Below, piece by piece: positions 1 through 64,000 of a DNA stretch of 64,000 nucleotides. Source of the stretch: Anaerolineales bacterium (GTDB taxonomy: Bacteria; Chloroflexota; Anaerolineae; Anaerolineales; Villigracilaceae); contig DATHTH010000137.1 in the NCBI GenBank assembly GCA_035463495.1, positions 418 to 64,417 on the forward strand. The letters run 5' to 3'. The first letter of the stretch is position 1; the number at the start of each line of letters is the position of its first letter. Under the pieces are notes generated by a model. The model had not been told where the DNA came from. It searched no databases and saw nothing but the letters and a program-made list of their open reading frames with translations. The position numbers were made by a program, and so were the translations under genes.

Positions 1-1
1 A

Positions 2-196
2 GAAAACCAGACGCGCGTCTTCATGGACTGCGGCGATGAAGATATCTTCATGCTCGATCGCGCCCGGGTGATGCAGTCGATCCTCGACGAAGCCGGCATC
101 GAAAACGTGCTGCACAGCGGCCAGGGAGGACATAACTACGCCTACTGGATGAGCAATTTCGAGATGTATCTAAAGTGGCTGACGAAAGACTGGTGA
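2..196 (+). CDS. C-terminal fragment of alpha/beta-hydrolase (putative esterase), 5' end outside window
   Basis: Frame 2 reads ENQTRVFMDCGDEDIF...GQGGHNYAYWMSNFEMYLKWLTKDW*. The DCGxxD and GGH..W motifs are typical of the esterase C-terminus. Confidence 0.7.
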   Translation, partial: ENQTRVFMDCGDEDIFMLDRARVMQSILDEAGIENVLHSGQGGHNYAYWMSNFEMYLKWLTKDW

Positions 197-229
197 CAGC
201 TCGCAACGCTTCGATAAAGCGACAGCCGG

Positions 230-985
230 CTAGATCATCAGGTATACCGCAACCGCCGAGATGTCGATCAGTGCATGCACGATCATATAGTATGGCAGAA
301 GAGTGGGCCGTAGCTTAATCATAAATCCGGCAAAGAGCGCAAAAGGCAGATACATACCCAGCCGCCAGAGGATAAAGCCACTATCCAGGATGAGAGGCAG
401 GAACATGTGCTGGGCTGCAAGGGCGAGGGATGCGATCAGCCAGGCGAGCCAGCTGTTTTTCAACTGGCTAGCCAGGCGCGGCATGACATACCCGAAATAG
501 GTCGGCAGTTCGGCAAATGCAATCGTAAGGGGGAACAGAAAGCTCAACACAAATGCCCAGGCTGGCAGCGGCTTGAACATCATGTGCGTGGGGATCATGG
601 GATCGCCAAAGATGGCTGCGCCCAGCATGTTCATGGGTGCCGCGGCGAGGGGCATGCCGATCAGGCCCGATCCAAAGAACCAGAGCAGGTCCGTTTTTAC
701 TGTCTGGCGTGAAAAACGGATCGCATCAAAATATCGCAGGCCCTCGGCGTTGAATACACGCACAAGGAGATAGATGGAGACGAAGTTGGCGAGAAAGGCG
801 ATGAAGGTCCACCAGCGTGCAGACTCTGTCCACGCAGCCTGTGTGCCTGCTGCCGCGAGAACAAGGGCGATCAGCACCTGAAAGAAGAGGAACAGGGCGG
901 AGCGTGAGACCAGCATCAGCCACGGACGGGAGTCGGTAAATGAGGCTGCATTCAGAGAAATGGGATTCGACTGAGCTATTTTCAT
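230..985 (-). CDS. CPBP (Abi/CAAX protease-like) intramembrane metalloprotease, variant motif 1
   Basis: Multi-TM. FAELPTYFGY replaces EExxxR; LAAQH and VHALID motifs present; AGGAG RBS. Confidence 0.7.
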   Translation of the reverse strand: MKIAQSNPISLNAASFTDSRPWLMLVSRSALFLFFQVLIALVLAAAGTQAAWTESARWWTFIAFLANFVSIYLLVRVFNAEGLRYFDAIRFSRQTVKTDLLWFFGSGLIGMPLAAAPMNMLGAAIFGDPMIPTHMMFKPLPAWAFVLSFLFPLTIAFAELPTYFGYVMPRLASQLKNSWLAWLIASLALAAQHMFLPLILDSGFILWRLGMYLPFALFAGFMIKLRPTLLPYYMIVHALIDISAVAVYLMI

Positions 986-1003
986 GAAATTCTCCTATCC
1001 GAC

Positions 1004-1834
1004 TTACTCGACAGCCCCATACTCGGGACGGAAGGGCAGCTCAGAGATGGGCTTCCTGGATAAATAGCGAGGTCCAAAGTAGACCAGCACCCAGATAAAC
1101 ACGACGGTGAGACCCGGAACGCCGAAGATCAGGAAGGTGTTCATGGGCATCAACCCCAGGCTGCCGGTGACGAAGGCTCCCACCAGATTGAACGAGAAGT
1201 GCGCCAGGACAGCAATGACCAGACTGCCCCTGGTATTGTTGTACAACCAGGTCATGAACGTCGTCAGGGTTACGTTGAGCAAAAGAAAAGGCACAAAGGG
1301 GATTCGGTTACTGGTCTCGGGGTGGAACCAGAGCGGGATGTGCCAGCAAGCCCAGATAACACCCAGGATGAGGCTGGAGACCAGAGCGTTGTACCTGCTC
1401 TGCAATCTCGGAAGTGCAAAGCCGCGCCAGCCTGCCTCCTCGAAAAATGGACCGGAGAAGAATGTGAAGATAAACTGGTTGAATAGTGTGGAAACCGTCG
1501 CTCCCGCCGCCAGGCCAGGTGCGTTACCACCAGACGCCTGATAGATAAGAGCGACGATCAAAGGCAGCCACAGCAGCATCAGCGCGGCAACGTACCAGCG
1601 AAGCCCAACATTCCAGCGCGTGAATCCCAGCAAAAGCTTTTTGACCTCCGGCAGCCCACCGATGACCGCGGATAACAACAGCGCACTGATCGTCGGGTTT
1701 GCGACAGACAAAAACCAGATAAATCCATAGAATGGAATATCGAACCACATAGACCCATAAAGTGCCCCAAACTGTATAGCGTAAGACAAAACGAAGAACG
1801 AGAGTAGTTGATGTTTCCGGATCCACTTTCTCAT
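1004..1834 (-). CDS. CPBP family intramembrane metalloprotease
   Basis: FFEEAGWRGFALPRL, WACWH and AHFSFN motifs; AGGAG RBS. Confidence 0.92.
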   Translation of the reverse strand: MRKWIRKHQLLSFFVLSYAIQFGALYGSMWFDIPFYGFIWFLSVANPTISALLLSAVIGGLPEVKKLLLGFTRWNVGLRWYVAALMLLWLPLIVALIYQASGGNAPGLAAGATVSTLFNQFIFTFFSGPFFEEAGWRGFALPRLQSRYNALVSSLILGVIWACWHIPLWFHPETSNRIPFVPFLLLNVTLTTFMTWLYNNTRGSLVIAVLAHFSFNLVGAFVTGSLGLMPMNTFLIFGVPGLTVVFIWVLVYFGPRYLSRKPISELPFRPEYGAVE

Positions 1835-1866
1835 AACGGACTCCTGTTGTGCGATGTGTTATTGCT

Positions 1867-1934
1867 ATTATCTTCCCGCCGAAATAAAGACTCCCCCGCC
1901 TTCGGGGGAGTCTTTTACTGTCCGAGTGGACAGT
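1867..1934 (-). promoter_or_regulatory. Motif A promoter copy 1 (two palindromes + -10 GATAAT)
   Basis: + strand: ACTCCCC-cgccttcg-GGGGAGT 1890-1911 and ACTGTCC-gagt-GGACAGT 1917-1934. Minus-strand GATAAT at 1867-1872 lies 17 nt from the palindrome. Confidence 0.75.
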
Positions 1935-2012
1935 TGATCCTCAATCTCATCCGGTGAATTGCTTTCCGTTTCTCTATTCTTTTCAAGCTCAGTGGCATAC
2001 CCGCGAGAAAAT

Positions 2013-2966
2013 CTACGCTGCGTTTTCTGCGACAATCCCTTGTACCTGCTCCCGAGAGTCGACAGGAGGCGACTTAAGGGCCTTCCGGCTCAACAGGATT
2101 GCCAGCGCGACGAGAGCGATCGGCAAGGAACCAATAAAACCCACGATCGTGGGACCGAGCAACAGGTTTGGTTCTCCTTGGACGAAAAACAGGGAGATCG
2201 CGGCAATGCCATTGATCGCTCCATGACCAATGACCGCCGGCCAGACACTGCCGGCGCGCAACGTCGCCCAGCCCAGGAACGTTCCCAACACAAACGTAAA
2301 CCAGGTCATGGCGAGGATGCCAAGCCAGGGGGCGCCCGGATACTCTAGACCATAGTTATGTCCCATCGCGATGACCGGTGCATGCCACAATCCCCAGATC
2401 ACTCCCATCCAGACCATGGTCGTTCGCCCCCCGAGTGGTAACAGCTTAGGCTGAAGATAAGCACGCCAGCCAAACTCTTCGCCCAGAATAGGAATGGCGT
2501 TCAAGAGCGGAGCGATGAGCACAGCCGTGATCGTCTGCGTGATGACGACCACCCAGGGGCTCAGCGTCGGGACGGCTTGACCTGTCGCCTCAGCAGAACT
2601 CTCCAGCATCGTCTGGATCGCTGAGAGGGATGTGTCATAAAACTGGGGAAATAAGGCAAAGAAAACAGCCATCCCTGCAAACGTAAACAAAGCAGGCGCG
2701 ATCCAGGTTATGATCCAGTAAGGCCAGCCCTGCCGGAATTTCGGTTGCAGGTAGAGATCCTGCCATCCTTCCCTTGTGACGAGGCGCGTGAGGATGTTCG
2801 CCAGGGCAGGCGCGCCCATATAGCCGACAGCAAGCAGCGGAAGAGCATACGGGTTCCCCGCCAGACCGCCGGTCAAATAGATTGCCAGCGCCGCAAGCCA
2901 GGCAATGCCAAAAGCGAACGCGATGAAGATTCGAACGCGTCTCCAATCCACTACGCTTGTATCCAT
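2013..2966 (-). CDS. CPBP family intramembrane metalloprotease
   Basis: LGEEFGWRAYLQPKL, WGLWH and GHGAIN motifs; GGAGG RBS. Confidence 0.92.
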   Translation of the reverse strand: MDTSVVDWRRVRIFIAFAFGIAWLAALAIYLTGGLAGNPYALPLLAVGYMGAPALANILTRLVTREGWQDLYLQPKFRQGWPYWIITWIAPALFTFAGMAVFFALFPQFYDTSLSAIQTMLESSAEATGQAVPTLSPWVVVITQTITAVLIAPLLNAIPILGEEFGWRAYLQPKLLPLGGRTTMVWMGVIWGLWHAPVIAMGHNYGLEYPGAPWLGILAMTWFTFVLGTFLGWATLRAGSVWPAVIGHGAINGIAAISLFFVQGEPNLLLGPTIVGFIGSLPIALVALAILLSRKALKSPPVDSREQVQGIVAENAA

Positions 2967-4468
2967 TTTTTATCCTCCGTGGTTGCGGTCAAGTATACCT
3001 GTCTTCTGCGAGCATCTGCGATCCAGTACAGCTTTACGAGCCCCTGTATATAGTCCGGTAAGGAGCCGACGATCATCAGGATGGCGATGTCGGGAAGAGT
3101 CCGAAACATCGTGATCAGTTGATAGGTAAAGTTAAACCTGTATCCCATAAAAGCCTTGACCTGATGAAAAACGATAAACAGAATCAATGTAGGGATGAGA
3201 AAACTGATTCCAATGTCCATGACTCGCCGCGCCGTTGACCATCCTCGGGCGCGCTCTGCCCAGCCACGTAAAGAGAGCAAGTTTCGCGCCTGATATGCCG
3301 CCAGCAGAAGGACAAAAAGCAGCAATATCCATCCGATCTGTTTTACAGACCAACCTGTAGAAACGGAAGGCACAGGCCGTCCGAGCACAATTGCCTCCAC
3401 GCCCTTAAAAATTTGTGGAGCCGAGATGAAATGGTCCAGCATGTAACCCTGGTTAATGAGCAGCACGATGCTCATGTCGCGCAAAGGGTAGATGTCCACG
3501 AAGGTCTTAAAGGTTTCGTTCGCGCCGCCGTGGAAGACGTGTCCAGGCTCAACCATCCAGCCCATTCCATATCCCTGTACGGGCGCAAAAAGCATATCCA
3601 TTCCCTGGATCGACAATACCCGATTCCCTTCATAGATACCGCCGCTGTCCATCGCGATGGCATAGTGCGCCATGTCTTCTGCTGTCGAGATAATAAAGCC
3701 TGCGCTCACCTCATACACGCGGTGCGGCTGGCGCTGCGGGACCGTGAAACCAAAGAAGCGACTATGGCCCTGCGAGAGCCCGTTGGCACGCGCAATGACA
3801 GGATCGGTGTATGTGCGAGTCATCTCCAGAGGATCGAATATGTTCTCCTGGATGTATTGCTCGTACGACACGCCGGTGACGTTCTGGACGATCAATGCCA
3901 GCACATCGTAGCCAACATTAAAGTACTGATGTTTCGCGCCAACCGGCGCCGTCAGCCGCGCGGACGCAAGTGCGCGAACGGCATCTTCCTTCGATGCATC
4001 TTCAGCAAGGATCGCAGTGAAGCCAGCTTCGGAAAGCCCGCTGGTATGATGCAGGAGATGATTGACCGTAATTTTTAGGGAGGCATCCTCGTCCGCCACC
4101 CGGAACCACGGAATATACCTGCGGACCGGGTCGTCTGGGCTGATCTTGCCTTGCTCAATCAACTGGGCAATTGCCAGGCCGGTAAACGATTTGCTCTGCG
4201 AGCCAATGTACATCGGAGTCTGCGGCGTCATCGGGCGGTTCTGACCGGCTGTGCCATACCCTTTCAGATAGACGATATCCGTCTTCGATGTAACCGCGAG
4301 TGAAATCCCCTGAATTCCGTGCTTGGACATTTGTCCGGTGATGAACGCATCCAGGGCTTCTGAGTCGATCCGCGTATCCAGGCTGGGACCGGCCTGAGCA
4401 AACATGCCGCCAACCGACAGGCTGAAGGCTAAGCAAAGTGTTAGGAATGGCATATATATTCTATGCAT
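2951..4468 (-). CDS. Serine hydrolase (beta-lactamase class C / PBP-like) with signal peptide and C-terminal TM anchor
   Basis: SxxK (GSQSKSFT), YxN (YFN) and HGG motifs. ATG 4468 is best spaced from the GGAG RBS; the track starts at TTG 4474. Confidence 0.88.
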   Translation of the reverse strand: MHRIYMPFLTLCLAFSLSVGGMFAQAGPSLDTRIDSEALDAFITGQMSKHGIQGISLAVTSKTDIVYLKGYGTAGQNRPMTPQTPMYIGSQSKSFTGLAIAQLIEQGKISPDDPVRRYIPWFRVADEDASLKITVNHLLHHTSGLSEAGFTAILAEDASKEDAVRALASARLTAPVGAKHQYFNVGYDVLALIVQNVTGVSYEQYIQENIFDPLEMTRTYTDPVIARANGLSQGHSRFFGFTVPQRQPHRVYEVSAGFIISTAEDMAHYAIAMDSGGIYEGNRVLSIQGMDMLFAPVQGYGMGWMVEPGHVFHGGANETFKTFVDIYPLRDMSIVLLINQGYMLDHFISAPQIFKGVEAIVLGRPVPSVSTGWSVKQIGWILLLFVLLLAAYQARNLLSLRGWAERARGWSTARRVMDIGISFLIPTLILFIVFHQVKAFMGYRFNFTYQLITMFRTLPDIAILMIVGSLPDYIQGLVKLYWIADARRRQVYLTATTEDKKWIQA

Positions 4469-4504
4469 GGGCAAATCTCCTTAAAGAGGAAGCAGCGCTT
4501 TCCA

Positions 4505-4732
4505 TCAAGGAATGCTCAAATGTGGAAAACAACAACTCAACACCGCCAGTCCTAGCGCAAGGAAGAGAATGTTAGGCATGAGTAGCGAATGCCAGAGATC
4601 ACGTATAAACGGAAAGAGAGCCGTGCTTCCAAAGTTACGATACATTTGCGGATTTGCGATCGCGAGATAGACATGCGTAGTCCATCCCAGAAGGTACCAG
4701 CGGGCCACAAATCACCGGATCGCACTCTTCAT
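4505..4732 (-). pseudogene. Truncated membrane-protein gene with in-frame TGA at codon 7
   Basis: ATG 4732 with GAGG RBS gives MKSAIR*FVARWYLLGWTTHVYLAIANPQ... The TGA at 4712-4714 is in frame with track ORF 4505..4708. Confidence 0.5.
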
Positions 4733-4749
4733 AACAATCCTCGATTTGA

Positions 4750-6186
4750 CTAGTGTCCAATTTGAATAGTTCGAATTAGATCGTCCAGGACCCTCAGGGA
4801 GGGCACAAAATCAGACTCTGGCTGAACGTTCAATTGGATTAATTGTTCACCGAGTAGAGTCGCCCATTCTGCAACCGGATCGTAGCCCGGATCACTGCAT
4901 GCGGCGCATGCCGGTGGCTCGGTCGGAAAGAGGCCTGTTTGAACAGGGAAGAACGCGGCGATATAAAACTGCTCATCGTTGGTCAGGCCCTGGAAGGTAT
5001 AAAAGACCTGCTGGTCCAGCACAGGGTCGAGGCCCTGTGTGTAGTAGCTCAGGTAACGAACCCCACGTCCGCCCGCAAACTCGATGATCCGCGGCTGGGC
5101 GCAAAAGGCTTGTTTCATGTTGATCCAGGGCAGGAATGGCAGCACCGGTTCTCCCGTGATGGGTTGCGTGCAGCGGGCAGGGTCAATGCCCGTCTCGAGC
5201 AACTCGCTCAGCGCCTGCATCTGGTTGACGAAGCCCGCGGGGCTGTCATCCCCAAAGCCGCGAAACTCGGCGGTTTGGAAGACCCGCACCTGCGCGACGC
5301 GGTCCTCGATAGGCAGCAAAGGTAGATCATAGGGGCGCCCAGCGTGGAATCCCCAGAAGCGGATCTGGACAAAACTGGGCTGTGCTTCGGCAAACAGTGC
5401 CTGCTCGTTCACGGGGACGGCGGGAACCATCCGCGCTTCGACCCAGGGTGCCAGGGCAGGATCATAGGAAAGGTAGATGGTTTTGTCAAATTCGAACCAG
5501 CTTATCGTTTTGAATTTTGAAGCAGGTTGAGCTGTCAGCGGTAAGAAGGCAAAGGAGCCTGTCACCGTCTGGCTCAGAGCCTCCAGGTCAGGTCTGGCGA
5601 GGTCGAGATCGGACGGATGAAAACGCAGCGTGAAGAGGATATTCTCATTCAAAGCCATCAGCACCCGCGAACTTAACAAACCCGGCACCGGATCCAGGAT
5701 TTCCGCAGGATTCCCGCCAAGCATCCCGACCTCACGCTCGATCGGGACTTGCGTATCGCCGAGGGAGCGTAGATATGCTTCCACCAGCGGAGTAAGCCCG
5801 CTTTCCTGGGGCGCCACCTGTGCAGTGATTTCCAGGCTGACTCGCACAGGGTTGGCGCTATCCTCCAGGCCGGGACCCGAAAGATCGATGATCCCTTCGG
5901 CTGCCCGGCTTTCATCGAGAATGAACGTTCCGGGATAGGCGAAGCAGTAGCCCCATTTCTCATCTACATAAACACCCAGGTCGGTCACCTGGCAGGTCAG
6001 GGGAAGGGCGCTGTCTGAGGGCGTCGGCGAAGGGGCCAGCGCACTAAATATCTCAGGCGTCGGCGTGGCGAGATCAACGACCGTCTGCGGCGCTTCTGCT
6101 TTAAGCGGTACACAGGCGCTGATTATGATCATCCCGAGGCAGATGGACCTGGCTATCGAAATTTGCGAAGATCGTTTGAGAAACAT
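4750..6186 (-). CDS. Hypothetical lipoprotein
   Basis: Lipobox IIISAC followed by a Pro/Thr/Ser linker; GGAGG RBS before ATG 6186. Confidence 0.75.
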   Translation of the reverse strand: MFLKRSSQISIARSICLGMIIISACVPLKAEAPQTVVDLATPTPEIFSALAPSPTPSDSALPLTCQVTDLGVYVDEKWGYCFAYPGTFILDESRAAEGIIDLSGPGLEDSANPVRVSLEITAQVAPQESGLTPLVEAYLRSLGDTQVPIEREVGMLGGNPAEILDPVPGLLSSRVLMALNENILFTLRFHPSDLDLARPDLEALSQTVTGSFAFLPLTAQPASKFKTISWFEFDKTIYLSYDPALAPWVEARMVPAVPVNEQALFAEAQPSFVQIRFWGFHAGRPYDLPLLPIEDRVAQVRVFQTAEFRGFGDDSPAGFVNQMQALSELLETGIDPARCTQPITGEPVLPFLPWINMKQAFCAQPRIIEFAGGRGVRYLSYYTQGLDPVLDQQVFYTFQGLTNDEQFYIAAFFPVQTGLFPTEPPACAACSDPGYDPVAEWATLLGEQLIQLNVQPESDFVPSLRVLDDLIRTIQIGH

Positions 6187-6249
6187 AGGAACTCCTCCGT
6201 ACAACTCACGGCTACAGACATTCCCTTCTTCGAGGGCTCACCAACATAT

Positions 6250-6882
6250 TCAACGGCCTTGTAGCATGCCTTCTGCACGCTCCCGGATGCCGAGCAGCAT
6301 GCCGCGCGCCATAATGAATTCACCCGGACGGATCACATCCCAGAACCAGCCCTGCGCGGCGTTGCGCGAGCGCACGATCAGGCGTGTTGAACCGTCTGCC
6401 TGTGGCAGGAGCACAAATTGCCAGACCTCGATCCATTCGCCGTTTTCCTGGTGTCCCAGGATCATGGCGCGATCAGACTCCAGGAGTGCTACCTCGTAAG
6501 GCGGCGGACCTGATGTTCCCGGGCACATCTTGACTGAATCACCTACTTTCAGGTTTTGCCACTTTGCATGGATGCGGTCGGCGTTGCTTATTTCACAACG
6601 CAGAATATTCGTCTCGAACCACTCGTAGCTGTACCATCCGCCGCGTTCTGCCCCGATCTGCACGATCCACGGGTAGATCTCTTCGGGTATGGCATGGATG
6701 GTTATTGCCCGCGTGTAAGAGATGCGCGGAGAGGGAACCAGCTCATCCCCTGGCAGTGAGACCGCGACCTCATTCGTGCTGGCGCCCCAGCGGTCCATCC
6801 ACGGCAGCAGGGCAAACATGACGATAATGGCGAGAATGCCGAGAACGGTTAAAACACCAACAGTCTTGAGAAATCTTTTCAT
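6250..6882 (-). CDS. SRPBCC-like protein with N-terminal TM
   Basis: YPWIVQIGAERGGWYSY signature; AGGAG RBS before ATG 6882. Confidence 0.7.
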   Translation of the reverse strand: MKRFLKTVGVLTVLGILAIIVMFALLPWMDRWGASTNEVAVSLPGDELVPSPRISYTRAITIHAIPEEIYPWIVQIGAERGGWYSYEWFETNILRCEISNADRIHAKWQNLKVGDSVKMCPGTSGPPPYEVALLESDRAMILGHQENGEWIEVWQFVLLPQADGSTRLIVRSRNAAQGWFWDVIRPGEFIMARGMLLGIRERAEGMLQGR

Positions 6883-6915
6883 TCTGATCTCCTGGATTGA
6901 GATTTTCCTGTTTCC

Positions 6916-6982
6916 ATCATAGTTGCTGGAAATAAAAGACTCCCCCACCGTGAGGGGAGTCTTCACTGTCCGAGTGGATAGT
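6916..6982 (-). promoter_or_regulatory. Motif A promoter copy 2 (-10 TATGAT)
   Basis: ACTCCCC-caccgtga-GGGGAGT 6939-6960, ACTGTCC-gagt-GGATAGT 6965-6982; TATGAT 17 nt away. Confidence 0.75.
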
Positions 6983-6999
6983 GGAGGCAAATGATCAGT

Positions 7000-7722
7000 T
7001 TATGCTTTCAGGGGATCGAAAGTCGGTTTCGGCGGCACAGGGATTTCCGCGATGCGCTCGACGGCGCACCGCGCCCCGGCACGGATCAGCTCACGGGATT
7101 TTTGTGGGGAAAGAGAAAGAACCGGCACCTTGTCGAAAACTCCCGCCACATGCGCGAACAAAGGCTCCTTCGTGATCACCGCTTCGATGTTCGGCACGAA
7201 TGCCTGCGCTTCGCGGACTGCTGCCCGATCGCCACTGATGAATATAAAAGGGATGTCCAGAGCGGCGGCGGCGGCAGTTGTCATGCCGATCTCTCCAATA
7301 TCCTCACCATTCCACACCAGGCCCGGAAAAAGCATATGAGCCTGGGGCGCAGCCGGAGTGCCCTGCTTTGCATGCAGCCCGACCATCATCAGCGCATCGA
7401 AGGATGGATCCATGCCGGCAGGTCCTCCATCCCCGGCGCCCATCACGAGCTTGCAGTCCGGATGCAGGAGCTCCACATCCAGCCCGCCCGGAAAACCGCA
7501 ATGTCCATCCCATGCCCACACTTCTGTCGCGCCTGCCTCCAGGACGCCCTCAACCAGAGCATTCAATTCCAGGGTTGCCAGTTTTCGGGCTTGCAGATAG
7601 AACGGTCCATACTTACCCGGTATATATTCCCTGTCGTAGCTGTCATGCGTGAAACTGCACTGGTGGATTTGATCCACCACCCCGGCGGTACCTTCCAGAT
7701 CGCAGACCACGTAGATTTTCAT
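7000..7722 (-). CDS. dppA: M55 family metallopeptidase (D-aminopeptidase DppA-like)
   Basis: MKIYVVCDLEG start with DxE, DGH and H-A..AH metal ligands; AAGGAG RBS. Confidence 0.85.
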   Translation of the reverse strand: MKIYVVCDLEGTAGVVDQIHQCSFTHDSYDREYIPGKYGPFYLQARKLATLELNALVEGVLEAGATEVWAWDGHCGFPGGLDVELLHPDCKLVMGAGDGGPAGMDPSFDALMMVGLHAKQGTPAAPQAHMLFPGLVWNGEDIGEIGMTTAAAAALDIPFIFISGDRAAVREAQAFVPNIEAVITKEPLFAHVAGVFDKVPVLSLSPQKSRELIRAGARCAVERIAEIPVPPKPTFDPLKA

Positions 7723-7748
7723 GTTTTCTCCTTTTCTCTGTTTTTTAG

Positions 7749-7816
7749 AGGATATGTCTCTCAAACAAAAAACTCCCCTGCCACAGGGGGAGTTTTTGAC
7801 TGTCCGAGTGGACAAA
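7749..7816 (-). promoter_or_regulatory. Motif A promoter copy 3 (-10 TATCCT)
   Basis: ACTCCCC-tgccacag-GGGGAGT 7772-7793, ACTGTCC-gagt-GGACAAA 7799-7816; TATCCT 17 nt away. Confidence 0.72.
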
Positions 7817-7838
7817 TGTAATGATGCTACTTTCTTCA

Positions 7839-8402
7839 TCAGGCGAGGTGTTTCGCGTTCTTGAGCTTTGCCTTTCGCGTGCGTGGCTTGTAACACTGCC
7901 AGTAGACCCTGTGCTCGTCATACTGGGTGCGGGCTTCCTTCGTTTCTGCGGGATGACCGACATAGATCATGCTGAGAGGCGTCACATCTTCCGGTATTCC
8001 AAGGGTTTCCCTGAGGGTTTTGATCCGGCTGGGGTACGGATACACACCAATCCAGACGGCTCCCAGCCCCAAGCCCGCCGCAGCGATGAGAATATTCTCT
8101 GTGGCAGCGCTGCAATCCATCACCCAGTGGTCACGGGCGGCTGAATTGTTCGCAATGCGGATATTGCCACAGACCATAATGGCAGCCGGCGCATTGTATC
8201 TGGCAAACAGGAATTTATCACGGATATGATCGAGCACCTCCTCTTCCGTTACCACGATGAATTCCCAGGGCTGACTGTTACAGGCTGTCGGCGCCGACAT
8301 GGCAGCTTTCAGCAGGAGAATGAGAGTCTCACGATCGACAGGCTGGCGACTGTAATGCCGGATGCTTCTGCGGCTGAGAAGGATATCGAGGATGTCAGGC
8401 AT
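7839..8402 (-). CDS. Nitroreductase family protein
   Basis: RRSIR, APTACNSQPWEF and GLGAVWIG motifs. Confidence 0.92.
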   Translation of the reverse strand: MPDILDILLSRRSIRHYSRQPVDRETLILLLKAAMSAPTACNSQPWEFIVVTEEEVLDHIRDKFLFARYNAPAAIMVCGNIRIANNSAARDHWVMDCSAATENILIAAAGLGLGAVWIGVYPYPSRIKTLRETLGIPEDVTPLSMIYVGHPAETKEARTQYDEHRVYWQCYKPRTRKAKLKNAKHLA

Positions 8403-8940
8403 CTGTGTTCTGCAATGAGTACCTCCAGTACCGGATCCCGTACCGGGTGAACTCTTCAGCAAGTGTCATTCCGATTTTTTCCGCCACGCGCCGGGAAGCC
8501 AGGTTGCCTGCCCGGATCAGGCTGATCAGTTGCGGCAGATGCAAAACGTCGAAGGCATAATCACGCACAGCCGCTGCCGCTTCGGTGGCATAGCCCCTGT
8601 TCCAGACGTCACTGCGGAAGTCATAACCCAATTCAGCGATCTGCATTTCATCCACTTCCATTTGTTCCAGGCCGCAATCGCCGATGAGCTCACCGGTATC
8701 CTTGTGAAGCACAGAGAACAGCCCATACCCGAATTGCTCTTGATGGTCGAGATTTCGCTGCAACCAGCGCTCCATCTGCTCATGAGTAAAGGGATCATGA
8801 TCGAATGCAGCCATCACTTTTGCATCGGCAAAGATCAAATGTAGTGCATCAAAATCCGACGCCTGCATCGGGCGCAGGATCAGGCGTTCCGTCTCGAGCA
8901 CTCCTGGGCTAAACCTGTGGCTATTAACTTTTGTCGTCAT
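8395..8940 (-). CDS. GNAT N-acetyltransferase (RimJ/RimL type)
   Basis: LETERLILR, WNRGYATEA and N.AS.RVAEKIG motifs. Confidence 0.9.
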   Translation of the reverse strand: MTTKVNSHRFSPGVLETERLILRPMQASDFDALHLIFADAKVMAAFDHDPFTHEQMERWLQRNLDHQEQFGYGLFSVLHKDTGELIGDCGLEQMEVDEMQIAELGYDFRSDVWNRGYATEAAAAVRDYAFDVLHLPQLISLIRAGNLASRRVAEKIGMTLAEEFTRYGIRYWRYSLQNTDA

Positions 8941-9505
8941 TTGTTTGATCCATCCAGCGGACATCGGGGAAATAAATGGTAGGGAAGGAGAACGTCATCT
9001 GTGCAAATTTCCAACCATCAGCCTCACAGAGGACAACGGCGGTGAAGCGAAGGGGCCAGATGAACTTGTCCCCACGGCGTAGCTCGTAGAGAGTGCTCGT
9101 GCCGCCGCGCAGGATGTAGAGCAATTTTTCTTCTGCGCCCAGCTGTGACTCATCGAGAAACTTTCTAACAAAGTCCAGGTAGGATGCGTAGTTCTCTGGT
9201 CCAATCGTTTGCGTCACGTTGGCACTCGCGGCGACCCAGCCGACAATCCCTTGGCTGTGTATGGATACCTCATCCAAGTCAAGGCGGAGATCGCCCCAAT
9301 CCTGCCAATCACCTTCCACCAGCTGTTGGGCAGAGGCGCGCCCCACATACCATTCCTCGACACCCGGTCGCGCACCGTTCGTGCCGATGACTTCTGCGTC
9401 GGCGGTAAAAAGTTTCATAAACGCATCGATTCGGGTCAGATCGCGGCGGGTATACCCCTCCTGGAAAGATTGCAGAAGTGCACGGATCTCATGTTGTGGA
9501 TTCAT
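8924..9505 (-). CDS. NTF2/SnoaL-like fold protein
   Basis: YTRRDLTRIDAFMKLF... and LRFTAVV....GWKFAQM.FS pattern. Confidence 0.7.
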   Translation of the reverse strand: MNPQHEIRALLQSFQEGYTRRDLTRIDAFMKLFTADAEVIGTNGARPGVEEWYVGRASAQQLVEGDWQDWGDLRLDLDEVSIHSQGIVGWVAASANVTQTIGPENYASYLDFVRKFLDESQLGAEEKLLYILRGGTSTLYELRRGDKFIWPLRFTAVVLCEADGWKFAQMTFSFPTIYFPDVRWMDQTNDDKS

Positions 9506-9581
9506 TTGATAGTCTCTATGGGAGCAGATAGTACGAAGACTCCTCATCAGGCTCCATTCGGATTTATGCAAGATTTTTTGC

Positions 9582-10508
9582 TCACCAGGCTTTGACCCAC
9601 GGCTCAAGCAGATCGAATTCGACGAAGCCCATCGAGTGATACAAAGCGTGGGCGCCGGTTGAATACGAGCTGACCGTCGCAAGCGTTGCACCAAGCTGCC
9701 GGGCACGACGCAAGCCCTCGCTCATAACCGCTTTGCCGAGTCCCCGCTTTTGATGGTCAGGATGTGTACCCACCGGCTCGAAGACAGCCGTGCGAGTAAC
9801 ATCATCGAACCAGACGGTACAAAATGCAGCCAGTTCCCCATCAGGAGCCACGGCGACCAGATCGAGATCGCGCCGGTAGAGGGGAACACGCTGGACGTTT
9901 TTATACCACTCGAAGCCCTGGTATTTCTGGTCCGGCTCGTCGGGGTGAAAAACCTTCCAGGAGAGCCAGCTGCGAGCAGGGTGCTCGCTCTCCTCGCCCA
10001 GGGCCCGGACGGTATACCCCTCTTGAGGCGCGACCTCGGGAATCGGCTGAATTAAGTGGCGCCGTCGCATGTGCTCAGCGGAAAATTCAGAGCGCTTGTA
10101 GCCGCGATGCGTAAAGAGTTCTTTGGCTGAACGATCGTTGCCATTGACCCATACGATCAATTGCTGCTTGCCGTTGGCCGTTGTACTGGACAGCCCCTGC
10201 TCGGCAACCTCAAGCATCTCCGCTATCGAAACCTCCTCACAAAACACGGGATGGATCTGAAAAAAAGCTTCACCCGGGCTATCTGGGTTTAACATGGCTA
10301 CGATCTTTCCATCTGCTTCCCAGAGCGTGACCACATCCTGCAGCTCGAATTGGAAGATGTTTTCGTTGACATGCCAGCGCCAGTAATCCCAGCGCAGAAG
10401 CGACCAGGAAAAATCATGCCGGTTGTTCAGCAGCGATACATCGCGCAGGAATTGTCGAATACACCAGTAGTCTTCTTCTGTTTGGTAGTTTCGCATCCTT
10501 GGTTTCAT
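9582..10508 (-). CDS. Tandem-domain GNAT N-acetyltransferase
   Basis: VGTHPDHQKRGLGKA acetyl-CoA motif; GGAGG RBS before ATG 10508. Confidence 0.88.
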   Translation of the reverse strand: MKPRMRNYQTEEDYWCIRQFLRDVSLLNNRHDFSWSLLRWDYWRWHVNENIFQFELQDVVTLWEADGKIVAMLNPDSPGEAFFQIHPVFCEEVSIAEMLEVAEQGLSSTTANGKQQLIVWVNGNDRSAKELFTHRGYKRSEFSAEHMRRRHLIQPIPEVAPQEGYTVRALGEESEHPARSWLSWKVFHPDEPDQKYQGFEWYKNVQRVPLYRRDLDLVAVAPDGELAAFCTVWFDDVTRTAVFEPVGTHPDHQKRGLGKAVMSEGLRRARQLGATLATVSSYSTGAHALYHSMGFVEFDLLEPWVKAW

Positions 10509-10566
10509 TGTTGCCTCCACATATCTGGAATGGAAGATTCTGCCTCGGTCATTTAACACCGGAATT

Positions 10567-10623
10567 ATTCTACACAACGGAAAAAAAGGGACTCCCCTGT
10601 CAACAGGGGAGTCTTCACTGTCC
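10567..10623 (-). promoter_or_regulatory. Motif A promoter copy 4 (-10 TAGAAT)
   Basis: ACTCCCC-tgtcaaca-GGGGAGT 10591-10612, ACTGTCC half-site 10617-10623; TAGAAT 18 nt away. Confidence 0.72.
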
Positions 10624-10657
10624 AAAAGTCTGGTTTGGTCGGCTGGATGGTTTTGAT

Positions 10658-11187
10658 TTATTTTTTCAGTTTCACCCAAAGCGCAAACAACATCAGGACC
10701 ACCCCGGTGAACCAGCCGCCAGGTGTGAAGCTGTCCGGTATCAACAAAGCAATGGCAACCCCTCCGGTCAGTAGTACGAGGGTTAATACCGCAAATTCCC
10801 ACATCCAATATAAAATATGAACAGAATGTAGTGCGTGCCCAGTGCAAACATGAATGCCGGGAAAAACCAGTTCAGCTTGTACAGGGCGACCGGACCGATC
10901 AGGAACAGGCTGAGAGGGGTCAGGATGGCGATCTGAAAAATCAACTGGTTCATTGGGTGCGCGCCGTCCAGGCCCATGGGGCGCCCGAGAATATGTACCG
11001 TCAGCAGGGTTAAGGGAAACGTCAGCGCGACGGCAAGCACCAGGGTGACCATCGCGGCTGAGGCACTCACCCAGGTGCCCAGAGCCGCAGAGCTCAGCCA
11101 GAAACCACCCATAATCCCCTGAGCGACCGAGCCGCGTAGATAGGCAGTTCGTACATCCTGCTGCGCCGAGCGGATATCTATATCCAT
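10658..11187 (-). pseudogene. Frameshifted membrane protein (possibly DUF7010-like), or a sequencing error
   Basis: The hydrophobic reading MDIDIRSAQQ...GTHYILFIF switches frame near 10805-10815 and continues as ...MWEFAVLTLVLLTGG...KLKK*. Confidence 0.6.
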
Positions 11188-11206
11188 GCCCTTCCACCTT
11201 ATGAAC

Positions 11207-11250
11207 ATTATAACGATAAAGGAATCAATACTCCCCCGTCGCGGGGGAGT
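11207..11250 (-). promoter_or_regulatory. Motif A promoter copy 5 (-10 TATAAT)
   Basis: ACTCCCC-cgtcgcg-GGGGAGT 11230-11250 (N7); perfect TATAAT 17 nt away; no distal palindrome. Confidence 0.75.
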
Positions 11251-11273
11251 ATTCTAATCATTTCCTAATCGGA

Positions 11274-12227
11274 TCAAGCGGTTCTCGGGCGCAGCGCCGT
11301 ATAGAACAGGTACACACCCACCAGGATGATCGCCACCGGCCAGAAGAGCTGTGAACTGTTGGCAAAGAATACGGAAGCAACCGCGAGCGCCGCCAGAACG
11401 ATGGTCACGATCCTTGCCCAGGGCTTGGCATGCCGCAGCCAGACGATGGCAAACGTCGCAGCCAGACCGCCCATCAGCAAGGCGTTGGCATACCCATCCT
11501 CGTTCTCGTCGCGGATCCAGCCGGCGATCGCTAATACGGCGATGACGGCAATCACGGCAATGGAGCCAGCCGGGATGATCGCCCACCAGTTCTCCTCGCT
11601 GCGAAGATATAAGACGAAGAAAGGCAGAGCAACCGCGAACAGGAAGATGGGACCGAAATACGCCGCATCGCGCCCGCCAGTGGACATGAGAGGAGCGATC
11701 CCTAATACGCCGGTGATATAGGCAACCAGCAATGCCCATGTTCGATTCCGGTTGTTGAGATAGACCAGCAGGAAGCTGCCTGCGATCATGAATAGGAACA
11801 ACGCGCCGATCCATTCGCCGCCGGTCGAGTCCACCAGCAGGGTCACCAGCGCCAGGAAGAGCATCACCCCGCCGGGAATCAGCGCCCACCAGTTGTGGGT
11901 ACGGTCCCTGAGATAGGCAACCGCGAACGGGATGACGAGACCAACGAAGAGCGGTGTCGCCACCGCCGCGCTATCCACATTGTTGGTGGCCAGCGTGATG
12001 GTCATAGCCAGTCCGCCAAAGACACCTGCGGGAAAGAGCCAGCCCCATTGCTTCCAGCCGCTCATGGCAAATTCGATGACCGCCAGAAGGCTGACAAAGG
12101 CAAAAGTCCAGATCCAGAATTGAGGGTCTGAGAATTGGTCGATGTAGCCCATTTGCTGCGCCAGCGCTACTCCGCCTGCCGCGATTAACAGAAGTCCCCA
12201 GAAGAGACCCGAGCGATTGATTTTCAT
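11274..12227 (-). CDS. Multi-pass membrane protein with LiaF/LiaI-like N-terminal TM hairpin and internal repeats
   Basis: SGLFWGLLLIAAGG.AL N-terminus; repeated WWA(L/I)IP(G/A)G units; AGGAGG RBS. Confidence 0.7.
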   Translation of the reverse strand: MKINRSGLFWGLLLIAAGGVALAQQMGYIDQFSDPQFWIWTFAFVSLLAVIEFAMSGWKQWGWLFPAGVFGGLAMTITLATNNVDSAAVATPLFVGLVIPFAVAYLRDRTHNWWALIPGGVMLFLALVTLLVDSTGGEWIGALFLFMIAGSFLLVYLNNRNRTWALLVAYITGVLGIAPLMSTGGRDAAYFGPIFLFAVALPFFVLYLRSEENWWAIIPAGSIAVIAVIAVLAIAGWIRDENEDGYANALLMGGLAATFAIVWLRHAKPWARIVTIVLAALAVASVFFANSSQLFWPVAIILVGVYLFYTALRPRTA

Positions 12228-12255
12228 GGGAAATCCTCCTTTGATTTCTATGCTT

Positions 12256-12322
12256 AGTATACACATCCAGAGCGGAAATGCCTCGTCCGGGAGAAGGGTC
12301 TTTCCCTGTCCAGGTGGACAGC
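12256..12322 (-). promoter_or_regulatory. Motif A promoter copy 6, degenerate (-10 TATACT)
   Basis: CCTGTCC-aggt-GGACAGC 12305-12322; degenerate proximal site ATGCCTC-N8-GAAGGGT 12278-12299; TATACT 16 nt away. Confidence 0.55.
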
Positions 12323-12352
12323 GGCTCCCCAACCGTTACAGCTTCACGGCAA

Positions 12353-13564
12353 TTACATCTCGATCTTTCTGAACCTCCAGACTGCAAGAGCAAAGAAGAA
12401 CCCCGCATACGCTGACAAGATCATGGTGGGGATGACAATCGAACTCAGATCCAGTCCCCGGATCAATATGTTCTGAAAACCGTTCATTGCCCAGGCAGAG
12501 GGCATCAGCTTTCCGATAGCTGCAAAGGCACCACCGGTGACCTCTAGCGGGAACCAGGTGCCGCCCAGCGCCGAGAACAGGAACATGGCGATCATAGAGT
12601 ACAGGATGACCTGGTCTTCCGCCTTCGCGATGACGCCAATCAACAGTCCCATGGAAGCCACCCACAGGCCCAGTGTCACTGCTACAAACAATACAGCCAA
12701 AGGCTCACGCAGATAGTCTACGTTGAGCACCCACTGCCCGAAGAGCACAAGCATCGCCGTTTGTAAGAAGACAACAATGAACATTGCCAGCATGTGCCCG
12801 GCGATGATCTCCCATGTTTTCATGGCGGTCGTGATCAGTCTCTGCACGGTGCGGCTCTTGCGTTCCTGCACCAGGACCTGGGCTGAAGTCACCATGCCGA
12901 AGATGGCAAACTGGACCAGGATCCCCGGTGAAGCCTGGTTGTATGGGTTGCCGGCGTTCAAATCTTCTGATTCAGGCGAAACGGCGATAGCCTGTTCCAC
13001 GCGTACCATCGACAGGCGCGAGTTCACGTCCCATTTCCTCCAAGCCAGCTCGAAGGCAGGCATATATTCGGATGGGTCCTCCTGCACCTCGGCGGAGAGA
13101 CGAGCAATCTCCACGGCACTCATTAACTGTGAGACCGGCCCCCTCAGCAGCTGATAGAGTGAGTGTCCTTCCGCAGATGTGGGTTCCGAAATCAGCCGGA
13201 GTTGGTGGCCTACGGTCTCGCCCATCGAGGCCTGCTTGCTGAATCCCTGCGGGATGACCAGCACTCCACCCACATCACCCTGGTAAAGGGCCTTCATGGC
13301 GGCAGACTCCTCCAGCAGCTGGATGCGGATGTCATTCGAAAGGTCCAGCCGCGCGATAAGCAGCTTATTCAGGATCGCATCCGGTTCCGGATCAACAACC
13401 GCCAACGGAATGCGCTTGTCCGCATCTTCGTCATCGCCGCCGCGCCCCAGGGCAAACCCCATGAAGAATGTAAACACGATCGGCATGACAACCAGGAACA
13501 ACAACGACCGTTTGTCGCGGAACATCTGGGAAAGGTCTTTGATGGCAAGATCTAAAATTCTCAT
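12353..13564 (-). CDS. ABC-2 type exporter permease
   Basis: MRILDLAIKDL, ERKSRTVQRL and LGGTWFP..PSAWAMNGF motifs. Confidence 0.9.
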   Translation of the reverse strand: MRILDLAIKDLSQMFRDKRSLLFLVVMPIVFTFFMGFALGRGGDDEDADKRIPLAVVDPEPDAILNKLLIARLDLSNDIRIQLLEESAAMKALYQGDVGGVLVIPQGFSKQASMGETVGHQLRLISEPTSAEGHSLYQLLRGPVSQLMSAVEIARLSAEVQEDPSEYMPAFELAWRKWDVNSRLSMVRVEQAIAVSPESEDLNAGNPYNQASPGILVQFAIFGMVTSAQVLVQERKSRTVQRLITTAMKTWEIIAGHMLAMFIVVFLQTAMLVLFGQWVLNVDYLREPLAVLFVAVTLGLWVASMGLLIGVIAKAEDQVILYSMIAMFLFSALGGTWFPLEVTGGAFAAIGKLMPSAWAMNGFQNILIRGLDLSSIVIPTMILSAYAGFFFALAVWRFRKIEM

Positions 13565-13650
13565 GAATAGTCTCCGGATCTGCTGATCTTCTCCTCGGCT
13601 TGTCTCTTGTGTACTCAATGGGCGAACGATGAATGCACAAGCCGGCTGCC

Positions 13651-14931
13651 TTAAGCAAATCGTCTCTGGAACATCCGAGCGCCGATTGTGAACATGATAA
13701 GTCCCATCCCAACCAGGATCAGAAACGGCATCAGCACATCGCCAAAAGCTTGACCGTCCATCACGATCCGCCACAATTTGAGCACCCAGCCCTGGGGTGT
13801 GAAATTTGCGATCATATCCATAGCCGCAGGCATCCCGGCCGGGATATTGGCGGTGAACAGGCCGCCAAGCATGCCCAGCCCGGTGAGGGCGCCACCCAGC
13901 ACAGGTCCCCCCTGGCGCGTGCTTTTCACAAAGGAGATCAACAGCACGCCCAGTCCCGTCGCGGCGATAACCTGTCCAACCAGCGCCAAGCCGACACTCG
14001 CCGGGTCGCCCCACGTGATTCCAAAGGCATAACGTCCGGCAACCATCAACACCAGTCCCTGGAGGAGAACGGTGAAAAATACTGCCACGAACTTGCCTGT
14101 CAAGATGGAAGTACGACGGGTCGGTGTGGTGAAGAGGCGCGCCAGGGTCCCCTCTTCGTCTTCACGCAGAATCGACATCATGGAATAGGCTCCGGTGAAG
14201 AAGGCAAAGAAGATCATCTGCCCGGCCATTGTCAAGCCCATCATCTTTTGGACAGGATCGACGGCTGCTGTTTCCCCGGCAGAAGGAGCGACCATGACAA
14301 GCGCAGCCTTCTCCGGATGATGGAATAGATCGCGCTGGAAGTCGCGATACCAATCCCCGTAGTGTTCAATCCAGGCAGGAATGTCCGCTTGATCTGGTTG
14401 GATGCCGTTGGCACGCTGTCGCTCCATGATCGTTTGAAGGGCAATCCCGCCGCCTGCCACCGCATCGATCATCATGGTGACCATATCTTCCACAATCGCC
14501 GGCCCGATAGATAACGTCGGGTCGCTGACGATCAGCACCCGAACATCCTTCGCGTCGCTCAGATAGCGTTCCGTAAAGTTGTGAGGAACGATGACCGCGA
14601 CACCGATTTCCTGTCTGTCCACAGCGGCACGCGCCGCGGCCTCATCTGGATAATCCGAGGCGGTGATCCACGATTCCACGCTTTCGTCAAAAAACATGGA
14701 GCGGATGTTGTCACCGATCGGTTTGTCGAGCATGGAATCGGAGGACAGTCGGTCTGCATTGACGACCCCCACGCTAATCGGTGTCATGCTCACATCGCCG
14801 CCGGTCATCCCCCCGAACGCAAAGTAGATCAACCCCGTAAGCATCAACGGTGCTACGACCATCATCCCGATGGCAAAAGCACTGCGGAAGGAGCGCAACA
14901 AATCTTTAAGCGCAATGTCAAGGATTTTCAT
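13651..14931 (-). CDS. ABC-2 type exporter permease (paralog)
   Basis: MKILDIALKDL, EDEEGTLARL and TPQGW motifs. Confidence 0.9.
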   Translation of the reverse strand: MKILDIALKDLLRSFRSAFAIGMMVVAPLMLTGLIYFAFGGMTGGDVSMTPISVGVVNADRLSSDSMLDKPIGDNIRSMFFDESVESWITASDYPDEAAARAAVDRQEIGVAVIVPHNFTERYLSDAKDVRVLIVSDPTLSIGPAIVEDMVTMMIDAVAGGGIALQTIMERQRANGIQPDQADIPAWIEHYGDWYRDFQRDLFHHPEKAALVMVAPSAGETAAVDPVQKMMGLTMAGQMIFFAFFTGAYSMMSILREDEEGTLARLFTTPTRRTSILTGKFVAVFFTVLLQGLVLMVAGRYAFGITWGDPASVGLALVGQVIAATGLGVLLISFVKSTRQGGPVLGGALTGLGMLGGLFTANIPAGMPAAMDMIANFTPQGWVLKLWRIVMDGQAFGDVLMPFLILVGMGLIMFTIGARMFQRRFA

Positions 14932-14952
14932 GAAAGTCTCCGTGCTGGCTCT

Positions 14953-15891
14953 TCAATCCCTCAATGCTCGCCCCGTCAGATGCAGGAACACCGTTTCCAG
15001 GTTCGGTTCCCGGATGTCTACGGAGGTGATGCGCACGCCCGCCTCGGAGGCAGCCTCGAAAAGGCGCGGCAGGACCCGGTTGGAATCATCGACAAGCGCA
15101 GTGACCTTCCCATTCGTAGCATCGATCTTCCTGACCCCGTCTGTTGCTCCCCAGGCTGCGAGCACTTTCATCGACTCGACGTTGAGCGTCAGATCAATCC
15201 GTGTCTGCTCGCCGACCATCTGGATCAGCTCGGCATGGGTACCATAGGCGATCACTTTGCCCTTATCCATGATGGCAATGTGATGCGAGAGCTCAGCAGC
15301 TTCTTCCATGTAATGGGTGGTGTACAACACGGTCATACCCCGTCCGTTGAGCTCCTTAACGTTGTCAAGAATATGCCGGCGCGATTGTGGATCAATGCCG
15401 ACCGTCGGCTCGTCCATAATGATGACCGCAGGTTTGTGCAGCAGTGCCGCGCCGATATTCACCCGGCGCTTCATTCCCCCAGAAAACTTGCCCACGTGGT
15501 CCCTTTGACGGTCCGCCAGGCCTATGACCTCCAATACCTCATCGACGCGCCTTTTGAGCTCTGGCCCGCGCAAGCCATACATTTTTCCCCAGAAGATGAG
15601 ATTCTCATGCGCTGAAAGATCAGGATACAGAGCAATCTCCTGGGGTACCACACCCAGGCGAGCTTTGGCAAGTTCCGGCTCGCGGGTAACCGAATGCCCC
15701 ATAATACAGGCTTCGCCGCTGTTCGGCGCGAGCAAGCCTGAGAGCATGGATATCGTGGTGCTTTTTCCCGCCCCATTCGGACCGAGCAGACTTAATACCT
15801 CTCCGGCTTCTGCCCGGAAGGTAGTACCCCGGACAGCTTGAAAATCGCCAAAGGATTTATATAGATCTTGAACTTCAATCGCGAGAGACAT
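14953..15891 (-). CDS. ABC exporter ATP-binding subunit
   Basis: Walker A GPNGAGKS, signature FSGGMKRR, Walker B IIMDEP, H-loop TTH. Confidence 0.95.
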   Translation of the reverse strand: MSLAIEVQDLYKSFGDFQAVRGTTFRAEAGEVLSLLGPNGAGKSTTISMLSGLLAPNSGEACIMGHSVTREPELAKARLGVVPQEIALYPDLSAHENLIFWGKMYGLRGPELKRRVDEVLEVIGLADRQRDHVGKFSGGMKRRVNIGAALLHKPAVIIMDEPTVGIDPQSRRHILDNVKELNGRGMTVLYTTHYMEEAAELSHHIAIMDKGKVIAYGTHAELIQMVGEQTRIDLTLNVESMKVLAAWGATDGVRKIDATNGKVTALVDDSNRVLPRLFEAASEAGVRITSVDIREPNLETVFLHLTGRALRD

Positions 15892-15904
15892 AACATTCTC
15901 CTGT

Positions 15905-16846
15905 CTACGGTTTCTTGATCTTGTAGGCCGGGTATAAGAGCCAGGTTACAAACAGTCCAAAAATAAAGGTAGAGGAAGCTGTTTCGACCAAGTGACTCAT
16001 GCGCACACTGTTAGAAGGAATAAGAGAATTGGGCAGGATGTGACCAATATTCTGTGGTACGCTGAACATCAATCCCACGACCAGCGCCGTCTGCCAAAGG
16101 GATAGGCGTGAACCCCGTATGACCAGATACGCACCTGCCACCCAGATCAATGTGCGTACCAGTTGATACGGTGTCAGCAAGGGATCCGTTGTAAAGATAT
16201 GTGCCATTTGCTGGAGGAAAGGCAAGGCATCACCCGGTGATCCATAGAATGCGCGCACATCCGGGTTTTGCCAGGCGATGAAATAGCCCGCCGTGTAATA
16301 AAGAACCAGATAGGCCACATAGATCACCCCCAGTTTCCAGAGCCACTCCGTAAGCGGCATAGGCACGACATCTGGAATTTGGGGTTGCTCCGCAAAGGTA
16401 TAGACGCGTCCCATGATAAGGACAGCCAGCGGAATGAAGAGAAACGCAGTCGGAAGACCCTGCAGGAAGAGGCGGAACATCAGTTCGGGCCCAATAGTAA
16501 TCCCGAGTAGAAAATACCATGCCTCGAGCTGCGTAACCAGTGTCATGACAAGATAGAAAGCAACTGACATCGAAAGGATCAGTTTCCAGCCGCGCCAGCG
16601 TGAGCTATAGATCATCGACATGACCACCAGGACCGTAACCGCGCAAACGATCAATAGCGCAGTCGTCTGAGGGAAGGGGCCGGGCTCAGCAGGTGTTTTT
16701 GGCAGATACGTTGCAACCAGCCCTCCTCCAAGTGCAAACAAAATGAAGTAAAGGATCACCAGGACGAAGAAACTTAATAACCGGCGAATAACTTTACCAA
16801 TTGCCTGGACAGGGAGGGCCTGTCGAGCTGTACTCACAGTACTCAT
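15905..16846 (-). CDS. Hypothetical multi-pass membrane protein
   Basis: About 8 hydrophobic segments; AAGGA RBS before ATG 16846. Confidence 0.75.
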   Translation of the reverse strand: MSTVSTARQALPVQAIGKVIRRLLSFFVLVILYFILFALGGGLVATYLPKTPAEPGPFPQTTALLIVCAVTVLVVMSMIYSSRWRGWKLILSMSVAFYLVMTLVTQLEAWYFLLGITIGPELMFRLFLQGLPTAFLFIPLAVLIMGRVYTFAEQPQIPDVVPMPLTEWLWKLGVIYVAYLVLYYTAGYFIAWQNPDVRAFYGSPGDALPFLQQMAHIFTTDPLLTPYQLVRTLIWVAGAYLVIRGSRLSLWQTALVVGLMFSVPQNIGHILPNSLIPSNSVRMSHLVETASSTFIFGLFVTWLLYPAYKIKKP

Positions 16847-16883
16847 ATCCAATTCCTTTACGGGAGCCGAATCTGGTACTCTC

Positions 16884-16953
16884 AGTGTAATTGATCGAGA
16901 TGTGATACTACACCCGTCGCCGGGAGAGTATTCGACCTAGCCAGTTGGACAGT
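16884..16953 (-). promoter_or_regulatory. Motif A promoter copy 7 at the head of the array (-10 TACACT)
   Basis: ACTACAC-N9-GGAGAGT 16907-16929, GGACAGT 16947-16953; TACACT 17 nt away. Confidence 0.6.
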
Positions 16954-17042
16954 ACACATTGCGCAGGGAGTCGGCTTTTTTGAGCGAATATTTCTAGTTT
17001 TTGCCGCCCTATCTCTGCTATTGTTTTCCCTATGTTCTAATA

Positions 17043-17086
17043 TAGGGAGAATCCCCATTCAAGCTTTGGATATTTAAATGTAAAGT
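17043..17086 (+). promoter_or_regulatory. Motif B promoter (TAGGG-AGAATC-CCCAT, 22 nt, TAAAGT)
   Basis: Box 17043-17058; -10 at 17081-17086. Confidence 0.65.
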
Positions 17087-17092
17087 GTCGGT

Positions 17093-17254
17093 ATGAGAAC
17101 ATTCGACATGTTTTGGAGAGGCTCGGTGTTTGTCATTCTTGCTTTCCTCACGTGGAACAGCTTTGTGGCTGGCGGTCTAATGGCAGGATTGCTGTTACTC
17201 TCCTGTATCCCCGTCTGGTTGTTTATCGGATTGTATCACCAGGGCTATTTCTGA
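17093..17254 (+). CDS. Small 53-aa two-TM protein, probably leaderless (missed by track)
   Basis: MRTFDMFWRGSVFVILAFLTWNSFVAGGLMAGLLLLSCIPVWLFIGLYHQGYF*. Only 6 nt separate the -10 box from the ATG and there is no SD. Confidence 0.55.
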   Translation: MRTFDMFWRGSVFVILAFLTWNSFVAGGLMAGLLLLSCIPVWLFIGLYHQGYF

Positions 17255-17337
17255 TCTACCAGAAGTAAAATGATATTCCTGACACGGGGATTTTTTTATT
17301 TAAGAAAGAGGAAGTGGGAAAGAGAAATTAAATAAAA

Positions 17338-17375
17338 TGCTCCGTCAGAGTGAGGGGGGCACCCTGAGCGGAGCA
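17338..17375 (+). terminator. Possible intrinsic terminator after the small ORF
   Basis: TGCTCCG-TCAG...CTGA-G-CGGAGCA stem followed by CCCTTATTTT. Confidence 0.4.
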
Positions 17376-17523
17376 CCCTTATTTTACACAGAATCCTGGT
17401 TTTGGCAAGGGTATTGGGGATAAATCAGCAGATTTATTTTTCTCTAAGCGCCTACCACTAATTCACAGGTCCATAAGTCTAAGAAACCCGCTTCATTGCA
17501 GATAAATTCCAGCATTCTAAGGG

Positions 17524-17567
17524 TAGGGAATCCCCCCATGTGCATATCATTTTGGGGAAATGAAAAT
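17524..17567 (+). promoter_or_regulatory. Motif B site upstream of kinase island (weak -10 GAAAAT)
   Basis: TAGGG-AATCCC-CCCAT 17524-17539, 22 nt, GAAAAT. Confidence 0.5.
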
Positions 17568-17666
17568 GCTTCTATGAGCCAGTCTGGCTTTTCTTTTCTG
17601 TAGATTTGCTACTCGAGTTTATATGGTAGATTCCTCCTGATATTAGACATTGAGGCACTTCCAAAC

Positions 17667-20600
17667 ATGAACGACCACCCGTTCTTTCGTCCCCTGAATA
17701 GATCCAACTGGGGAGCACTCCAGATCGCCGGCTTTTATCTCCTGATGGGAGGGCTATGGATTCTGTTTTCGGATCAGGCAGCGGCCCGGATTGCCTCGAA
17801 TGAGCAGATGCTGGCGACAATCAGCCTGTATAAAGGATGGGCGTACGTGGTTGTCACTGCCCTCATCCTCTACTGGCTGGTACAGCGTCATACTCTCGCG
17901 CTGCAAGCAAGCGAAAAACATTTGCACCGAGTCCTGGATGCCATGCCGGTCTTCATCTCCTATGTCGGCGCCGACCGGCGTTATCAGTTCACCAACAAGA
18001 CGTATAAGGAATGGTTTGGCGCGAAGCCGGAGGGGAAGCACATCGAGGAAGTTTTGGGCAAGGCGGGCTATGGGATTGTTTCCGGACATATAGACAAAGT
18101 ACTTGCCGGCGAGACCGTGAGCTATGAAACGGAGATGCCCATTCACGGCCGTGACCATTTTCTTTACGTCCGGTATATTCCAGATCTTCAGCGAGACGGG
18201 CAGGTCAAAGGCTTCTTTGTTCTGGCGCTGGATCGGACCGATCAAAAAATTGCGGAGGAGGAGCGCCGGTTATGGGCGGACGCATTCGAGGGCTGTGCGC
18301 ACGGCATCGCCATCGACGACCCTCACTCCAACCGGATTGTCGTTTGCAACCCAGCGTTTGCAGGTCTGCATAGAAGTCGGGTCGAGGATATCGTCGGTTC
18401 ACCGATCCTGAGCCTCTACGCCCCACCAGATCATGAGCATCTGCGGCGCAGCATCCAAAAAGCAGACCAGATCGGTCATTCCCGGTTCGAGGCGAGGATG
18501 ATCCGCAAGGATGGTTCCACGTTTCCCGTTCAAATGGATCTGGTCAGCGTGCTCGGTGAAGCTGGGGAGTTGCTGTACCGTGTGGCGACCGCCCAGGATA
18601 TCTCGGAGCGACTGGCGGCGGAAAAGGTTTTGCAGGAATCCGAGGCGCGCTATCGCATCGTGTCAGAACTGACCAGCGACTATGCCTACAGCGACCGGGT
18701 GGAGCCGGATGGCAGCATCATCCCGGAATGGTTTACGGATTCCTTCACAAGGATTACGGGTTACACGCTAGAGGAAACAAAATCTGGTGACTTCTGGCAA
18801 AAGCTGATACACCCGGACGATGGTCCCATTCTCATGCGCCATATACAGAAGATCCTATCGGGCCAGCCTGATTCCGAGGAAATGCGCGTGCTGACAAAGA
18901 ATGGGGAAGTACGCTGGCTGCGCGATTTTGCTAACCCGGTGTGGGATGAGGCGGAAGAGCGAATCACGAGCTTATACGGCGCAGTGCAGGATATTACCGA
19001 ATCCAAACGCGCTCAGGAACAAATCCTGCATCAGGCGCGCTTGCTGGCGCAGATAGACGATGCCGTCATCGCCTCCGACGAAAATTTTGTGCTGACCTCC
19101 TGGAACCCCGCCGCCGAGCGCATCTATGGCTGGAAGGCGGAGGAAGTAATCGGCAGGAGAGGCGATGAAATTCTCCGCACAGAACTGCCACGAAAACCTC
19201 GTGCCGAAATGATACGTGAGTTAAGGGAGCGTGGTGAATTCTCCGCAGAAGTCATCCAATCCCGGAAAGATGGCTCCAGAGCGCAGATCGAGGCCCGCAC
19301 CGTGGCGTTGCACGATGAACACGGAAATCTGACCGGCTACGTGAGTGTCAACCGGGATATCACGGACCGGAAGCAGGCAGAGCAGGAAAAAATCAGCCTG
19401 GCGCGCTTTCCCGAAGAAAACCCCAACCCGGTGCTGCGCGCCACCCATGAAGGTAAGATAATCTATGCCAATGCCGCCAGCCAGCCACTATTAGCAGGCT
19501 GGCACACGCGAGTTGGAGAGTTCCTTCCGACTGATTGGCTCCCCCTTATCCATGAACTGATCCGGACAGGGTCAAGCAGGACAATTGATATTCGGTCTGG
19601 TGAAACAACGTACTCAATGATGATGGTGTACGCTCCGGATGCCAACGATGTCAATATCTATGGCCGGGACATCACGGAACGCAAGCGGGCAGAGGAGAAT
19701 CTGCGCCGCTTCCAGCTTCTTTCGGAGAACAGCCGGGATGTGATCCTGTTTATCAACCGTATAGATGGTCGCATCATGGAAGCCAATGCAGCGGCTGTCC
19801 GAGCCTATGGTTACAGCCGGGACGAATTGCTGGCGCTCTCCATCACAGATCTGCGCGCCGATGCCACTCTGAAGCTAACTCTGGAGCAAATGGCTCAGGC
19901 AGACACGGGAGGCATTCTCTTTGAGACCATACACCGGCGCAAAGACGGTTCGACGTTTCCTGTCGAGGTCAGCTCGCAGGGCGCGACGATCGGAGACAAC
20001 CGCACCCTGATCAGCATCATCCGTGACATTACCGAGCGAAAGCAAGCTGAAGCTGACCTTCGTCTCATAGACCAGCTTTTGCAGCTGACTAGCAAGATGG
20101 CAAAAGTGGGCGGCTGGGAATTCAACCCCAAGACCGGGGAGGGGACCTGGACAGACGAAGTCGCCAGAATACATGACCTTGACCCTGCACAGCAAACCGA
20201 CCTGCAACTTGGTCTGAGCTTTTATTCGGGCGAATCCCGTGAACGGGTGGAGCAGGCTGTCAGGGAAGCGATCGAGCTTGCCAAGCCGTATGACCTCGAG
20301 CTGGAAATGGTCACGACAAACGGCACTCGAAAATGGGTAAGAACGATGGGATTGCCTCTTACCCAGGATGGCAAAGTAATCAAGGTCCAGGGCATCTTCC
20401 AGGATATCACGGAGCGCAAACAGGCAGAGCACGAGATCCGTCGCCTGAATGAGGAACTGGAACAACGCGTCGTGGAACGCACCGAGCAATTACAGGCTGC
20501 CAACAAGGAGCTGGAGGCGTTTTCCTACTCCGTATCGCACGATCTTCGCGCCCCGTTGCGCGCCATCGACGGCTATACTCGCATCCTGGTGGAGGATTAC

Positions 20601-21188
20601 GAGCAGATCCTCGACGCGGAAGGCAAACGCATCTGCAACGTGATCAGTACCGAAGCGCGCCGTATGGGACAGTTGATCGATGACTTGCTTGCCTTTTCGC
20701 GCTTGGGCCGCAAGGAAATGTTCCGGTCCAGGATCGATATGAAGGCGTTGGCAGAATCTGTGTTCGCCGAGCTGCTCAAAGAGCAGGATGCGGGGCGCAT
20801 CGACTTCCAAATCGCAAAGTTGCCTACCACGAGGGGGGATCTTGCCCTCCTCCAACAGGTCTGGGTGAACCTGCTTGCCAACGCGATCAAGTTCACATCG
20901 AAGAAAGAGCGGGCGGTCATCGAGGTGGGATGCAAACAAAGCAAAGATGAGAATATCTATTATGTGCGCGATAATGGCGCCGGTTTCGATATGGAATATG
21001 CAAATAAACTATTTGGCGTCTTTCAGCGCTTACATAGCGAAAGTGAGTTCGAAGGGACCGGCGTCGGGCTTGCCATCGTCCAACGGATCATCGGCCGGCA
21101 CAGCGGGCGGGCCTGGGCGGAAGGAGAAGTGGAAAAAGGCGCAACCTTTTACTTCGCCCTTCCCAGGAAAGAGAATCCTCATGAATGA
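17667..21188 (+). CDS. Membrane-anchored multi-PAS (about 7) sensor histidine kinase
   Basis: 2 N-terminal TMs; repeated PAC endings (DITERK-like); H-box [13 protein letters not shown]; NLLANAIKF, DNGAGF and GTGVGL motifs. Confidence 0.95.
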   Translation: MNDHPFFRPLNRSNWGALQIAGFYLLMGGLWILFSDQAAARIASNEQMLATISLYKGWAYVVVTALILYWLVQRHTLALQASEKHLHRVLDAMPVFISYVGADRRYQFTNKTYKEWFGAKPEGKHIEEVLGKAGYGIVSGHIDKVLAGETVSYETEMPIHGRDHFLYVRYIPDLQRDGQVKGFFVLALDRTDQKIAEEERRLWADAFEGCAHGIAIDDPHSNRIVVCNPAFAGLHRSRVEDIVGSPILSLYAPPDHEHLRRSIQKADQIGHSRFEARMIRKDGSTFPVQMDLVSVLGEAGELLYRVATAQDISERLAAEKVLQESEARYRIVSELTSDYAYSDRVEPDGSIIPEWFTDSFTRITGYTLEETKSGDFWQKLIHPDDGPILMRHIQKILSGQPDSEEMRVLTKNGEVRWLRDFANPVWDEAEERITSLYGAVQDITESKRAQEQILHQARLLAQIDDAVIASDENFVLTSWNPAAERIYGWKAEEVIGRRGDEILRTELPRKPRAEMIRELRERGEFSAEVIQSRKDGSRAQIEARTVALHDEHGNLTGYVSVNRDITDRKQAEQEKISLARFPEENPNPVLRATHEGKIIYANAASQPLLAGWHTRVGEFLPTDWLPLIHELIRTGSSRTIDIRSGETTYSMMMVYAPDANDVNIYGRDITERKRAEENLRRFQLLSENSRDVILFINRIDGRIMEANAAAVRAYGYSRDELLALSITDLRADATLKLTLEQMAQADTGGILFETIHRRKDGSTFPVEVSSQGATIGDNRTLISIIRDITERKQAEADLRLIDQLLQLTSKMAKVGGWEFNPKTGEGTWTDEVARIHDLDPAQQTDLQLGLSFYSGESRERVEQAVREAIELAKPYDLELEMVTTNGTRKWVRTMGLPLTQDGKVIKVQGIFQDITERKQAEHEIRRLNEELEQRVVERTEQLQAANKELEAFSYSVSHDLRAPLRAIDGYTRILVEDYEQILDAEGKRICNVISTEARRMGQLIDDLLAFSRLGRKEMFRSRIDMKALAESVFAELLKEQDAGRIDFQIAKLPTTRGDLALLQQVWVNLLANAIKFTSKKERAVIEVGCKQSKDENIYYVRDNGAGFDMEYANKLFGVFQRLHSESEFEGTGVGLAIVQRIIGRHSGRAWAEGEVEKGATFYFALPRKENPHE

Positions 21189-21624
21189 TCACCATGTTGT
21201 CGAGGTTCTGCTCGTCGAGGACAACCCGCGGGATGCAGAGCTCACGATTCGCGCCTTGAAAAGACATAACCTTGCCAACCGGCTCGTGCATGTGAAGGAT
21301 GGCGCCGAGGCTTTGGACTTTCTGTTTGGCAGCGGCCCCTATGAGGGCCGCTCAATCGATACGTCACCACGGGTCGTCCTGCTTGATCTTAAGCTGCCCA
21401 AAGTCAATGGATTGGAAGTGCTGCGCCGAATGAAAGAGGATCGGCACCTGCGCAGCATCCCTGTTGTCATCGTCACTTCCTCGGCGGAAGACCCGGATAT
21501 GGAAGCGGCATACCAGCTGGGCGCCAACAGCTACGTGGTCAAACCGGTGCAATTCGATCAATTTATGGAAGCTATGAGCAAGCTGGGAGTTTACTGGTTG
21601 ATGCTTAATCATCCTTTGAAATAA
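21181..21624 (+). CDS. Single-domain response regulator (Rcp1-like)
   Basis: MNDHHVVEVLLVEDNP..LLDLKLP..GANSYVVKP; overlaps the kinase stop via ATGAATGA. Confidence 0.93.
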   Translation: MNDHHVVEVLLVEDNPRDAELTIRALKRHNLANRLVHVKDGAEALDFLFGSGPYEGRSIDTSPRVVLLDLKLPKVNGLEVLRRMKEDRHLRSIPVVIVTSSAEDPDMEAAYQLGANSYVVKPVQFDQFMEAMSKLGVYWLMLNHPLK

Positions 21625-21688
21625 GCAAAACAATGTAAGCCTCTTTTCAATATACCGGCCACAACCATCGCCGAAGAGGAAAGCACGT

Positions 21689-24600
21689 ATGAAGAATCCC
21701 ACTCGAATTTTGATCGCGGAGCATCTGGAAGCCGACGCCAATCTGGCGAAGCATATGATCCGCAAGGTCCTGAAACATTGTGAATTTCAGGTTGTGGAGA
21801 GCCGCAGGGAATTTCTGACCGCTGTGAAAACGCTCCAGCCGCATATAGTCCTGGCGGACAATGACTTACCTCATCTCAATGGCATGCAGGCGCTCAAGTT
21901 AGCTCGCAAGCACGCGCCGCTAGCCCCGTTCATCGTCTGGACGCGTTCCGTGGACGAAGAGTTGGCAGCCGCGTGCGTCAGAGCTGGTGCGGGGCATTGC
22001 CTGCTAAAGGCGAACGGTCAGGAGCTGGAACCCATTGTGCGACAGGCAATCAAGGAAAGACAGTTACTGCTGGAAAGAGACAGGGCAGAAGAGCGCTACC
22101 GGGCGATCTTTGAAAATTCTCCGGAGGGCATCTTCCAGTCCTCGCCGGAAGGGCGGTATCTGAACGTCAACCCCGCGATGGCAACGATATATGGATATAC
22201 ATCGCCGCGCGACATGCTCGAGTCTGTCACTGATATTGCCAGCCAGATTTACATCGATCCGGGGGAACGCGCCCACCTGATCGAAATGCTCGCGAAGCAT
22301 GGCACAGTGGAGAATTATGAACAGAAAAACCGTCGTAAGGATGGCAGCCTGATCTGGACGGACACAACCATGCGAGCCGTACGCGATGAGCATGGTGACC
22401 TCCTGTACATTGAAGGTTTTGTAAGAGACATCACTGCCCGCAAGAAGATGGAGGAACAGCTCCGGCAGGGTGAAGCCAGGTACCGCACACTGGTGGAACA
22501 ACTGCCTGTCATTACGTATATTTCTCAGCTGGACCAGTATATGGGGGTTTCATATATCAGTCCTCAGATCGAAACCCTCGGCTTCGACTCAGAGCAATGG
22601 CTCGCCGATCCAGAGTTGTGGTTCAGGCAGATCCACCCCGAAGATAAAGAACGTGTGGCATCCGCGCTGGAACAGTTCCGTGCGGGTGGCGAGGAATTTC
22701 GGACGGAGTACAGATTGGTTTTACCGAATGGGGAAACAAGATGGTTTGATGACCGCTCGGTCTATGTCCGAGATCAGAGCGGGCAGCCCATTTTTAAGCA
22801 GGGATTCATGGTCGATATCACGGAGCGTAAGCAGGCGGAGGCGGTGCTTCAGCGCAGTGAGTCGCGTTTTCGGGCGCTGATCGAAAACGGACTGGACGAT
22901 ATCTCGCTCCTCGCCGCCGATGGAACCCTGCTATGGGAGAGTCCATCCACGGTCCGCAACCTGGGATATCAACCGAATGAATACGTGGGGCGCAATATTT
23001 TCGAGATGATGCATCCCCACGACCTTCGCTGGACCTCCGAGCTGTACACAGAGCTGATCCGGGAGCCTGGCAGCCGCAAACAGGGCACCTTCCGGCTACG
23101 GCGTGTGGATGGCGCCTGGCGCTGGATGGAAGCGATCGTGACCAATATGTTGAACCAGCCGGGGATCGAGGCGATCATTGTCAACTATCGTGATGTTACG
23201 GAACGGAAGCAAGCTGAGGAGGCCCTGCGCCAGAGCCAGGCCCGTTATCAAAGTCTGGTCGAGACCTCCCACGATCTGATCTGGTCTATTGATCTGGACG
23301 GGAATTTTACTTTCTTGAACCATGCGGCTACAGAAATCCTCGGATATGAGCCAGAAAAACTGTTGGGGCGCTCCTTCCTGGAGCTTATTGATTCGGAACA
23401 CCATGGACCTCCGGATCTGCAACAGTACAGGGCTGTCCTGGAATCCCCGGAAGAATTCCAGGCTGACGAAACGTATGTACGGCACTCCGATGGCAGGCAG
23501 ATCGTTCTTAGCACAAAGTATGCCGTCATTCGGGATGCAGAGCGCAACATTATCGGGATCAGTGGAACCTCACACGATATCACTGCGCGCAAACAGGCGG
23601 AGGACGCACTAAAGGCAGAACGCAACTTGCTGCGGACGTTGATCGACAATCTGCCGGACCGCATCTATGCAATGGATACCCTGGGCCGCAAGATCCTGTC
23701 GAACACAGCAGACTGGCAGGCAGCCGGCGGCAAGTCGATGCAGGATGTGATCGGCAAGACGGATTTTGATGCCTACCCACCCGAACTTGCCGGGCAGTTC
23801 TGGGAACTGGACCAGGCCGTTATCAAGGCAGGAAATCCGGTCATCAACCACGAAGAGCCAGGATTGGATGCCGAAGGCAATCTCGTTTCAATCCTCACAA
23901 CCAAGATTCCGCTGCGGGATGAAAAGGGGCAGATCAACGGGCTGGTGGGCATCGGCCGGGATATCACCGAGCGCAAGCTTGCAGAAGCCCGTATTAACGA
24001 ACTCCTGGAGTTCAACGCGAAGATCTTGAATCATTCACCGCTTGGCATCCTCACGTATAAGCTGACGGGAGAATGCATCTTTGCCAACGAAAATGCGGCT
24101 GCGATCCTGGGGGCTTCTGTTGAGCAGCTTCAGGAACAGAACTTTCACTCGATTGAAGCCTGGAAGAAGTCGGGCTTATATGATCTGGTAATGCGCGCCA
24201 TCGATACGTCTTTGCCTGTCACAGCCGATATTCAGCAGAAGACTTTCGATAAAGAGGTGTGGTTAACCGTCCACTGTGTAACCTTCTACTCCGGAGGTGA
24301 ATCTCACCTACTGCTCACGCTTGCGGACATCACCGACCAAAAGCTGACAGAGGCAAGATTGCGTCAAAGCGAAAGTCGCTATCGCCTGGCGATCAGGGCT
24401 ACCAATGATGTGATCTGGGAGTGGGACCCGAAGAGCAATCGATTGTCCTGGAGCCAGAATGCGCCAATTGTATTCGGATATGAGACAGACGAAATCGCTC
24501 CTTATGCTACGTGGTGGGATGAGCGCCTTCATCCCGATGACTGCAGGCGTGTGGTCGACAAGCTGAGCAACCTGGTTGCGGGGGACGCGTCAATCTGGAG

Positions 24601-27600
24601 CGATGAATATCGTTTTTTGCGCAAGGACGGTTCCTACGCATACATTAGCGACCGCGGATACGTCGAACGTGACGCCGACGGCAGGGCATTGCGTATGATC
24701 GGCGCTATGTCGGATATCACGGAACGCAAACAGGCAGACGTCGAACGACAGGCGCTTTTCGAAATCATGCAGGGACTTGCACAGACCAATGACCTGGGTG
24801 AGCTGCTAAAACTCATTCACCAATCCATTGCCAGGGTGGTCTACGCTGAGAACTTCTTTGTCGTACTCCAGCAGCCTCGCAGCGGTCTGTTCGAAGAGAT
24901 TTATTCCGTGGACCAGTACGACCTGCCCGAGCCACCCTCAAGACTGGAAAAAAGTATCACGTCATACGTCTTTCACTCCGGTGAGCCGCTCCTGCTGACC
25001 CAGGCTCGATTTGAGGAATTGGTTGCGCAAGGAGAAGTGCAGCTTGTCGGAACTAATTCAAAATCCTGGCTCGGAGTACCGTTGAAAACATCTGGCACGA
25101 CGATCGGCGTTATGGTGGTTCAGGACTACGAGCGCGAACAGCGCTATTCAGCGCGAGACAGGGACTTCCTGGCATCGATTGCTGCGCAGGTTGCGCTGGT
25201 TATTCAGCGTAAACAGGCGGAGGAAACACTGCGTGAACAAGAGGAACAATATCGCGCCATCTTCGAAGGGGTACAGGATGCCATTCTTGTTGAGGCCACC
25301 GATGGAAGGATTCTTATGGTCAATGAACAGGCCTGTGAGATGTACGGGTACAGCCGAGATGCCTTCCTTGCCAGAACTGTTTTGGACCTCGTGCCTCCCG
25401 GGTACACCATCCTGTCGGCCGAAGGCAACGCTCCTACTCTGTCTGTTAGACCGTTTGAAACGGTCAACCGGCGCGCCACCGGGGAGCTGTTTCCTATTGA
25501 AATCAGCGGACGGTTGCTCACCATTAACGGGGAAACTATCCAGCTTGCTGTGATACGCGATCTTACTGAACGAAACCGCGCGGAGGCAGCCGAGCGTGAA
25601 CAACGCGCGCTGGCAGAGGCGCTGCGCGATACTGCCGAGATGCTCAGCAGCACTCTCGAATACGGCGTAGTACTGGATTACATCCTCGAGGCGGTCGGCC
25701 GCGTCGTCCCACATGACGCCGCTACTATTATGCTTTTGGATGGAGGCATAGCTCATGTGGTGCGTTTGCAGGGGTACGAGAAGCAAGGTTTTCACGATGA
25801 GATCAGAGGAATTCGCCTCCCGGTAGCGGAGACAACCAACCTGCGCCAGATGCATGAAACTCGACAACCTGTCGTGGTGACCGACACTCATACGTACCCG
25901 GGCTGGAAGCGACTGGAATCTACTGAGTGGCTGCGCTCGAGCGTTGGAGCACCCATCTCCATTTACGGCGAAGTGATCGGATTCATTTGTCTCGACGCGC
26001 AGACGCCGGCGTTCTTCACTCCCATCCATGCAGAGCGCCTGGAAGCCTTTGCCAACCAGGCGGCTCTTGCCATTCACAACGCCCGGTTGCTGCAACAGGC
26101 GCAAGTCGAAATTGCCGAACGAAGACAGGCCGAGGAAGGATTACGCGCCTCTGAAGAGCGCTTCCGGCAGTTGGCGGATAACATTCAGGAGGCCTTCTGG
26201 ATCACCGATGCAGAAACCAATGCAGAGATTTATATGAGCCCGGCTGTCGAAAAAATCTGGGGCCGGCCCGTGGATTATCTGCTGCATGAGCCGAACGCGT
26301 TTCTCGACAGCGTGTTCCCGGAAGACAAGTCTATACTTCTGGAAGCTATTCAAAAAGAAAAGAATGGTGAAAGAATTGAGATCGAATACCGCATTATCCG
26401 GCCGGATGGATCGTTGCGCTGGGTGTGGGACCGCGCCTTCCCAATCTTCGATGAGTCCGGCAAAGTCATAAGGATCGCCGGCATCTCTGCCGATATCACA
26501 GAACGCCGGGAGTCTGAGATGGCGCTGGTGCAGAGTCAGAGCCGATACCGGGAGCTCTTTGACAGCTCGCCCATCTCACTCTGGGAGGAGGACTTTTCGG
26601 AGGTCAAGCGCCGAATCGATCTTCTGCGAACAAACGGCGTTGCCGACATTGATCAATATCTTTCCAGCCATCCTGAGCTTCTGATTGAGTTAGCTTCCCT
26701 GGTGCGGGTTACCGATGTCAACCAGGCCGCTCTGGAACTTTACCAGGTCAGTCGTAAAGAAATATTGCTCAAAAGCCTCCCCGAAATCCTGAGCAATTCT
26801 GCCCAAAGCCATTTTCAGGAGGAGCTCCGCGGTCTCACCAGTCCAGCAAGAAGATTTGTCTGGGAGGGTACTGATCCCACGCTCGATGGCAGACAAATGG
26901 CGATAATGGTCACCGGATCGGTCCCCCAAGGCTATGAAGAAGACTGGTCGAAGGTACTTGTTTCCATCAGTGACATTACAACACGAAAACGCGCCGAGGA
27001 GGAAGTGCGCCGCCGGGCAGAAGAAACGGCTGCCCTGCTAGAGACATCACTGGCGCTGACCGATTTGGATTTGAACACGATCCTGCGAACAATCAGCAAT
27101 TCCGCCAAAGCGCTTTTTGCCGCGGATGGCTGCCGGGTCTTCCTCATGGAACCGGACGGTCAAACACTGCGCTGCGTGCTGGCACTGCAAGAGGACTTTG
27201 CGGCTTTTTCAGATCTGAGAATCAAAATAGGAGAGGGGGTCACCGGGGCTGTGGCGGCGAGCGGCCGGGCAGAGATTGTAAATCAGATGCAGGCTGATCC
27301 GCGCGCCGTGCAGGTGGCGGGTACTCCTTATGAAGAGGAAGCCATCATGTTTGCTCCGCTTAAGGAGCGGGATCGCACAATCGGCGTTCTGAGCATCCGC
27401 CGTAGGGGACAGAGTCGTCATTTCGAACCAGCCGATCTCGAGCTGCTCGAGGCGCTGGCAGCGATGGCTGCCTCGGCGGTTTCGAATGCCCGTCTGTTCG
27501 AGGAGACACAGCGCCGGCTGGCTGAGCTAGAGGCTTTATATGAGAATGGCCTGGCGGTGGGCCGCCTCCTGGAGCCTCGCCAGATCGGCGAGCGCATCAT

Positions 27601-30160
27601 CGAAACCTTTGCTCGCTACCTGCGCTGGCATCACGTCACGATCCGCCTGCAACATGAGTCAAGTGACGACCTGGAGCTGGTGGCATTCAACCTGCCGAAC
27701 CTGAGCGAAGAAGAACGATCTCACGCAGAGAAACACTTCGTCACGCTGATCAATAAAGTGGGACAGGGATTGAGCGGCTGGGTCATGCAAACCGGTAACG
27801 CCCTGCGCACCGGGAATGTCCACGCTCACCCGCAATACGTCAACATGCATAGTGGAATCCAGTCGGGCTTGTATATGCCCCTCAAGGCAGGCGAGCGCGT
27901 AATCGGGGTGATAAGCGTCGAAAGCGAAGAACCCGATGCATTTACCGCGCAGGATGAACGTCTGCTGGCTACACTCGCCAGCCAGGCAGCCATCGCCTTC
28001 GAAAACGCGCGCTTGTACGAAGCCATTCAGAAGGAGCTCGCCGAGCGCAAGCGGGCAGAGGATGACCTGCGCGCCAGCGAGGCGCACTACCGGGAGCTGG
28101 CAGACAGCATCACTGATATCCTCTTCGAGATGGATCATGAAATGCGGTACACGCACTGGAATAAGGCATCCGAGGTGCTCATGGGAGCACCAGCCAGTGA
28201 TGTCATCGGAAAATCGATGCGGGAGATCTTCGGAGAGTCAGATGAGCAAACCAGGATTGGGAAAATCTACGAGAGCGTGCTGAAAGATCGCCAGCCCAAG
28301 ACGTTCGAGACAACCCTGCCGGCGAGTGGAGCGCTGCGCTCTTTTGAGGTCAACGCCTATCCGTCGCGCCGCGGCGTATCGGTCGTTGCCAAAGACGTCA
28401 CCGACCGCAAGCGCGCGGAAATCATCATGCAGAAGCGCTTTGAGCTGATGGAGTACTCCGCTCACCACACTCTACATGAATTGATCCAGCGCACCGTGGA
28501 TGAGGTCAGCGAGCTAACCGGCAGCAGCATAGGCTTCCTCCATTTTGTGGAACCCGACCAAATTCATCTGGGGATGCAGGTCTGGTCTACGAATGCGCTG
28601 CGTGTCTTCAATGTGCCCATCAGCGAGGGCGCTCACCATCCGCTTGACAGGGCTGGGTTGTGGGCTGAGGCGGTCCGTCAGAGACGGCCCTTGATCCAGA
28701 ACGATTACGCATCCTTGACTCCGATCACGGGCTTGCCGTCAGGGCATGAGCCGATCGTCCGCGAAATCGTCATTCCAATCATTCGCAGCGAAAAGCTGGT
28801 GGCTGTGCTTGGCATCGCCAACAAGCTCCAGGACTACACCCAGCATGATCTGGAAATGGCTGCCCGCCTGGCAGACTACGCCTGGGATATCACCGAGCGC
28901 AAACAGATGGAAATCGCTCTGGAAACGGAACGTAATCAGCTGGTGCAGCGCGTGGAAGAACGTACGGCTGACCTCAGCCGGGCAAACTCCAACCTGGCGC
29001 GGGCGCTGCGCGTCAAGGATGAATTCCTTGCCAACATGAGTCACGAGCTGCGCACGCCGCTCAATGCCATCCTGGGTCTGTCGGAAAGCCTGGCAGAACA
29101 GATTGCCGGACCGCTGAATGAAAAACAACAAAAATACATCACCACCATCGGCGAGAGCGGTCATCATCTCCTGGCTCTCATCAACGATATTCTGGACCTT
29201 GCCAAGATCGAAGCCGGCCAGATCACGCTGGATATCAACAAGGTCGATATCCACTCGGTCTGCCAGTCCAGCCTGCGCATGATCAAACAACTGGCGCAGA
29301 AAAAGAATCAGGAGGTGTCGTTGACTATCCAGGAAGGGCTGGGTTTGATGTGGGCAGATGAGCGCCGTCTCAAACAAATGATGGTCAACCTGCTGGGCAA
29401 TGCCGTCAAATTTACCCCCGAAAACGGAAAGCTTGGTTTGGAGGTTCACGGGGATGAGGAGGCAAACAAGGTTACCATAACCGTTTGGGATACCGGCATC
29501 GGCATCAAGGCAGAGGATCTGGAGCGTCTGTTCCAGCCTTTTGTGCAGCTGGACTCTGGTCTGGCACGGGAAACCACGGGAACGGGTCTGGGCTTGGCGC
29601 TGGTCGCGCAGATGGCGCGCCTGCACGGAGGCAGCGTCACTGCCTTTAGTGAGCCTGGAGTCGGGAGTCGCTTCTCGGTTGTGCTTCCGTGGGAGCCCGC
29701 CCTGGCTATCGATGCTGCCACTCGTCTGAAAATTACCGGCAAGTTCCGCGCCATCCAGCCTGATGCAGGCCGCCAGCCAACCATCTTGCTGGTCGAAGAC
29801 ACTAAAGAAGTCATTATGATGATCCAGGACTACCTCGAGCTGGCAGGATACAAGGTGTTCACCGCTCAGGATGGGGTCGATGCCATTGTCCAGGCAAAGC
29901 TTATGCACCCCGACCTGATTCTGATGGATGTACAAATGCCCCGTATGGATGGCATGGAAGCCACACGCAAATTGAGAGACGAGCCCGAGTTCAAGGATAC
30001 ACCGATCATCGCCCTGACCGCCCTTGCTATGCCCAATGACCGCGAACGCTGTCTTGCTGCGGGCATGGATGAGTACATCAGCAAACCTGTTAATTTGAGG
30101 GCACTCGTCAAGCTTATTCAAACCTGTTTGTTAAGCGCCCGGGAACCGAACCATTCATGA
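21689..30160 (+). CDS. Giant cytoplasmic hybrid histidine kinase: REC-(PAS x11, GAF x5)-HisKA-HATPase-REC
   Basis: 2823 aa with no TM; H-box FLANMSHELRTPL; NLLGNAVKF, DTGIGI and GTGLGL motifs; C-terminal LLVED..LMDVQMP..SKP. Confidence 0.95.
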   Translation: MKNPTRILIAEHLEADANLAKHMIRKVLKHCEFQVVESRREFLTAVKTLQPHIVLADNDLPHLNGMQALKLARKHAPLAPFIVWTRSVDEELAAACVRAGAGHCLLKANGQELEPIVRQAIKERQLLLERDRAEERYRAIFENSPEGIFQSSPEGRYLNVNPAMATIYGYTSPRDMLESVTDIASQIYIDPGERAHLIEMLAKHGTVENYEQKNRRKDGSLIWTDTTMRAVRDEHGDLLYIEGFVRDITARKKMEEQLRQGEARYRTLVEQLPVITYISQLDQYMGVSYISPQIETLGFDSEQWLADPELWFRQIHPEDKERVASALEQFRAGGEEFRTEYRLVLPNGETRWFDDRSVYVRDQSGQPIFKQGFMVDITERKQAEAVLQRSESRFRALIENGLDDISLLAADGTLLWESPSTVRNLGYQPNEYVGRNIFEMMHPHDLRWTSELYTELIREPGSRKQGTFRLRRVDGAWRWMEAIVTNMLNQPGIEAIIVNYRDVTERKQAEEALRQSQARYQSLVETSHDLIWSIDLDGNFTFLNHAATEILGYEPEKLLGRSFLELIDSEHHGPPDLQQYRAVLESPEEFQADETYVRHSDGRQIVLSTKYAVIRDAERNIIGISGTSHDITARKQAEDALKAERNLLRTLIDNLPDRIYAMDTLGRKILSNTADWQAAGGKSMQDVIGKTDFDAYPPELAGQFWELDQAVIKAGNPVINHEEPGLDAEGNLVSILTTKIPLRDEKGQINGLVGIGRDITERKLAEARINELLEFNAKILNHSPLGILTYKLTGECIFANENAAAILGASVEQLQEQNFHSIEAWKKSGLYDLVMRAIDTSLPVTADIQQKTFDKEVWLTVHCVTFYSGGESHLLLTLADITDQKLTEARLRQSESRYRLAIRATNDVIWEWDPKSNRLSWSQNAPIVFGYETDEIAPYATWWDERLHPDDCRRVVDKLSNLVAGDASIWSDEYRFLRKDGSYAYISDRGYVERDADGRALRMIGAMSDITERKQADVERQALFEIMQGLAQTNDLGELLKLIHQSIARVVYAENFFVVLQQPRSGLFEEIYSVDQYDLPEPPSRLEKSITSYVFHSGEPLLLTQARFEELVAQGEVQLVGTNSKSWLGVPLKTSGTTIGVMVVQDYEREQRYSARDRDFLASIAAQVALVIQRKQAEETLREQEEQYRAIFEGVQDAILVEATDGRILMVNEQACEMYGYSRDAFLARTVLDLVPPGYTILSAEGNAPTLSVRPFETVNRRATGELFPIEISGRLLTINGETIQLAVIRDLTERNRAEAAEREQRALAEALRDTAEMLSSTLEYGVVLDYILEAVGRVVPHDAATIMLLDGGIAHVVRLQGYEKQGFHDEIRGIRLPVAETTNLRQMHETRQPVVVTDTHTYPGWKRLESTEWLRSSVGAPISIYGEVIGFICLDAQTPAFFTPIHAERLEAFANQAALAIHNARLLQQAQVEIAERRQAEEGLRASEERFRQLADNIQEAFWITDAETNAEIYMSPAVEKIWGRPVDYLLHEPNAFLDSVFPEDKSILLEAIQKEKNGERIEIEYRIIRPDGSLRWVWDRAFPIFDESGKVIRIAGISADITERRESEMALVQSQSRYRELFDSSPISLWEEDFSEVKRRIDLLRTNGVADIDQYLSSHPELLIELASLVRVTDVNQAALELYQVSRKEILLKSLPEILSNSAQSHFQEELRGLTSPARRFVWEGTDPTLDGRQMAIMVTGSVPQGYEEDWSKVLVSISDITTRKRAEEEVRRRAEETAALLETSLALTDLDLNTILRTISNSAKALFAADGCRVFLMEPDGQTLRCVLALQEDFAAFSDLRIKIGEGVTGAVAASGRAEIVNQMQADPRAVQVAGTPYEEEAIMFAPLKERDRTIGVLSIRRRGQSRHFEPADLELLEALAAMAASAVSNARLFEETQRRLAELEALYENGLAVGRLLEPRQIGERIIETFARYLRWHHVTIRLQHESSDDLELVAFNLPNLSEEERSHAEKHFVTLINKVGQGLSGWVMQTGNALRTGNVHAHPQYVNMHSGIQSGLYMPLKAGERVIGVISVESEEPDAFTAQDERLLATLASQAAIAFENARLYEAIQKELAERKRAEDDLRASEAHYRELADSITDILFEMDHEMRYTHWNKASEVLMGAPASDVIGKSMREIFGESDEQTRIGKIYESVLKDRQPKTFETTLPASGALRSFEVNAYPSRRGVSVVAKDVTDRKRAEIIMQKRFELMEYSAHHTLHELIQRTVDEVSELTGSSIGFLHFVEPDQIHLGMQVWSTNALRVFNVPISEGAHHPLDRAGLWAEAVRQRRPLIQNDYASLTPITGLPSGHEPIVREIVIPIIRSEKLVAVLGIANKLQDYTQHDLEMAARLADYAWDITERKQMEIALETERNQLVQRVEERTADLSRANSNLARALRVKDEFLANMSHELRTPLNAILGLSESLAEQIAGPLNEKQQKYITTIGESGHHLLALINDILDLAKIEAGQITLDINKVDIHSVCQSSLRMIKQLAQKKNQEVSLTIQEGLGLMWADERRLKQMMVNLLGNAVKFTPENGKLGLEVHGDEEANKVTITVWDTGIGIKAEDLERLFQPFVQLDSGLARETTGTGLGLALVAQMARLHGGSVTAFSEPGVGSRFSVVLPWEPALAIDAATRLKITGKFRAIQPDAGRQPTILLVEDTKEVIMMIQDYLELAGYKVFTAQDGVDAIVQAKLMHPDLILMDVQMPRMDGMEATRKLRDEPEFKDTPIIALTALAMPNDRERCLAAGMDEYISKPVNLRALVKLIQTCLLSAREPNHS

Positions 30161-31206
30161 GCACAGTCCTGATCATCGACGACGAACCGACAGCCCGCGA
30201 GACAGTCGTCTCGATGCTGGAGGGAGAAGGCTATGACATCCAGCTGGCGAAGGATGGGATAGAAGCCCTCCAGATGCTGGAGCAGATTCAGCCGGATGTG
30301 ATCCTGCTCGATATCATGCTGCCCGGAATGGATGGTTTTCAGGTCTGCCGCCAGATCCGCGCAACAGTGCCGCTGGCAGAGGTGCCCATCCTTATGCTCA
30401 CCGCCCTGGATGACCGCGATTCGCTGCTGAGAGCGCTCGAGGCGGGCGCGGACGATTTCTTGAGCAAGCCCGTGGACCGCCGGGAGCTGATCGCGCGCGT
30501 TCGTACCATCACCCGCCTGAACCGCTACCGCACGTTGATGGAGCAGCGTGAGAACATTCGTCAAATGGCGGAACGTGTGGTCGCCGCCCAGGAGGAGGAA
30601 CGTCAGCGCATCTCGCGTGAGCTGCACGATGACCTGGGCCAGGCATTGACCACTCACCTGCTGTCGCTGCGCAACCTGCAGGAGGATCTATCCATCCCAG
30701 TCGAGGAAATGTTCGCCCAGCTCCAGGCACTCTATAATCAATCCTACGAAGTCCTTGTGAAGATTCGCAGGCTGGCCCGCGATCTGCGCCCGCCTGTGCT
30801 CGATGCCCTTGGCTTGAAGGTAGCCATGCAGACCTACTGCACGGAGTTCACCCGCCGCACCCACCTTCCAGTCATCTTCGAAGCCGAGACGTCGCTTCCA
30901 GAACTGTCGGATGCCTATAACATTACCCTCTACCGCACACTGCAGGAGGCGCTGACAAACGTTGTCAAACATGCCCGGGCAGGTCAGGTCTGGGTGGAGC
31001 TGAGTCAGGAGGATGATACAGTCAACCTGACCGTTCAGGATAACGGTATCGGTATGGACGAAGAAGCTTCAAGATCCAATGGGATTGGCTTGGCGGGTCT
31101 TCGTGAACGAATTACTGTCGCCGGCGGCACGCTCCAGATCAGCTCTGCGCCGGGCCGCGGCACCATTTTATCGGCGCAGTTCCCATTCTTGGAGAGCAGA
31201 CACTAG
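30157..31206 (+). CDS. REC-HisKA_3-HATPase kinase (no sensor domain)
   Basis: IIDD..LLDIMLP receiver; ERQRISRELHDDLGQ H-box; QEALTNVVKH, DNGIG and GLAGL motifs. Confidence 0.93.
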   Translation: MSTVLIIDDEPTARETVVSMLEGEGYDIQLAKDGIEALQMLEQIQPDVILLDIMLPGMDGFQVCRQIRATVPLAEVPILMLTALDDRDSLLRALEAGADDFLSKPVDRRELIARVRTITRLNRYRTLMEQRENIRQMAERVVAAQEEERQRISRELHDDLGQALTTHLLSLRNLQEDLSIPVEEMFAQLQALYNQSYEVLVKIRRLARDLRPPVLDALGLKVAMQTYCTEFTRRTHLPVIFEAETSLPELSDAYNITLYRTLQEALTNVVKHARAGQVWVELSQEDDTVNLTVQDNGIGMDEEASRSNGIGLAGLRERITVAGGTLQISSAPGRGTILSAQFPFLESRH

Positions 31207-31295
31207 CGGGCAGGCTATAACCTGTACACATCACATGCGAGTGAAGCTGGTAACGAGAGGAATAAACCCTTAACGTCTATGGCACAAGAGGTAAC

Positions 31296-31949
31296 ATGAT
31301 ACGAGTACTGATTGCGGAGGATCACCTGATGGTGCGCGCCGGCATCCGCGCCCTGCTCGAAAAGGCTGGCGACATCCACGTGATGGGCGAGGCGTCCAAC
31401 GGGCAGGAAGCCATCGAGATGGCTGAGCAGCTCAAGCCGGACGTGCTCATCATGGACATCATGATGCCGCGCATGAACGGTATCCAGGCGGCGGAGAATC
31501 TCCGTGAGCTTCGGCTTCCCACTCACATCCTCCTGCTCTCGATGTACTCGGATGAGGGCTTCGTGCACCAGGCTTTACAGTGTGGAGTAAAGGGTTATGT
31601 GCTGAAATCGTCGGTCAGCGATGAACTGATCTGGGCAGTGCGCGCCGTTGCGAGCGGCAAAACCTATCTCAGCAGCCCCATCTCGGAGATCGTGGTGGAA
31701 AGCGCCATCCACCCGCATTCGAGCCTGCAGGACGGCGATCCGCTCTCCAACCTGTCGCCGCGCGAAAAGGAGATCCTGCAGCTGATCGCGGAGGAATACA
31801 CGAGCGCTGAAATCGGCAAGATGTTGTTCATCAGTGAAAAGACAGTCGAAAAGCACCGCGCCAAGCTAATGGAGAAGCTGAACGTGCGGAACCTGGCCGG
31901 ACTCGTGCGCCTGGCAGTGAAGTACCATCTGGTGGACAAAGATGCATGA
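31296..31949 (+). CDS. NarL/FixJ family response regulator
   Basis: IAEDH..IMDIMMP receiver; LSPREKEIL..ISEKTVEKHR LuxR HTH. Confidence 0.95.
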   Translation: MIRVLIAEDHLMVRAGIRALLEKAGDIHVMGEASNGQEAIEMAEQLKPDVLIMDIMMPRMNGIQAAENLRELRLPTHILLLSMYSDEGFVHQALQCGVKGYVLKSSVSDELIWAVRAVASGKTYLSSPISEIVVESAIHPHSSLQDGDPLSNLSPREKEILQLIAEEYTSAEIGKMLFISEKTVEKHRAKLMEKLNVRNLAGLVRLAVKYHLVDKDA

Positions 31950-32069
31950 CTGAATGTCGCAGAAGATCTGCAAAACAAGGCTGGCAGTGACAGCCGCCAG
32001 GAAGCTGCCGCTATCCTGCCACTGGAGGACAAAATGATGAACTTATCCGATTTTTACAAGGAGAACAAC

Positions 32070-33071
32070 ATGAGCAGTCTTATTCTAATTGTGGATGACG
32101 AATATGCAGGCCGCGAGACTCTTCAATCTGTACTGGAAGGAGAAGGATACGAGCTCGAAATGGCAGAGAACGGCATGCAGGCCCTCGAAAAGGCGAAAAA
32201 ATTACTTCCCGATGTGATCCTGCTGGACGTCATGATGCCGGGAATGACAGGCTTCGAAGTCTGTGAGCGCATCCGCAACGACCCGCAGATCGCGGAAATC
32301 CCGATTATTGTGCTGACAGCCCTGGACGACCGCGAGTCCCTGTTGACGGCTCTCAAAGCCGGCGCGGACGACTTTATCTCGAAACCGTTCGACCGCTATG
32401 AGTTACGCGCCCGTCTGCTGGGCATTACGCGGCTCAACCGTTACCAGAAGCTGCTGCAGGAACGCGCCAAGCTCCAGGAGGCAAACACTCATCTGCTCGA
32501 AGCGTACGAGGCAACTATCGAAGGCTGGTCACATGCCATGGATCTGCGCGACCGTGAAACAGAGGGTCATAGCCGGCGGGTGGCAGAGCTTACCGTCCAG
32601 CTGGCTCAAAATCTCCGAATGAGCGATGAAGATATCATGCACCTGCGCCGCGGCGCGCTCCTTCACGATATGGGCAAGATCGGTATTCCCGATACCATCC
32701 TGCATAAACCCGATACATTAACAGGCGAAGAGTGGGCGACCATGCGCAATCACCCGCAGCTTGCGTATGACATGCTTTATCGTGTGGAATATTTGCGGCC
32801 GGCTCTCGATATCCCTTACTGTCACCATGAGAGGTGGGACGGAACCGGGTATCCGCGGGGGCTCAAAGGGCAGGAAATTCCCATGGCTGCCCGCCTGTTC
32901 GCGATTGTGGATGTTTGGGATGCGCTAACGTCCGACCGCCCCTATCGCCCGGCCTGGTCGGAAGCCGAAACCCTGGACTATATCCGGGAACAATCCGGCA
33001 AGCATTTCGACCCCCAGGTGGTAGAACTATTTTTCCGCGTCTTTCACAAATCCCCTTCTGCTACCCGCTAA
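32070..33071 (+). CDS. REC-HD-GYP cyclic di-nucleotide phosphodiesterase (RpfG-like)
   Basis: LLHDMGKIG and HHERWDGTGYP motifs; AGGAG RBS before ATG 32070. Confidence 0.93.
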   Translation: MSSLILIVDDEYAGRETLQSVLEGEGYELEMAENGMQALEKAKKLLPDVILLDVMMPGMTGFEVCERIRNDPQIAEIPIIVLTALDDRESLLTALKAGADDFISKPFDRYELRARLLGITRLNRYQKLLQERAKLQEANTHLLEAYEATIEGWSHAMDLRDRETEGHSRRVAELTVQLAQNLRMSDEDIMHLRRGALLHDMGKIGIPDTILHKPDTLTGEEWATMRNHPQLAYDMLYRVEYLRPALDIPYCHHERWDGTGYPRGLKGQEIPMAARLFAIVDVWDALTSDRPYRPAWSEAETLDYIREQSGKHFDPQVVELFFRVFHKSPSATR

Positions 33072-33101
33072 CTTGCACGAGGCATTCAACGTATAAATTA
33101 C

Positions 33102-33130
33102 TTGCGTTTTGACACAAAAAACTGTATATT
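33102..33130 (+). promoter_or_regulatory. Putative sigma70 promoter TTGCGT-N17-TATATT
   Basis: AT-rich gap upstream of the binding-protein gene, canonical spacing. Confidence 0.45.
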
Positions 33131-33282
33131 CCACTGAGTTTTCCGTATTTCAAAACTTATAAATATTGCAAAGTATCAAAGTCCGGGCGAAAAGGTTCAA
33201 AGAAGTGAAAGATTCTTTTATGCGGTATCGCGTGATTTCGGTATTTAACAATTTTTCCACAGCTTAATGGCAGGCTGCGTGC

Positions 33283-34269
33283 ATGATCAAAACACGTTTT
33301 GACCGCCCGGGTTTTGTTCTCCTCATCCTGAGTCTACTCCTGCCAGCCTGCACTCCTGCTGTCGCCCCCACTCCGGATCTCATCCCGATTACCGTTCAGT
33401 TGCGATGGACACACCAGTCGCAATTTGCCGGATTCTATGCCGCGGACCTGAACGGAGACTACGCCGCCGAGGGACTGGATGTGACGTTCCTGGAGGGAGG
33501 TCCTGATGTGGATATCCACGCCTCGGTGCTTGGGGGCCAGGCCCAGTTTGGCGTGGCGGGCGCAGATACATTGATCCTGAAACGGGCTGAGGATGTCCCC
33601 GTCCGCGCGATTGCCACAATTTACCAGCGTAATCCACTGGTATTTATAAGCCTGGCAGACTCGGGCATCACGCGCCCGCAGGATTTTGTAGGCAAGACGG
33701 TCCTGGTGGCTCCTTTTAATGTAGCAATCCTGCATGCCATGACCAATCGCGTCGGCATTACACCTGACCAATATACTGAGGTCTGCTGCAACTACGATGA
33801 GTTCTATGCCGGCACATATGAGATTGCCAACGCTTACTTGACGAACGAAGTCATCTCCGCGCAAAGACAGGGACATGAGATCAACATTATTTATCCGGAT
33901 GACTATAGCGTACATTTTTATGCCGACACGCTGTACGTCACCGATGATCTGGCCGAGCAAAACCCGGATGTGGTGCAACGATTCTTGCGGGCTACGCTCA
34001 AAGGCTGGACCTATGTAGTTGAAAATCCCGAGACTACGGGCGAGTTCGTCCGGCAGTATGCCCCGAACGCCAATGCTGAGCTTGAGGTCGCCAAAATGAT
34101 CGCCAGCATCCCACTGGTGAATACAGGGCAAGATTTTATTGGCTGGATGACGCCTGACGTCTGGGGCAACATGGAACGGACGCTGCGCGAGCAGGGGGTA
34201 CTCACCGCTCCTCTGGATCCAGAAGAGGTGTACACCATAGAGTTTCTCAGGGAGATTTACAGCCAGTGA
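33283..34269 (+). CDS. NMT1/THI5-like (SsuA-family) substrate-binding lipoprotein
   Basis: Lipobox LLPAC; LRWTHQSQFAGFY, GLDV....GG and YADTLYV patterns. Confidence 0.88.
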   Translation: MIKTRFDRPGFVLLILSLLLPACTPAVAPTPDLIPITVQLRWTHQSQFAGFYAADLNGDYAAEGLDVTFLEGGPDVDIHASVLGGQAQFGVAGADTLILKRAEDVPVRAIATIYQRNPLVFISLADSGITRPQDFVGKTVLVAPFNVAILHAMTNRVGITPDQYTEVCCNYDEFYAGTYEIANAYLTNEVISAQRQGHEINIIYPDDYSVHFYADTLYVTDDLAEQNPDVVQRFLRATLKGWTYVVENPETTGEFVRQYAPNANAELEVAKMIASIPLVNTGQDFIGWMTPDVWGNMERTLREQGVLTAPLDPEEVYTIEFLREIYSQ

Positions 34270-36509
34270 AGCTTACCACGCGGCTGACCCTTGTCTTTAT
34301 TTTGTATGCTCTGGCTCTGCTCTCAGGGGTCGGCTTGCTTGCCTATGACAGCGGTCGCGATTCCCTGCGGGAAGCCACTATTTCTGAGCTACAGGCAACG
34401 GCCCTCGAAAAAGAGGCAGCCTTGACGAGCTGGGCTGAAGAGAAGCAGATCGATATTGCAACCATGGCAGCCAACCCGACAAATCTAAGAGCAGCATCCC
34501 TTCTCTTGAACGCAGCTCCTCATTCAGAGGAAGCCAGGGAGGCGCGGGAAACGCTCATCGCAAATATCCTGCCACGCGTCAATAATGGTGAGTTCGTGGA
34601 TGTAAATATGCTCCATCCGGAGACGGGACAGGTACTGGCGTCCACCAATCCCGCTGAAGAGGGCAAATTCAGAGAGAATCGTCTTTACTTCCTGAACGGA
34701 AAGACAGGGCCCTTTATTCAGGACATGTACTACTCTCTTGCGCTCCAGTCACTCGCGATGACCGCCTCTGCTCCCCTGCGTGCAGCAAATGGAGAATTAT
34801 TGGGCGTGCTGACGGCGCACCTTGATCTTGAAGAGATGAATGAGATTCTCAAGAGACGCACGGCACAGCACCAGACCGACGATGCCTATCTCGTCAACAC
34901 TTCAAGCCTTTTTGTGACTCAGCCGCGCTTCATCCTAGACCCGGCAGTGCTCCAGCTGGGTGTACATACCGAGGACGTGAGGCGCTGCCTGCAGCGCCAA
35001 AGCGGCACCGTCGAAACGCGGGATTATCGAGATGTCCCGGTCATTGCGGTCTATCAGTGGCTCCCGGAGCGGGATTTGTGCCTGGTAGCAAAGCTGGATC
35101 AGACCGAGGCATACGGCCCGGCGCGTGCTTTTGGAGGGACGATCGCCCTGACGAGTACCGTTGCTTTGCTGGCAGCCGCCATGCTGGCAATCGGCTTATC
35201 GCGGACGGTCACCGAGCCCATTCTTGCCCTACGAGCTGGGGCTGCGCGCTTCGGTCAAGGCAACCTGGATACACGGCTTCCCGAAACTTCCAGGGATGAG
35301 CTCGGAGATCTGGCACGCGAGTTCAACAGGATGGCGGAGGCTCTAGCAGAACAGCAGACTCATCTTCGTCGCCGTGCAGAGCAGTTCTTCAACATCACCC
35401 TCGACCTGCTCTGCACCGTTAGCCTGGATGGTCATCTGATCGATCTTAACCCGGCCTGGGAGCAAACACTCGGTTATGACCGCCAGATGCTAAAGAATCG
35501 TCCGCTTACGGAGCTCGTTTACCCGGATGACATCGCCTCGACGGCTTCAGCCCTGAGGCGCGTGGCTGACGGCATGGCGTCTATCCGTTTTGAGGCACGC
35601 TTTCGTGATCGGGACGGGAGTTATCACTGGCTTGCATGGGCAGTTGTGATTTCACCGCAAGATGAATTGTTATACGGAGCGGCGCGCGACGTAACCCAGC
35701 GCCGCCTGGCTGAGGAGCAATTGCAGCAACAAGCAGATGAGCTGGAACGCTCGAACCGTGAGCTTGAGCAGTTCGCCTACGTTGCTTCCCATGACTTGCA
35801 AGAGCCTTTGCGGATCGTCTCCAGCTATGTGCAGCTCCTTGCGCGGCGTTACAAAGGCAAACTCGACCAGGATGCAGACGAGTTTATCAACTACGCCGTC
35901 GAAGGAGCAAACCGTATGAAGACACTTATCAACGATCTGCTCGCCTACTCACGGGTGGGTACCCGCGGCAAAGAGCTGGTACCAGTGGAAATGGAGGAAG
36001 TTTTTGAGCGGGTGTCACGTAACCTGAAGATTGCCCTGCAGGAGAGCGGCGCGGCCCTGACCCATGACGCGCTGCCGGTCGTGCTCGCAGATGATTTGCA
36101 GATGACCCAGCTTCTCCAGAATTTGCTCGGCAACGCGATCAAATTTCGCGGCGCCCGGCCGCCACGCGTCCACTTCGGGGTTCGGCGTCAGGAAGAACAC
36201 TGGCTGTTCTTCGTACGCGACAACGGTATCGGCATCGACCCCCAGTACCGTGAGCGTATCTTTGTCATTTTTCAGCGGTTACACAACCGGAGTGAATACC
36301 CGGGCACCGGAATCGGACTGGCGATCTGCCGCAAGATTGTGGAACGACATGGCGGGCAGATCTGGGTTGAATCCGTGGCCGGGGAGGGGGCAACATTCTA
36401 CTTCACGCTCCAACCAGCAGAGCACCTGCCGCCGGAGACGCCTCAGCCAGAGACCACCACACCACGGACCAGGGATACTATTGCCGACCGTGCCACAGAT
36501 TTGATTTAA
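34266..36509 (+). CDS. Sensor histidine kinase: TM-extracellular (Cache-like)-TM-HAMP-PAS-HisKA-HATPase
   Basis: GTG start overlaps the SBP stop; HAMP RDELGDLAREFNRM; H-box FAYVASHDLQEPL. Confidence 0.92.
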   Translation: MKLTTRLTLVFILYALALLSGVGLLAYDSGRDSLREATISELQATALEKEAALTSWAEEKQIDIATMAANPTNLRAASLLLNAAPHSEEAREARETLIANILPRVNNGEFVDVNMLHPETGQVLASTNPAEEGKFRENRLYFLNGKTGPFIQDMYYSLALQSLAMTASAPLRAANGELLGVLTAHLDLEEMNEILKRRTAQHQTDDAYLVNTSSLFVTQPRFILDPAVLQLGVHTEDVRRCLQRQSGTVETRDYRDVPVIAVYQWLPERDLCLVAKLDQTEAYGPARAFGGTIALTSTVALLAAAMLAIGLSRTVTEPILALRAGAARFGQGNLDTRLPETSRDELGDLAREFNRMAEALAEQQTHLRRRAEQFFNITLDLLCTVSLDGHLIDLNPAWEQTLGYDRQMLKNRPLTELVYPDDIASTASALRRVADGMASIRFEARFRDRDGSYHWLAWAVVISPQDELLYGAARDVTQRRLAEEQLQQQADELERSNRELEQFAYVASHDLQEPLRIVSSYVQLLARRYKGKLDQDADEFINYAVEGANRMKTLINDLLAYSRVGTRGKELVPVEMEEVFERVSRNLKIALQESGAALTHDALPVVLADDLQMTQLLQNLLGNAIKFRGARPPRVHFGVRRQEEHWLFFVRDNGIGIDPQYRERIFVIFQRLHNRSEYPGTGIGLAICRKIVERHGGQIWVESVAGEGATFYFTLQPAEHLPPETPQPETTTPRTRDTIADRATDLI

Positions 36510-36521
36510 CAAGGAGAATGA

Positions 36522-37289
36522 ATGATCCAGCCAACATTGTTGTTCGGAGCGGCAATGGCAATCCTCAGTGCAGCCATATACTTCTATGTTGGGCGCGTGC
36601 TCAGCCGGCGACGCGTCGCCTCACCGGATGCACGCCTGGCTTGGACGCTCTTCGTGGTCTGGTGGTACGCGCTCGCATGTAGTACGTTATCTGGCGCCCT
36701 GATCAGCCTGCTAGGGGCATTCAACCTTGCCGGGGTGGCGTTGTTTGTAACATTCAACCATGTAAATCTACTGGCGCTCTGTGTTGCCCTGTTTGGTCTT
36801 ATGTATTATTTGCTCTACCTGTTCACCGGCAGTCGTCGCCTGCTGTGGCCATTAGCCATTTTCTATATCCTATATTACATGTCGCTGATTTATTTTGTCC
36901 AGGCAAGAGTGCCCATTGGGGTCACCGTGGGACGCTGGAATGCGGGTCTTGAGTTTCAAAGAGAACCCACAGGCCCGCTCTTCTTAGTCCTGTTGTTGCT
37001 GCTGATTTTTCCGCAGGTGATTGGCAGCCTCGCATATTTCACGCTGTACTTCCGGGTCAGGACAGTTACCCAGAAGTACCGTATTCTACTCGTTTCATGG
37101 AGCATCATTATCTGGTTCTCGAGTGCATTTCTGGCGAGTATTGCAGGTCTTTCATCGCAAGATTGGTGGCAAGTCACCAGCCGCCTAATCGGATTGGCAG
37201 CCGCTCTGGCAATCCTGCTGGCGTACGATCCGGTGCCCTGGATCCGGCGCCGGTTGGGCGTCAATTCGATTGCTGAAGAGCCAGCTTAA
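36522..37289 (+). CDS. Stand-alone about-7TM membrane protein of unknown function
   Basis: Seven hydrophobic segments by eye; AAGGAG RBS; no cytoplasmic output domain. Confidence 0.75.
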
Positions 37290-37318
37290 ACGCTTATTCT
37301 CATGTTGTAGAAGGAGTA

Positions 37319-37774
37319 TTGATTATGGGTTTGAATCACGAACGCCCGATCGAGATCTTGCTGGTGGAAGATAATCCCGGCGATGTCCGGTTGACACAGG
37401 AAGTCTTCAAGGAGGGCAAAGTCCGGAACCAGCTTAATGTTGCCTGGAACGGGGAGGAGGCGCTGGACTACCTGCGCCGCCAGGGCCGCTTTGCAAGCGC
37501 TCCCCGCCCGGACGTGATCCTGCTCGACCTCAATCTGCCGCGCAAAGGCGGGAAAGAGGTGTTGGCTGAAATCAAAGCCGATCCCAAGCTCAGGTGCATT
37601 CCGGTCGTGATTCTGACCACCTCGCAAGCCGACAAGGATATTGCAGAAAGCTATGATCAGCATGCCAATTGCTACATTGTGAAGCCGGTCGACCTCGACC
37701 ACTTTATCAACGTCGTACGGACGATCGAAGGCTTCTGGCTGCAGATCGTGAAGCTGCCAGCCGGAGAAGAATGA
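37319..37774 (+). CDS. Single-domain response regulator (Rcp1-like)
   Basis: [25 protein letters not shown]; the start may be 37325. Confidence 0.93.
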
Positions 37775-38898
37775 AGAAGATTGTCAGGGTTCTGCTGGTA
37801 GAAGACGACCCGGCGGACGCCCGCCTGATTCAGCTTGCCCTCAATGAGAGGGAGGAAACCGTCAACCTGGATCTGGTGTGGGTTGAACGCCTCTCGCAGG
37901 CGCTCAAATCCATGACGGAAGGCGGGGCAGATGCAATCCTCCTCGATGTGAACCTTCCCGACAGCCACGGCCTGGACACCGTGATTCGGATGGTAGAGCA
38001 AGCACCCATGGTGCCGATTATTGTGCTCACCGGGCTGGCAGATGATGTGCTGACGATTCAGGCTCTGCAGAAAGGGGCGCAGGATTACCTGGTAAAGGAC
38101 CAGATCGACGGAAATCTGCTGAACCGTACCATCCGCTACGCCATCGAGCGCAAGCGCGCCGAAGAAGAGATCCGCCGGTTGAACGCGGAACTGGAGAGAC
38201 GCGTGATCGAGCGGACAGCCCAGCTGGAGGCCTCTAATAAAGAGCTGGAGGCGTTTGCGTATTCCGTCTCGCATGACCTGCGTACTCCTTTGCGCAGCAT
38301 TGACGGCTACTGCCGGGCACTCTTGGAGGATTTTGGCAGCCAGCTGCCTTCTGAAAGCCTCCCGTATTTAGACCGGATTCACGTTTCTACCATCCACATG
38401 GCGCAGTTGATCGACGATCTGTTGAGTCTCTCGCGTGTGACGCGTGCCTCTGTGGACCATAGCCCAGTTGACCTTAGCGCCATCGCACGGACGATTGTCG
38501 GCGATCTGCAGCGCGAGCAGCCGGAACGCCAGGCTCAATTTTCTATCACCCCGGGCCTCGTTGTGCACGGTGATGCCCGGCTGCTACGGATCGCTCTTGC
38601 CAACCTGTTGAACAATGCCTGGAAGTTCACATCCAAACAAGAAGAAGCCCATATACAGTTTGGTGCTCATCAACAGAACGGGAAAACTGTATTCTTCGTG
38701 CGCGACAATGGGGTCGGCTTTGATATGGACCATGCGGGGAAATTATTCGGCGCCTTCCAGCGACTGCATACCGAGAATGAGTTCCCCGGGACGGGCATCG
38801 GGCTTGCCACTGTGCAGAGGGTGCTGCACAAGCATGGCGGGCGAGTTTGGGCGGAAAGCGCCAGGGACAAAGGGGCTACGTTTTACTTCAGTCTTTGA
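37771..38898 (+). CDS. REC-HisKA-HATPase hybrid kinase
   Basis: LLVEDD..LLDVNLP receiver; [14 protein letters not shown]-box; ATG 37771 overlaps the upstream stop. Confidence 0.93.
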
Positions 38899-38933
38899 CC
38901 CATTCAGGAAAGGCTGGACCATCTGCCCTGAGC

Positions 38934-38957
38934 AAACCCGGCGCGAGGCCGGGATTT
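38934..38957. terminator. Hairpin between convergent genes
   Basis: AAACCCGGC-gcgag-GCCGGGATTT. Confidence 0.5.
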
Positions 38958-38967
38958 CTGTTAAGAC

Positions 38968-39231
38968 TTACTCCTCTATTGCACGCATCCACTGCAGATC
39001 CATTCTTTTTACTACCGAGTCAAGCTCCACCCGCAGGCAATCTGTCTCTTCTTTGAGGCTCCGGCTTTCTTCGAGCACAACTTCCAGCCGGCAGAGGTGA
39101 GCGCGTATCTCCCACAAGGTCCGTCGGAGAGCGGCCAGGTTGTCCAGTAACCGCTCGCTCTCTGCCATCGACTCGAATCTTGTCTCATACTCTGTGCCTT
39201 TTATAAAAACATCATAGTGATTTAGCTGCAT
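38968..39231 (-). CDS. Small hypothetical coiled-coil protein
   Basis: AAGGA RBS; heptad-like Leu/Glu/Arg-rich 87 aa. Confidence 0.5.
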   Translation of the reverse strand: MQLNHYDVFIKGTEYETRFESMAESERLLDNLAALRRTLWEIRAHLCRLEVVLEESRSLKEETDCLRVELDSVVKRMDLQWMRAIEE

Positions 39232-39415
39232 TGGTTCATATCCTTGTCCTCATCGAATGAGTCAAATTCAATACACAGAAGCCGCCCGGGCAATTGGGAG
39301 CAGCGGATTGAATACTTGACGGGCAAGACAAGGGATTGTTACAGCGAATAGCGATAAAGAAGCCTGGCGGCTGCCCGGCTTTCCCACCGAGCCGCTTTCG
39401 GCGTCCGGTATGATG

Positions 39416-39958
39416 TCAGCTTTCCTGGAGCAGCACGTGAATATCGATCCACCCATAGCCTGCTTCAGTGATTATTTTCCCGCCGATCTCCTGATGTTTC
39501 TCGCGCACAAATATTCCACCCAGGGATTCATAAAACCTTCGATAAGGATTTTCGGCAATGACCCAGACCAGCATGCTTTTGAGTCCCATCACTTGCGTCA
39601 AATGCCGAGCACAGGCCGCGACGAGGGCTCTCCCGATCCCTTGATTCTGGTAGGCAGGTAATACGTAAAGCACATATATCTCACCCTCGTATGCCGGGTC
39701 TGGTTCCTGACTCGGACCGCAGATCGCAATCCCCACGATGTGGTTCTGCTCGTCCTCGGCGACGAAGATCCCAAGACCTCGATCCCCATCCTCCCAGAAA
39801 GCTTTACGCCAGTTTTCCGCCAGGGCTTCGGCGGACAGGGCCTGGAGAAAAGCATCGGGGATCATGCCCCTGTAGGTGGCTCTCCAGGTTTCCACACGGA
39901 CAACCGCCATATCCTGGGCATCATTCATCTCTGCTGCTCGAATCTGAAAGGTAGACAT
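39416..39958 (-). CDS. GNAT N-acetyltransferase
   Basis: LYVLPAYQNQGIGRALV and FYESLGG motifs. Confidence 0.9.
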   Translation of the reverse strand: MSTFQIRAAEMNDAQDMAVVRVETWRATYRGMIPDAFLQALSAEALAENWRKAFWEDGDRGLGIFVAEDEQNHIVGIAICGPSQEPDPAYEGEIYVLYVLPAYQNQGIGRALVAACARHLTQVMGLKSMLVWVIAENPYRRFYESLGGIFVREKHQEIGGKIITEAGYGWIDIHVLLQES

Positions 39959-40003
39959 ATTCCCGCTCCCGAGGAAAGGGCCCATGATAAGGAGACAAAA
40001 CCG

Positions 40004-40609
40004 TCAGGGAAGAATGCTGACGTTGATCCGCCCGGTCGAGTCGGGCAACCCGCAGCTCGAGCGAATCCGAACGCGCAGCATATCATAGTCCGCGTTGGGC
40101 GGGCGATAGACGGTGTCACAGCTGAAGGGGTCGTCAAGCGCGGCGCCGGCAGCGGAGGTCCAGGCGCAATCGGATGCTGGATCAAGCAGCTGGGGATTGA
40201 TACCTACAGCCGAGCCGCGCTTGAGCGAGACAGTCTCGGCACTCTCGACGATGGTGCTCCTGTTTGCCCGAATGATCAGGAATCCGCGCAGGTTCGGGAT
40301 CTGACCTGTAGCATAGCCGAGCGGAGAGATGGCATACGTGCCCAGCCAGAGCGTGACGAGCATTAGGAGCAGATATCCGGCAATCACAGCGGCGACATAT
40401 CCCGCCCGCAGCCAGCGCACGAATACAAGCTGGGTAAGCCACCCAACGCCCAGCGAGAGCACCAGGCGCTCCGCCCGAGGATATGTGCAGGGAATTATGC
40501 CCGCATCGGAAAAACGGTCCAGTACGCTATATGAGATCGAGGCCAGGAACAGGCCTGCGAGGATTGACAAGAAAAGGAAGCTGTTGCCTGGCTGGTGATT
40601 CAATCTCAT
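40004..40609 (-). CDS. Hypothetical protein, about 3 N-terminal TMs plus Cys-containing beta-rich C-terminal domain
   Basis: Track ORF; hydrophobic N-half; C..W..C..C in the C-half. Confidence 0.55.
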   Translation of the reverse strand: MRLNHQPGNSFLFLSILAGLFLASISYSVLDRFSDAGIIPCTYPRAERLVLSLGVGWLTQLVFVRWLRAGYVAAVIAGYLLLMLVTLWLGTYAISPLGYATGQIPNLRGFLIIRANRSTIVESAETVSLKRGSAVGINPQLLDPASDCAWTSAAGAALDDPFSCDTVYRPPNADYDMLRVRIRSSCGLPDSTGRINVSILP

Positions 40610-40672
40610 GTGATGCTTGACTGTTCTCCGCGTTACGCTTTTCTATTTTCGTCATCGAGGCACTCAAAAACT

Positions 40673-41041
40673 CTATCGCCACAACGCTCTGATCAACCGC
40701 TGAGTGATCAAGAAACCGAGCAGGGCGCCGAACGCGAATCCGAGGAGCGGCTCACGCGCCTAGTAGACCACCAGGCTGCTGAACAGGATCGAGAGAATCA
40801 CCGACCCGGATTCGGCAAGAGTGCGTGCCGTCGCGGGAGAGGACTCTACCTGGCGATCTGCATTAATCACCCTGATCTCATCGTCTGTGGGCAAGTGAAT
40901 TTTTCTCATTTGCCGCTGCCGTTCCTGAAATTGTCTTCTATCGAGTTCGCGCCGCTCCAGTCACAACTGGAACAGCGCGGTGATAATCGAGGTGACGAGG
41001 CTCCGTACAGCACCCTTGATTGCCCCTCAGATCATTACCAT
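40673..41041 (-). pseudogene. Decayed membrane-protein gene with three in-frame stops
   Basis: 123-codon frame MVMI*GAIKG...LFQL*LERRE...LVVY*AREPLLGFAFG...LWR*. Stops: TGA 41027-41029, TGA 40961-40963, TAG 40760-40762. Confidence 0.5.
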
Positions 41042-41332
41042 TAAATCACGTTCTATACGAATGTGCTCCTTTGCAAGCCTCGTCTACCTCGCTAGCGGCA
41101 AATAGGAAGAGTTAGCCCTCCTGGCTCGTGCATACGATGAGATTCTAACACGGAGGTTGTTTTTTGATTTCGTGTTTCCAGTACCCGGGCACGCTTCTCA
41201 AACGAATACGGGAAAACCCGCCCTGTGAGAAACTGCAGTGTTTCTGTACTATAATTCAAGCACTGGGGACATAAACTGGCAAATTCATCAACGAACACAT
41301 TGCCGAGATCATTATTAAACTAGGAGGCTGCC

Positions 41333-42304
41333 GTGATCAATCATCTTCTTGTCCCGCTGGATGGCTCAAGCTTAGCCGAATGTGTCCTGCCGCATGTCAT
41401 CGCCCTCGCGCCGATGAGCAATGCGAAAGTCAGCCTCCTGCACGTCATGCAGCAGCCTCAACATGGAGGCGGCGTACCTGCCGTAGATCCCATCGAATGG
41501 CACCTGCAGAAACAGAGCTCAGAAAAATATCTCGACCAGGTCATGATGCAGATGAACAGCGCGGGTGTACTGGGAGTGGAACGGGTGATTCTGGAGGGTA
41601 ACCCGGCGAATACGGTGATCGAATATGCCCAGAGCAACAACGTAGATCTGATTGTGCTGAGCACCCACGGGCAGAGCGGGCTGAGCGGCTGGAACGTAAG
41701 CAGCGTGGTCCAGAAAATTCTCCTGCGCGCCTATAAATCGATCCTGCTGGTGCGTGCCTACACCCCTTCTGTCTTCGCGGATATGACCCGGGTGCGCTAC
41801 AAACGCCTGTTCGTGGGCATGGATGGGTCGCCGCGCTCGGAGTTCGTTCTGCCCTTTGCCATCGGGCTGGCGCGCTTCCACAAAGCCCAATTGATTCTTG
41901 AAACGGTCATCGAAAAGCCACAGACGGTCAACCGCTTCCCACTCGCCAAAGAAGACGAAGACTGGATTGACAAGTTTGTCGAAAAGAATTATCAGGCTGC
42001 CTCACGCTACCAGGAGCATCTGCTGGCTCAGTTCTCGTTGCAGGATGTCGAGTTGAAAGCACATGTCTCGATCGGCGATAACGCCATCGCCGTGCTGCAC
42101 GATATGGCAGACGAAGCCAATGCAGATCTGGTGCTGCTCGCGGCACATGGTCACTCCGGAGAGAAGCGCTGGCCCTATGGCAGCCTGACTACCGGCTTCA
42201 TTGCCTATGGCAACAGCTCGCTGCTCATCCTTCAGGACCTGCCCGAGGGAGAGATCCACCAGACCCGCGCGGAGATCGCCGCCCGCGAAAGCCGGGGACA
42301 TTGA
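41333..42304 (+). CDS. Universal stress protein, tandem USP domains
   Basis: LVPLDGSSLAE..STHGQSG and FVGMDGSPRSE..AAHGHSG..YGS motifs; AGGAGG RBS. Confidence 0.93.
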   Translation: MINHLLVPLDGSSLAECVLPHVIALAPMSNAKVSLLHVMQQPQHGGGVPAVDPIEWHLQKQSSEKYLDQVMMQMNSAGVLGVERVILEGNPANTVIEYAQSNNVDLIVLSTHGQSGLSGWNVSSVVQKILLRAYKSILLVRAYTPSVFADMTRVRYKRLFVGMDGSPRSEFVLPFAIGLARFHKAQLILETVIEKPQTVNRFPLAKEDEDWIDKFVEKNYQAASRYQEHLLAQFSLQDVELKAHVSIGDNAIAVLHDMADEANADLVLLAAHGHSGEKRWPYGSLTTGFIAYGNSSLLILQDLPEGEIHQTRAEIAARESRGH

Positions 42305-42307
42305 TCG

Positions 42308-45300
42308 ATGCGCAACACGGCCCCTGTTGCAAGTGAAATCGACACCACAAAACCCAATACTCCCGATCTCGAACCGGCTGAAGACCCGGTCGTTGCCCTG
42401 GCGCGCACGTTGAGCGATGCCCGGCCGCGCCGGACGGGCTTCCCCATTCCTGCGCGGCTCGGGCAGTTCACGGCATTCTTTCGAAGCTGCTATGAATTTT
42501 TCAGCGGATCTGCCAGCCTGGAGCTGGCAACCTCGCAAACTGCCGAATGGCTGCTGGATAACTTATATGTGATCGAGCAAGCCATCCGGCAGATCGAGCA
42601 GGATCTGCCGGTGGATTATTTCAACCGCCTGCCAAAGACGACGACTGGCTGGGCGCGTGTTTACCTCGTCGCGCTGGCCAATACCCATGGAAAAGATACG
42701 CGCCTGGATCTCAAGCAGCTAATAAGTTTCCTAGAAACATTTCAGGAGATAACGCCTCTCACTACCGGTGAAATCTGGGCGCTGCCGCTGATGCTGCGGC
42801 TGGCTGTACTCGAGTTGCTCGCCGAAGCGCTGGCGCAAGTCACCGGGCTGCCCTGGGAAACGATGTCCATACCTGCGCTCGAGGACGAGGCTGATTCTGC
42901 CAGACCGGCGACCGATGTCATCATCGCCGACTCAGTAATGAACTTGCGCCGGCTGGCTACCCAGGATTGGAAGGCGTTCTTCGAAGATGTGAGTGTGCTG
43001 GAGAAGCTCCTGCGCAGCGACCCGGCAGGCATATATTCACAGATGGATTTCGACACCCGCAACCGTTACCGTAATGTTGTCGAAGAACTGGCAAATGGCT
43101 CGCCCATCGGAGAAAAAGGCATTGCCAGGCAGGCAATTGAACTGGCACAGGCGGGCGAAAACGCGTCCGTGCGTGAACGACATATCGGCTATTACCTGAT
43201 GGTCCCTGGCAGAAAGCTGCTCGAAGAGCGCATCAACTTCCGGCCCACCTTCTCCGGCGCGTTGGTGCGTTTTGTTCAGGAGAACGCCACGGCTGTCTAT
43301 CTGGGCAGCATCACGACCTTAACCCTGATCCTGACTATACTGGTAGTGTGGTATGCCCTCCGGGCTGGAGGCAGCACGCCCCAGGCTGTGATCGCGGGTT
43401 TGCTCACGCTCCTGCCAGCTTCTTCTGTAGCCATCGAGATCGTGCACTGGCTTGTTGTTGCCATCATTCCACCACGCACGCTTCCCAAGCTGAACTTCCA
43501 ACCTGGCAGCCCTGAGGGCGAGGGCGGCGTCCCGCCAGAATACCGCACCATGGTGGTCATCCCTGGCTTGCTGGCAACAGAAAAGGACACGCCATTCCTG
43601 CTCAGGCAGATCGAGCATCACTTCATTGGCAACAGCGACCCGAATATCTTTTTCGCGCTGCTAACCGATTTTGCGGATGCACCCGAAAAGGACATGCCGG
43701 GCGATGAAGAACCCGTATCGCAGACAAGCGCCGCGATCGAGGAGCTGAATAAAAAATATGGCTCCACCAGCTATCAGCCTTTTTACTTCTTTCACCGGTC
43801 TCGTGTGTGGAATGAACGTGAAGAGAAGTGGATGGGATGGGAGCGTAAGCGCGGCAAGCTGGAAGAATTCAACAGACTGCTCCGCGGTGAGGACGAAACG
43901 ACCTTCACTACCAAAGTGGGAGACTTAAGAGTTCTACCCTCCATTCGCTATGTAATAACTCTGGATGCAGATACAGGGTTACCACGCGAAGCTGCCCGGC
44001 AGCTGATCGGCACCCTTGCGCATCCGCTCAACCAGGCGGAGTTCGATCCGCAGACCGGCGAGGTCATTGCCGGGCATACCATCCTCCAGCCGCGCGTTCA
44101 GGTACGACCCTCCTCGGCGAACCAGTCCCTCTTTACGCGCGTATATTCCGGCGATTCAGTCATCGATCTTTATACACGCGCGGTTTCCGATGTCTACCAG
44201 GATCTTTTCGATGAAGGGAATTATGTCGGCAAGGGTATCTATGATGTGGAGGCGTTTCAGCGCAGCCTGGACGGCAAGATCCCCGAGAACCACCTGTTGA
44301 GTCATGACCTCTTTGAAGGCATGCATGGACGCGTAGGGCTGGTGAGCGACGTGGTGCTGTTCGAGGATTACCCGCCGCACTACATCGTTTATACCGACCG
44401 CCTGCACCGCTGGGTGCGCGGCGACTGGCAGTTATTGCCCTGGCTGCGAAGCCGGGTGCCTCATCGCACAAAAGGCAGCGCGCCCAACACGCTGTCCAGC
44501 ATTGATCGCTGGAAACTGTTCGATAATTTGCGGCGCAGCCTGCTGCCCCCGGGCGTGTTAGCGCTTTTGATCAGCGGCTGGCTGCTCCTGCCTGAATCGA
44601 GCCTGGTCTGGATGCTCGTTGCCCTTTCCCCCTACCTGGCGCCCGTGTTGATGAATTTCATGGGCGAGGTCCGGCATAGCTTTTCGAAACAGCATTCCAC
44701 GCGGGTCACGCGCCCGCTGCGCCTGTCGCTGCTGCGGTCGTTGTTCGAGATCATTTTCCTGCCCCATGAAGCCTACGTCATCTTCGACGCGGTGACCAGT
44801 ACGCTGGTGAGACTGTATATCACCCGCAGGCATTTCTTACAGTGGGTCAGTGCCGCCCATACGGTACAGTTATTCGGCAAGCGGCTGCATTTGAAATCCG
44901 CCTGGCAGGCGATGATCGGCGCCCCGCTGCTGGCCTTGTTATTCTTTGTGATGCTGCTCTTTTTGTTTCCTGCCACACTGCCGGCAGCCGCCCCATTCCT
45001 GTTGGTTTGGATCCTGTCCCCCTATATCGCCACGCGCATCAGCCAGCCATTCCAGAGACCGGTGACCCGTTTGCTGCCGGACCAGGAACACAAGTTGCGG
45101 CTGGTGGCGCGTTCCACCTGGCTCTATTTCGAGCACTTCGTCGGTCCCGAGGATCGCTGGCTCCCACCCGACCATTTCCAGGAATCCCCGCGCGGACAAG
45201 TGGCGCACCGCACCTCGCCTACCAATATTGGCTTGATGCTGCTATCGACCCTCTCTGCCCATGACCTGGGCTACATCGGTCCGCTCGAGCTCTCCCTGCG

Positions 45301-48300
45301 GCTGCGAGATTCGCTCGACAGCATGGACAAGCTGGAGCGAGCCCGCGGTCACTTCTTGAACTGGTATGACACGCGTACCTTTGCCCCGCTGCCCCCGCGC
45401 TATGTGTCCACGGTGGATTCCGGTAACCTGGCTGCCAGTTTGATCGCTTTGCGCCAGGGTTGTTATGGAATTGGCAGTGCAAACCTCCTGAACTGGGATG
45501 GGCTGTTGGATACGCTCGGCATGCTGTCGATGTCGCTCGAACAGGCGGGGCTCGGCACCGTCGCGCAGGCGTTGCAGGCGGCAGTCACTGCCCTTGAAGA
45601 ACAGGTCAGGAACCTCAACAATCCCGAGACGTTTTCACCTGCCCTTCTTAAAGAGGTGTTACGCGAGGATCAGGTCCAATTTGAATCCATGCTGTGGGAG
45701 GCGATCCAGAATTCCAGTGAGGAATACGCGCCGGAAGTGACGCGCAGGCTTTCGGTCTGGATCGACCGGGTACGGCAGCAGTTGCGGCGCACTCGCATCG
45801 ACGTTCAGGTGCTCGCGCCCTGGCTGCTCTCACTGGCAGAAAAACCGCAGCTTACCCGCCTCGAAGAACGACCTGAACTGGCGAAAGCCTGGCAGGCGCT
45901 CGACGAAAACCTGGACTTGCGGCCGCGGCTTGGCGAAATTCCCGCCATCACTCGTCACGCCGAGAACCTACTCGAGGAGATCACCAGCCTGCTCGAGCAC
46001 GATGACCTGGCTGTCTACGAATGGTGTGACACCCTAACGTATGACCTGGGTGCGGCGCGTAAGAACGCTGCGTCTCTATTAGACAATTACGCCCAGCTGG
46101 CCGACCGCTGCGAAGCCTTCGTCCAGGCAATGCGCTTCGATTTTCTTTACAATCCGCAGCGCCACGTTTTTCATATCGGATATAGCGTGGATTCCGGGCG
46201 GCTCGACTCCAACTATTATGATCTGCTGGCATCCGAGGCACGGATTGCCAGCCTGGTGGCGATCGCGCGCGGCGATGTGCCGCAAAATCACTGGCTGCAT
46301 CTCGCCCGCCCGCTAACAGAATTCGAGGGGACACGCTGCCTGCTTTCCTGGAGCGGCACCATGTTCGAATACCTCATGCCGCACCTGTTCATGGAGAGCT
46401 ACCCCAACACGCTGATCGACCAGAGCTGCCGGGCAGCCATCGAGCAGCACATTAAGTACGGGGTAGAGAATAACATCCCCTGGGGTACCTCCGAGGCGAG
46501 CTACTACAACTTCGATGCGGCCCAGGTCTACCAGTATCAGGCATTTGGTGTCCCCAGCCTGGGATATAAGCGCGGCCTGTCAAACGATCTGGTGGTGGCG
46601 CCGTATGCCTCTCTGCTGGCGCTGCCCTTTATGCCGCAGGAGGTGCTGCAAAATCTAAAACGCCTCGAGGACCTCGAGATGTGGGGGCTGTATGGATTTT
46701 ATGAATCGATCGATTTCACCAAGGAGCGGCTGCGGACCGGCGAAGACTACGCCATCATCCGCTCGTTCATGGTGCACCACCAGGGCATGGTTCTGCTTTC
46801 CCTGTGCAACGTGCTACTCGACAAACGGATGATCCGTCGCTTCCACGCCGACCCGCGCATCGAGAGTGTGGAACTGCTCCTGCAGGAACATACGCCCGAC
46901 AATGCACCCACTGAGCATCCCCGCCACCAGCAGGCGGAGACGGCCTGGCCCAGCACGACCATCCCGCTGGACCCGTGGCAGGTCACACCGGACGCACCCT
47001 ATATCCAGGTGCATTCGCTGTCCAATGGAAGCTATAGCCTCTTAATCAGTGCGGCGGGAAGTGGCTTTAGCCGCTGGGAGGATATCGAGCTGACGCGCTG
47101 GCGCGACGATCCTACCTTAAACGACCGCGGCAGCTGGATTTACGTGGAGGACCGCCTTAACGGCCAGCTGTGGTCTGCTACGCGCCAGCCAACGCTCCGG
47201 ACCCCCGAACACCGTGAGGTAAATTTTTACCCGCACCGGGTCGAATTCGAGCGGCAGGATGGCGACATTGTCGTGCGTACTCTGGTGGCGGTCGCAGCCA
47301 ATGAGGATGTTGAGATCCGCCGGGTAACCCTCACCAACCAGGGCGGGCATTCACGTGTCCTGGCCCTCACCAGTTATGCTGAGATCATCCTCAACCAGCA
47401 ATCCGCCGACCAGCGTCATCCGGCATTCAATAAGCTGTTTATCGAGAGCGAGTTCCTCGAGCAGGAGCAGTTACTTCTCTATCGTCGCCGGCCGCGCACA
47501 GCAAGTGAAAAGCCGGTCTACCTGGCGCACTTCTTCACCAGCAGCCACGAGCAGATCAGCCTGACCGGCTACGAAACGGACCGGCTCAAGTTCCTGGGGC
47601 GCGGCGGTACGCCCTGGCGACCGGCGGTCTTCGCAACGCCTAACCAGACCTCCGTGCTTTCCAGCACCGCCGGCGCCACACTCGACCCCATCTGTTCCCT
47701 GCAGGCGGAGATTATCCTGCGTCCATACCAGACCGCACAGGTTGCGTTCCTGACCCTGGCGGCACATTCGCGCAAGGAAGCCATCGACCTGGCGCAGCGC
47801 TACCGCCGCTGGTCGCAGATTAGTCGTGCCTTCCAGGAGAGCCGCATCCAGACGGAGCACGAGCTCGCCCAGCTCAACCTCACGTCCCACCTTGTGGAGC
47901 GCATTCAGAAGCTGCTCTCCCCACTGGTCTATCTTTCGAGTGCATTGAGAGCCCAGCCTGACCTATTGAACAGCAATACACTGGGACAGCCTGGACTGTG
48001 GGCATTTGGCATTTCGGGCGATTATCCCATCCTGCTGGTGCTGATGCACCGGGAAGAGGATCTCGACCTGTTAGGAGAGGTCGTCCAGGCGCACACCTAC
48101 TGGCGCAAACGCGGGCTGATGATCGACCTGGTGATCTTCAACCAGAGAGCGAGCAGTTATGATCAGGGCTTCAAGAGCAGCATCCATCGCCTGCTTGAGC
48201 GCACGGGCAGCGAGACCTGGCTGGGCAAACGCGGCGGCATCTTCCTTCTGCAGGAGGACCAGATGAATGAAGCAGAGCGCGTCCTGTTGCGAACGGTCGC

Positions 48301-50839
48301 CCGCGTGATCCTGGATGGCGAGGCGGGCTCTCTGGAACAGCAACTGGCGAAGTTAGATGAACAGCCAGTCCGGCTGCCGCGCTTTGTCCCGATCGAGCCG
48401 CTGGTCCCGGCGCTGGATGTCCAGCCCTCCCTCGAGCCTCCCACGGATCTGCTGTTCGATAACGGCTACGGCGGCTTCACCCCCGACGGACGCGAATACG
48501 TAATCCATCTCTCTCCAGGCGAATGGACGCCTGCCCCGTGGAGCAATGTGATTGCCACCCCCGGGTTCGGCTGCCTGGTCACCGAAGCCGGCATGGCGAC
48601 CACGTGGTGCAAAAATAGTGGTGAGAACCGCCTCACCCCCTGGCGCAACGACCCGGTGAGCGATCCACCCTCCGAAGCCATTTACCTGCGCGATGAGGAT
48701 AACGGGCAGATCTGGTCACCCACACCCCTGCCGGCGCGCGCCGATGCGCCTTACATCATTCGTCACGGGGCGGGCTACAGCACATATGCACACACCAGCC
48801 ATGGCCTGGAACAGAACATGTCGGTCTTTGTGATCCCCGATGAGCCGGTCAAAGTGGTGCAGCTCAGCCTGCGCAATGCCACCCAGCGTATGCGGCGCGT
48901 CAACGTAACCTATTACGCGGAATGGGTTCTGGGTGTCTCGCGCGAGGCGACCGCCCCGCACATCGCACCGGAATTTGCATCGAACCATTTCGCGCTGCTG
49001 GCCCGCAATCCCTATAATACGGAGTTCCGCGAGCGCGTTGCCTTCCTGGCATCCACGCGTGAGCCGACCGGCGTCACTACCGACCGCCGGGAATTCCTCG
49101 GCGAGCTGGGCAGCTACATCCGCCCAGCGGCACTAGAGCGGGTGGGACTGACGGCGCGCGTCGAAGCCGGCGCCGATCCGTGCGCTGCTCTGCAATGCCT
49201 GCTCTGGCTGCAGCCCGGCGAGACGAAGGAGATCACCTTCCTGCTCGGGCAGGGCGCGGACCGCGCCGACGCCGAACGGCTGATCGGTCACTACCGGAAC
49301 ATTCAAAACGTGCAGGCTGCGCGCCAGGCGGTCACCGAGTTCTGGGACGGGATTCTGGGACAAACGCAGGTCCAGACCCCCGACCCCGCCATGGATATCC
49401 TCTTGAACCGCTGGCTTTTGTATCAGGCACTGTCCTGCCGCTTCTGGGGCCGCACCGCGTTTTACCAGTCGAGCGGAGCGTTTGGCTTCCGAGACCAGCT
49501 ACAGGACGTGATGGGATTTGTCAATGCGCGGCCTGACCTGACGCGCGCCCATATTCTGGATGCCGCGGCTCACCAGTTCGAGCAGGGCGATGTGCTGCAC
49601 TGGTGGCACCCGCCGGCGGGGCGCGGCATCCGCACCCGCTGCTCCGATAATCTGATCTGGCTGCCCTATGTCACCGCCCACTACGTCAACGCCACCGGGG
49701 ACCGTTCCATCCTGGATGAACAAGTCCCCTTCCTGAGCGCCGAACCCCTAAAGCCCGACGAGCATGAGCGCTACGGGCAGTTCCCGCAGGGAGAAGCTGC
49801 GTCTCTCTACGAGCATTGCTGCCGCGCCCTGACCCAGGGAATCACCGCCGGACCTCACGGCATCCCGCTGATGGGCGACCATGACTGGAACGACGGCATG
49901 AACCGCGTCGGGGTTGATGGCAGGGGTGAGAGCATCTGGCTGGGCTGGTTTCTGTGCAGGACGCTGGCTGACTTTATCGCGATCTGTGACCAGCGTGGAG
50001 ATCAAGCACACGCTATAGAATTCCGCACTGCGATTGCCGAGATTGACAAAGCGGTGGAGAGACATGGCTGGGACGGGGAATGGTACCTGCGCGCCTTTTA
50101 CGACGACGGGTCACCGCTCGGCTCGTTCCTCAACAGCGAGTGCAAGATCGACTCGCTTGGACAGTCCTGGGCTGTCATTGCCGACGATGCGCCCTCCGAG
50201 CGCGCCGTCCGGGGGATGGAGGCGGTCTATAAGCATCTTGTCCGCCCGGACGATGAGCTCATCCTGTTGTTCACGCCGCCCTTCCATCGTACCCCTCACG
50301 ACCCCGGATACATCAAGGGCTATCCGCGCGGTATCCGCGAGAACGGCGGACAGTATACGCATGCTGCCCTGTGGGTTATCTGGGCGTTTGCCCAGTTGGG
50401 ACAGGACGAGCGTGCCGTAGAGCTGTTCCAACTCATCAATCCTATCTGCCATGCACAGACCCGCGAGGAAGCAGACCGCTACCGGGTGGAGCCGTATGTG
50501 ATCGCCGCAGACGTCTACAGCAGCGCGCCGTATGTAGGACGAGGCGGTTGGACGTGGTACACCGGCTCGGCGAGCTGGATGTACCGCCTCGGCACCGAGA
50601 TGCTGCTGGGACTGCAGCGGGTTGGGGATGTACTCAAGATCGAGCCGCATGTCCCCAGGGACTGGGGGGAGTACCAGATGAATTACCGCTTCGGGAAAAC
50701 AGACTATCACATTCGGGTCCAGCAGGGCGATCACGCCGCGGGCGAAATCACCCTGGACGGCAAGAGCCTGGCAGACGGTCTCATCCCCCTCACCGACGAC
50801 GGACAGACGCATGAAGTTCTAGTTAAGCGCCATGCATGA
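42308..50839 (+). CDS. ndvB: Cyclic beta-1,2-glucan synthase-like protein (NdvB/Cgs: GT84 + glucoamylase-like + GH94 phosphorylase)
   Basis: 2843 aa; WERKRGKLEE, ITLDAD, SHDLFEG and RLHRWVRGDWQ motifs; SWSGTMFEY; YQSSGAFGFRDQLQD, DWNDGMN and ENGGQYTHAA motifs. Confidence 0.9.
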   Translation: MRNTAPVASEIDTTKPNTPDLEPAEDPVVALARTLSDARPRRTGFPIPARLGQFTAFFRSCYEFFSGSASLELATSQTAEWLLDNLYVIEQAIRQIEQDLPVDYFNRLPKTTTGWARVYLVALANTHGKDTRLDLKQLISFLETFQEITPLTTGEIWALPLMLRLAVLELLAEALAQVTGLPWETMSIPALEDEADSARPATDVIIADSVMNLRRLATQDWKAFFEDVSVLEKLLRSDPAGIYSQMDFDTRNRYRNVVEELANGSPIGEKGIARQAIELAQAGENASVRERHIGYYLMVPGRKLLEERINFRPTFSGALVRFVQENATAVYLGSITTLTLILTILVVWYALRAGGSTPQAVIAGLLTLLPASSVAIEIVHWLVVAIIPPRTLPKLNFQPGSPEGEGGVPPEYRTMVVIPGLLATEKDTPFLLRQIEHHFIGNSDPNIFFALLTDFADAPEKDMPGDEEPVSQTSAAIEELNKKYGSTSYQPFYFFHRSRVWNEREEKWMGWERKRGKLEEFNRLLRGEDETTFTTKVGDLRVLPSIRYVITLDADTGLPREAARQLIGTLAHPLNQAEFDPQTGEVIAGHTILQPRVQVRPSSANQSLFTRVYSGDSVIDLYTRAVSDVYQDLFDEGNYVGKGIYDVEAFQRSLDGKIPENHLLSHDLFEGMHGRVGLVSDVVLFEDYPPHYIVYTDRLHRWVRGDWQLLPWLRSRVPHRTKGSAPNTLSSIDRWKLFDNLRRSLLPPGVLALLISGWLLLPESSLVWMLVALSPYLAPVLMNFMGEVRHSFSKQHSTRVTRPLRLSLLRSLFEIIFLPHEAYVIFDAVTSTLVRLYITRRHFLQWVSAAHTVQLFGKRLHLKSAWQAMIGAPLLALLFFVMLLFLFPATLPAAAPFLLVWILSPYIATRISQPFQRPVTRLLPDQEHKLRLVARSTWLYFEHFVGPEDRWLPPDHFQESPRGQVAHRTSPTNIGLMLLSTLSAHDLGYIGPLELSLRLRDSLDSMDKLERARGHFLNWYDTRTFAPLPPRYVSTVDSGNLAASLIALRQGCYGIGSANLLNWDGLLDTLGMLSMSLEQAGLGTVAQALQAAVTALEEQVRNLNNPETFSPALLKEVLREDQVQFESMLWEAIQNSSEEYAPEVTRRLSVWIDRVRQQLRRTRIDVQVLAPWLLSLAEKPQLTRLEERPELAKAWQALDENLDLRPRLGEIPAITRHAENLLEEITSLLEHDDLAVYEWCDTLTYDLGAARKNAASLLDNYAQLADRCEAFVQAMRFDFLYNPQRHVFHIGYSVDSGRLDSNYYDLLASEARIASLVAIARGDVPQNHWLHLARPLTEFEGTRCLLSWSGTMFEYLMPHLFMESYPNTLIDQSCRAAIEQHIKYGVENNIPWGTSEASYYNFDAAQVYQYQAFGVPSLGYKRGLSNDLVVAPYASLLALPFMPQEVLQNLKRLEDLEMWGLYGFYESIDFTKERLRTGEDYAIIRSFMVHHQGMVLLSLCNVLLDKRMIRRFHADPRIESVELLLQEHTPDNAPTEHPRHQQAETAWPSTTIPLDPWQVTPDAPYIQVHSLSNGSYSLLISAAGSGFSRWEDIELTRWRDDPTLNDRGSWIYVEDRLNGQLWSATRQPTLRTPEHREVNFYPHRVEFERQDGDIVVRTLVAVAANEDVEIRRVTLTNQGGHSRVLALTSYAEIILNQQSADQRHPAFNKLFIESEFLEQEQLLLYRRRPRTASEKPVYLAHFFTSSHEQISLTGYETDRLKFLGRGGTPWRPAVFATPNQTSVLSSTAGATLDPICSLQAEIILRPYQTAQVAFLTLAAHSRKEAIDLAQRYRRWSQISRAFQESRIQTEHELAQLNLTSHLVERIQKLLSPLVYLSSALRAQPDLLNSNTLGQPGLWAFGISGDYPILLVLMHREEDLDLLGEVVQAHTYWRKRGLMIDLVIFNQRASSYDQGFKSSIHRLLERTGSETWLGKRGGIFLLQEDQMNEAERVLLRTVARVILDGEAGSLEQQLAKLDEQPVRLPRFVPIEPLVPALDVQPSLEPPTDLLFDNGYGGFTPDGREYVIHLSPGEWTPAPWSNVIATPGFGCLVTEAGMATTWCKNSGENRLTPWRNDPVSDPPSEAIYLRDEDNGQIWSPTPLPARADAPYIIRHGAGYSTYAHTSHGLEQNMSVFVIPDEPVKVVQLSLRNATQRMRRVNVTYYAEWVLGVSREATAPHIAPEFASNHFALLARNPYNTEFRERVAFLASTREPTGVTTDRREFLGELGSYIRPAALERVGLTARVEAGADPCAALQCLLWLQPGETKEITFLLGQGADRADAERLIGHYRNIQNVQAARQAVTEFWDGILGQTQVQTPDPAMDILLNRWLLYQALSCRFWGRTAFYQSSGAFGFRDQLQDVMGFVNARPDLTRAHILDAAAHQFEQGDVLHWWHPPAGRGIRTRCSDNLIWLPYVTAHYVNATGDRSILDEQVPFLSAEPLKPDEHERYGQFPQGEAASLYEHCCRALTQGITAGPHGIPLMGDHDWNDGMNRVGVDGRGESIWLGWFLCRTLADFIAICDQRGDQAHAIEFRTAIAEIDKAVERHGWDGEWYLRAFYDDGSPLGSFLNSECKIDSLGQSWAVIADDAPSERAVRGMEAVYKHLVRPDDELILLFTPPFHRTPHDPGYIKGYPRGIRENGGQYTHAALWVIWAFAQLGQDERAVELFQLINPICHAQTREEADRYRVEPYVIAADVYSSAPYVGRGGWTWYTGSASWMYRLGTEMLLGLQRVGDVLKIEPHVPRDWGEYQMNYRFGKTDYHIRVQQGDHAAGEITLDGKSLADGLIPLTDDGQTHEVLVKRHA

Positions 50840-50914
50840 ATGTTTACAAGTTGATTTTCTGCGTTAGCATTCCATCATGCTGCCTGGAGAAGACTGTGGC
50901 GCGCCTGGATTAAG

Positions 50915-50954
50915 AAGGATACGCTCCGACACAGATGTGTCGGAGCGTATCCTT
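50915..50954. terminator. Bidirectional terminator: 19-bp perfect inverted repeat
   Basis: AAGGATACGCTCCGACACA-ga-TGTGTCGGAGCGTATCCTT between convergent genes. Confidence 0.8.
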
Positions 50955-51008
50955 TCGCCATTACGTCCCTTTTACCCCATGCCTGCGCCTTCCTCCTGAC
51001 CTTCCCTC

Positions 51009-51380
51009 CTACTTGTCAGGACTCCAGTAGGGTGAATAACCGTAATACTCATAAATATTGCGTAGCCAGCCTGCTTCGTATTCAGCGACGTCCGGCCACT
51101 TCTCTTTGTCGAACCCCGGTGCGTTCTTGAGAACCTCCCGGTTCACGTCCAACATGGCGTGGTTTTTCTGGGTGTCGAAGGTTAGCGCTTCCAGCGGAAT
51201 CGCAAACAGTTTGTCGCCCATACCCATAATGCCGCCGAAAGAGAGCACTGCATAAGCGATCTGCGCATCGTCCAGGTCTACAACCATGTCTTTGATGCTG
51301 CCCAGTTGTTCACCCTCGGGATTGACAACCTTGCTACCAATGATCGAGCTGGCAGATAAAACTCGAGGGTGTACATTCAT
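51009..51380 (-). CDS. PRC-barrel domain protein
   Basis: LSASSIIGSKVVNPEGEQLGSIKD..AYAVLSFGG..DKLFAIP. Confidence 0.92.
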   Translation of the reverse strand: MNVHPRVLSASSIIGSKVVNPEGEQLGSIKDMVVDLDDAQIAYAVLSFGGIMGMGDKLFAIPLEALTFDTQKNHAMLDVNREVLKNAPGFDKEKWPDVAEYEAGWLRNIYEYYGYSPYWSPDK

Positions 51381-51409
51381 TCAGCGTCTCCATTTCTGTG
51401 GATGCGCTA

Positions 51410-51453
51410 ACTATATCGACGGACCGTTTTTGTCACAATGGGGAATATACCTA
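51410..51453 (-). promoter_or_regulatory. Motif B promoter of PRC-barrel gene
   Basis: Minus strand: TAGGT-ATATTC-CCCAT (51453-51438), 22 nt, TATAGT (51415-51410). Confidence 0.7.
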
Positions 51454-51584
51454 CTCCCCGGGGGAGAGTGCCCCTTGTCAAATACGGGATTGTTTGTTGC
51501 CTCCTGCAGATACATTCATAGAAAAGGGACTGCGTCCTATCCCGGATACAGTCCTGTGTTGTTGTGCCTTTTTTTCCTGGTCTT

Positions 51585-52244
51585 CTATCTTTTGATGAAC
51601 GCCAGATAAGAAGCGGCTTCATCCCGGCTGCTGACGTTGAGCTTTTCGAGGATATTGTGGACATGATTCTTGACCGTGCCCACCTCCACCACCAGGCGAG
51701 CGGCGATCTCCTGGTTGGTGAGCCCCAGACCTATACATTGCAATACCTCCAGTTCCCGGGTCGTCAGGCGCGCGTCGCCGTTCAGTTTGGGCTCGACGGT
51801 GGCGAACAATCGAGCCAGGTTCGCCAGGCGCTCTATCATGGCGCCTGCAATCTGCGTGGACACCCGAGCTTCCCCCTGCTGCGCCAGGCGGATGGCTGCC
51901 AGAAAGTCCTCCAGCGAGCTATCCTTGAGAATATAACCGATAGCGCCTGCTTCGATATAGCGCAGAATCTCCGTCTTGTCCTCCTCCGAGAGCCCGAGCG
52001 CCAGCACCTTCGTGGCAGGTGCCCGGTCGGTAATCGTGCGGACAAGCGCCCACGCCTCCCGATCCGGCAGGCTGACACTCACGACCGCGATATCCACCTG
52101 CTGTCCCTGTAGAAACACCAGGGCGTCCTGCGCAGATGTTACGCAGCCAACCACGCGTAGATCCGCTTCATCCTCCAACACAGAGGCAAAGATATTGCCG
52201 ATCAGCGGAACCTCAATTACGAGAAGTACTTTAATCGGATGCAT
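51585..52244 (-). CDS. NarL-family regulator with atypical (pseudo-)receiver
   Basis: LuxR HTH LTTRELEVL..TVKNHVHNI; receiver has VIEV and VVSVSLP instead of DD and D. Confidence 0.88.
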   Translation of the reverse strand: MHPIKVLLVIEVPLIGNIFASVLEDEADLRVVGCVTSAQDALVFLQGQQVDIAVVSVSLPDREAWALVRTITDRAPATKVLALGLSEEDKTEILRYIEAGAIGYILKDSSLEDFLAAIRLAQQGEARVSTQIAGAMIERLANLARLFATVEPKLNGDARLTTRELEVLQCIGLGLTNQEIAARLVVEVGTVKNHVHNILEKLNVSSRDEAASYLAFIKR

Positions 52245-52369
52245 TCTTGCCTTATTGGGAAGCGAGATACCCGCCTCATCCTTGCGTTAACAGCCATAAC
52301 CTGGCGGGTATCTCCATAGTGAACGTGAACGTGCAACGAGCGGATCGTGATAACCTGATCTCGCTTCGC

Positions 52370-52621
52370 TTAACCCTCGACTTCGGAGATGATGGTGCCA
52401 GCCGGTTCGTGGTGCGAAACAGCTCCCTTCATCTCCCTGACCTGGTTAGCGAGCCTGCGGGCCTGGCTCTCACCTGTCCTTTTGATCTTCTGCCGTAGTT
52501 CCTGCCCGGATGCAGGCGCCATGAGCATGCCTACCGCCGCGCCGACAGCGCTGCCTACCAGTGCAGCCGTAATGATCTTTCCGGCGCTCGTCTTCCGATC
52601 TCGAAGTCCAAATCTCTTCAT
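52370..52621 (-). CDS. YtxH domain protein
   Basis: LVGSAVGAAVGMLMAPASGQELRQKI. Confidence 0.85.
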   Translation of the reverse strand: MKRFGLRDRKTSAGKIITAALVGSAVGAAVGMLMAPASGQELRQKIKRTGESQARRLANQVREMKGAVSHHEPAGTIISEVEG

Positions 52622-52744
52622 GTATACTCGCTTTCTAGTCAGCGCCGGGTCGTAAGCCGGCCATAGGAGGCATGTCCTTCCGACCCTTGACGGACAGCCC
52701 CGACCCGTTTCGCCCCTTCCTGTTTATTTTGAAGTTACTTAACT

Positions 52745-52810
52745 ACTATAAAAGGGAAGAACAAAACTTTTTATGGGGAAAATTCCTAAAGGGTTTTAGG
52801 GAATGCCCTA
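52745..52810 (-). promoter_or_regulatory. Motif B promoter of ytxH-like gene and regulator
   Basis: TAGGA-ATTTTC-CCCAT (52788-52773), 22 nt, TATAGT (52750-52745); distal TAGGG-N4-CCCTA 52797-52810. Confidence 0.72.
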
Positions 52811-52839
52811 ACGGACCGCCCTAGATTCCTACTGTGTTT

Positions 52840-52883
52840 TAGGTACATCCTGAATTGATGATAGATAGCGTGATGGATATAGT
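52840..52883 (+). promoter_or_regulatory. Motif B divergent promoter of LLM operon
   Basis: TAGGT-ACATCC-TGAAT 52840-52855, 22 nt, TATAGT 52878-52883. Confidence 0.6.
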
Positions 52884-52999
52884 TAGCGTAGAAACAAGTG
52901 CATGAAAGATGCTGATGAGTGTTCTTCTTACGAGGTCGCAAACATCATCTCTAGGGTATTCCTGGTCGGTTTGATTTCGCTTTTCACTGAACGGCAAAT

Positions 53000-53088
53000 C
53001 ACTTAAGACCAGTTGATGTTCGAGTGGCGCCGGGTTTCGACATGTAGATGTCGCGCCCAGAACAGCGCCACTCGAACCACATTAAGTG
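53000..53088. other. About 90-nt imperfect stem-loop in predicted 5' leader
   Basis: CACTTAA/TTAAGTG, GTTCGAGTGGCGC/GCGCCACTCGAAC (13 bp perfect) and CGACAT-gtag-ATGTCG nested helices. Confidence 0.6.
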
Positions 53089-53168
53089 CCGGAGTCCAGT
53101 TCCTGCTGAGTTCTATCCGAGGATACTCCATCCTCAAACACACTCAAATCTAGAAAGGGAAATAAGCC

Positions 53169-54155
53169 TTGATTACTCTGGGATACGCCTTATCAAGTGA
53201 AGAACACACACCGAACAAGCTGGTTGTTCATGCACAGCTAGCCGAGCGCGCTGGATTTAAGTTTCTGCTGATCTCGGACCATTTTCACCCCTGGGTCCCG
53301 CGGCAGGGCAACAGTTCCTTTGTGTGGAGTGTGTTGGGCGGGATCGCACAGACCACCCAGCGCGTAAGCGTGGGCACGGGAGTCACCTGTCCGATCATGC
53401 GCTTCCACCCGGCTCTGACTGCCCACGCCGCCGCAACTGTCGCCGATATGATGCCGGGCCGCTTCTTCCTGGGATTAGGCACCGGCGAGTATCTCAACGA
53501 GCATATCTATGGCGATGTGTGGCCGCGAATCGAGGTCCGGCAGGAGATGCTGGCGGAAGCCGTTCACATTATCAAGGAGCTGTGGAAGGGCGAGGAATAC
53601 TCCTATCACGGAACCTACTACACGGTCCGGGATGCGCGTATTTATACCCTCCCGGAGAAATTGCCCCCTATTTATATTGCTGCTTCGGGTCCTGAATCGG
53701 CGGAGCTGGCTGGCGAGATCTCAGACGGTTTGATTAGCACCACCTCCGACGACAAAATTGTCACCGCTTTTCAGAAAGCGGGAGGCGGAGACAAACCGCG
53801 CCTGGGCATGGTCAAGGTGTGCTGGGCATATTCGGCTGAAGAAGCCCGGGAAACTGTGAAGCACTGGTGGCCAACCTCTGCGGTCTCCGGTCCCCTGCAC
53901 TCCGACCTGCCAACGCCCCGCCACTTTGACGATGTAGTGGAGGCAATGGGCGAAGAGCCGATCATCCCGGAGGACACCGTCCTGGGCCCCAATCCGAATG
54001 CCTATCTCAAAGCCATTCAGACGATGACCGAAGACGGTTTCGACCACATCTACCTGCACCAGATCGGTCCCGACCAGGAAGGTTTTCTAAAATTCTTCAA
54101 GGGTGAGCTTTTGCCACTCCTGGAAAAGGAAGAACTGGTCGGCGAGACTCTCTGA
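53169..54155 (+). CDS. F420-dependent LLM-class oxidoreductase (G6PDH-like)
   Basis: LSSEEH, ISDHFHPW, GTGVTCP and GLGTGEYLNEH motifs. Confidence 0.9.
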   Translation: MITLGYALSSEEHTPNKLVVHAQLAERAGFKFLLISDHFHPWVPRQGNSSFVWSVLGGIAQTTQRVSVGTGVTCPIMRFHPALTAHAAATVADMMPGRFFLGLGTGEYLNEHIYGDVWPRIEVRQEMLAEAVHIIKELWKGEEYSYHGTYYTVRDARIYTLPEKLPPIYIAASGPESAELAGEISDGLISTTSDDKIVTAFQKAGGGDKPRLGMVKVCWAYSAEEARETVKHWWPTSAVSGPLHSDLPTPRHFDDVVEAMGEEPIIPEDTVLGPNPNAYLKAIQTMTEDGFDHIYLHQIGPDQEGFLKFFKGELLPLLEKEELVGETL

Positions 54156-54157
54156 CC

Positions 54158-55090
54158 ATGCTCAGCCTGGTACGAGATACCTTCAAGGAATGGCGAGAAG
54201 ACGGCGCGCCCCGGCTGGCGGCTGCCCTGGCGTACTACACCACCTTCTCGCTTGCCCCGATCCTCGTCTTGATCATTGCCATCGCCGGACTGGTCGGCGG
54301 CCGCGATGCCGCCCAGACTCAGACCATGGCGCAGGTAGAGAATCTACTGGGCGTCGAGGGCCGCGAGTTTGTGCAGGAGATGATCGAAACCGCCAGCCAG
54401 CCCCAGACCGGCTGGGCAGCCACGCTGGCCGGCGCGGTCACGCTCCTGTTCGGGGCGCTGGGTGTCTTTGGCGAGCTGCAAAATTCGCTGAACACGATCT
54501 GGGAAGTGAAGCCCAAACCGGCAATCAGTTTCTGGGATGGCATGCGGCGCTTCGTCATCAACCGTATGCTGTCGTTCACCATGGTGCTGGGGATCGGATT
54601 CTTACTGCTGGCTTCACTGGTCATCAGCGCCGTCGTCAACGCCCTGGGCGAGTATATCGGGGCGCGCTGGCCCCTCGCGGATTTCTGGCTGAGCCTCATC
54701 AACTTCCTGGTTTCGTTTCTTGTCATTACCCTGCTCTTTGCCATGATTTTCAAATTCCTTCCGGAGATCCAGATCGCCTGGACGGATGTCTGGCTGGGCG
54801 CGGCGGTCACATCCCTGCTCTTTAGCCTTGGCAAGTTCCTCATCGGACTGTATCTGGGGCGCAGCGAGGTGGGCACCACGTTTGGTGCAGCGGGATCACT
54901 CGCCATCCTCTTAATCTGGATCTATTATTCCGCACAAATTCTCTTCTTTGGAGCCGAGTTTACGCAGGTCTATGCCAACCGCTACGGCTCGAAGATCGTC
55001 CCGGACCCCGGAATGGTCAAAATTACGGAACAGGAGCGTGCTCAGCAAGGTATTCCACATCAGGAGACGATGGAAAAGGCAAAAGGATAA
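54158..55090 (+). CDS. yihY: YihY/virulence factor BrkB family membrane protein
   Basis: AAALAYYTTFSLAP and FGAAGSLAILLIWIYYSAQILFFGAEF motifs. Confidence 0.92.
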   Translation: MLSLVRDTFKEWREDGAPRLAAALAYYTTFSLAPILVLIIAIAGLVGGRDAAQTQTMAQVENLLGVEGREFVQEMIETASQPQTGWAATLAGAVTLLFGALGVFGELQNSLNTIWEVKPKPAISFWDGMRRFVINRMLSFTMVLGIGFLLLASLVISAVVNALGEYIGARWPLADFWLSLINFLVSFLVITLLFAMIFKFLPEIQIAWTDVWLGAAVTSLLFSLGKFLIGLYLGRSEVGTTFGAAGSLAILLIWIYYSAQILFFGAEFTQVYANRYGSKIVPDPGMVKITEQERAQQGIPHQETMEKAKG

Positions 55091-55096
55091 CCCAGA

Positions 55097-55624
55097 ATGG
55101 AAATCGATCTTAATGAATTACTCTGGACCGCCCTGCGCGCTACCTTTGTGTATCTATTCCTGCTAGTCATCGTGCGCCTTCTCGGCAAACGCGAGATCGG
55201 GTCCACGAGTGCGTTCGATCTCGTCGTGGCGTTGATCCTGGGCGAAGTAGTGGACGAAATTATCTATGGCGATGTCACGGTTCTGCAGGGGGTGGTTGCC
55301 ATCGTGGTCGTCGCTGCCTGGCATGTGGCGAATTCCTGGGCAAGCTTCAAGAGTGAGTTCATCGATAAGCTAACCGGCGCCCCGCCCACGGTGGTAGTGA
55401 AGAACGGCCAGATCCAGCGCAAGAATCTCGCGAAGGAAAGGCTCAATGAAAGCGAGCTATTCTCCGAGCTGCGGCTGATGGGCGTGGAAGATGTTAAAGA
55501 GGTCAAACAAGCCACGCTGGAGCCGAATGGCCAGATCAGCGTCATCCAGGAAGAATGGGCAAAGCCCGTTCAGCGCCAGGACATCCTCGATGTGAAGCCC
55601 AGGAACAGCAGAAAGAAATCCTAG
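55097..55624 (+). CDS. DUF421 (YetF-like) membrane protein
   Basis: RLLGKREIGSTSAFDLVV and A.LEPNGQISVI motifs. Confidence 0.9.
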   Translation: MEIDLNELLWTALRATFVYLFLLVIVRLLGKREIGSTSAFDLVVALILGEVVDEIIYGDVTVLQGVVAIVVVAAWHVANSWASFKSEFIDKLTGAPPTVVVKNGQIQRKNLAKERLNESELFSELRLMGVEDVKEVKQATLEPNGQISVIQEEWAKPVQRQDILDVKPRNSRKKS

Positions 55625-55628
55625 CCTC

Positions 55629-56126
55629 ATGGAAGAGCTTGATCTCACCGGGATTGTCCTGCGCGTATCGGTGATGTACCTGTTTGCCCTGGCGCTCGTC
55701 CGGATTGCAGGAAAACAGGCAATCGGACAGCTAACCGGCATGGATTTTGTCGTTACCCTGATTGTAGGCGACCTGTTTGACGATATCTTCTGGGCGACCG
55801 TGCCCCTCGCGCAAGGGATGGTGGCGTTCGCGATTGTGGTGTTCTCTCATATTCTTGTCACTTTCCTGAGCTCTCGTAATCTACGCTTTTATCGTCTGGC
55901 GACACCTCCGGCGAGGCTGCTGATCGAAGACGGAAAGCTGATGCAGAAGAGTCTTCAGCAGGAGCGGATGCGGCCGGATCATCTCCAAGCCGACCTGCGC
56001 ATCGCCGGAGAGGAGCATCCCAGTGAGATCAAGCAAGCCTGGCTCGAGCCAAGCGGCCAGGTCAGCGTGATCAAGAATTCCGACAGCAGACCCATCAGGA
56101 AAAAGGACAAGCGTCTGTTTGGCTAG
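55629..56126 (+). CDS. DUF421 (YetF-like) membrane protein, paralog
   Basis: RIAGKQAIGQLTGMDFVV and AWLEPSGQVSVI motifs. Confidence 0.9.
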   Translation: MEELDLTGIVLRVSVMYLFALALVRIAGKQAIGQLTGMDFVVTLIVGDLFDDIFWATVPLAQGMVAFAIVVFSHILVTFLSSRNLRFYRLATPPARLLIEDGKLMQKSLQQERMRPDHLQADLRIAGEEHPSEIKQAWLEPSGQVSVIKNSDSRPIRKKDKRLFG

Positions 56127-56190
56127 GGAAAGCCCTACTGGTGTGACAGCACCATCCCCCATTGTTCATTCACCGCCCCAAATTTAGAAT
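56124..56190 (+). promoter_or_regulatory. Motif B promoter of yciF-SDR
   Basis: Distal TAGGG-AAAG-CCCTA 56124-56137; proximal site ends in CCCAT at 56162, then 22 nt and TAGAAT 56185-56190. Confidence 0.68.
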
Positions 56191-56246
56191 GATTTTAGAC
56201 AAGTGAGAAATAAACCGAATACAAACCTAAAAACTGGAGGTAAGAC

Positions 56247-56741
56247 ATGGCTTCGAAAATGCAAACGCTGGAAGATTTGTATACCGATTTGCTGAAGGAT
56301 CTGTACAGTGCAGAAAAGCAGCTGGTCAAGGCGTTGCCCAAGATGGCAAAGAACGCCGGCTCGGCGGATCTGCAGAAAGCGTTTCAGGAGCACCTGAAAC
56401 AGACCGAACGACAGGCCGAGCGGATCGAGCGCATCTTTACCGAGATGGGCGGTTCCCCACGCGGCAAGAAGTGTGTCGGCATGGAAGGCTTGATCGAAGA
56501 AGGCAATGAGATCCTGAAAGAAGATGCCGAACCACAGGTCCTGGATGCCGGTTTGATCGCCGCAGCTCAGAAGGTGGAGCACTATGAGATCGCCGGCTAC
56601 GGCACGGCGCGCGCCTGGGCTGAGCGCCTGGGTTATGACAAAGCCGCCCGACTGCTGCAGGAAACCCTGGATGAGGAATCCATGGCGAATGAAAAGCTGA
56701 CCCAGATCGCTGAGAGCCACGTGAACATGGAGGCGCAGTAG
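56247..56741 (+). CDS. yciF: Ferritin-like YciF/DUF892 stress protein
   Basis: LKDLYSAEKQL..LPKMA, MEGLIEEG and AAAQKVEHYEIAGYG motifs. Confidence 0.93.
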   Translation: MASKMQTLEDLYTDLLKDLYSAEKQLVKALPKMAKNAGSADLQKAFQEHLKQTERQAERIERIFTEMGGSPRGKKCVGMEGLIEEGNEILKEDAEPQVLDAGLIAAAQKVEHYEIAGYGTARAWAERLGYDKAARLLQETLDEESMANEKLTQIAESHVNMEAQ

Positions 56742-56749
56742 TAAGCAGC

Positions 56750-57505
56750 ATGCCACTATTTGATGGCAAAGTTGCACTTGTGACAGGCGGCGGCTCGGGG
56801 ATCGGGCAGGCTGCCTGTCATTTATATGCGCGCGAAGGGGCGAAAGTGGTTGTCTCTGATATTGACGAGAAGGGCGGTGCAGAGGTTGTACGTACCATCC
56901 AGGACATGGCAGGAGAAGCCACCTTCATTAGGGCTGATATATCCCGTCCGGAGGATTGCCAGGCGATGGTCCAGGCGGCGTTGGACAGATTCGGCCGCCT
57001 GGATATCGCATTTAATAACGCAGGGATCGGCGGTGAGGCGAACCTGACCGCCGATTACAGTGTTGAAGGCTGGCAAAAGGTTATAGATATTAACCTGTCT
57101 GGAGTGTTCTATTGTACGAAATACGAAGTCCCGGCCATGCTGCAATCCGCGGGCGGCGCTATTGTCAACATGGCTTCCGTGCTGGGACAGGCTGCCTTCG
57201 CCCAATCGCCGGCCTATGTGGCAGCAAAACATGGAGTAGTGGGGCTGACGAAGACGACCGCCGTAGAGTATGGGAATCAGGGGATCCGCGTGAATGCCGT
57301 CGGGCCCGGCTTCATCCGCACGCCGTTGATTTCTAATCTGGAGGAAGATCAGCAGATTCGCGACTATCTCGTCTCCCTTCACCCGATGGGGCGCCTTGGA
57401 GAATCGGAAGAAGTGGCAGAGCTGGTAATCTGGCTAAGCTCGGACAAGGCTTCTTTCGTCAATGGGGCGTATTATGCGGTGGATGGCGGGTACCTGGCGC
57501 GTTGA
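56750..57505 (+). CDS. Short-chain dehydrogenase/reductase
   Basis: TGGGSGIG, NNAG and YVAAK motifs. Confidence 0.95.
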   Translation: MPLFDGKVALVTGGGSGIGQAACHLYAREGAKVVVSDIDEKGGAEVVRTIQDMAGEATFIRADISRPEDCQAMVQAALDRFGRLDIAFNNAGIGGEANLTADYSVEGWQKVIDINLSGVFYCTKYEVPAMLQSAGGAIVNMASVLGQAAFAQSPAYVAAKHGVVGLTKTTAVEYGNQGIRVNAVGPGFIRTPLISNLEEDQQIRDYLVSLHPMGRLGESEEVAELVIWLSSDKASFVNGAYYAVDGGYLAR

Positions 57506-57556
57506 TACTCTTCCGTAAAATATCAGCGCTTGATAGTAAAGGACGGAGCGAGACTC

Positions 57557-58159
57557 ATGAATGATCATATCGGTGGTTTGTTCCAAACACAGGAAAGTGC
57601 AAACCTGGCCTACGAATCCCTCCATAAAGCAGGTTTCCTCACGGAAAAGATTCATATGTTCGTGCATAGACCGCCCCGGGAGGTTGCCCGTTCCATGGAG
57701 GTTCCTATTCAGGAGATTGCAAGGGTCGCTTTCACTGGCGCGCTGATTCTAGGCGCGATCGGCGGCTTTATCGGCTGGCTTGTGGGGAACGGTACTCTTT
57801 CTCTTCCATATCTTGAACCCGGTTCCGCACCGCGTGATCCGCTCTTCGTGTTTATGTCCGTGGTATGGGGGTTGATCACAGGTGGTCTGACCGGGGCGAT
57901 TCTAGGTGTGGCATCCAGGCTGCTCCGCTCGAAAGAAAAAGCCGAGGTGATGACCACTGCGATCGAAAAGCGCGGTGTACTGATCACCGTAGACCTGGAT
58001 GGTGGGCATCCCGAGAGTAGCGCCCGACGGCTGATGGAAGAACACGGTGCGGTGGAGATAGGAAACCCATTTGAGAAGTGGGATCCCGATGCCTGGTGGA
58101 GTCCAAACAGTCCGAATGGGAATCAGGTCTCGCTGAGAAGTCTGAAGGAGATACGCTGA
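57557..58159 (+). CDS. General-stress-type membrane protein (glycine-zipper TM hairpin in a ferredoxin-like split domain)
   Basis: IGGLF...A..AYESL..AGF; GALILGAIGG..GG glycine zipper; GVLITV. Confidence 0.6.
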   Translation: MNDHIGGLFQTQESANLAYESLHKAGFLTEKIHMFVHRPPREVARSMEVPIQEIARVAFTGALILGAIGGFIGWLVGNGTLSLPYLEPGSAPRDPLFVFMSVVWGLITGGLTGAILGVASRLLRSKEKAEVMTTAIEKRGVLITVDLDGGHPESSARRLMEEHGAVEIGNPFEKWDPDAWWSPNSPNGNQVSLRSLKEIR

Positions 58160-58356
58160 GATCAGACGGATGCTCAATTGAGCATTCGTTTTTATTTGTA
58201 CGTGGAATGGGGTCAAGGCTATCTTTACATGCAGAATACAAACGTCCCTTTTTGGAAAAGTATAAAAGAATAATCGCCCCCTTCCTCAGCAAACGCTTAG
58301 ACCGGACGCGAGTGCCTCTTCATAACCGGATGAACTTCGAATCGTTAAAATTCAAT

Positions 58357-58422
58357 AAGGGAAATCCCTATGACCCCTGTAGTTACTTCCCTGTTATAGG
58401 GAAGCCACGCGAATGATATAGT
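58357..58422 (+). promoter_or_regulatory. Motif B promoter of ABC operon
   Basis: Distal AAGGG-AAAT-CCCTA 58357-58370, 46 nt upstream of extended -10 TGaTATAGT (58414-58422); proximal site degenerate. Confidence 0.55.
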
Positions 58423-58538
58423 TACCGCGCGGGTAATAAACAAACGCCACAGGTGCGCATCAAATGTACGCGACGGCGGCATCAATCTTAACTTCGCCGC
58501 TTTCGCCGCCAGAGAAACTTTCGCAAAGACAGGAAAAA

Positions 58539-59522
58539 ATGAATACACCACAAGATAAACAAACGACCTCGTATGTAGTTGAAGCACAGGAGCTCACCAA
58601 AACGTTTGGCAGTGAAGTAGCTGTTAATAATCTCAGTATGCGCGTCCCACGCGGGTCGATTTTTGGTTTTATTGGTCCCAGTGGCTGTGGAAAAACCACC
58701 ACGGTGCGTCTGCTCACCGGCGTGCATTCACCGACCTCCGGTCAGGTCAGGGTGCTTGGCAAGGATCCGGTGCAGTTTACGAAATCAGACCGGGAACGGA
58801 TCGGCTATCTCATTCAGAACTTTGTGCTGTACCCGGAGCTCACGGTTTGGGAAAACTTGAATTTTGCCGGGTCCTTTTATGGCGTCTCTCTGATGGGCAG
58901 ATCCCGCCGGCTGAATCATCTACTGGAGTTTGTTGAGCTAACGGAAGATAGGAACAAGCGTGCCAGTGCGCTCTCAGGCGGGATGAAGAGACGCCTCAGC
59001 CTGGCAGCCACCATGGTGCATAACCCGGAGCTGCTGTTCCTGGATGAGCCCACTGCAGGTATTGATCCCATTCTCCGGCGCAAATTCTGGGATTATTTTA
59101 AAGAGCTGCAGAAGGAAGGCGATACGCTGTTCATTACCACCCAGTATGTAGGCGAAGCGGCATACTGCGATCTGGTAGGCGTGATGTATGACGGCAACCT
59201 GTTGATGGTGGAAACCCCCGAGAGCCTGCGCAAAAAAGCCTTCGGGGGCGAGATCGTCAGCATCAAAACGTCGGAATGGATCCGATATGAAGACCGGAAG
59301 AAGCTGGAAAACCTACCTTTCGTGCAGGGCAAGATCAAGGTCATCAACGATTCCGAAATCGAGGTCATCGTGGATGAAGCCAGCACAGCTATGCCGGCAT
59401 TGATCGAAGCCAGTAGGGCTGCCCGGATCAACATCGAGACCATCGAAGAGATCATCCCGCCTTACGACGATGTATTTGTCCGCATCATCGAAATGGAGAC
59501 CGCCAATGTCGAGACTGTTTAA
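58539..59522 (+). CDS. ABC transporter ATP-binding protein
   Basis: GPSGCGKTT, LSGGMKRR, LFLDEP and TTQ motifs. Confidence 0.95.
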   Translation: MNTPQDKQTTSYVVEAQELTKTFGSEVAVNNLSMRVPRGSIFGFIGPSGCGKTTTVRLLTGVHSPTSGQVRVLGKDPVQFTKSDRERIGYLIQNFVLYPELTVWENLNFAGSFYGVSLMGRSRRLNHLLEFVELTEDRNKRASALSGGMKRRLSLAATMVHNPELLFLDEPTAGIDPILRRKFWDYFKELQKEGDTLFITTQYVGEAAYCDLVGVMYDGNLLMVETPESLRKKAFGGEIVSIKTSEWIRYEDRKKLENLPFVQGKIKVINDSEIEVIVDEASTAMPALIEASRAARINIETIEEIIPPYDDVFVRIIEMETANVETV

Positions 59523-60825
59523 ATTCCTGATCCGCATCTCATCCTTCGTCAGCAAGGAATTGACAGAAATCCTGCGCCAGCCGAGGCTGGTGCTGACCCT
59601 GGTATTCGGTCCGTTTTTGATCATGTTCCTGTTCGGTCTCGCCTATCCCGAACAAAACCGTACCTTGAGAACCACTTTTGTCACTGAGGACCCCGGTTCT
59701 CTCGAAGGGGATATGCAATTATTCACCGGCACGGTCAGCCCGGTGATCGATAATCAGGGTGTGGAAAACAATCGAGAGCTGGCGCTGGCAAAATTAGCTC
59801 TCAATCAGACGGATCTCGTGATCGTTATCCCCGAGAGCCCCTTTGAGACGGTTCAAAGCAACCAACAGGCGCAGTTCACAATCTACCATAATGAAGTGGA
59901 CCCCTTCCAGATTGCCTATATTCAATCGGCTGCCAGAATTTATGTGGATGAAGTCAACCGGAGTCTCCTGCAGGAGGTCACCGAGCAGGGGCAGGCGGAT
60001 GCCGGGGATGTGCAGGCTAGCCTGCAAAATGCGCTCGCCAGGACCCAGGCGATCAAGAGCGTGCTTCCTCCGGGAGATCCGAATGAGGCTGAGATCAACG
60101 AGCTGGAGTCCGATCTCACAACTGCGGATGAGCAATTGACCACCTTCCGGTCGGTAAGCGCGCCTGTGCTTGTCAATCCCTTCGCGGCGGAGACCACATC
60201 TCTTTCGAATATTATCTTTACGCCCACGGAGTTCTTTGCTCCGGCAGTGATCGTCCTGCTTCTGCAGCACTTATCCATCACGTTTGCCTCGCTATCCATC
60301 GTACGCGAGCGCCGCTCGGGTATTGTCGAGCTGTTTCGGGTGTCCCCCATCAGCGCCTTCGAAACACTGATCGGAAAGTATCTAAGTTATCTGATCCTCG
60401 AGATTCTGCTCGCCGGTGTGATCACTGTCCTGGCAGTCTGGCTTTTGAGGGTGCCCATGTTTGGAGACTGGATCAATTATGCTGCGGCTGTGATCGTCCT
60501 GCTCTTTACTGCTCTGGGTGTTGGCTTCCTGATCTCCCTGATATCTGAGACGGACACCCAGGCTGTCCAGTATTCGATGCTGCTGCTCCTGGGGAGCATC
60601 TTCTTCAGCGGGTTTTTCCTGGACCTGCGTCTGATCTGGGAGCCCATGAAAGCTGTAGCCTGGTCTCTGCCGGCGACGTACGGGATCCGCATGCTGCAAG
60701 ATATTATGCTGCGCGGAGCCGAGGCGCCGACCATTCTCCTGTATGGCCTGGCGCTGATCGGGATCGGTCTCTTTATTCTGGACTGGCTGATTTTGCGGCG
60801 CCGGATGGATGGTCAGGAGTCCTGA
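59506..60825 (+). CDS. ABC-2 type permease with extracellular helical insert
   Basis: KELTEILRQPR, RERRSGIVELF and FFSGFF..LPATYG motifs. Confidence 0.88.
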   Translation: MSRLFKFLIRISSFVSKELTEILRQPRLVLTLVFGPFLIMFLFGLAYPEQNRTLRTTFVTEDPGSLEGDMQLFTGTVSPVIDNQGVENNRELALAKLALNQTDLVIVIPESPFETVQSNQQAQFTIYHNEVDPFQIAYIQSAARIYVDEVNRSLLQEVTEQGQADAGDVQASLQNALARTQAIKSVLPPGDPNEAEINELESDLTTADEQLTTFRSVSAPVLVNPFAAETTSLSNIIFTPTEFFAPAVIVLLLQHLSITFASLSIVRERRSGIVELFRVSPISAFETLIGKYLSYLILEILLAGVITVLAVWLLRVPMFGDWINYAAAVIVLLFTALGVGFLISLISETDTQAVQYSMLLLLGSIFFSGFFLDLRLIWEPMKAVAWSLPATYGIRMLQDIMLRGAEAPTILLYGLALIGIGLFILDWLILRRRMDGQES

Positions 60826-61985
60826 AAATAATCAGAGGTCCTGCTGACCAGGGCATGGAGCCGGTCTGCCAGCCTGAGGCTTTCGCGGTGGCGAGACCTT
60901 TGCAGACGCCTTTTCAATTCGAAAAGGCGTTTTCCTATCTCGGCGACCTGGCTGGACACTTCGCTGGAGAAGGCCGGTGTTGCAAAGGAATAAAGATGCT
61001 GGAAGGAGATCTGGAAAGCCACCGCCAGAGGCGGCGCCAGCACCACGCCAATAAAGCCGAATGCATCTGCCAGCGCTACTACAAACAGAATGACCAGCAG
61101 CGAGCTATATTTGTAGCGGGGAAAGAACCGAGGCTCGATGACCAGTGAAAGCGTGAGCAAAATGCCGACAGTATAGATTGTGGCCAGAACTCCGAGGGTC
61201 GAGGAAATCCCGATCCCAATGACCAGTGCCGGAATCACCGCAATTAAAGCTCCGAACCACGGGATCAACCGGACAATAGCCCCAAACAACGCCAATAAGA
61301 TTGGATACCGGATACCCAGCACAGAATATCCCAGCCACAGGAGCAATCCTGCCATGACGCTCTGGACAAGCTCGCTTCGTAAGTACTCCCCCACACCCGT
61401 CTCCATCGATCTCCAAACATGCAAAGCCTTCGGATGGTGCTCGTCCGGGATCAGCGAAAGAGCCAGCCGTTCGAACCGGAACTGGTCGGCGCTCCAGTAC
61501 AGGCTCAGGACGAGCACAATCGCAATCTGACCCAGGATCGAGAAAAAGTTCTGCGCCATGGTCACGACTCCCGTCAGCACCGGGACCCCGCTGTTACTTG
61601 TCAACGCCTGATAGAAGTCGGCGGAGGGAGGCAATTGTTCCGCCAGAGTTTGCTGGAAGAGACTTCCACTCTCAGGCCACTGTGCCTTCGCGCGATCGTA
61701 GCCTAACACAAAATCATCGGTTGCCCGTTGCAGTTCGTCGAGCAAAGGCGGGCCAACCATCCAGATGGAGCTGGCAAGGGCAGCCACCAGCAAGAAATAG
61801 ACAAATCCCAGCGCCAGTCGTTTGGGAACCTTCCTTCCGGTAATCGTGCTGATGAGGGGACGCAGCGAGGCAGCCACTGCCAGCGACAGGAAAAACAAAA
61901 GGATTGCAATACTGAACTGCCAGAGCAGGAGCAGAACAATCAGGGTTATGACAACAACAATGGTATACCGGACAATCCGGATCAT
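60813..61985 (-). CDS. AI-2E family transporter
   Basis: LFFLSLAVAASLRP, RLIPWFG and GFIGVVLAPP patterns. Confidence 0.85.
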   Translation of the reverse strand: MIRIVRYTIVVVITLIVLLLLWQFSIAILLFFLSLAVAASLRPLISTITGRKVPKRLALGFVYFLLVAALASSIWMVGPPLLDELQRATDDFVLGYDRAKAQWPESGSLFQQTLAEQLPPSADFYQALTSNSGVPVLTGVVTMAQNFFSILGQIAIVLVLSLYWSADQFRFERLALSLIPDEHHPKALHVWRSMETGVGEYLRSELVQSVMAGLLLWLGYSVLGIRYPILLALFGAIVRLIPWFGALIAVIPALVIGIGISSTLGVLATIYTVGILLTLSLVIEPRFFPRYKYSSLLVILFVVALADAFGFIGVVLAPPLAVAFQISFQHLYSFATPAFSSEVSSQVAEIGKRLFELKRRLQRSRHRESLRLADRLHALVSRTSDYFQDS

Positions 61986-63256
61986 ATGGTTTCACCCTCT
62001 TTTTTCATCTGGCTCAGCACCTGGTTTAGCTCTTCTGCCAGATTATAAATTTCCAGCCGATCTTCTTCTGGTAGGTCGCGAAATGCCGGGTTCTTGTTGG
62101 AAGTCTCATAGATGGTCTGCATCAATGTCTGACTCTCGTTGATCAGCGTTTGAATCTGGACTTCCCGGTTCTGCACCTGTTTGGCTGACTCGGCGGCCGT
62201 CAGGACCGCCCGACTCACCATGAGCTGAATAATGGCGGCGAGCGGCAAGGCCAGCAGCGCGCCCGCAAAGCCAAACACGGAGCTGAATGCGATCAACGAC
62301 AGAAGCACAACAATTGGATTCACCCCCATCGAGCTTTTCATAATCCGTGGCACCAGGACGGCATTTTCCAGCAATTGGATGACAATGGTGGCTACGACCA
62401 CCCAGACTGCCTTCCCCGGATCTACAGAGAGAGCTACCAGAAGTGCGGGGATCGCTCCCAGCGCAGGACCAAATATCGGCACGAGCTCCATCACCCCGGC
62501 AAAGACAGCTAACACCAGTGTGTAAGGAAGACCAATGAGAGCATAAGCGATAAAGGCTGCCAGCCCGACGGCAACGCAAAGGAGCCCCTGTCCTCGCACA
62601 TATCCCCCGATCTTTGACTCAGCGAGCTGTACAAATTCCCGTATGCGTTTTCGGCGCTGTTGAGGGAAGACGCGCAGCATGGCTCGCATGATAAGATTGC
62701 CCTCCTGCGTCCAATAGTAAGCAAGCAGAAAAACAGCGAGGACAGCTAAAAGCCCCCTCATGACGATATTGGTATAAAAGATAGCCTGGGTGACCTGGGT
62801 AATCACCTCGTCTTCTTCTTCACTGCTGGCAAACCTGGTCCCGAGCAGAGATAGTTGGGAAGGGAAACGCCAGCCAATATTTTGCAGCAGGCGATTACTA
62901 GAATTGATCAACCCGCTTCGCAGTTCCGTGTAGTATTCCGGTAAAGTGCGGGAGATCTCCGTGGCTTGTTCGGCAAGCAGCGGCAGGATCATTGCCAGGA
63001 AGCCTACCAGCAGACCTGCAATCAGCAGATAAATAATGATGATCCCCAGTGACCGTGGGATCCCGCGCCGGTGCAGCCACTCAACGCCGGGACGAATCGC
63101 CGTCCCGATGAGAACTGCAATGAAGAAAAGAAAAAGAACAACCCGCAGGCTATACAACAGCCAGAACGTTAAAAACACGCAGACCACGAAGACAGTTGCA
63201 AGAACAACTTGACTTGTGGTCCACGTTGCTACTCCTTCAGAAGGAGAGGATTTCAT
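61982..63256 (-). CDS. AI-2E family transporter
   Basis: ELVPIFGPALGAIP, QLLENAVLVPRIM and GFAGALLALP motifs. Confidence 0.92.
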   Translation of the reverse strand: MKSSPSEGVATWTTSQVVLATVFVVCVFLTFWLLYSLRVVLFLFFIAVLIGTAIRPGVEWLHRRGIPRSLGIIIIYLLIAGLLVGFLAMILPLLAEQATEISRTLPEYYTELRSGLINSSNRLLQNIGWRFPSQLSLLGTRFASSEEEDEVITQVTQAIFYTNIVMRGLLAVLAVFLLAYYWTQEGNLIMRAMLRVFPQQRRKRIREFVQLAESKIGGYVRGQGLLCVAVGLAAFIAYALIGLPYTLVLAVFAGVMELVPIFGPALGAIPALLVALSVDPGKAVWVVVATIVIQLLENAVLVPRIMKSSMGVNPIVVLLSLIAFSSVFGFAGALLALPLAAIIQLMVSRAVLTAAESAKQVQNREVQIQTLINESQTLMQTIYETSNKNPAFRDLPEEDRLEIYNLAEELNQVLSQMKKEGETI

Positions 63257-63615
63257 GGTTCCAGGCGAATCACCGTCCCGGTTGAATCCACACGATACCG
63301 ATATTCCTGGTTATCGATGCTAAAGGTCAGTAACCAACCGGGAGTAATCACTTCTGCGCACACTTCATCGCCTTCCGGCAGACCCAGGCAACTATTCGGC
63401 CAGTCCATCTTTGCCACATCCTGAATTTGAATGCTCTCGAGCGGCACAGCCAGGGTTTCGCTGATCTGGTTTTGAACGTTCAGAGCAACATCTGGGGGTA
63501 AGACGTCCTCCATCGCCGGATCTACCTGGGTAGCCACCGCATTGGGCTGGTTGGCACTGCAGGCGCCAAGAACCAGCGCAGCGCCCAGCAGTGCCACGAT
63601 CCACTGTCTATTCAT
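63253..63615 (-). CDS. Small hypothetical lipoprotein
   Basis: Lipobox LGAC; W.NSCLG.P....CA.VITPGW motif with a likely disulfide. Confidence 0.75.
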   Translation of the reverse strand: MNRQWIVALLGAALVLGACSANQPNAVATQVDPAMEDVLPPDVALNVQNQISETLAVPLESIQIQDVAKMDWPNSCLGLPEGDEVCAEVITPGWLLTFSIDNQEYRYRVDSTGTVIRLEP

Positions 63616-63618
63616 TAA

Positions 63619-63771
63619 TTAGAACCAGCCGAACAGCAATCCAAGGATAACCAGAAGTAACAGAAGACCGACGATCCCGCTGCCGCCATAGCCCCAGCTC
63701 CGGCTGTGAGGCCAGACAGGCAACGCACCCAGAAGCAACAAAACCAGAATGATAATAAGAATGGTACTCAT
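63619..63771 (-). CDS. DUF3309 family small membrane protein (missed by track)
   Basis: MSTILIIILVLLLLGALPVWPHSRSWGYGGSGIVGLLLLLVILGLLFGWF*; AAGGAG RBS. Confidence 0.88.
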   Translation of the reverse strand: MSTILIIILVLLLLGALPVWPHSRSWGYGGSGIVGLLLLLVILGLLFGWF

Positions 63772-63807
63772 CTGCTTTCTCCTTTTTGTAAGATAATTAT
63801 TTTAGCA

Positions 63808-63834
63808 CCCGAGGGGAGAAAATCTCCCCTCGGG
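63808..63834. terminator. 12-bp perfect hairpin between csbD and DUF3309
   Basis: CCCGAGGGGAGA-aaa-TCTCCCCTCGGG; no strong U-tract, so it may be a stabilising stem or binding site. Confidence 0.45.
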
Positions 63835-63864
63835 CAGACGATTCTGAGGGCTACAGCTCGTCAA

Positions 63865-63999
63865 TTACATCCGGCGATTCACATCCTCATCCCAATGGCT
63901 GAGGAAGTCGTCGATCTCGCGCTCGGCTTCAAGCTCTGTATAACCATAGCGCTCCTGAAGCTTCCCGGCAAGCTTATCGCGCTTTCCGGAGATCTGCTC
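63865..63999 (-). CDS. csbD: CsbD/YjbJ stress protein, C-terminal part (5' end outside window)
   Basis: EQISGKRDKLAGKLQERYGYTELEAEREIDDF. Confidence 0.88.
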   Translation of the reverse strand, partial: EQISGKRDKLAGKLQERYGYTELEAEREIDDFLSHWDEDVNRRM

Positions 64000-64000
64000 G

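Follow-up and report, generated by a model that had tools for sequence, protein, structure and literature searches.

An intergenic module of Anaerolineales that may unite a transcription terminator, a regulator-binding site and a -35-less promoter ahead of membrane and envelope genes

Results

Seven sites in a co-directional gene array

Throughout one part (1867-16953) of the window, that is, the whole 64-kb stretch of DNA analyzed here, a double palindrome recurs on the minus strand, each time ahead of a gene or operon. The double palindrome is real: a pattern search of the window matched palindrome 1 (H1; ACTGTCC-N4-GGACAGT) at 1917, 6965, 7799, and 12305 and palindrome 2 (H2; ACTCCCC-N8-GGGGAGT) at 1890, 6939, 7772, and 10591, and for either pattern four matches were reached in 0 of 100 shuffles. 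A relaxed search added one H2 match at 11230 and gave no further copy in the remaining 47 kb of the window. An earlier note on this DNA had described seven copies of the double palindrome. Seven sites do exist, but only three (c1 to c3) are complete; c4 lacks the left half of H1, c5 and c6 are half copies, and c7 is decayed. For the -10 hexamers and their spacing of 17 nt (18 nt in c4), the earlier description holds. Read on the minus strand, the copies are as follows.

c1, 1867-1934, minus strand: complete; H1 ACTGTCCACTCGGACAGT 1917-1934, H2 ACTCCCCCGAAGGCGGGGGAGT 1890-1911, T-run 1882-1889, -10 box GATAAT 1867-1872
c2, 6916-6982, minus strand: complete; H1 6965-6982 (left half CTATCC), H2 6939-6960, T-run 6930-6938, -10 box TATGAT 6916-6921
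c3, 7749-7816, minus strand: complete; H1 7799-7816, H2 7772-7793, T-run 7763-7771, -10 box TATCCT 7749-7754
c4, 10567-10623, minus strand: right half of H1 only (10617-10623), H2 10591-10612, T-run 10581-10590, 18-nt spacer, -10 box TAGAAT 10567-10572
c5, 11207-11250, minus strand: H2 only (11230-11250, 7-nt loop), weak T-run, perfect -10 box TATAAT 11207-11212
c6, 12256-12322, minus strand: H1 only (12305-12322), -10 box TATACT 12256-12261; at the H2 position a non-palindromic conserved stretch ACCCTTCTC...GAGGC with no T-run and no hairpin signal
c7, 16884-16953, minus strand: decayed copy at the array head; H1-like 16935-16953, H2-like 16907-16929, no T-run, -10 box TACACT 16884-16889

Since orthologous copies are present in related contigs, c5, c6, and c7 can be regarded as genuine variants and not as chance matches. 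The H2-only type of c5 is conserved in an ortholog in L032/L082, the c6 variant is likewise kept ahead of orthologs in L032, L050, L069, L081, L082, and L083, and better-preserved orthologous head copies corresponding to c7 are found in L082 and L083.

The co-directional array behind the copies (230-16846, minus strand) contains about 18 genes in seven predicted transcription units, each presumably driven by the copy named, and the majority of the genes encode membrane or envelope-associated proteins.

c1 unit, minus strand: CPBP protease 1004-1834 (Pfam), 251-aa ORF 230-985
c2 operon, minus strand: 210-aa membrane protein 6250-6882, unknown ORF 4750-6204, beta-lactamase-fold hydrolase 2951-4474, CPBP protease 2013-2966
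c3 unit, minus strand: M55 D-aminopeptidase 7000-7722
c4 unit, minus strand: GNAT 9582-10508, SnoaL-like protein 8924-9706, GNAT 8395-8964, nitroreductase 7839-8462
c5 unit, minus strand: 134-aa DUF7010-like ORF, start 11187, end 10783
c6 unit, minus strand: LiaF-like membrane protein 11274-12226
c7 unit, minus strand: unknown 313-aa ORF 15905-16846, ABC ATPase 14953-15891, ABC-2 permeases 13651-14931 and 12353 to ~13640

These are the target families listed in the earlier note, and genes of these families are also found repeatedly behind the motif in other genomes, where CPBP proteases, ABC and MacB/HlyD exporters, beta-lactamase-fold hydrolases, small membrane proteins, and GNATs recur. Across Anaerolineales, the module apparently labels a regulon made up of membrane and envelope genes.

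An oriented motif of the order Anaerolineales

One scan of 185,579 species genomes (596 Gb) with a composite pattern of 21 fixed bases returned 79 distinct exact copies in 66 genome loci, compared to an estimated chance expectation of ~4. Nearly all of them came from Anaerolineales/Chloroflexota MAGs, with only a few per genome. The element is not peculiar to the locus in the window; it is an order-wide motif of ~75 bp that precedes more than 100 genes in uncultured Anaerolineales. Whereas the cores are conserved between copies, their loops and spacers have diverged.

Like Correia elements, REP/BIME sequences, and "mobile promoters", the module is a short palindromic intergenic repeat before non-homologous genes. 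It might be a selfish or mobile repeat (REP, MITE, "mobile promoter" cassette, or attC-like site) with a secondary regulatory role, as it is very rich in information for a binding site, its copies are grouped in arrays that differ between relatives in gene content in the manner of cassettes, and the motif is a branching point (loose ends) in assembly graphs. Unlike such repeats, however, it occurs in a single orientation with strict polarity to the downstream gene and in low copy number, its distance from the -10 box and the start codon is fixed, and relatives retain orthologous copies. Terminal inverted repeats, target duplications, an integrase, and GTTRRRY-type core sites are all absent. 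The diverged loops and spacers next to held cores point to selection rather than recent copying, and we consider a mobile repeat to be highly improbable. The orientation-independent, REP-like distribution considered in the earlier note is not what was found: the element always points to the downstream gene.

Promoter signature at a fixed distance from palindrome 2

Counted downstream from GGGGAGT in 78 copies, the bases at +18 to +23 are T(64) A(66) t n A(53) T(68), i.e., a sigma-70-type -10 box TAtnAT stands 17 nt past GGGGAGT. In the same copies, positions +10 to +17 showed no conservation and no TG motif, neither a TTGACA-like -35 hexamer nor an extended -10 was conserved, and +29/+30 were pyrimidine/purine, as expected at a start site. 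In a set of 110 copies, anchored on palindrome 1 only, the spacer between H2 and the -10 box was 17 nt in 91, 16 nt in 16, and 18 nt in 3 copies, whereas the H1-H2 spacer was 4 or 5 nt, both about equally frequent. As the latter spacing varies and the former is near-fixed, it is the H2 arm that is positioned relative to the -10 box. The -10 box is located on the strand of the element in 98 of the 102 copies with H1, and the opposite strand shows neither feature; a ribosome-binding site is present, and the start codon follows the -10 box at a median of 32 nt (interquartile range, 23 to 37 nt). Spacing and polarity are fixed in ~110 copies from related genomes, which supports the previously proposed promoter association, with GGGAGT at -35 relative to a sigma-70-type -10 box. 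In a Villigracilis relative, sparse metatranscriptome contigs show one end at the predicted start site and one in the U-tract; other contigs run through the module.

The earlier note had also offered promoters of a sigma factor with altered -35 specificity. An alternative sigma factor reading GGGGAGT as its -35 element, with palindrome 1 as an accessory, would fit the strict 17-bp distance of GGGAGT from the -10 box and the retention of this box in H2-only copies (c5 and its ortholog, L072). The -10 box is, however, of the housekeeping type TAtnAT and not of the ECF or another alternative-sigma type, and genes for sigma or anti-sigma factors do not recur next to the arrays, which makes this explanation improbable.

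The absence of a TTGACA-like -35 hexamer and of an extended -10 suggests that the promoter is silent at rest, and it is the missing -35 consensus, as the single basis, that would favor activation over repression. In the opposite case, the same module would form a constitutive promoter from the -10 box and the T-rich spacer, blocked until induction by a repressor bound to H1/H2. We rate repression as unlikely. In its favor, the operators would overlap the polymerase footprint or lie next to it, many -10 boxes are near-consensus, and tandem H1 units are also typical of cooperative repressors; but without a conserved -35-like hexamer or TG extended -10 basal activity should be low, and H1, centred around -65, falls outside the core promoter, a location seen more typically for activator or co-activator sites.

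Palindrome 2 as a probable intrinsic terminator

A role for palindrome 2 that the earlier note did not contain is transcription termination. We conclude that palindrome 2 very probably is an intrinsic terminator as well, because it forms a sense hairpin followed by a U-tract, its flanking pair covaries, wobble pairs are one-sided, and it is positioned behind a co-directional gene. Terminator-like calls were made at window copies, and the fold energies of c1 to c5 were -22 to -35 kcal/mol (z, -2.6 to -5.1), with two hairpins in c1 (-35.5 kcal/mol; z, -5.1). A T is present at +2 after GGGGAGT in 72 of 78 copies, and the T-run is asymmetric, with up to 9 T downstream versus 3 to 4 A upstream. The pair flanking the H2 core is A-T in 60, G-C in 23, T-A in 4, G.T in 10, and unpaired in 3 cases; the resulting 97% pairing was reached by 0 of 5,000 permutations. 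The non-Watson-Crick pairs in H2 are predominantly sense-strand U.G (17, plus 10 at the flanking pair), versus 6 antisense-only wobble pairs, plus 2 at the flanking pair. In the upstream-ORF survey, 83 of ~94 copies (~88%) followed the stop codon of a co-directional ORF, at a median of 47 nt.

Alternatively, both palindromes could act as DNA only, binding one oligomeric regulator through four ACTSYCC half-sites without any termination, so that hairpin potential, A/T flanks, and T-run would be by-products of a long symmetric operator. The four half-sites are indeed alike (ACTGTCC, ACTCCCC, and their complements), and the stem cores are invariant instead of covarying. The hairpin with its T-run also persists in head copies without a co-directional upstream gene, namely in L081, L082, and L083, and seven divergent cases in the survey likewise have no such gene; termination of an upstream gene cannot be the sole reason for its retention there. 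Furthermore, the loop (YnnYGRYR) is not free, as G occupies loop position 5 in 87 of 88 copies, which is explained neither by a plain terminator nor by a symmetric dimer site. Against a pure operator speak the covariation of the flanking pair through three Watson-Crick types (A-T, G-C, T-A), the asymmetric T-run, the location of ~88% of the copies directly behind a co-directional gene, and the excess of sense-strand U.G wobble (27 versus 8), a bias that a protein reading double-stranded DNA would not be expected to impose. We therefore assign the DNA-only explanation a minor probability.

Palindrome 2 as a terminator resembles known intrinsic (Rho-independent) terminators, bidirectional ones included, in its GC-rich stem of 10 to 13 bp, short loop, 3' U-tract, and 5' A-tract, in its location just past a co-directional gene, and in the covariation of flanking pairs. 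Unlike ordinary terminators, it has a stem core that is identical in more than 100 unrelated intergenic regions, a fixed distance of 17 bp to the next -10 box, and an invariant loop G. The 3' arm of the terminator appears to lie at the -35 position of the promoter that follows.

Palindrome 1 and the proposed working of the module

Palindrome 1 looks like a protein-binding DNA site, since its pairing is not kept and tandem repetition is possible. Its central pair is G-C in 49, A.C in 35, A-T in 12, and G.T in 6 copies, its loop carries a conserved A, and about a dozen copies possess extra H1-like units in tandem. The half-sites are spaced by 11 bp in H1 and 15 bp in H2, so that one dimer geometry cannot fit both.

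The lost pairing also bears on an RNA leader or attenuator, in which transcription would start upstream of palindrome 1, H1 would be a protein-binding RNA hairpin, H2 a conditional terminator in processive antitermination or attenuation, and the TAtnAT box no promoter. A small conserved hairpin followed by a terminator, and metatranscriptome contigs running through the module, would agree with this. However, nothing conserved and promoter-like lies upstream of H1, which often abuts the preceding stop codon; no alternative antiterminator fold is evident, no Rfam family matched, and a TAtnAT box that keeps its spacing and precedes a short leader and a ribosome-binding site is the signature of a promoter. 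We judge such a leader to be very improbable.

The explanation that we favor, with somewhat better than even confidence, combines terminator, regulator-binding site, and -35-less promoter in one module serving an envelope regulon. The module would be an oriented, compact unit of ~75 bp filling the gap between two co-directional genes. At its 5' end, palindrome 1 (CTRTCC-AYTY-GGAYAG) would serve as a protein-binding DNA site, at times in tandem, followed 4 or 5 bases on by palindrome 2 (aaaR-ACTCCCC-YnnYGRYR-GGGGAGT-Yttt). As part of the upstream gene's transcript, the latter would form a GC hairpin of 10 to 13 bp followed by a U-tract and end that transcript, while in the DNA its 3' arm would place GGGAGT at the -35 position, 17 bp ahead of the housekeeping-type -10 box TAtnAT. 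Transcription would probably start 7 nt past this box, 15 to 30 nt ahead of the Shine-Dalgarno sequence and ATG. Most likely, the promoter stays silent until, upon a presumed inducing signal, a regulator bound to either palindrome or to both brings in RNA polymerase, in the manner of class II activation. The terminator within the module would insulate each unit from read-through, so that units fire only via their own regulated promoter. If this reading is true, membrane and envelope genes are switched on one unit at a time.

A candidate regulator and related systems

According to the earlier note, the regulator was not adjacent. This is probably wrong, as a NarL/LuxR response regulator gene ends an operon that diverges from the array head, and the neighborhood of operon and array is conserved in related contigs.

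17667-31949, plus strand: phosphorelay operon, divergent from the array head
17667-21188, plus strand: multi-PAS histidine kinase
21181-21624, plus strand: receiver
21689-30160, plus strand: hybrid PAS/GAF kinase, 2823 aa
30157-31206, plus strand: receiver-HisKA_3 kinase
31296-31949, plus strand: NarL/LuxR response regulator (receiver plus GerE), last gene of the operon

The neighborhood is kept in five further contigs, with only 45 to 87% identity of their kinase; the NarL/LuxR regulator is 89 to 95% identical over more than 120 sequence clusters. Two observations speak against its role: in L082 the regulator and its HisKA_3 kinase are absent from the operon although the motif array is present, and an ortholog of the regulator was found within 8 kb of 0 of the 66 motif loci. 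Judged from sequence and synteny, the response regulator encoded at 31296-31949 is the best candidate for the regulator of the motif.

Class II promoters of the LuxR/NarL family (GerE helix-turn-helix) include that of LuxR at the lux box and the LiaR/VraR envelope-stress promoters; with DosR/DevR, boxes are in tandem and the proximal one overlaps the -35 region. Our module resembles LuxR/NarL class II promoters in its palindromic heptamer-type sites, of which the proximal one lies over the missing -35 and the second about two helical turns upstream, in its housekeeping -10 box, and in the receiver-GerE regulator encoded in a conserved neighboring operon. H1 has the CTG-N10-CAG dyad of lux-type boxes, and the targets include a LiaF-like gene as well as exporters. 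Differences are the half-site spacing (11 and 15 bp), the predicted double use of the proximal site as an RNA terminator, the unusually long multi-kinase phosphorelay in front of the candidate regulator, and the lack of a LiaS/LiaR pair beside the LiaF-like gene.

Promoters of the MalT/LAL type (STAND ATPase plus LuxR helix-turn-helix) are likewise -35-less with G-rich boxes at the -35 position, but MalT boxes are asymmetric decamers and not palindromes. A gene for an 878-aa MalT-like regulator, which is absent from the window, is preceded by the motif or a part of it in only three of eight orthologs: those in L053 and L066 have the motif, and the one in L072 has the H2 part.

Copies of the module in the window

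The minus strand carries every gene from position 230 to 16846 of the window, and an earlier note had claimed that a seven-copy promoter motif drives these genes. In pattern searches, palindrome 1 (H1, ACTGTCC-N4-GGACAGT) matched at 1917, 6965, 7799, and 12305 and palindrome 2 (H2, ACTCCCC-N8-GGGGAGT) at 1890, 6939, 7772, and 10591; at least four matches were reached in 0 of 100 shuffles for either pattern. A relaxed search of the window revealed an additional H2 at 11230 and no more module copies in the other 47 kb. The motif was found where it had been reported, read in the minus-strand direction, and seven sites do exist, but they are unequal, three being complete and the others partial or decayed. 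The −10-like hexamers described earlier were confirmed, as was their distance of 17 nt (18 nt in c4) from GGGGAGT.

Module copies c1 to c7 in the window (minus strand, 1867–16953)
c1, c2, c3: H1 and H2 complete
c4: left half of H1 lost
c5: H2 alone
c6: H1 alone
c7: array head; both palindromes decayed

The gene content given in the earlier note agreed with the Pfam analysis, which identified two CPBP proteases, a beta-lactamase-fold hydrolase, an M55 D-aminopeptidase, a nitroreductase, two GNATs, a SnoaL-like protein, a weakly LiaF-like membrane protein, and an ABC-2 exporter, besides several ORFs without a family. The LiaF-like gene (11274–12226), which lies between c6 and c5, is monocistronic; its Pfam matches were weak and below cut-off. 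A LiaFSR locus was rejected because this gene has no adjoining kinase or regulator. The window is a contig from a soil metagenome, and a tRNA scan found zero tRNA genes in it.

Several features were observed in and around the divergent intergenic region at the array head.

17108–17254, plus strand: hydrophobic ORF of 48 aa (called in locus L001)
17275–17291: terminator-like hairpin
17408–17381, minus strand: near-consensus promoter TTGCCA-16-TAAAAT aimed at the array
17375–17522: indel of 146 to 147 nt that distinguishes strains
17093–17420: extent of the divergent intergenic region

Distribution of the module among genomes

The composite pattern GGACAGT-N3-6-ACTCCCC-N6-9-GGGGAGT was scanned against 185,579 species genomes, and 79 distinct copies were obtained in 66 loci, compared to an estimated chance expectation of ~4. 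Nearly all matches came from MAGs labelled Anaerolineales, Anaerolineae, Chloroflexota, or Ca. Villigracilis, and a single GC-rich Arenicellales match looks like the expected chance match. Typical Anaerolineales motif arrays also occurred in non-Chloroflexota MAGs of study PRJNA951521, namely in Bacteroidota MAG195 (L008 and L024) and in Syntrophothermus MAG169 (L049, L064, and L066), which is probably due to mis-binning. The 8-kb loci contained ~110 distinct H2 in 530 kb, many with a slightly altered H1 or H2. Often several copies were present per locus, which shows that arrays like that of the window are typical. The module is a lineage-wide element and not peculiar to the window locus.

Between relatives, the arrays differ in entire promoter-gene units. 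Those present in some arrays and absent from others contain a methyltransferase, the M55 peptidase, the first 313-aa ORF, or the ABC operon; in L082, the array head has an inserted GGDEF gene. Gain and loss seem to affect a unit jointly with its module. A literature search on the motif and on promoter or regulon motifs of Anaerolineae returned no relevant description.

Promoter signature of the module

In ~100 copies, the consensus (C/A)CT(G/A)TCC-A-y-T-y was found 5′ of GGACAGT. The sequence 3′ of GGGGAGT was compared in 78 copies. It starts with a T-rich run, with T at +2 in 72 copies, followed by eight positions without conservation and by the sequence TAtnAT at +18 to +23 (64, 66, 42, -, 53, and 68 of 78). 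These frequencies match a housekeeping (sigma-70-type) −10 box. Positions +29/+30 show a bias for a pyrimidine followed by a purine, which would be expected of a start site located 7 nt past the −10 box. The −35 position is occupied by GGGAGT in every full copy and has no −35 consensus, and the TG of an extended −10 was absent across the 78 copies. The start codon, which is preceded by a Shine-Dalgarno sequence, follows the −10 box at a median distance of 32 nt (interquartile range, 23 to 37 nt). The −10 box lies on the same strand in 98 of 102 H1-bearing copies; on the opposite strand, both features are absent.

In a set of copies ascertained via H1 alone, the spacer between H2 and the −10 box was 17 nt in 91 of 110 copies, 16 nt in 16, and 18 nt in 3, whereas 4 and 5 nt were about equally frequent between H1 and H2. 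This difference indicates that it is the 3′ arm of H2, not H1, that is positioned relative to the −10 box. Transcript data were available as sparse, low-depth metatranscriptome contigs on the Villigracilis locus L021 (the runs that contain the window are low-depth DNA), and one of these contigs ends at the predicted start site. A search for RNA runs of L060 gave none. The promoter reading of the earlier note is supported by the comparative evidence on −10 box, spacing, and polarity across ~100 copies.

A mobile or repetitive origin of the motif was considered as well. The earlier note had named a REP-like repeat occurring irrespective of gene orientation as an outcome that would refute its reading, and the same-strand polarity of 98 of the 102 H1 copies speaks against it. 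Together with the low copy number (about 1 to 6 exact copies per matched genome), this strict polarity contradicts a REP/MITE-like element. An integron attC site was rejected since the motif consensus lacks the R″ and R′ cores (RYYYAAC...GTTRRRY), and no integrase was present among the window genes or the recurrent motif neighbours. An ECF or other alternative-sigma promoter is at odds with the −10 sequence TAtnAT, which differs from a distinctive element such as the CGTC of ECF promoters. The SOS/LexA box (H1 contains CTGT-N8-ACAG), CIRCE, CsoR/RcnR-type G/C-tract operators, sigma-54, and ECF promoters were considered as well and put aside, since either their sequence geometry or their gene content was unsuited.

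Palindrome 2 as a probable transcription terminator

A consensus scan gave terminator-like calls for c1 to c5, and the minus-strand RNA of these copies folds into hairpins of 10 to 13 bp with −22 to −35 kcal/mol and z scores of −2.6 to −5.1. A stable GC-rich hairpin directly precedes a U-tract in c1 to c4, weakly so in c5, and not in c6 and c7, for which folding gave no hairpin signal. No Rfam 15 family matched the window at the gathering threshold, and around c1 only chance-level matches appeared at E values up to 10.

The seven-base stem cores of H2 are invariant and therefore uninformative on pairing. The pair just outside the core, which was A-T in 60, G-C in 23, T-A in 4, G·T in 10, and unpaired in 3 cases, is 97% paired with three Watson-Crick types, a value reached in 0 of 5000 permutations. 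The first inner pair was C-G in 49, T-A in 22, and T·G in 8 copies. Among the non-Watson-Crick pairs of H2, 27 are U·G when read as sense-strand RNA (core, 17; flanking pair, 10), compared to 8 that wobble only in the antisense strand (6 plus 2 flanking); the commonest variant has the left arm ACTCTCC facing an unchanged GGGGAGT. In 83 of ~94 copies (~88%), H2 is located 3′ of a co-directional ORF, with a median distance of 47 nt from the stop codon, and H1 often adjoins the stop codon of this preceding ORF.

The folds, the covariation, the wobble bias, and the position after a gene argue for H2 as a sense-strand hairpin with a U-tract, and H2 agrees with intrinsic terminators in the sequence criteria of the latter. 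Taken together, these sequence features indicate, most simply, an intrinsic terminator of the preceding gene. Among the sparse metatranscriptome contigs of L021 there is a contig end in the U-tract (L021:2146), and other contigs cross the module. The head copies of L081, L082, and L083 keep the hairpin and the T-run without a co-directional upstream gene and do not fit a plain terminator. The 8-nt loop of H2 is asymmetric and reads Y-n-n-Y-G-R-Y-R; its fifth position is G in 87 of 88 copies (L005 to L070; in the window, e.g., 1897–1904), which is accounted for neither by a plain terminator loop nor by a symmetric dimer site.

Palindrome 1 and modular variants

The central pair of H1 was G-C in 49, A·C in 35, A-T in 12, and G·T in 6 copies, which means that pairing is not kept. 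The outermost position is A or C with about equal frequency, facing a fixed T, and the loop starts with a conserved A. About 12 copies carry one or two additional tandem H1-like units with a period of 17 to 18 nt. Judged by these patterns, H1 looks like a DNA site.

The H2-only copy c5 and the H1-only copy c6 are each conserved at orthologous positions in related genomes, which shows that H1 and H2 are separable. In c6, H1 and TATACT are retained and the place of H2 is taken by a proximal stretch with the conserved sequence ACCyyTC-N8-GAGGC and without a T-run, which may represent a second, gene-specific site. This variant is located 5′ of the LiaF-like gene in the window (12262–12304), in L032 (5451–5495), and in L050, L069, L081, L082, and L083. 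As the L032 fragment is not homologous to the c7 region, c7 was compared with L082 and L083 instead.

Genes downstream of the module

In other genomes, the families most often found downstream of the motif were CPBP proteases (12 loci), a 130-aa membrane protein (7 loci), the 207-aa family of the window gene 6250–6882 (6 loci), a 300-aa lipoprotein (5 loci), and beta-lactamase-fold hydrolases (4 loci). HlyD and MacB/FtsX exporter parts, ABC ATPases, DUF998, a metallo-beta-lactamase-fold protein, an esterase, and a squalene/phytoene synthase were also found, as were small membrane peptides of 55 to 67 aa. A family of peptides of 49 to 67 aa with a hydrophobic N terminus is repeatedly encoded by the first gene 3′ of a motif copy (L029, L037, L060, L066, and L081:2651–2800), and the two sequences compared, those of L029 and L081, share the acidic C-terminal motif ...T(D/E)EL.EMGV.LE... 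A membrane/envelope regulon is a fair description of this gene set, and a role in antimicrobial-peptide defence is a guess.

A candidate regulator in the divergent operon

The earlier note had stated that the regulator is not adjacent to the array. This is probably wrong, as a NarL/LuxR response regulator is encoded in the five-gene phosphorelay operon diverging from the array head. The products of this operon are, in gene order:

a multi-PAS histidine kinase
a receiver protein
a hybrid PAS/GAF kinase of 2823 aa
a receiver-HisKA_3 kinase
31296–31949, plus strand: the NarL/LuxR response regulator (NarL regulator)

The divergent arrangement of this operon and an ABC/LiaF-like/GNAT/SnoaL array recurs in five further contigs, whose first kinases show 87, 64, 47, 47, and 45% identity to that of the window. 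Synteny of the NarL regulator is kept in four of the five, and the neighbouring arrays carry the motif wherever the DNA allowed checking. In more than 120 separate clusters (formed at 90% identity) from many metagenomes, the NarL regulator itself is 89 to 95% identical at the amino acid level, whereas the neighbouring kinase is only 45 to 64% identical in the same relatives. Such strong conservation would fit an equally conserved binding site, and the NarL regulator is a candidate for the regulator of the motif. As the sensor kinases are rich in PAS/GAF domains, the inducing signal may be something other than envelope damage. Evidence counting against the NarL regulator comes from L082, in which the operon lacks both this regulator and its HisKA_3 kinase. 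It also counts against it that, within the 8-kb span of the 66 loci, an ortholog of the NarL regulator was absent near most motif loci, and that gene proximity does not equal binding. The NarL-type regulators located at most 8 kb from the motif in L025, L036, L040, and L043 were discarded, as their identity of 30 to 37% to the window regulator indicates that they are not orthologs.

A gene for a MalT-like LuxR-family regulator has the motif at its 5′ side in two MAGs, which would suit an autoregulated master regulator. A metagenome scan gave six further orthologs for which the upstream sequence was available; just one of them has even the H2 part, and the MalT-like protein is a weak candidate. 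No regulator family was found to recur beside the arrays of the 66 loci; apart from two divergent LacI-type genes, the search gave spurious ORFs.

Proposed mechanism

The combination of a good −10 box with the lack of a −35 consensus and of an extended −10 suggests that a regulator at H1 and/or H2 is probably needed for recruitment of RNA polymerase. Class II promoters of the LuxR/NarL family include the lux box, tandem DosR boxes of which the proximal one lies over the −35 region, and the LiaR/VraR envelope-stress promoters. The module resembles class II activator promoters of this family: the centre of H2 would be near −40.5, which is the class II position, and that of H1 near −65, and a regulator bound at H1 and/or H2 would recruit RNA polymerase. 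The built-in terminator of H2 would insulate each unit against read-through, and the insulated units of the array would respond to the regulator only. That the regulator activates and does not repress, where transcription starts, and that it does terminate at H2 are inferred. Overall, the module is probably a promoter that depends on a regulator and is fused to a terminator of conserved sequence. Comparative sequence data support the promoter reading, which is extended here by conservation throughout the order, a probable terminator within the module, and a NarL candidate in conserved synteny.

A more far-reaching proposal, which we put forward as speculative and rather unlikely in its entirety, is that one GC-rich palindrome does both, serving as RNA terminator of the upstream gene and, through its 3′ arm as DNA, as a regulator-bound −35 surrogate. 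H1 and this palindrome would make up a "terminator plus inducible promoter" cassette, portable and self-insulated, that Anaerolineales would have spread and maintained before dozens of membrane-protein genes in each genome. A single NarL-type regulator of deep conservation, receiving its input from a giant multi-PAS phosphorelay, would control all of these genes. If this dual use of H2 were true, the module would be a clear natural insulated promoter cassette and a useful genetic part for Chloroflexota.

Soils, sediments, and wastewater harbour abundant Anaerolineales, of which hardly any have been cultured. To our knowledge, nothing is known about their transcription regulation. The module provides a precise and testable promoter and terminator architecture for this order and marks out a regulon in a phylum about which little is known. 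It offers a computational handle on this regulon of mostly uncharacterised membrane proteins, such as CPBP proteases, exporters, and small peptides, and points to a concrete candidate regulator and sensory pathway.

Further features of the window

Two features outside the array were recorded. A short hairpin, ACTCCCCGGGGGAGAGT, at 51453–51469 has the arms CTCCCC/GGGGAG as in H2, without H1 or a −10 box, and is located ~115 nt past the 3′ end of a gene for a second NarL-type response regulator (51585–52244, minus strand). The gene at 42308–50839 on the plus strand has no relation to the motif and encodes a protein of 2843 aa that combines a glucoamylase-like domain with GH94 supersandwich and catalytic domains and is possibly a cyclic beta-1,2-glucan synthase-like enzyme.

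Follow-up and report, generated by a model that had tools for sequence, protein, structure and literature searches.

The window, the whole 64-kb stretch of DNA analysed here, comes from an uncultured soil Chloroflexota bacterium and carries a sensor-kinase operon, a cluster of stress-type genes and seven promoters (P1 to P7) associated with a recurrent sequence pattern, motif B. Its features are the following, domains of the sensor operon being assigned with Pfam.

17007-17058, plus strand: P1 operator, with half-sites CCCTA at 17007-11 and 17028-32 and the 16-bp box TAGGGAGAATCCCCAT at 17043-58
17081-17254, plus strand: P1 -10 TAAAGT (17081-86) and a 53-aa membrane ORF (17093-17254)
17524-17567, plus strand: P2, with box TAGGGAATCCCCCCAT (17524-39), 22 nt and -10 GAAAAT (17562-67)
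17667-33071, plus strand: sensor operon 3' of P2, comprising the next six entries
17667-21188, plus strand: multi-PAS HK
about 21181-21624, plus strand: REC-only protein
21689-30160, plus strand: giant PAS/GAF hybrid HK
30157-31206, plus strand: REC-HisKA_3 HK
31296-31949, plus strand: canonical NarL-type RR
32034-33071, plus strand: REC-HD protein
41333-42304, plus strand: tandem USP, a syntenic neighbour of the cluster
42308-50839, plus strand: GH94 cyclic beta-1,2-glucan-synthase-like giant protein, 2843 aa
51438-51453, minus strand: P3 box TAGGTATATTCCCCAT, with -10 TATAGT at 51415-51410
51585-52244, minus strand: candidate regulator (aRR), a NarL/FixJ-type REC domain plus GerE HTH
52370-52621, minus strand: ytxH, first gene of the ytxH-aRR operon (P4)
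52745-52810, minus strand: P4, with palindrome TAGGGCATTCCCTA (52810-52797), 8 nt, box TAGGAATTTTCCCCAT (52788-52773), 22 nt and -10 TATAGT (52750-52745)
52819-52883, plus strand: P5, with half-sites CCCTA (52819-23) and CCTA, box TAGGTACATCCTGAAT (52840-55), -35 TTGATG and -10 TATAGT (52878-83)
56124-56190, plus strand: P6, with palindrome TAGGGAAAGCCCTA (56124-37), proximal element ..CCATCCCCCAT (box at 56147, ending 56162), -35 TTGTTC and -10 TAGAAT (56185-90)
58357-58422, plus strand: P7, with palindrome AAGGGAAATCCCTA (58357-70), everted repeat TTCCCT-N5-AGGGAA (58387-58403) and -10 TATAGT (58417-22) within GATATAGTTA
60813-64000, minus strand: tail of a further stress operon, its promoter beyond the contig end
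64000-63866, minus strand: truncated CsbD gene of that operon
63771-63619, minus strand: DUF3309 gene
within 60813-64000, minus strand: 120-aa lipoprotein-like ORF and two AI-2E transporters

At P1 the ATG of the 53-aa ORF begins 7 nt past the -10, so that a leaderless mRNA is predicted, and a terminator-like hairpin follows the ORF at 17275-91. The ORF and its spacing are kept in L165, L166 and a third contig, the arrangement CCCTA-N10-TAGGGAGAATCCCCAT in L165 and L166, and P2 in L165, L166 (as a CCCCTT variant) and L167; the gene order of the sensor operon is identical in L165-L167. This retention of the P1 and P2 boxes in L165-L167, along with a contiguous run of HisKA_3 kinase, NarL-type RR, REC-only protein, regulator, USP and glucan-synthase genes in L146, upholds the first-pass annotation's proposal that the kinase island is tied to the stress cluster. 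The USP and glucan-synthase genes are syntenic with the cluster in L161, L146, L082, L083 and L085, and a weight-matrix scan of the window found no motif upstream of either; the kinase label earlier attached to 42308-50839 was rejected on the domain evidence.

Within the stress cluster, P3, whose -35 TTGTGA overlaps the last base of its box, would drive a PRC-barrel gene (51380-51009). Both P3 and P4 are kept in L161, L163, L082, L085 and L088, the order ytxH-aRR-PRC recurs in L161-L164, L082 and L085, and a terminator-like hairpin lies by the aRR gene at 51543-51526. From its position, P5 is predicted to drive a luciferase-like monooxygenase, BrkB and two YetF genes (53169-56126) via a 290-nt leader, and P6 a DUF892/YciF gene, an SDR gene and an ActD-like gene (56247-58159), beyond which stands a terminator at 58164-91; about 85 nt of P6 are kept in L001, L161, L163 and L082. 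The putative target of P7 is an ABC-2 transporter (58464-60825), and its proximal position in the orthologues L001 and L163 is occupied by CATCCCCAAT in place of the window's everted repeat. In L085 a box at 468, followed by 22 nt and TATAGT, precedes the orthologous CsbD operon, which there extends further upstream by four ORFs that look, by eye, like GlsB/YmgE, a membrane protein, ChaB and CsbD. The gene content of the cluster matches general-stress families, as had been proposed, with the qualification that CsbD itself is represented in the window only by the truncated gene at its end.

Motif B takes two forms, a 14-bp palindrome (TAGGG-N4-CCCTA) and a 16-bp asymmetric box (TAGGnA-N3-TCCCCAT) whose best-kept part is the promoter-proximal half, (T)CCCCAT. 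The pattern TAGGN7CCCAT matches the window four times (17043 and 17524, plus strand; 51438 and 52773, minus strand) against 0.29 expected, a count reached in 0 of 100 shuffles, and TAGGGN4CCCTA twice (52797 and 56124) against 0.05 expected, with the near-copy AAGGGAAATCCCTA at 58357. The sequence said to be common to three promoters around the -10, GATATAGTTA, was recovered as three exact matches (51408, minus; 52876 and 58415, plus) where 0.01 were expected. All of these matches are intergenic, in 8.6% of the window, and none falls in the coding 91%. With a weight matrix trained solely on boxes from loci outside the window, the four window boxes reach 20-27.6 bits, and shuffled sequence no more than 18.5. 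Frequencies were measured in the 64-kb window and the collected loci; in control loci from other phyla, 12 relaxed matches were found in 1.2 Mb (0.5 per 100 kb per strand), so the motif is not common in general.

The spacing claimed earlier withstood a recount by hand: at all six boxes the end of the box lies 22 nt before a -10-like hexamer, and the distal palindromes stand 46 nt (52797, to the minus-strand ytxH -10), 47 nt (56124) and 46 nt (58357) before theirs. The 27 distinct boxes, taken from the window together with 14 further loci, all have a hexamer starting 22 nt beyond them whose second base is A and whose sixth is T, and each palindrome locus, read in one orientation, shows ..CCCCAT after 18-19 nt and TAnnnT after 45-47 nt (46-47 in most). 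In orthologous Anaerolineales loci the flanking DNA diverges, but all seven promoters retain their boxes, their spacings and their -10s, the footprints of P1-P7 being found in L001, L161, L163, L165-L167, L082, L085 and L088; these orthologous instances are not independent and amount to roughly 10-12 independent promoter lineages. Two outcomes that the first-pass annotation had named as refuting, a generally common motif and a lack of conservation before orthologues, were thus both contradicted. The two degenerate-looking boxes are real as well, since orthologues keep them unchanged: L161 and L163 for the one at 52840 (TAGGTACATCCTGAAT), and L001, L161 and L163 for the element at 56147 (..CCATCCCCCAT). 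A single RNA run contributed a few short contigs of relatives. It is clear from these results that the motif occurrences are real and beyond chance.

The candidate regulator encoded behind P4 has lost its phosphorylation site and carries several substitutions: Ser56 replaces the phospho-acceptor Asp, Ile10 the first pocket Asp, and Gly the conserved Thr/Ser. Judged by these residues its receiver is a pseudo-receiver; no NCBIfam equivalog matched the protein. The 14-bp palindrome, ..CCCCAT, 22 nt and TAnnnT precede aRR homologues, a family that lacks the phospho-acceptor Asp, in at least 12 metagenomic lineages, Caldilineaceae among them, with identity falling to about 40%. In the Caldilineaceae-type loci L170 and L171 the promoter of the regulator itself is the one place where CCCCAT-N22-TAnnnT is retained. 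The 372 kb of aRR-homologue loci hold 19 strict boxes, every one of them on the strand of the regulator, and the 28 kb upstream of the homologues contain 17 co-oriented matches where about 0.14 would be expected. A strict motif within 700 nt upstream was found for 14 of 45 Asp-less homologues versus 0 of 15 Asp-containing ones; it is absent in about two thirds of the Asp-less homologues examined, and the paralogous subgroup L084-L098 has a different repeated word in its place. These loci were collected by peptide seeds including the recognition helix VKNHVHNI, so the invariance of that helix carries no weight.

The best explanation, to which we assign a probability of about 0.55 as a whole, is that motif B is the predicted operator of a regulon specific to Anaerolineae-class Chloroflexota, in which an autoregulated pseudo-receiver NarL/LuxR regulator activates promoters with a weak -35. 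It builds on the observed enrichment, fixed spacing, conservation, co-occurrence with the regulator and loss of the Asp. The binder would most likely be the NarL/LuxR-family protein at 51585-52244, and the palindrome and box before the ytxH-regulator operon imply positive autoregulation. If transcription starts 7 nt past the -10, the box occupies -50 to -35, with its midpoint at -42.5, and the midpoint of the palindrome falls at -65.5 or -66.5; bound at these sites, near -42.5 and -66, and beside a weak -35, the regulator may recruit RNA polymerase with the housekeeping sigma in the manner of class II LuxR/NarL-type activators (DosR/DevR). The earlier suggestion of an activator box abutting the -35 of housekeeping-type promoters fits the rigid 22 nt, the weakness of the -35 hexamers (a sigma-70 consensus scan is passed by P3 and P5 only) and the lack of a SigB/EcfG consensus before these genes. 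Presumptive targets, which would be induced under stress, are ytxH and the regulator itself, the PRC-barrel gene, the luciferase-like monooxygenase, BrkB and YetF genes, the DUF892/YciF, SDR and ActD-like genes, the ABC-2 exporter, the 53-aa membrane protein, the multi-PAS kinase operon with its canonical NarL-type RR and, in orthologues, the GlsB-ChaB-CsbD-DUF3309-AI-2E operon. The signal of the Asp-less regulator may be its own expression level, or may reach it through a partnership with the canonical REC or NarL proteins repeatedly encoded beside it.

Against this explanation counts that palindrome and box differ by 2 bp in half-site spacing, an uncommon arrangement if a single rigid homodimer binds both. 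It is possible, although we consider it unlikely, that two regulators use two site types. A homodimer of one NarL-family member would occupy the palindrome, and a heterodimer including the phosphorylatable NarL-type RR (31296-31949) or a REC-only partner, or else a different protein, would occupy the box; the kinases would thereby control the Asp-less regulator by way of a phosphorylated partner, on the model of BldM/WhiI. The 5' half of the box (TAGGG/TAGGnA) is common to the palindrome, and its 3' half, TCCCCAT, is a different, better-kept word at +2 bp spacing, a pairing with precedent in the BldM homodimer and BldM-WhiI heterodimer sites (PMC4125116). The gene order HisKA_3 HK, NarL RR, REC-only, aRR recurs in L127, L129, L135 and L146, and REC-only, aRR in L115, L118, L122 and L124, so that the canonical NarL-type RR or REC-only proteins adjoining aRR could be binder or co-binder; in L135 and L146 boxes precede both REC-only and aRR genes, and the P2 box would drive the operon encoding the canonical RR. 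Integration of this kind has been proposed in a review of pseudo-receivers (PMC12632262). However, the window lineage pairs its regulator with ytxH, not with a REC gene, and in L107, L116, L134 and L140, all short contigs, the motif stands before the regulator although no NarL gene is visible.

Less probable still is a repressor operator, at which a protein at -50 to -35 would keep RNA polymerase out until it is displaced under stress. The box reaches into the upstream edge of the -35 region, the sigma-70-type hexamers of P3 and P5 are acceptable, and P7 of both the window and L161 carries an extra TAGGGAA in its spacer, but an exact 22-nt register in 27 of 27 boxes is needed by activators that touch polymerase, not by repressors, the -35 is poor at P1, P2, P4, P6 and P7, and a second site near -66 is the position of cooperative NarL-family activators. 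It is very improbable that TCCCCAT and TAnnnT form the bipartite promoter of an alternative sigma factor: (T)CCCCAT is indeed the most conserved element and keeps a fixed distance from the -10, yet the 22-nt gap exceeds any known spacer of the sigma-70 family, the -10s resemble housekeeping ones (TATAGT, TAGAAT), dimeric HTH proteins typically have palindromic sites upstream, the window clusters contain no sigma or anti-sigma gene, and SigB-/EcfG-type consensus matches occur in the window at chance level and in coding DNA only. Chance matches or a dispersed repeat without regulatory role, conceivable for short patterns originally defined by eye, are in effect refuted by the shuffles, the solely intergenic placement, the out-of-sample matrix, the position and register kept in orthologues and the near-absence from 1.2 Mb of control loci.

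Parallels with known systems are instructive. Both csbD and ytxH are SigB regulon members, and the gene families here (CsbD, YtxH, YciF/DUF892, PRC-barrel, USP, GlsB/YmgE and DUF3309-type small membrane proteins) overlap those of the SigB (Bacillus), RpoS and EcfG (Alphaproteobacteria) regulons, whereas the control here appears to be exerted at housekeeping-type promoters by a transcription factor. Canonical, phosphorylated RRs use the NarL 7-2-7 heptamer sites and the RcsB-type 14-bp boxes; the box here is readable as an inverted pair of heptamers 2 bp apart with TA at the outer ends, and the palindrome shares the 5-N4-5 arrangement of the RcsB box, but the core is GGG/CCC and its orientation opposite to the TACCCCT of NarL. 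In Streptomyces, BldM homodimer sites are palindromic and the BldM-WhiI heterodimer site is 16 bp and non-palindromic with one half-site common (PMC4125116). Those orphan, atypical NarL-family RRs thus offer the same pair of site types, although they govern development rather than stress genes, their motif sequences are unrelated, and a heterodimer is hypothetical here.

For the NarL-family RR of Mycobacterium dormancy, DevR sites lie at -42.5 and -63.5, the DosR box (hspX) is at -43.5 with a suboptimal -35, and DosR contacts sigma region 4 and alpha (PMC3177182, PMC13486717). DevR differs in being activated by phosphorylation of Asp54, where aRR has Ser, in its 18-20-bp Dev box of other sequence, in a centre-to-centre distance of 21 bp (23-24 here), and in phylum and gene set. 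The likeness nevertheless extends to an autoregulated NarL/LuxR-type HTH regulator, to tandem sites (about -42.5 and -66 here) of which the proximal overlaps a weak -35, and, as far as the sequence suggests, to the housekeeping sigma, stress or dormancy genes and PAS/GAF sensor kinases within the circuit.

The comparisons point to a Chloroflexota system in which a NarL-family pseudo-receiver regulator would act through a two-part operator on a general-stress-type gene set, the word 'stress' being drawn here from gene families and not from induction. The sequence derives from soil metagenomes, with Anaerolineales MAGs as its closest named relatives, and Pfam assigns its genes as follows.

17667-33071 (+), row of PAS/GAF histidine kinases and response regulators
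41333-42304 (+), tandem USP
51009-51380 (-), PRC-barrel protein
51585-52244 (-), regulator, REC plus GerE
52370-52621 (-), YtxH
53169-56126 (+), luciferase-like monooxygenase, BrkB/YihY, two YetF
56247-58159 (+), DUF892 (YciF family), SDR, ActD-like protein
58464-60825 (+), ABC-2 transporter
60813-63256 (-), two AI-2E transporters

The CsbD gene is cut by the window end, and DUF3309 comes after CsbD. The 2843-aa protein at 42308-50839 proves, as a correction, to be no kinase but a GH94 cyclic beta-1,2-glucan-synthase-like enzyme. Its gene directly follows the tandem USP gene (41333-50839+ for the pair), and the two genes keep synteny with the stress cluster in the comparison loci L161, L082, L083, L085 and L146. 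Fragments of the locus turn up in one metatranscriptome and in several unlabelled runs, as contigs from relatives at low depth whose 5' ends are unreadable. Terminator-like hairpins divide the region into seven transcription units, each with motif B in front, either as a 16-bp asymmetric box (TAGGnA-N3-TCCCCAT type) or as a 14-bp palindrome (TAGGG-N4-CCCTA). The hairpins and the predicted promoters, P1 to P7, are these.

17275-91, terminator-like hairpin after the 53-aa ORF
51543-26 (-), terminator-like hairpin after the regulator gene
58164-91, terminator-like hairpin after the ActD-like gene
P1, box 17043, predicted to drive a 53-aa membrane ORF
P2, box 17524, predicted to drive the kinase operon
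P3, box 51438(-), predicted to drive the PRC-barrel gene
P4, box 52773(-) and palindrome 52797, predicted to drive ytxH and the regulator
P5, box 52840, predicted to drive the monooxygenase, BrkB and YetF
P6, palindrome 56124 and box 56147, predicted to drive DUF892, SDR and the ActD-like gene
P7, palindrome 58357, predicted to drive the ABC-2 transporter

The motif patterns first picked out by eye lie where they were reported and exceed chance, as judged from counts, intergenic placing and an out-of-sample matrix. Across the window TAGGN7CCCAT matches four times (17043+, 17524+, 51438-, 52773-) against 0.29 expected, TAGGGN4CCCTA twice (52797, 56124) against 0.05, with a third, one-mismatch copy at 58357, and GATATAGTTA three times against 0.01. 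Every copy of motif B is intergenic in a window of which intergenic DNA makes up 8.6%, and TAGGG half-sites are concentrated in those same few spacers; a scan of the window found no motif B upstream of USP or the glucan synthase, and none inside the kinase island. Counted on the raw sequence, the end of the box stands exactly 22 nt ahead of a TAnnnT or GAAAAT hexamer in 6 of 6 cases, and the end of every palindrome stands 46-47 nt ahead of such a hexamer, the -10 that matches palindrome 52797 being that of ytxH on the minus strand. A weight matrix trained solely on boxes from other loci gives the four window boxes 20-27.6 bits, compared with 18.5 for the best of 20 shuffles.

Orthologous loci preserve all seven promoters while the spacer DNA around them diverges; these motif instances are not mutually independent. 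In L001 (DUF892 77% identical) the DNA ahead of DUF892 retains TAGGGAAAGCCCTA...CCATCCCCCATTGTTCATTCACCG...TAGAAT, and that ahead of the ABC gene retains TAGGGAAATCCCTA...CATCCCCAAT...GATATAGTTA. P3-P7 are retained in L161 (regulator 82% identical) and L163/L164 (77%), where even the P5 box TAGGTACATCCTGAAT, described as degenerate, is letter-identical, and P1 and P2 are retained in L165 (87%), L166 (64%) and L167 (61%). L164 and L166 both come from the MAG GCA_035463255.1. In L085 a box, 22 nt and TATAGT lie upstream of the orthologue of the operon at the window's tail (CsbD/DUF3309/AI-2E), which there runs through four extra upstream ORFs (judged by eye to resemble GlsB/YmgE, a membrane protein, ChaB and CsbD), DUF3309, a 120-aa ORF and two AI-2E genes. 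Both DUF3309-bearing contigs (2/2) end within CsbD, and the promoter region of the CsbD operon is seen in the orthologue L085 alone.

Several of these promoters have features of their own. At P7 of the window (58387-58403+) and of L161, the everted repeat TTCCCT-N5-AGGGAA replaces the proximal CCCCAT-type element and extends into the -35/-10 spacer; the same position in L001 and L163 is CATCCCCAAT, which indicates turnover of the proximal element within one orthologous promoter. The conserved, two-helix membrane ORF of 53 aa begins 7 nt downstream of the P1 -10 in the window (17081-17254+) and in two orthologues (L165 5410-5590; L166 5341-5514), so that a leaderless mRNA is predicted; the ORF belongs to no Pfam or NCBIfam family. 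The distance from -10 to ATG/GTG at P2 equals that at P1, yet the short ORF at P2 shows no conservation. A further element, TATGGTAGATT (17615-17631+; extended -10-like TGnTAGATT), lies 36 nt ahead of the kinase start codon, is kept in L165 and L166, and may be a second, motif-independent promoter of the kinase operon. The 290-nt P5 leader ahead of the monooxygenase gene contains a long hairpin, GTTCGAGTGGCGC ... GCGCCACTCGAAC (53016-53078+), lengthened by TTGATG/CATTAA. It recurs in L161 at about 9150-9230 and in L163 at about 9040-9110, in the latter flanked by a DUF1328 gene and that of the monooxygenase; both orthologues preserve the outer stem, and the loop varies. No T-run follows the hairpin and it has no Rfam match; Rfam families have no match anywhere in the window.

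The association of motif and regulator extends well beyond the orthologues. Metagenome contigs were scanned for relatives of the 51585-52244 protein in a search seeded with its recognition-helix peptide, yielding 80 loci at 36-65% identity. In 372 kb of these loci 19 of 19 strict boxes are on the regulator's strand, and the palindrome is found in 12 loci, in most cases 100-400 nt ahead of the homologue. Among 27 distinct boxes drawn from the window and 14 other loci, all 27 are followed, at a distance of 22 nt, by the start of a hexamer whose second base is A and whose sixth is T. Every palindrome locus has one orientation in which ..CCCCAT lies 18-19 nt and TAnnnT 45-47 nt (mostly 46-47) beyond the palindrome, a layout that reaches lineages about 40% identical (L107, L116, L117, L125, L127, L134, L140) and the Caldilineaceae-type L170 and L171, in which CCCCAT-N22-TAnnnT occurs within 20 kb only at the regulator's own promoter. 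L170 is part of the MAG GCA_041391085.1. A genome-collection scan with DUF892, which also returned the syntenic L001, brought in mostly loci of other phyla, DUF892 being too widely conserved; in these 1.2 Mb, used as a negative control, the relaxed motif matches 12 times, scattered and with GC-rich spacers. Where enough upstream sequence was available, a strict co-oriented motif lies within 700 nt upstream of 14 of 45 homologues lacking the phospho-acceptor Asp, compared with 0 of 15 that contain it. The Asp-less regulator is the most likely candidate for binding motif B. Comparison of recognition helices as a pointer to the binder was dropped, since that peptide had seeded the locus search and its invariance is uninformative; hexamer enrichment upstream of the homologues, dominated by AT-rich -10 words, was likewise uninformative.

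The TAGGG motif is absent from a paralogous Asp-less subgroup (L084-L098, L103, L106, L107, L133, L141; pocket N-E, 'VSTRLPD'). This subgroup carries GGATACA / GTATAC / GGATATA repeats at roughly 10-bp steps, 150-250 nt upstream of the regulator homologue, which may constitute a second, different operator. In L171, a Caldilineae-type stress locus, an IS605-family TnpB gene (OrfB_IS605, Cas12f-like TNB; 14699-15355) is inserted beside the BrkB gene.

The regulator combines an N-terminal CheY-like receiver (PF00072, E=5.9e-13) with a C-terminal GerE/LuxR helix-turn-helix (PF00196, E=7.9e-17) and aligns full-length to structures of VraR, NarL, DesR and DevR (E 1e-18 to 1e-22). Ser56 occupies the phospho-Asp position of VraR and NarL, Ile10-Glu11 replaces Asp-Asp in the acidic pocket, the first pocket Asp being Ile10, and Gly stands at the conserved Ser/Thr; Lys107 is retained. 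The canonical NarL/FixJ phosphorylation set (acceptor Asp, acidic pocket, Thr/Ser) is therefore not present in this protein, and among homologues the acceptor site is S, N, A, G or T. With a receiver fold lacking the residues for phosphotransfer, it is an atypical (pseudo-receiver) response regulator as defined in PMC12632262. No NCBIfam equivalog reaches cut-off for it, that of DevR included, and inspection finds no VpsT-like c-di-GMP motif (W[FLM][TS]R) in its sequence. In the orthologous loci L166 (4404-5273) and L167 (3425-4294) a GGDEF (diguanylate cyclase) gene immediately precedes the 53-aa ORF and the kinase operon, and the window encodes a REC-HD (HD_5) protein at 32034-33071; these neighbours hint at an involvement of c-di-GMP.

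How one regulator would read two site types is the point at which an alternative has to be weighed. The box and the palindrome have the 5' half (TAGGG, TAGGnA) in common, but the 3' half of the box, TCCCCAT, is a different word, the best conserved part, and is placed 2 bp further away, so that one rigid homodimer is not expected on both. In Streptomyces a BldM homodimer binds a palindrome and BldM with WhiI binds a 16-bp non-palindromic site, with one half-site in common (PMC4125116); the likeness to the present pair of sites is at the level of sequence. By this precedent a second binder, or a heterodimer with a canonical partner, would occupy the asymmetric box and relay kinase input to the Asp-less regulator, an arrangement we consider improbable. 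In its favor, canonical REC/NarL partner genes repeatedly adjoin the regulator: the order HisKA_3 kinase, NarL-type response regulator, REC-only protein, regulator recurs in L127, L129, L135 and L146, and the REC-only and regulator pair in L115, L118, L122 and L124, with boxes ahead of both genes in L135 and L146. Kinase input to pseudo-receivers via such partners is discussed in PMC12632262. The P2-driven operon of the window itself includes a REC-HisKA_3 kinase and a canonical NarL-type response regulator (31296-31949), and in L146 those kinase and response regulator genes, the regulator, USP and glucan synthase are contiguous, which supports the suggestion of one integrated locus.

Returning to the regulator as activator, if transcription starts 7 nt past each -10 the box would span -50 to -35 (centre -42.5) and the palindrome would be centred at -65.5 or -66.5. 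A simple sigma-70 scan is passed by P3 and P5 only (TTGTGA or TTGATG, 17 nt, TATAGT), and -35 hexamers are poor at P1, P2, P4, P6 and P7. A rigid -10 register, a weak -35, a good housekeeping -10 and a site two turns upstream match the architecture of NarL-family activators, from which we infer that motif B is an activator operator; the regulator would then be autoregulated through P4. An alternative sigma factor is not indicated, as the motif-linked -10s are TATAGT or TAGAAT and window matches to SigB / EcfG-type consensus (GGAAC-N15-18-CGTT; GTTT-N13-17-GGGWAW) are at chance level and lie only inside genes. To the extent that sequence comparison allows, the first-pass interpretation of an activator box on housekeeping-type promoters is supported.

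The most far-reaching interpretation, to which we give a probability of about 0.3, is that in Anaerolineae-class Chloroflexota a phosphorylation-blind NarL-type pseudo-receiver, with no alternative sigma, runs the general stress response through a code of palindrome near -66 and box at -42.5, with kinase input arriving via a canonical REC/NarL partner and the kinase operon, as a target, closing a feedback loop. Anaerolineae and Caldilineae are abundant in soil and sludge and for the most part uncultured; a full-text literature search turned up no description of a stress regulon, operator or regulator in either group, and a precise promoter code and a named candidate regulator are now provided. 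The target genes partly coincide with those that SigB, RpoS and EcfG control in other phyla, and the system would show one protective gene set wired to another kind of switch. It also offers a natural case for how pseudo-receiver response regulators are controlled, and the motif can be used for annotating stress regulons in metagenome-assembled genomes.

Among known systems that of DosR/DevR comes closest. DevR sites on tgs1 lie at -42.5 and -63.5 and their tandem, in-phase arrangement is required (PMC3177182), and the hspX DosR box has its centre at -43.5, next to a suboptimal -35, with DosR contacting sigma region 4 and alpha (PMC13486717); the window promoters resemble these tandem sites at about -42.5/-43.5 over a weak -35 only if transcription starts 7 nt after the predicted -10. 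The Dev box is 18-20 bp long and requires G5 and C7 in both half-sites (PMC3177182), unlike the 14-bp TAGGG..CCCTA and 16-bp TAGGnA..TCCCCAT of the window. DosR/DevR is activated when DosS/DosT-type kinases phosphorylate its Asp54, whereas the window regulator has no Asp there. With the phospho-Asp missing and a different motif, the window system stands outside the DosR/DevR regulon.
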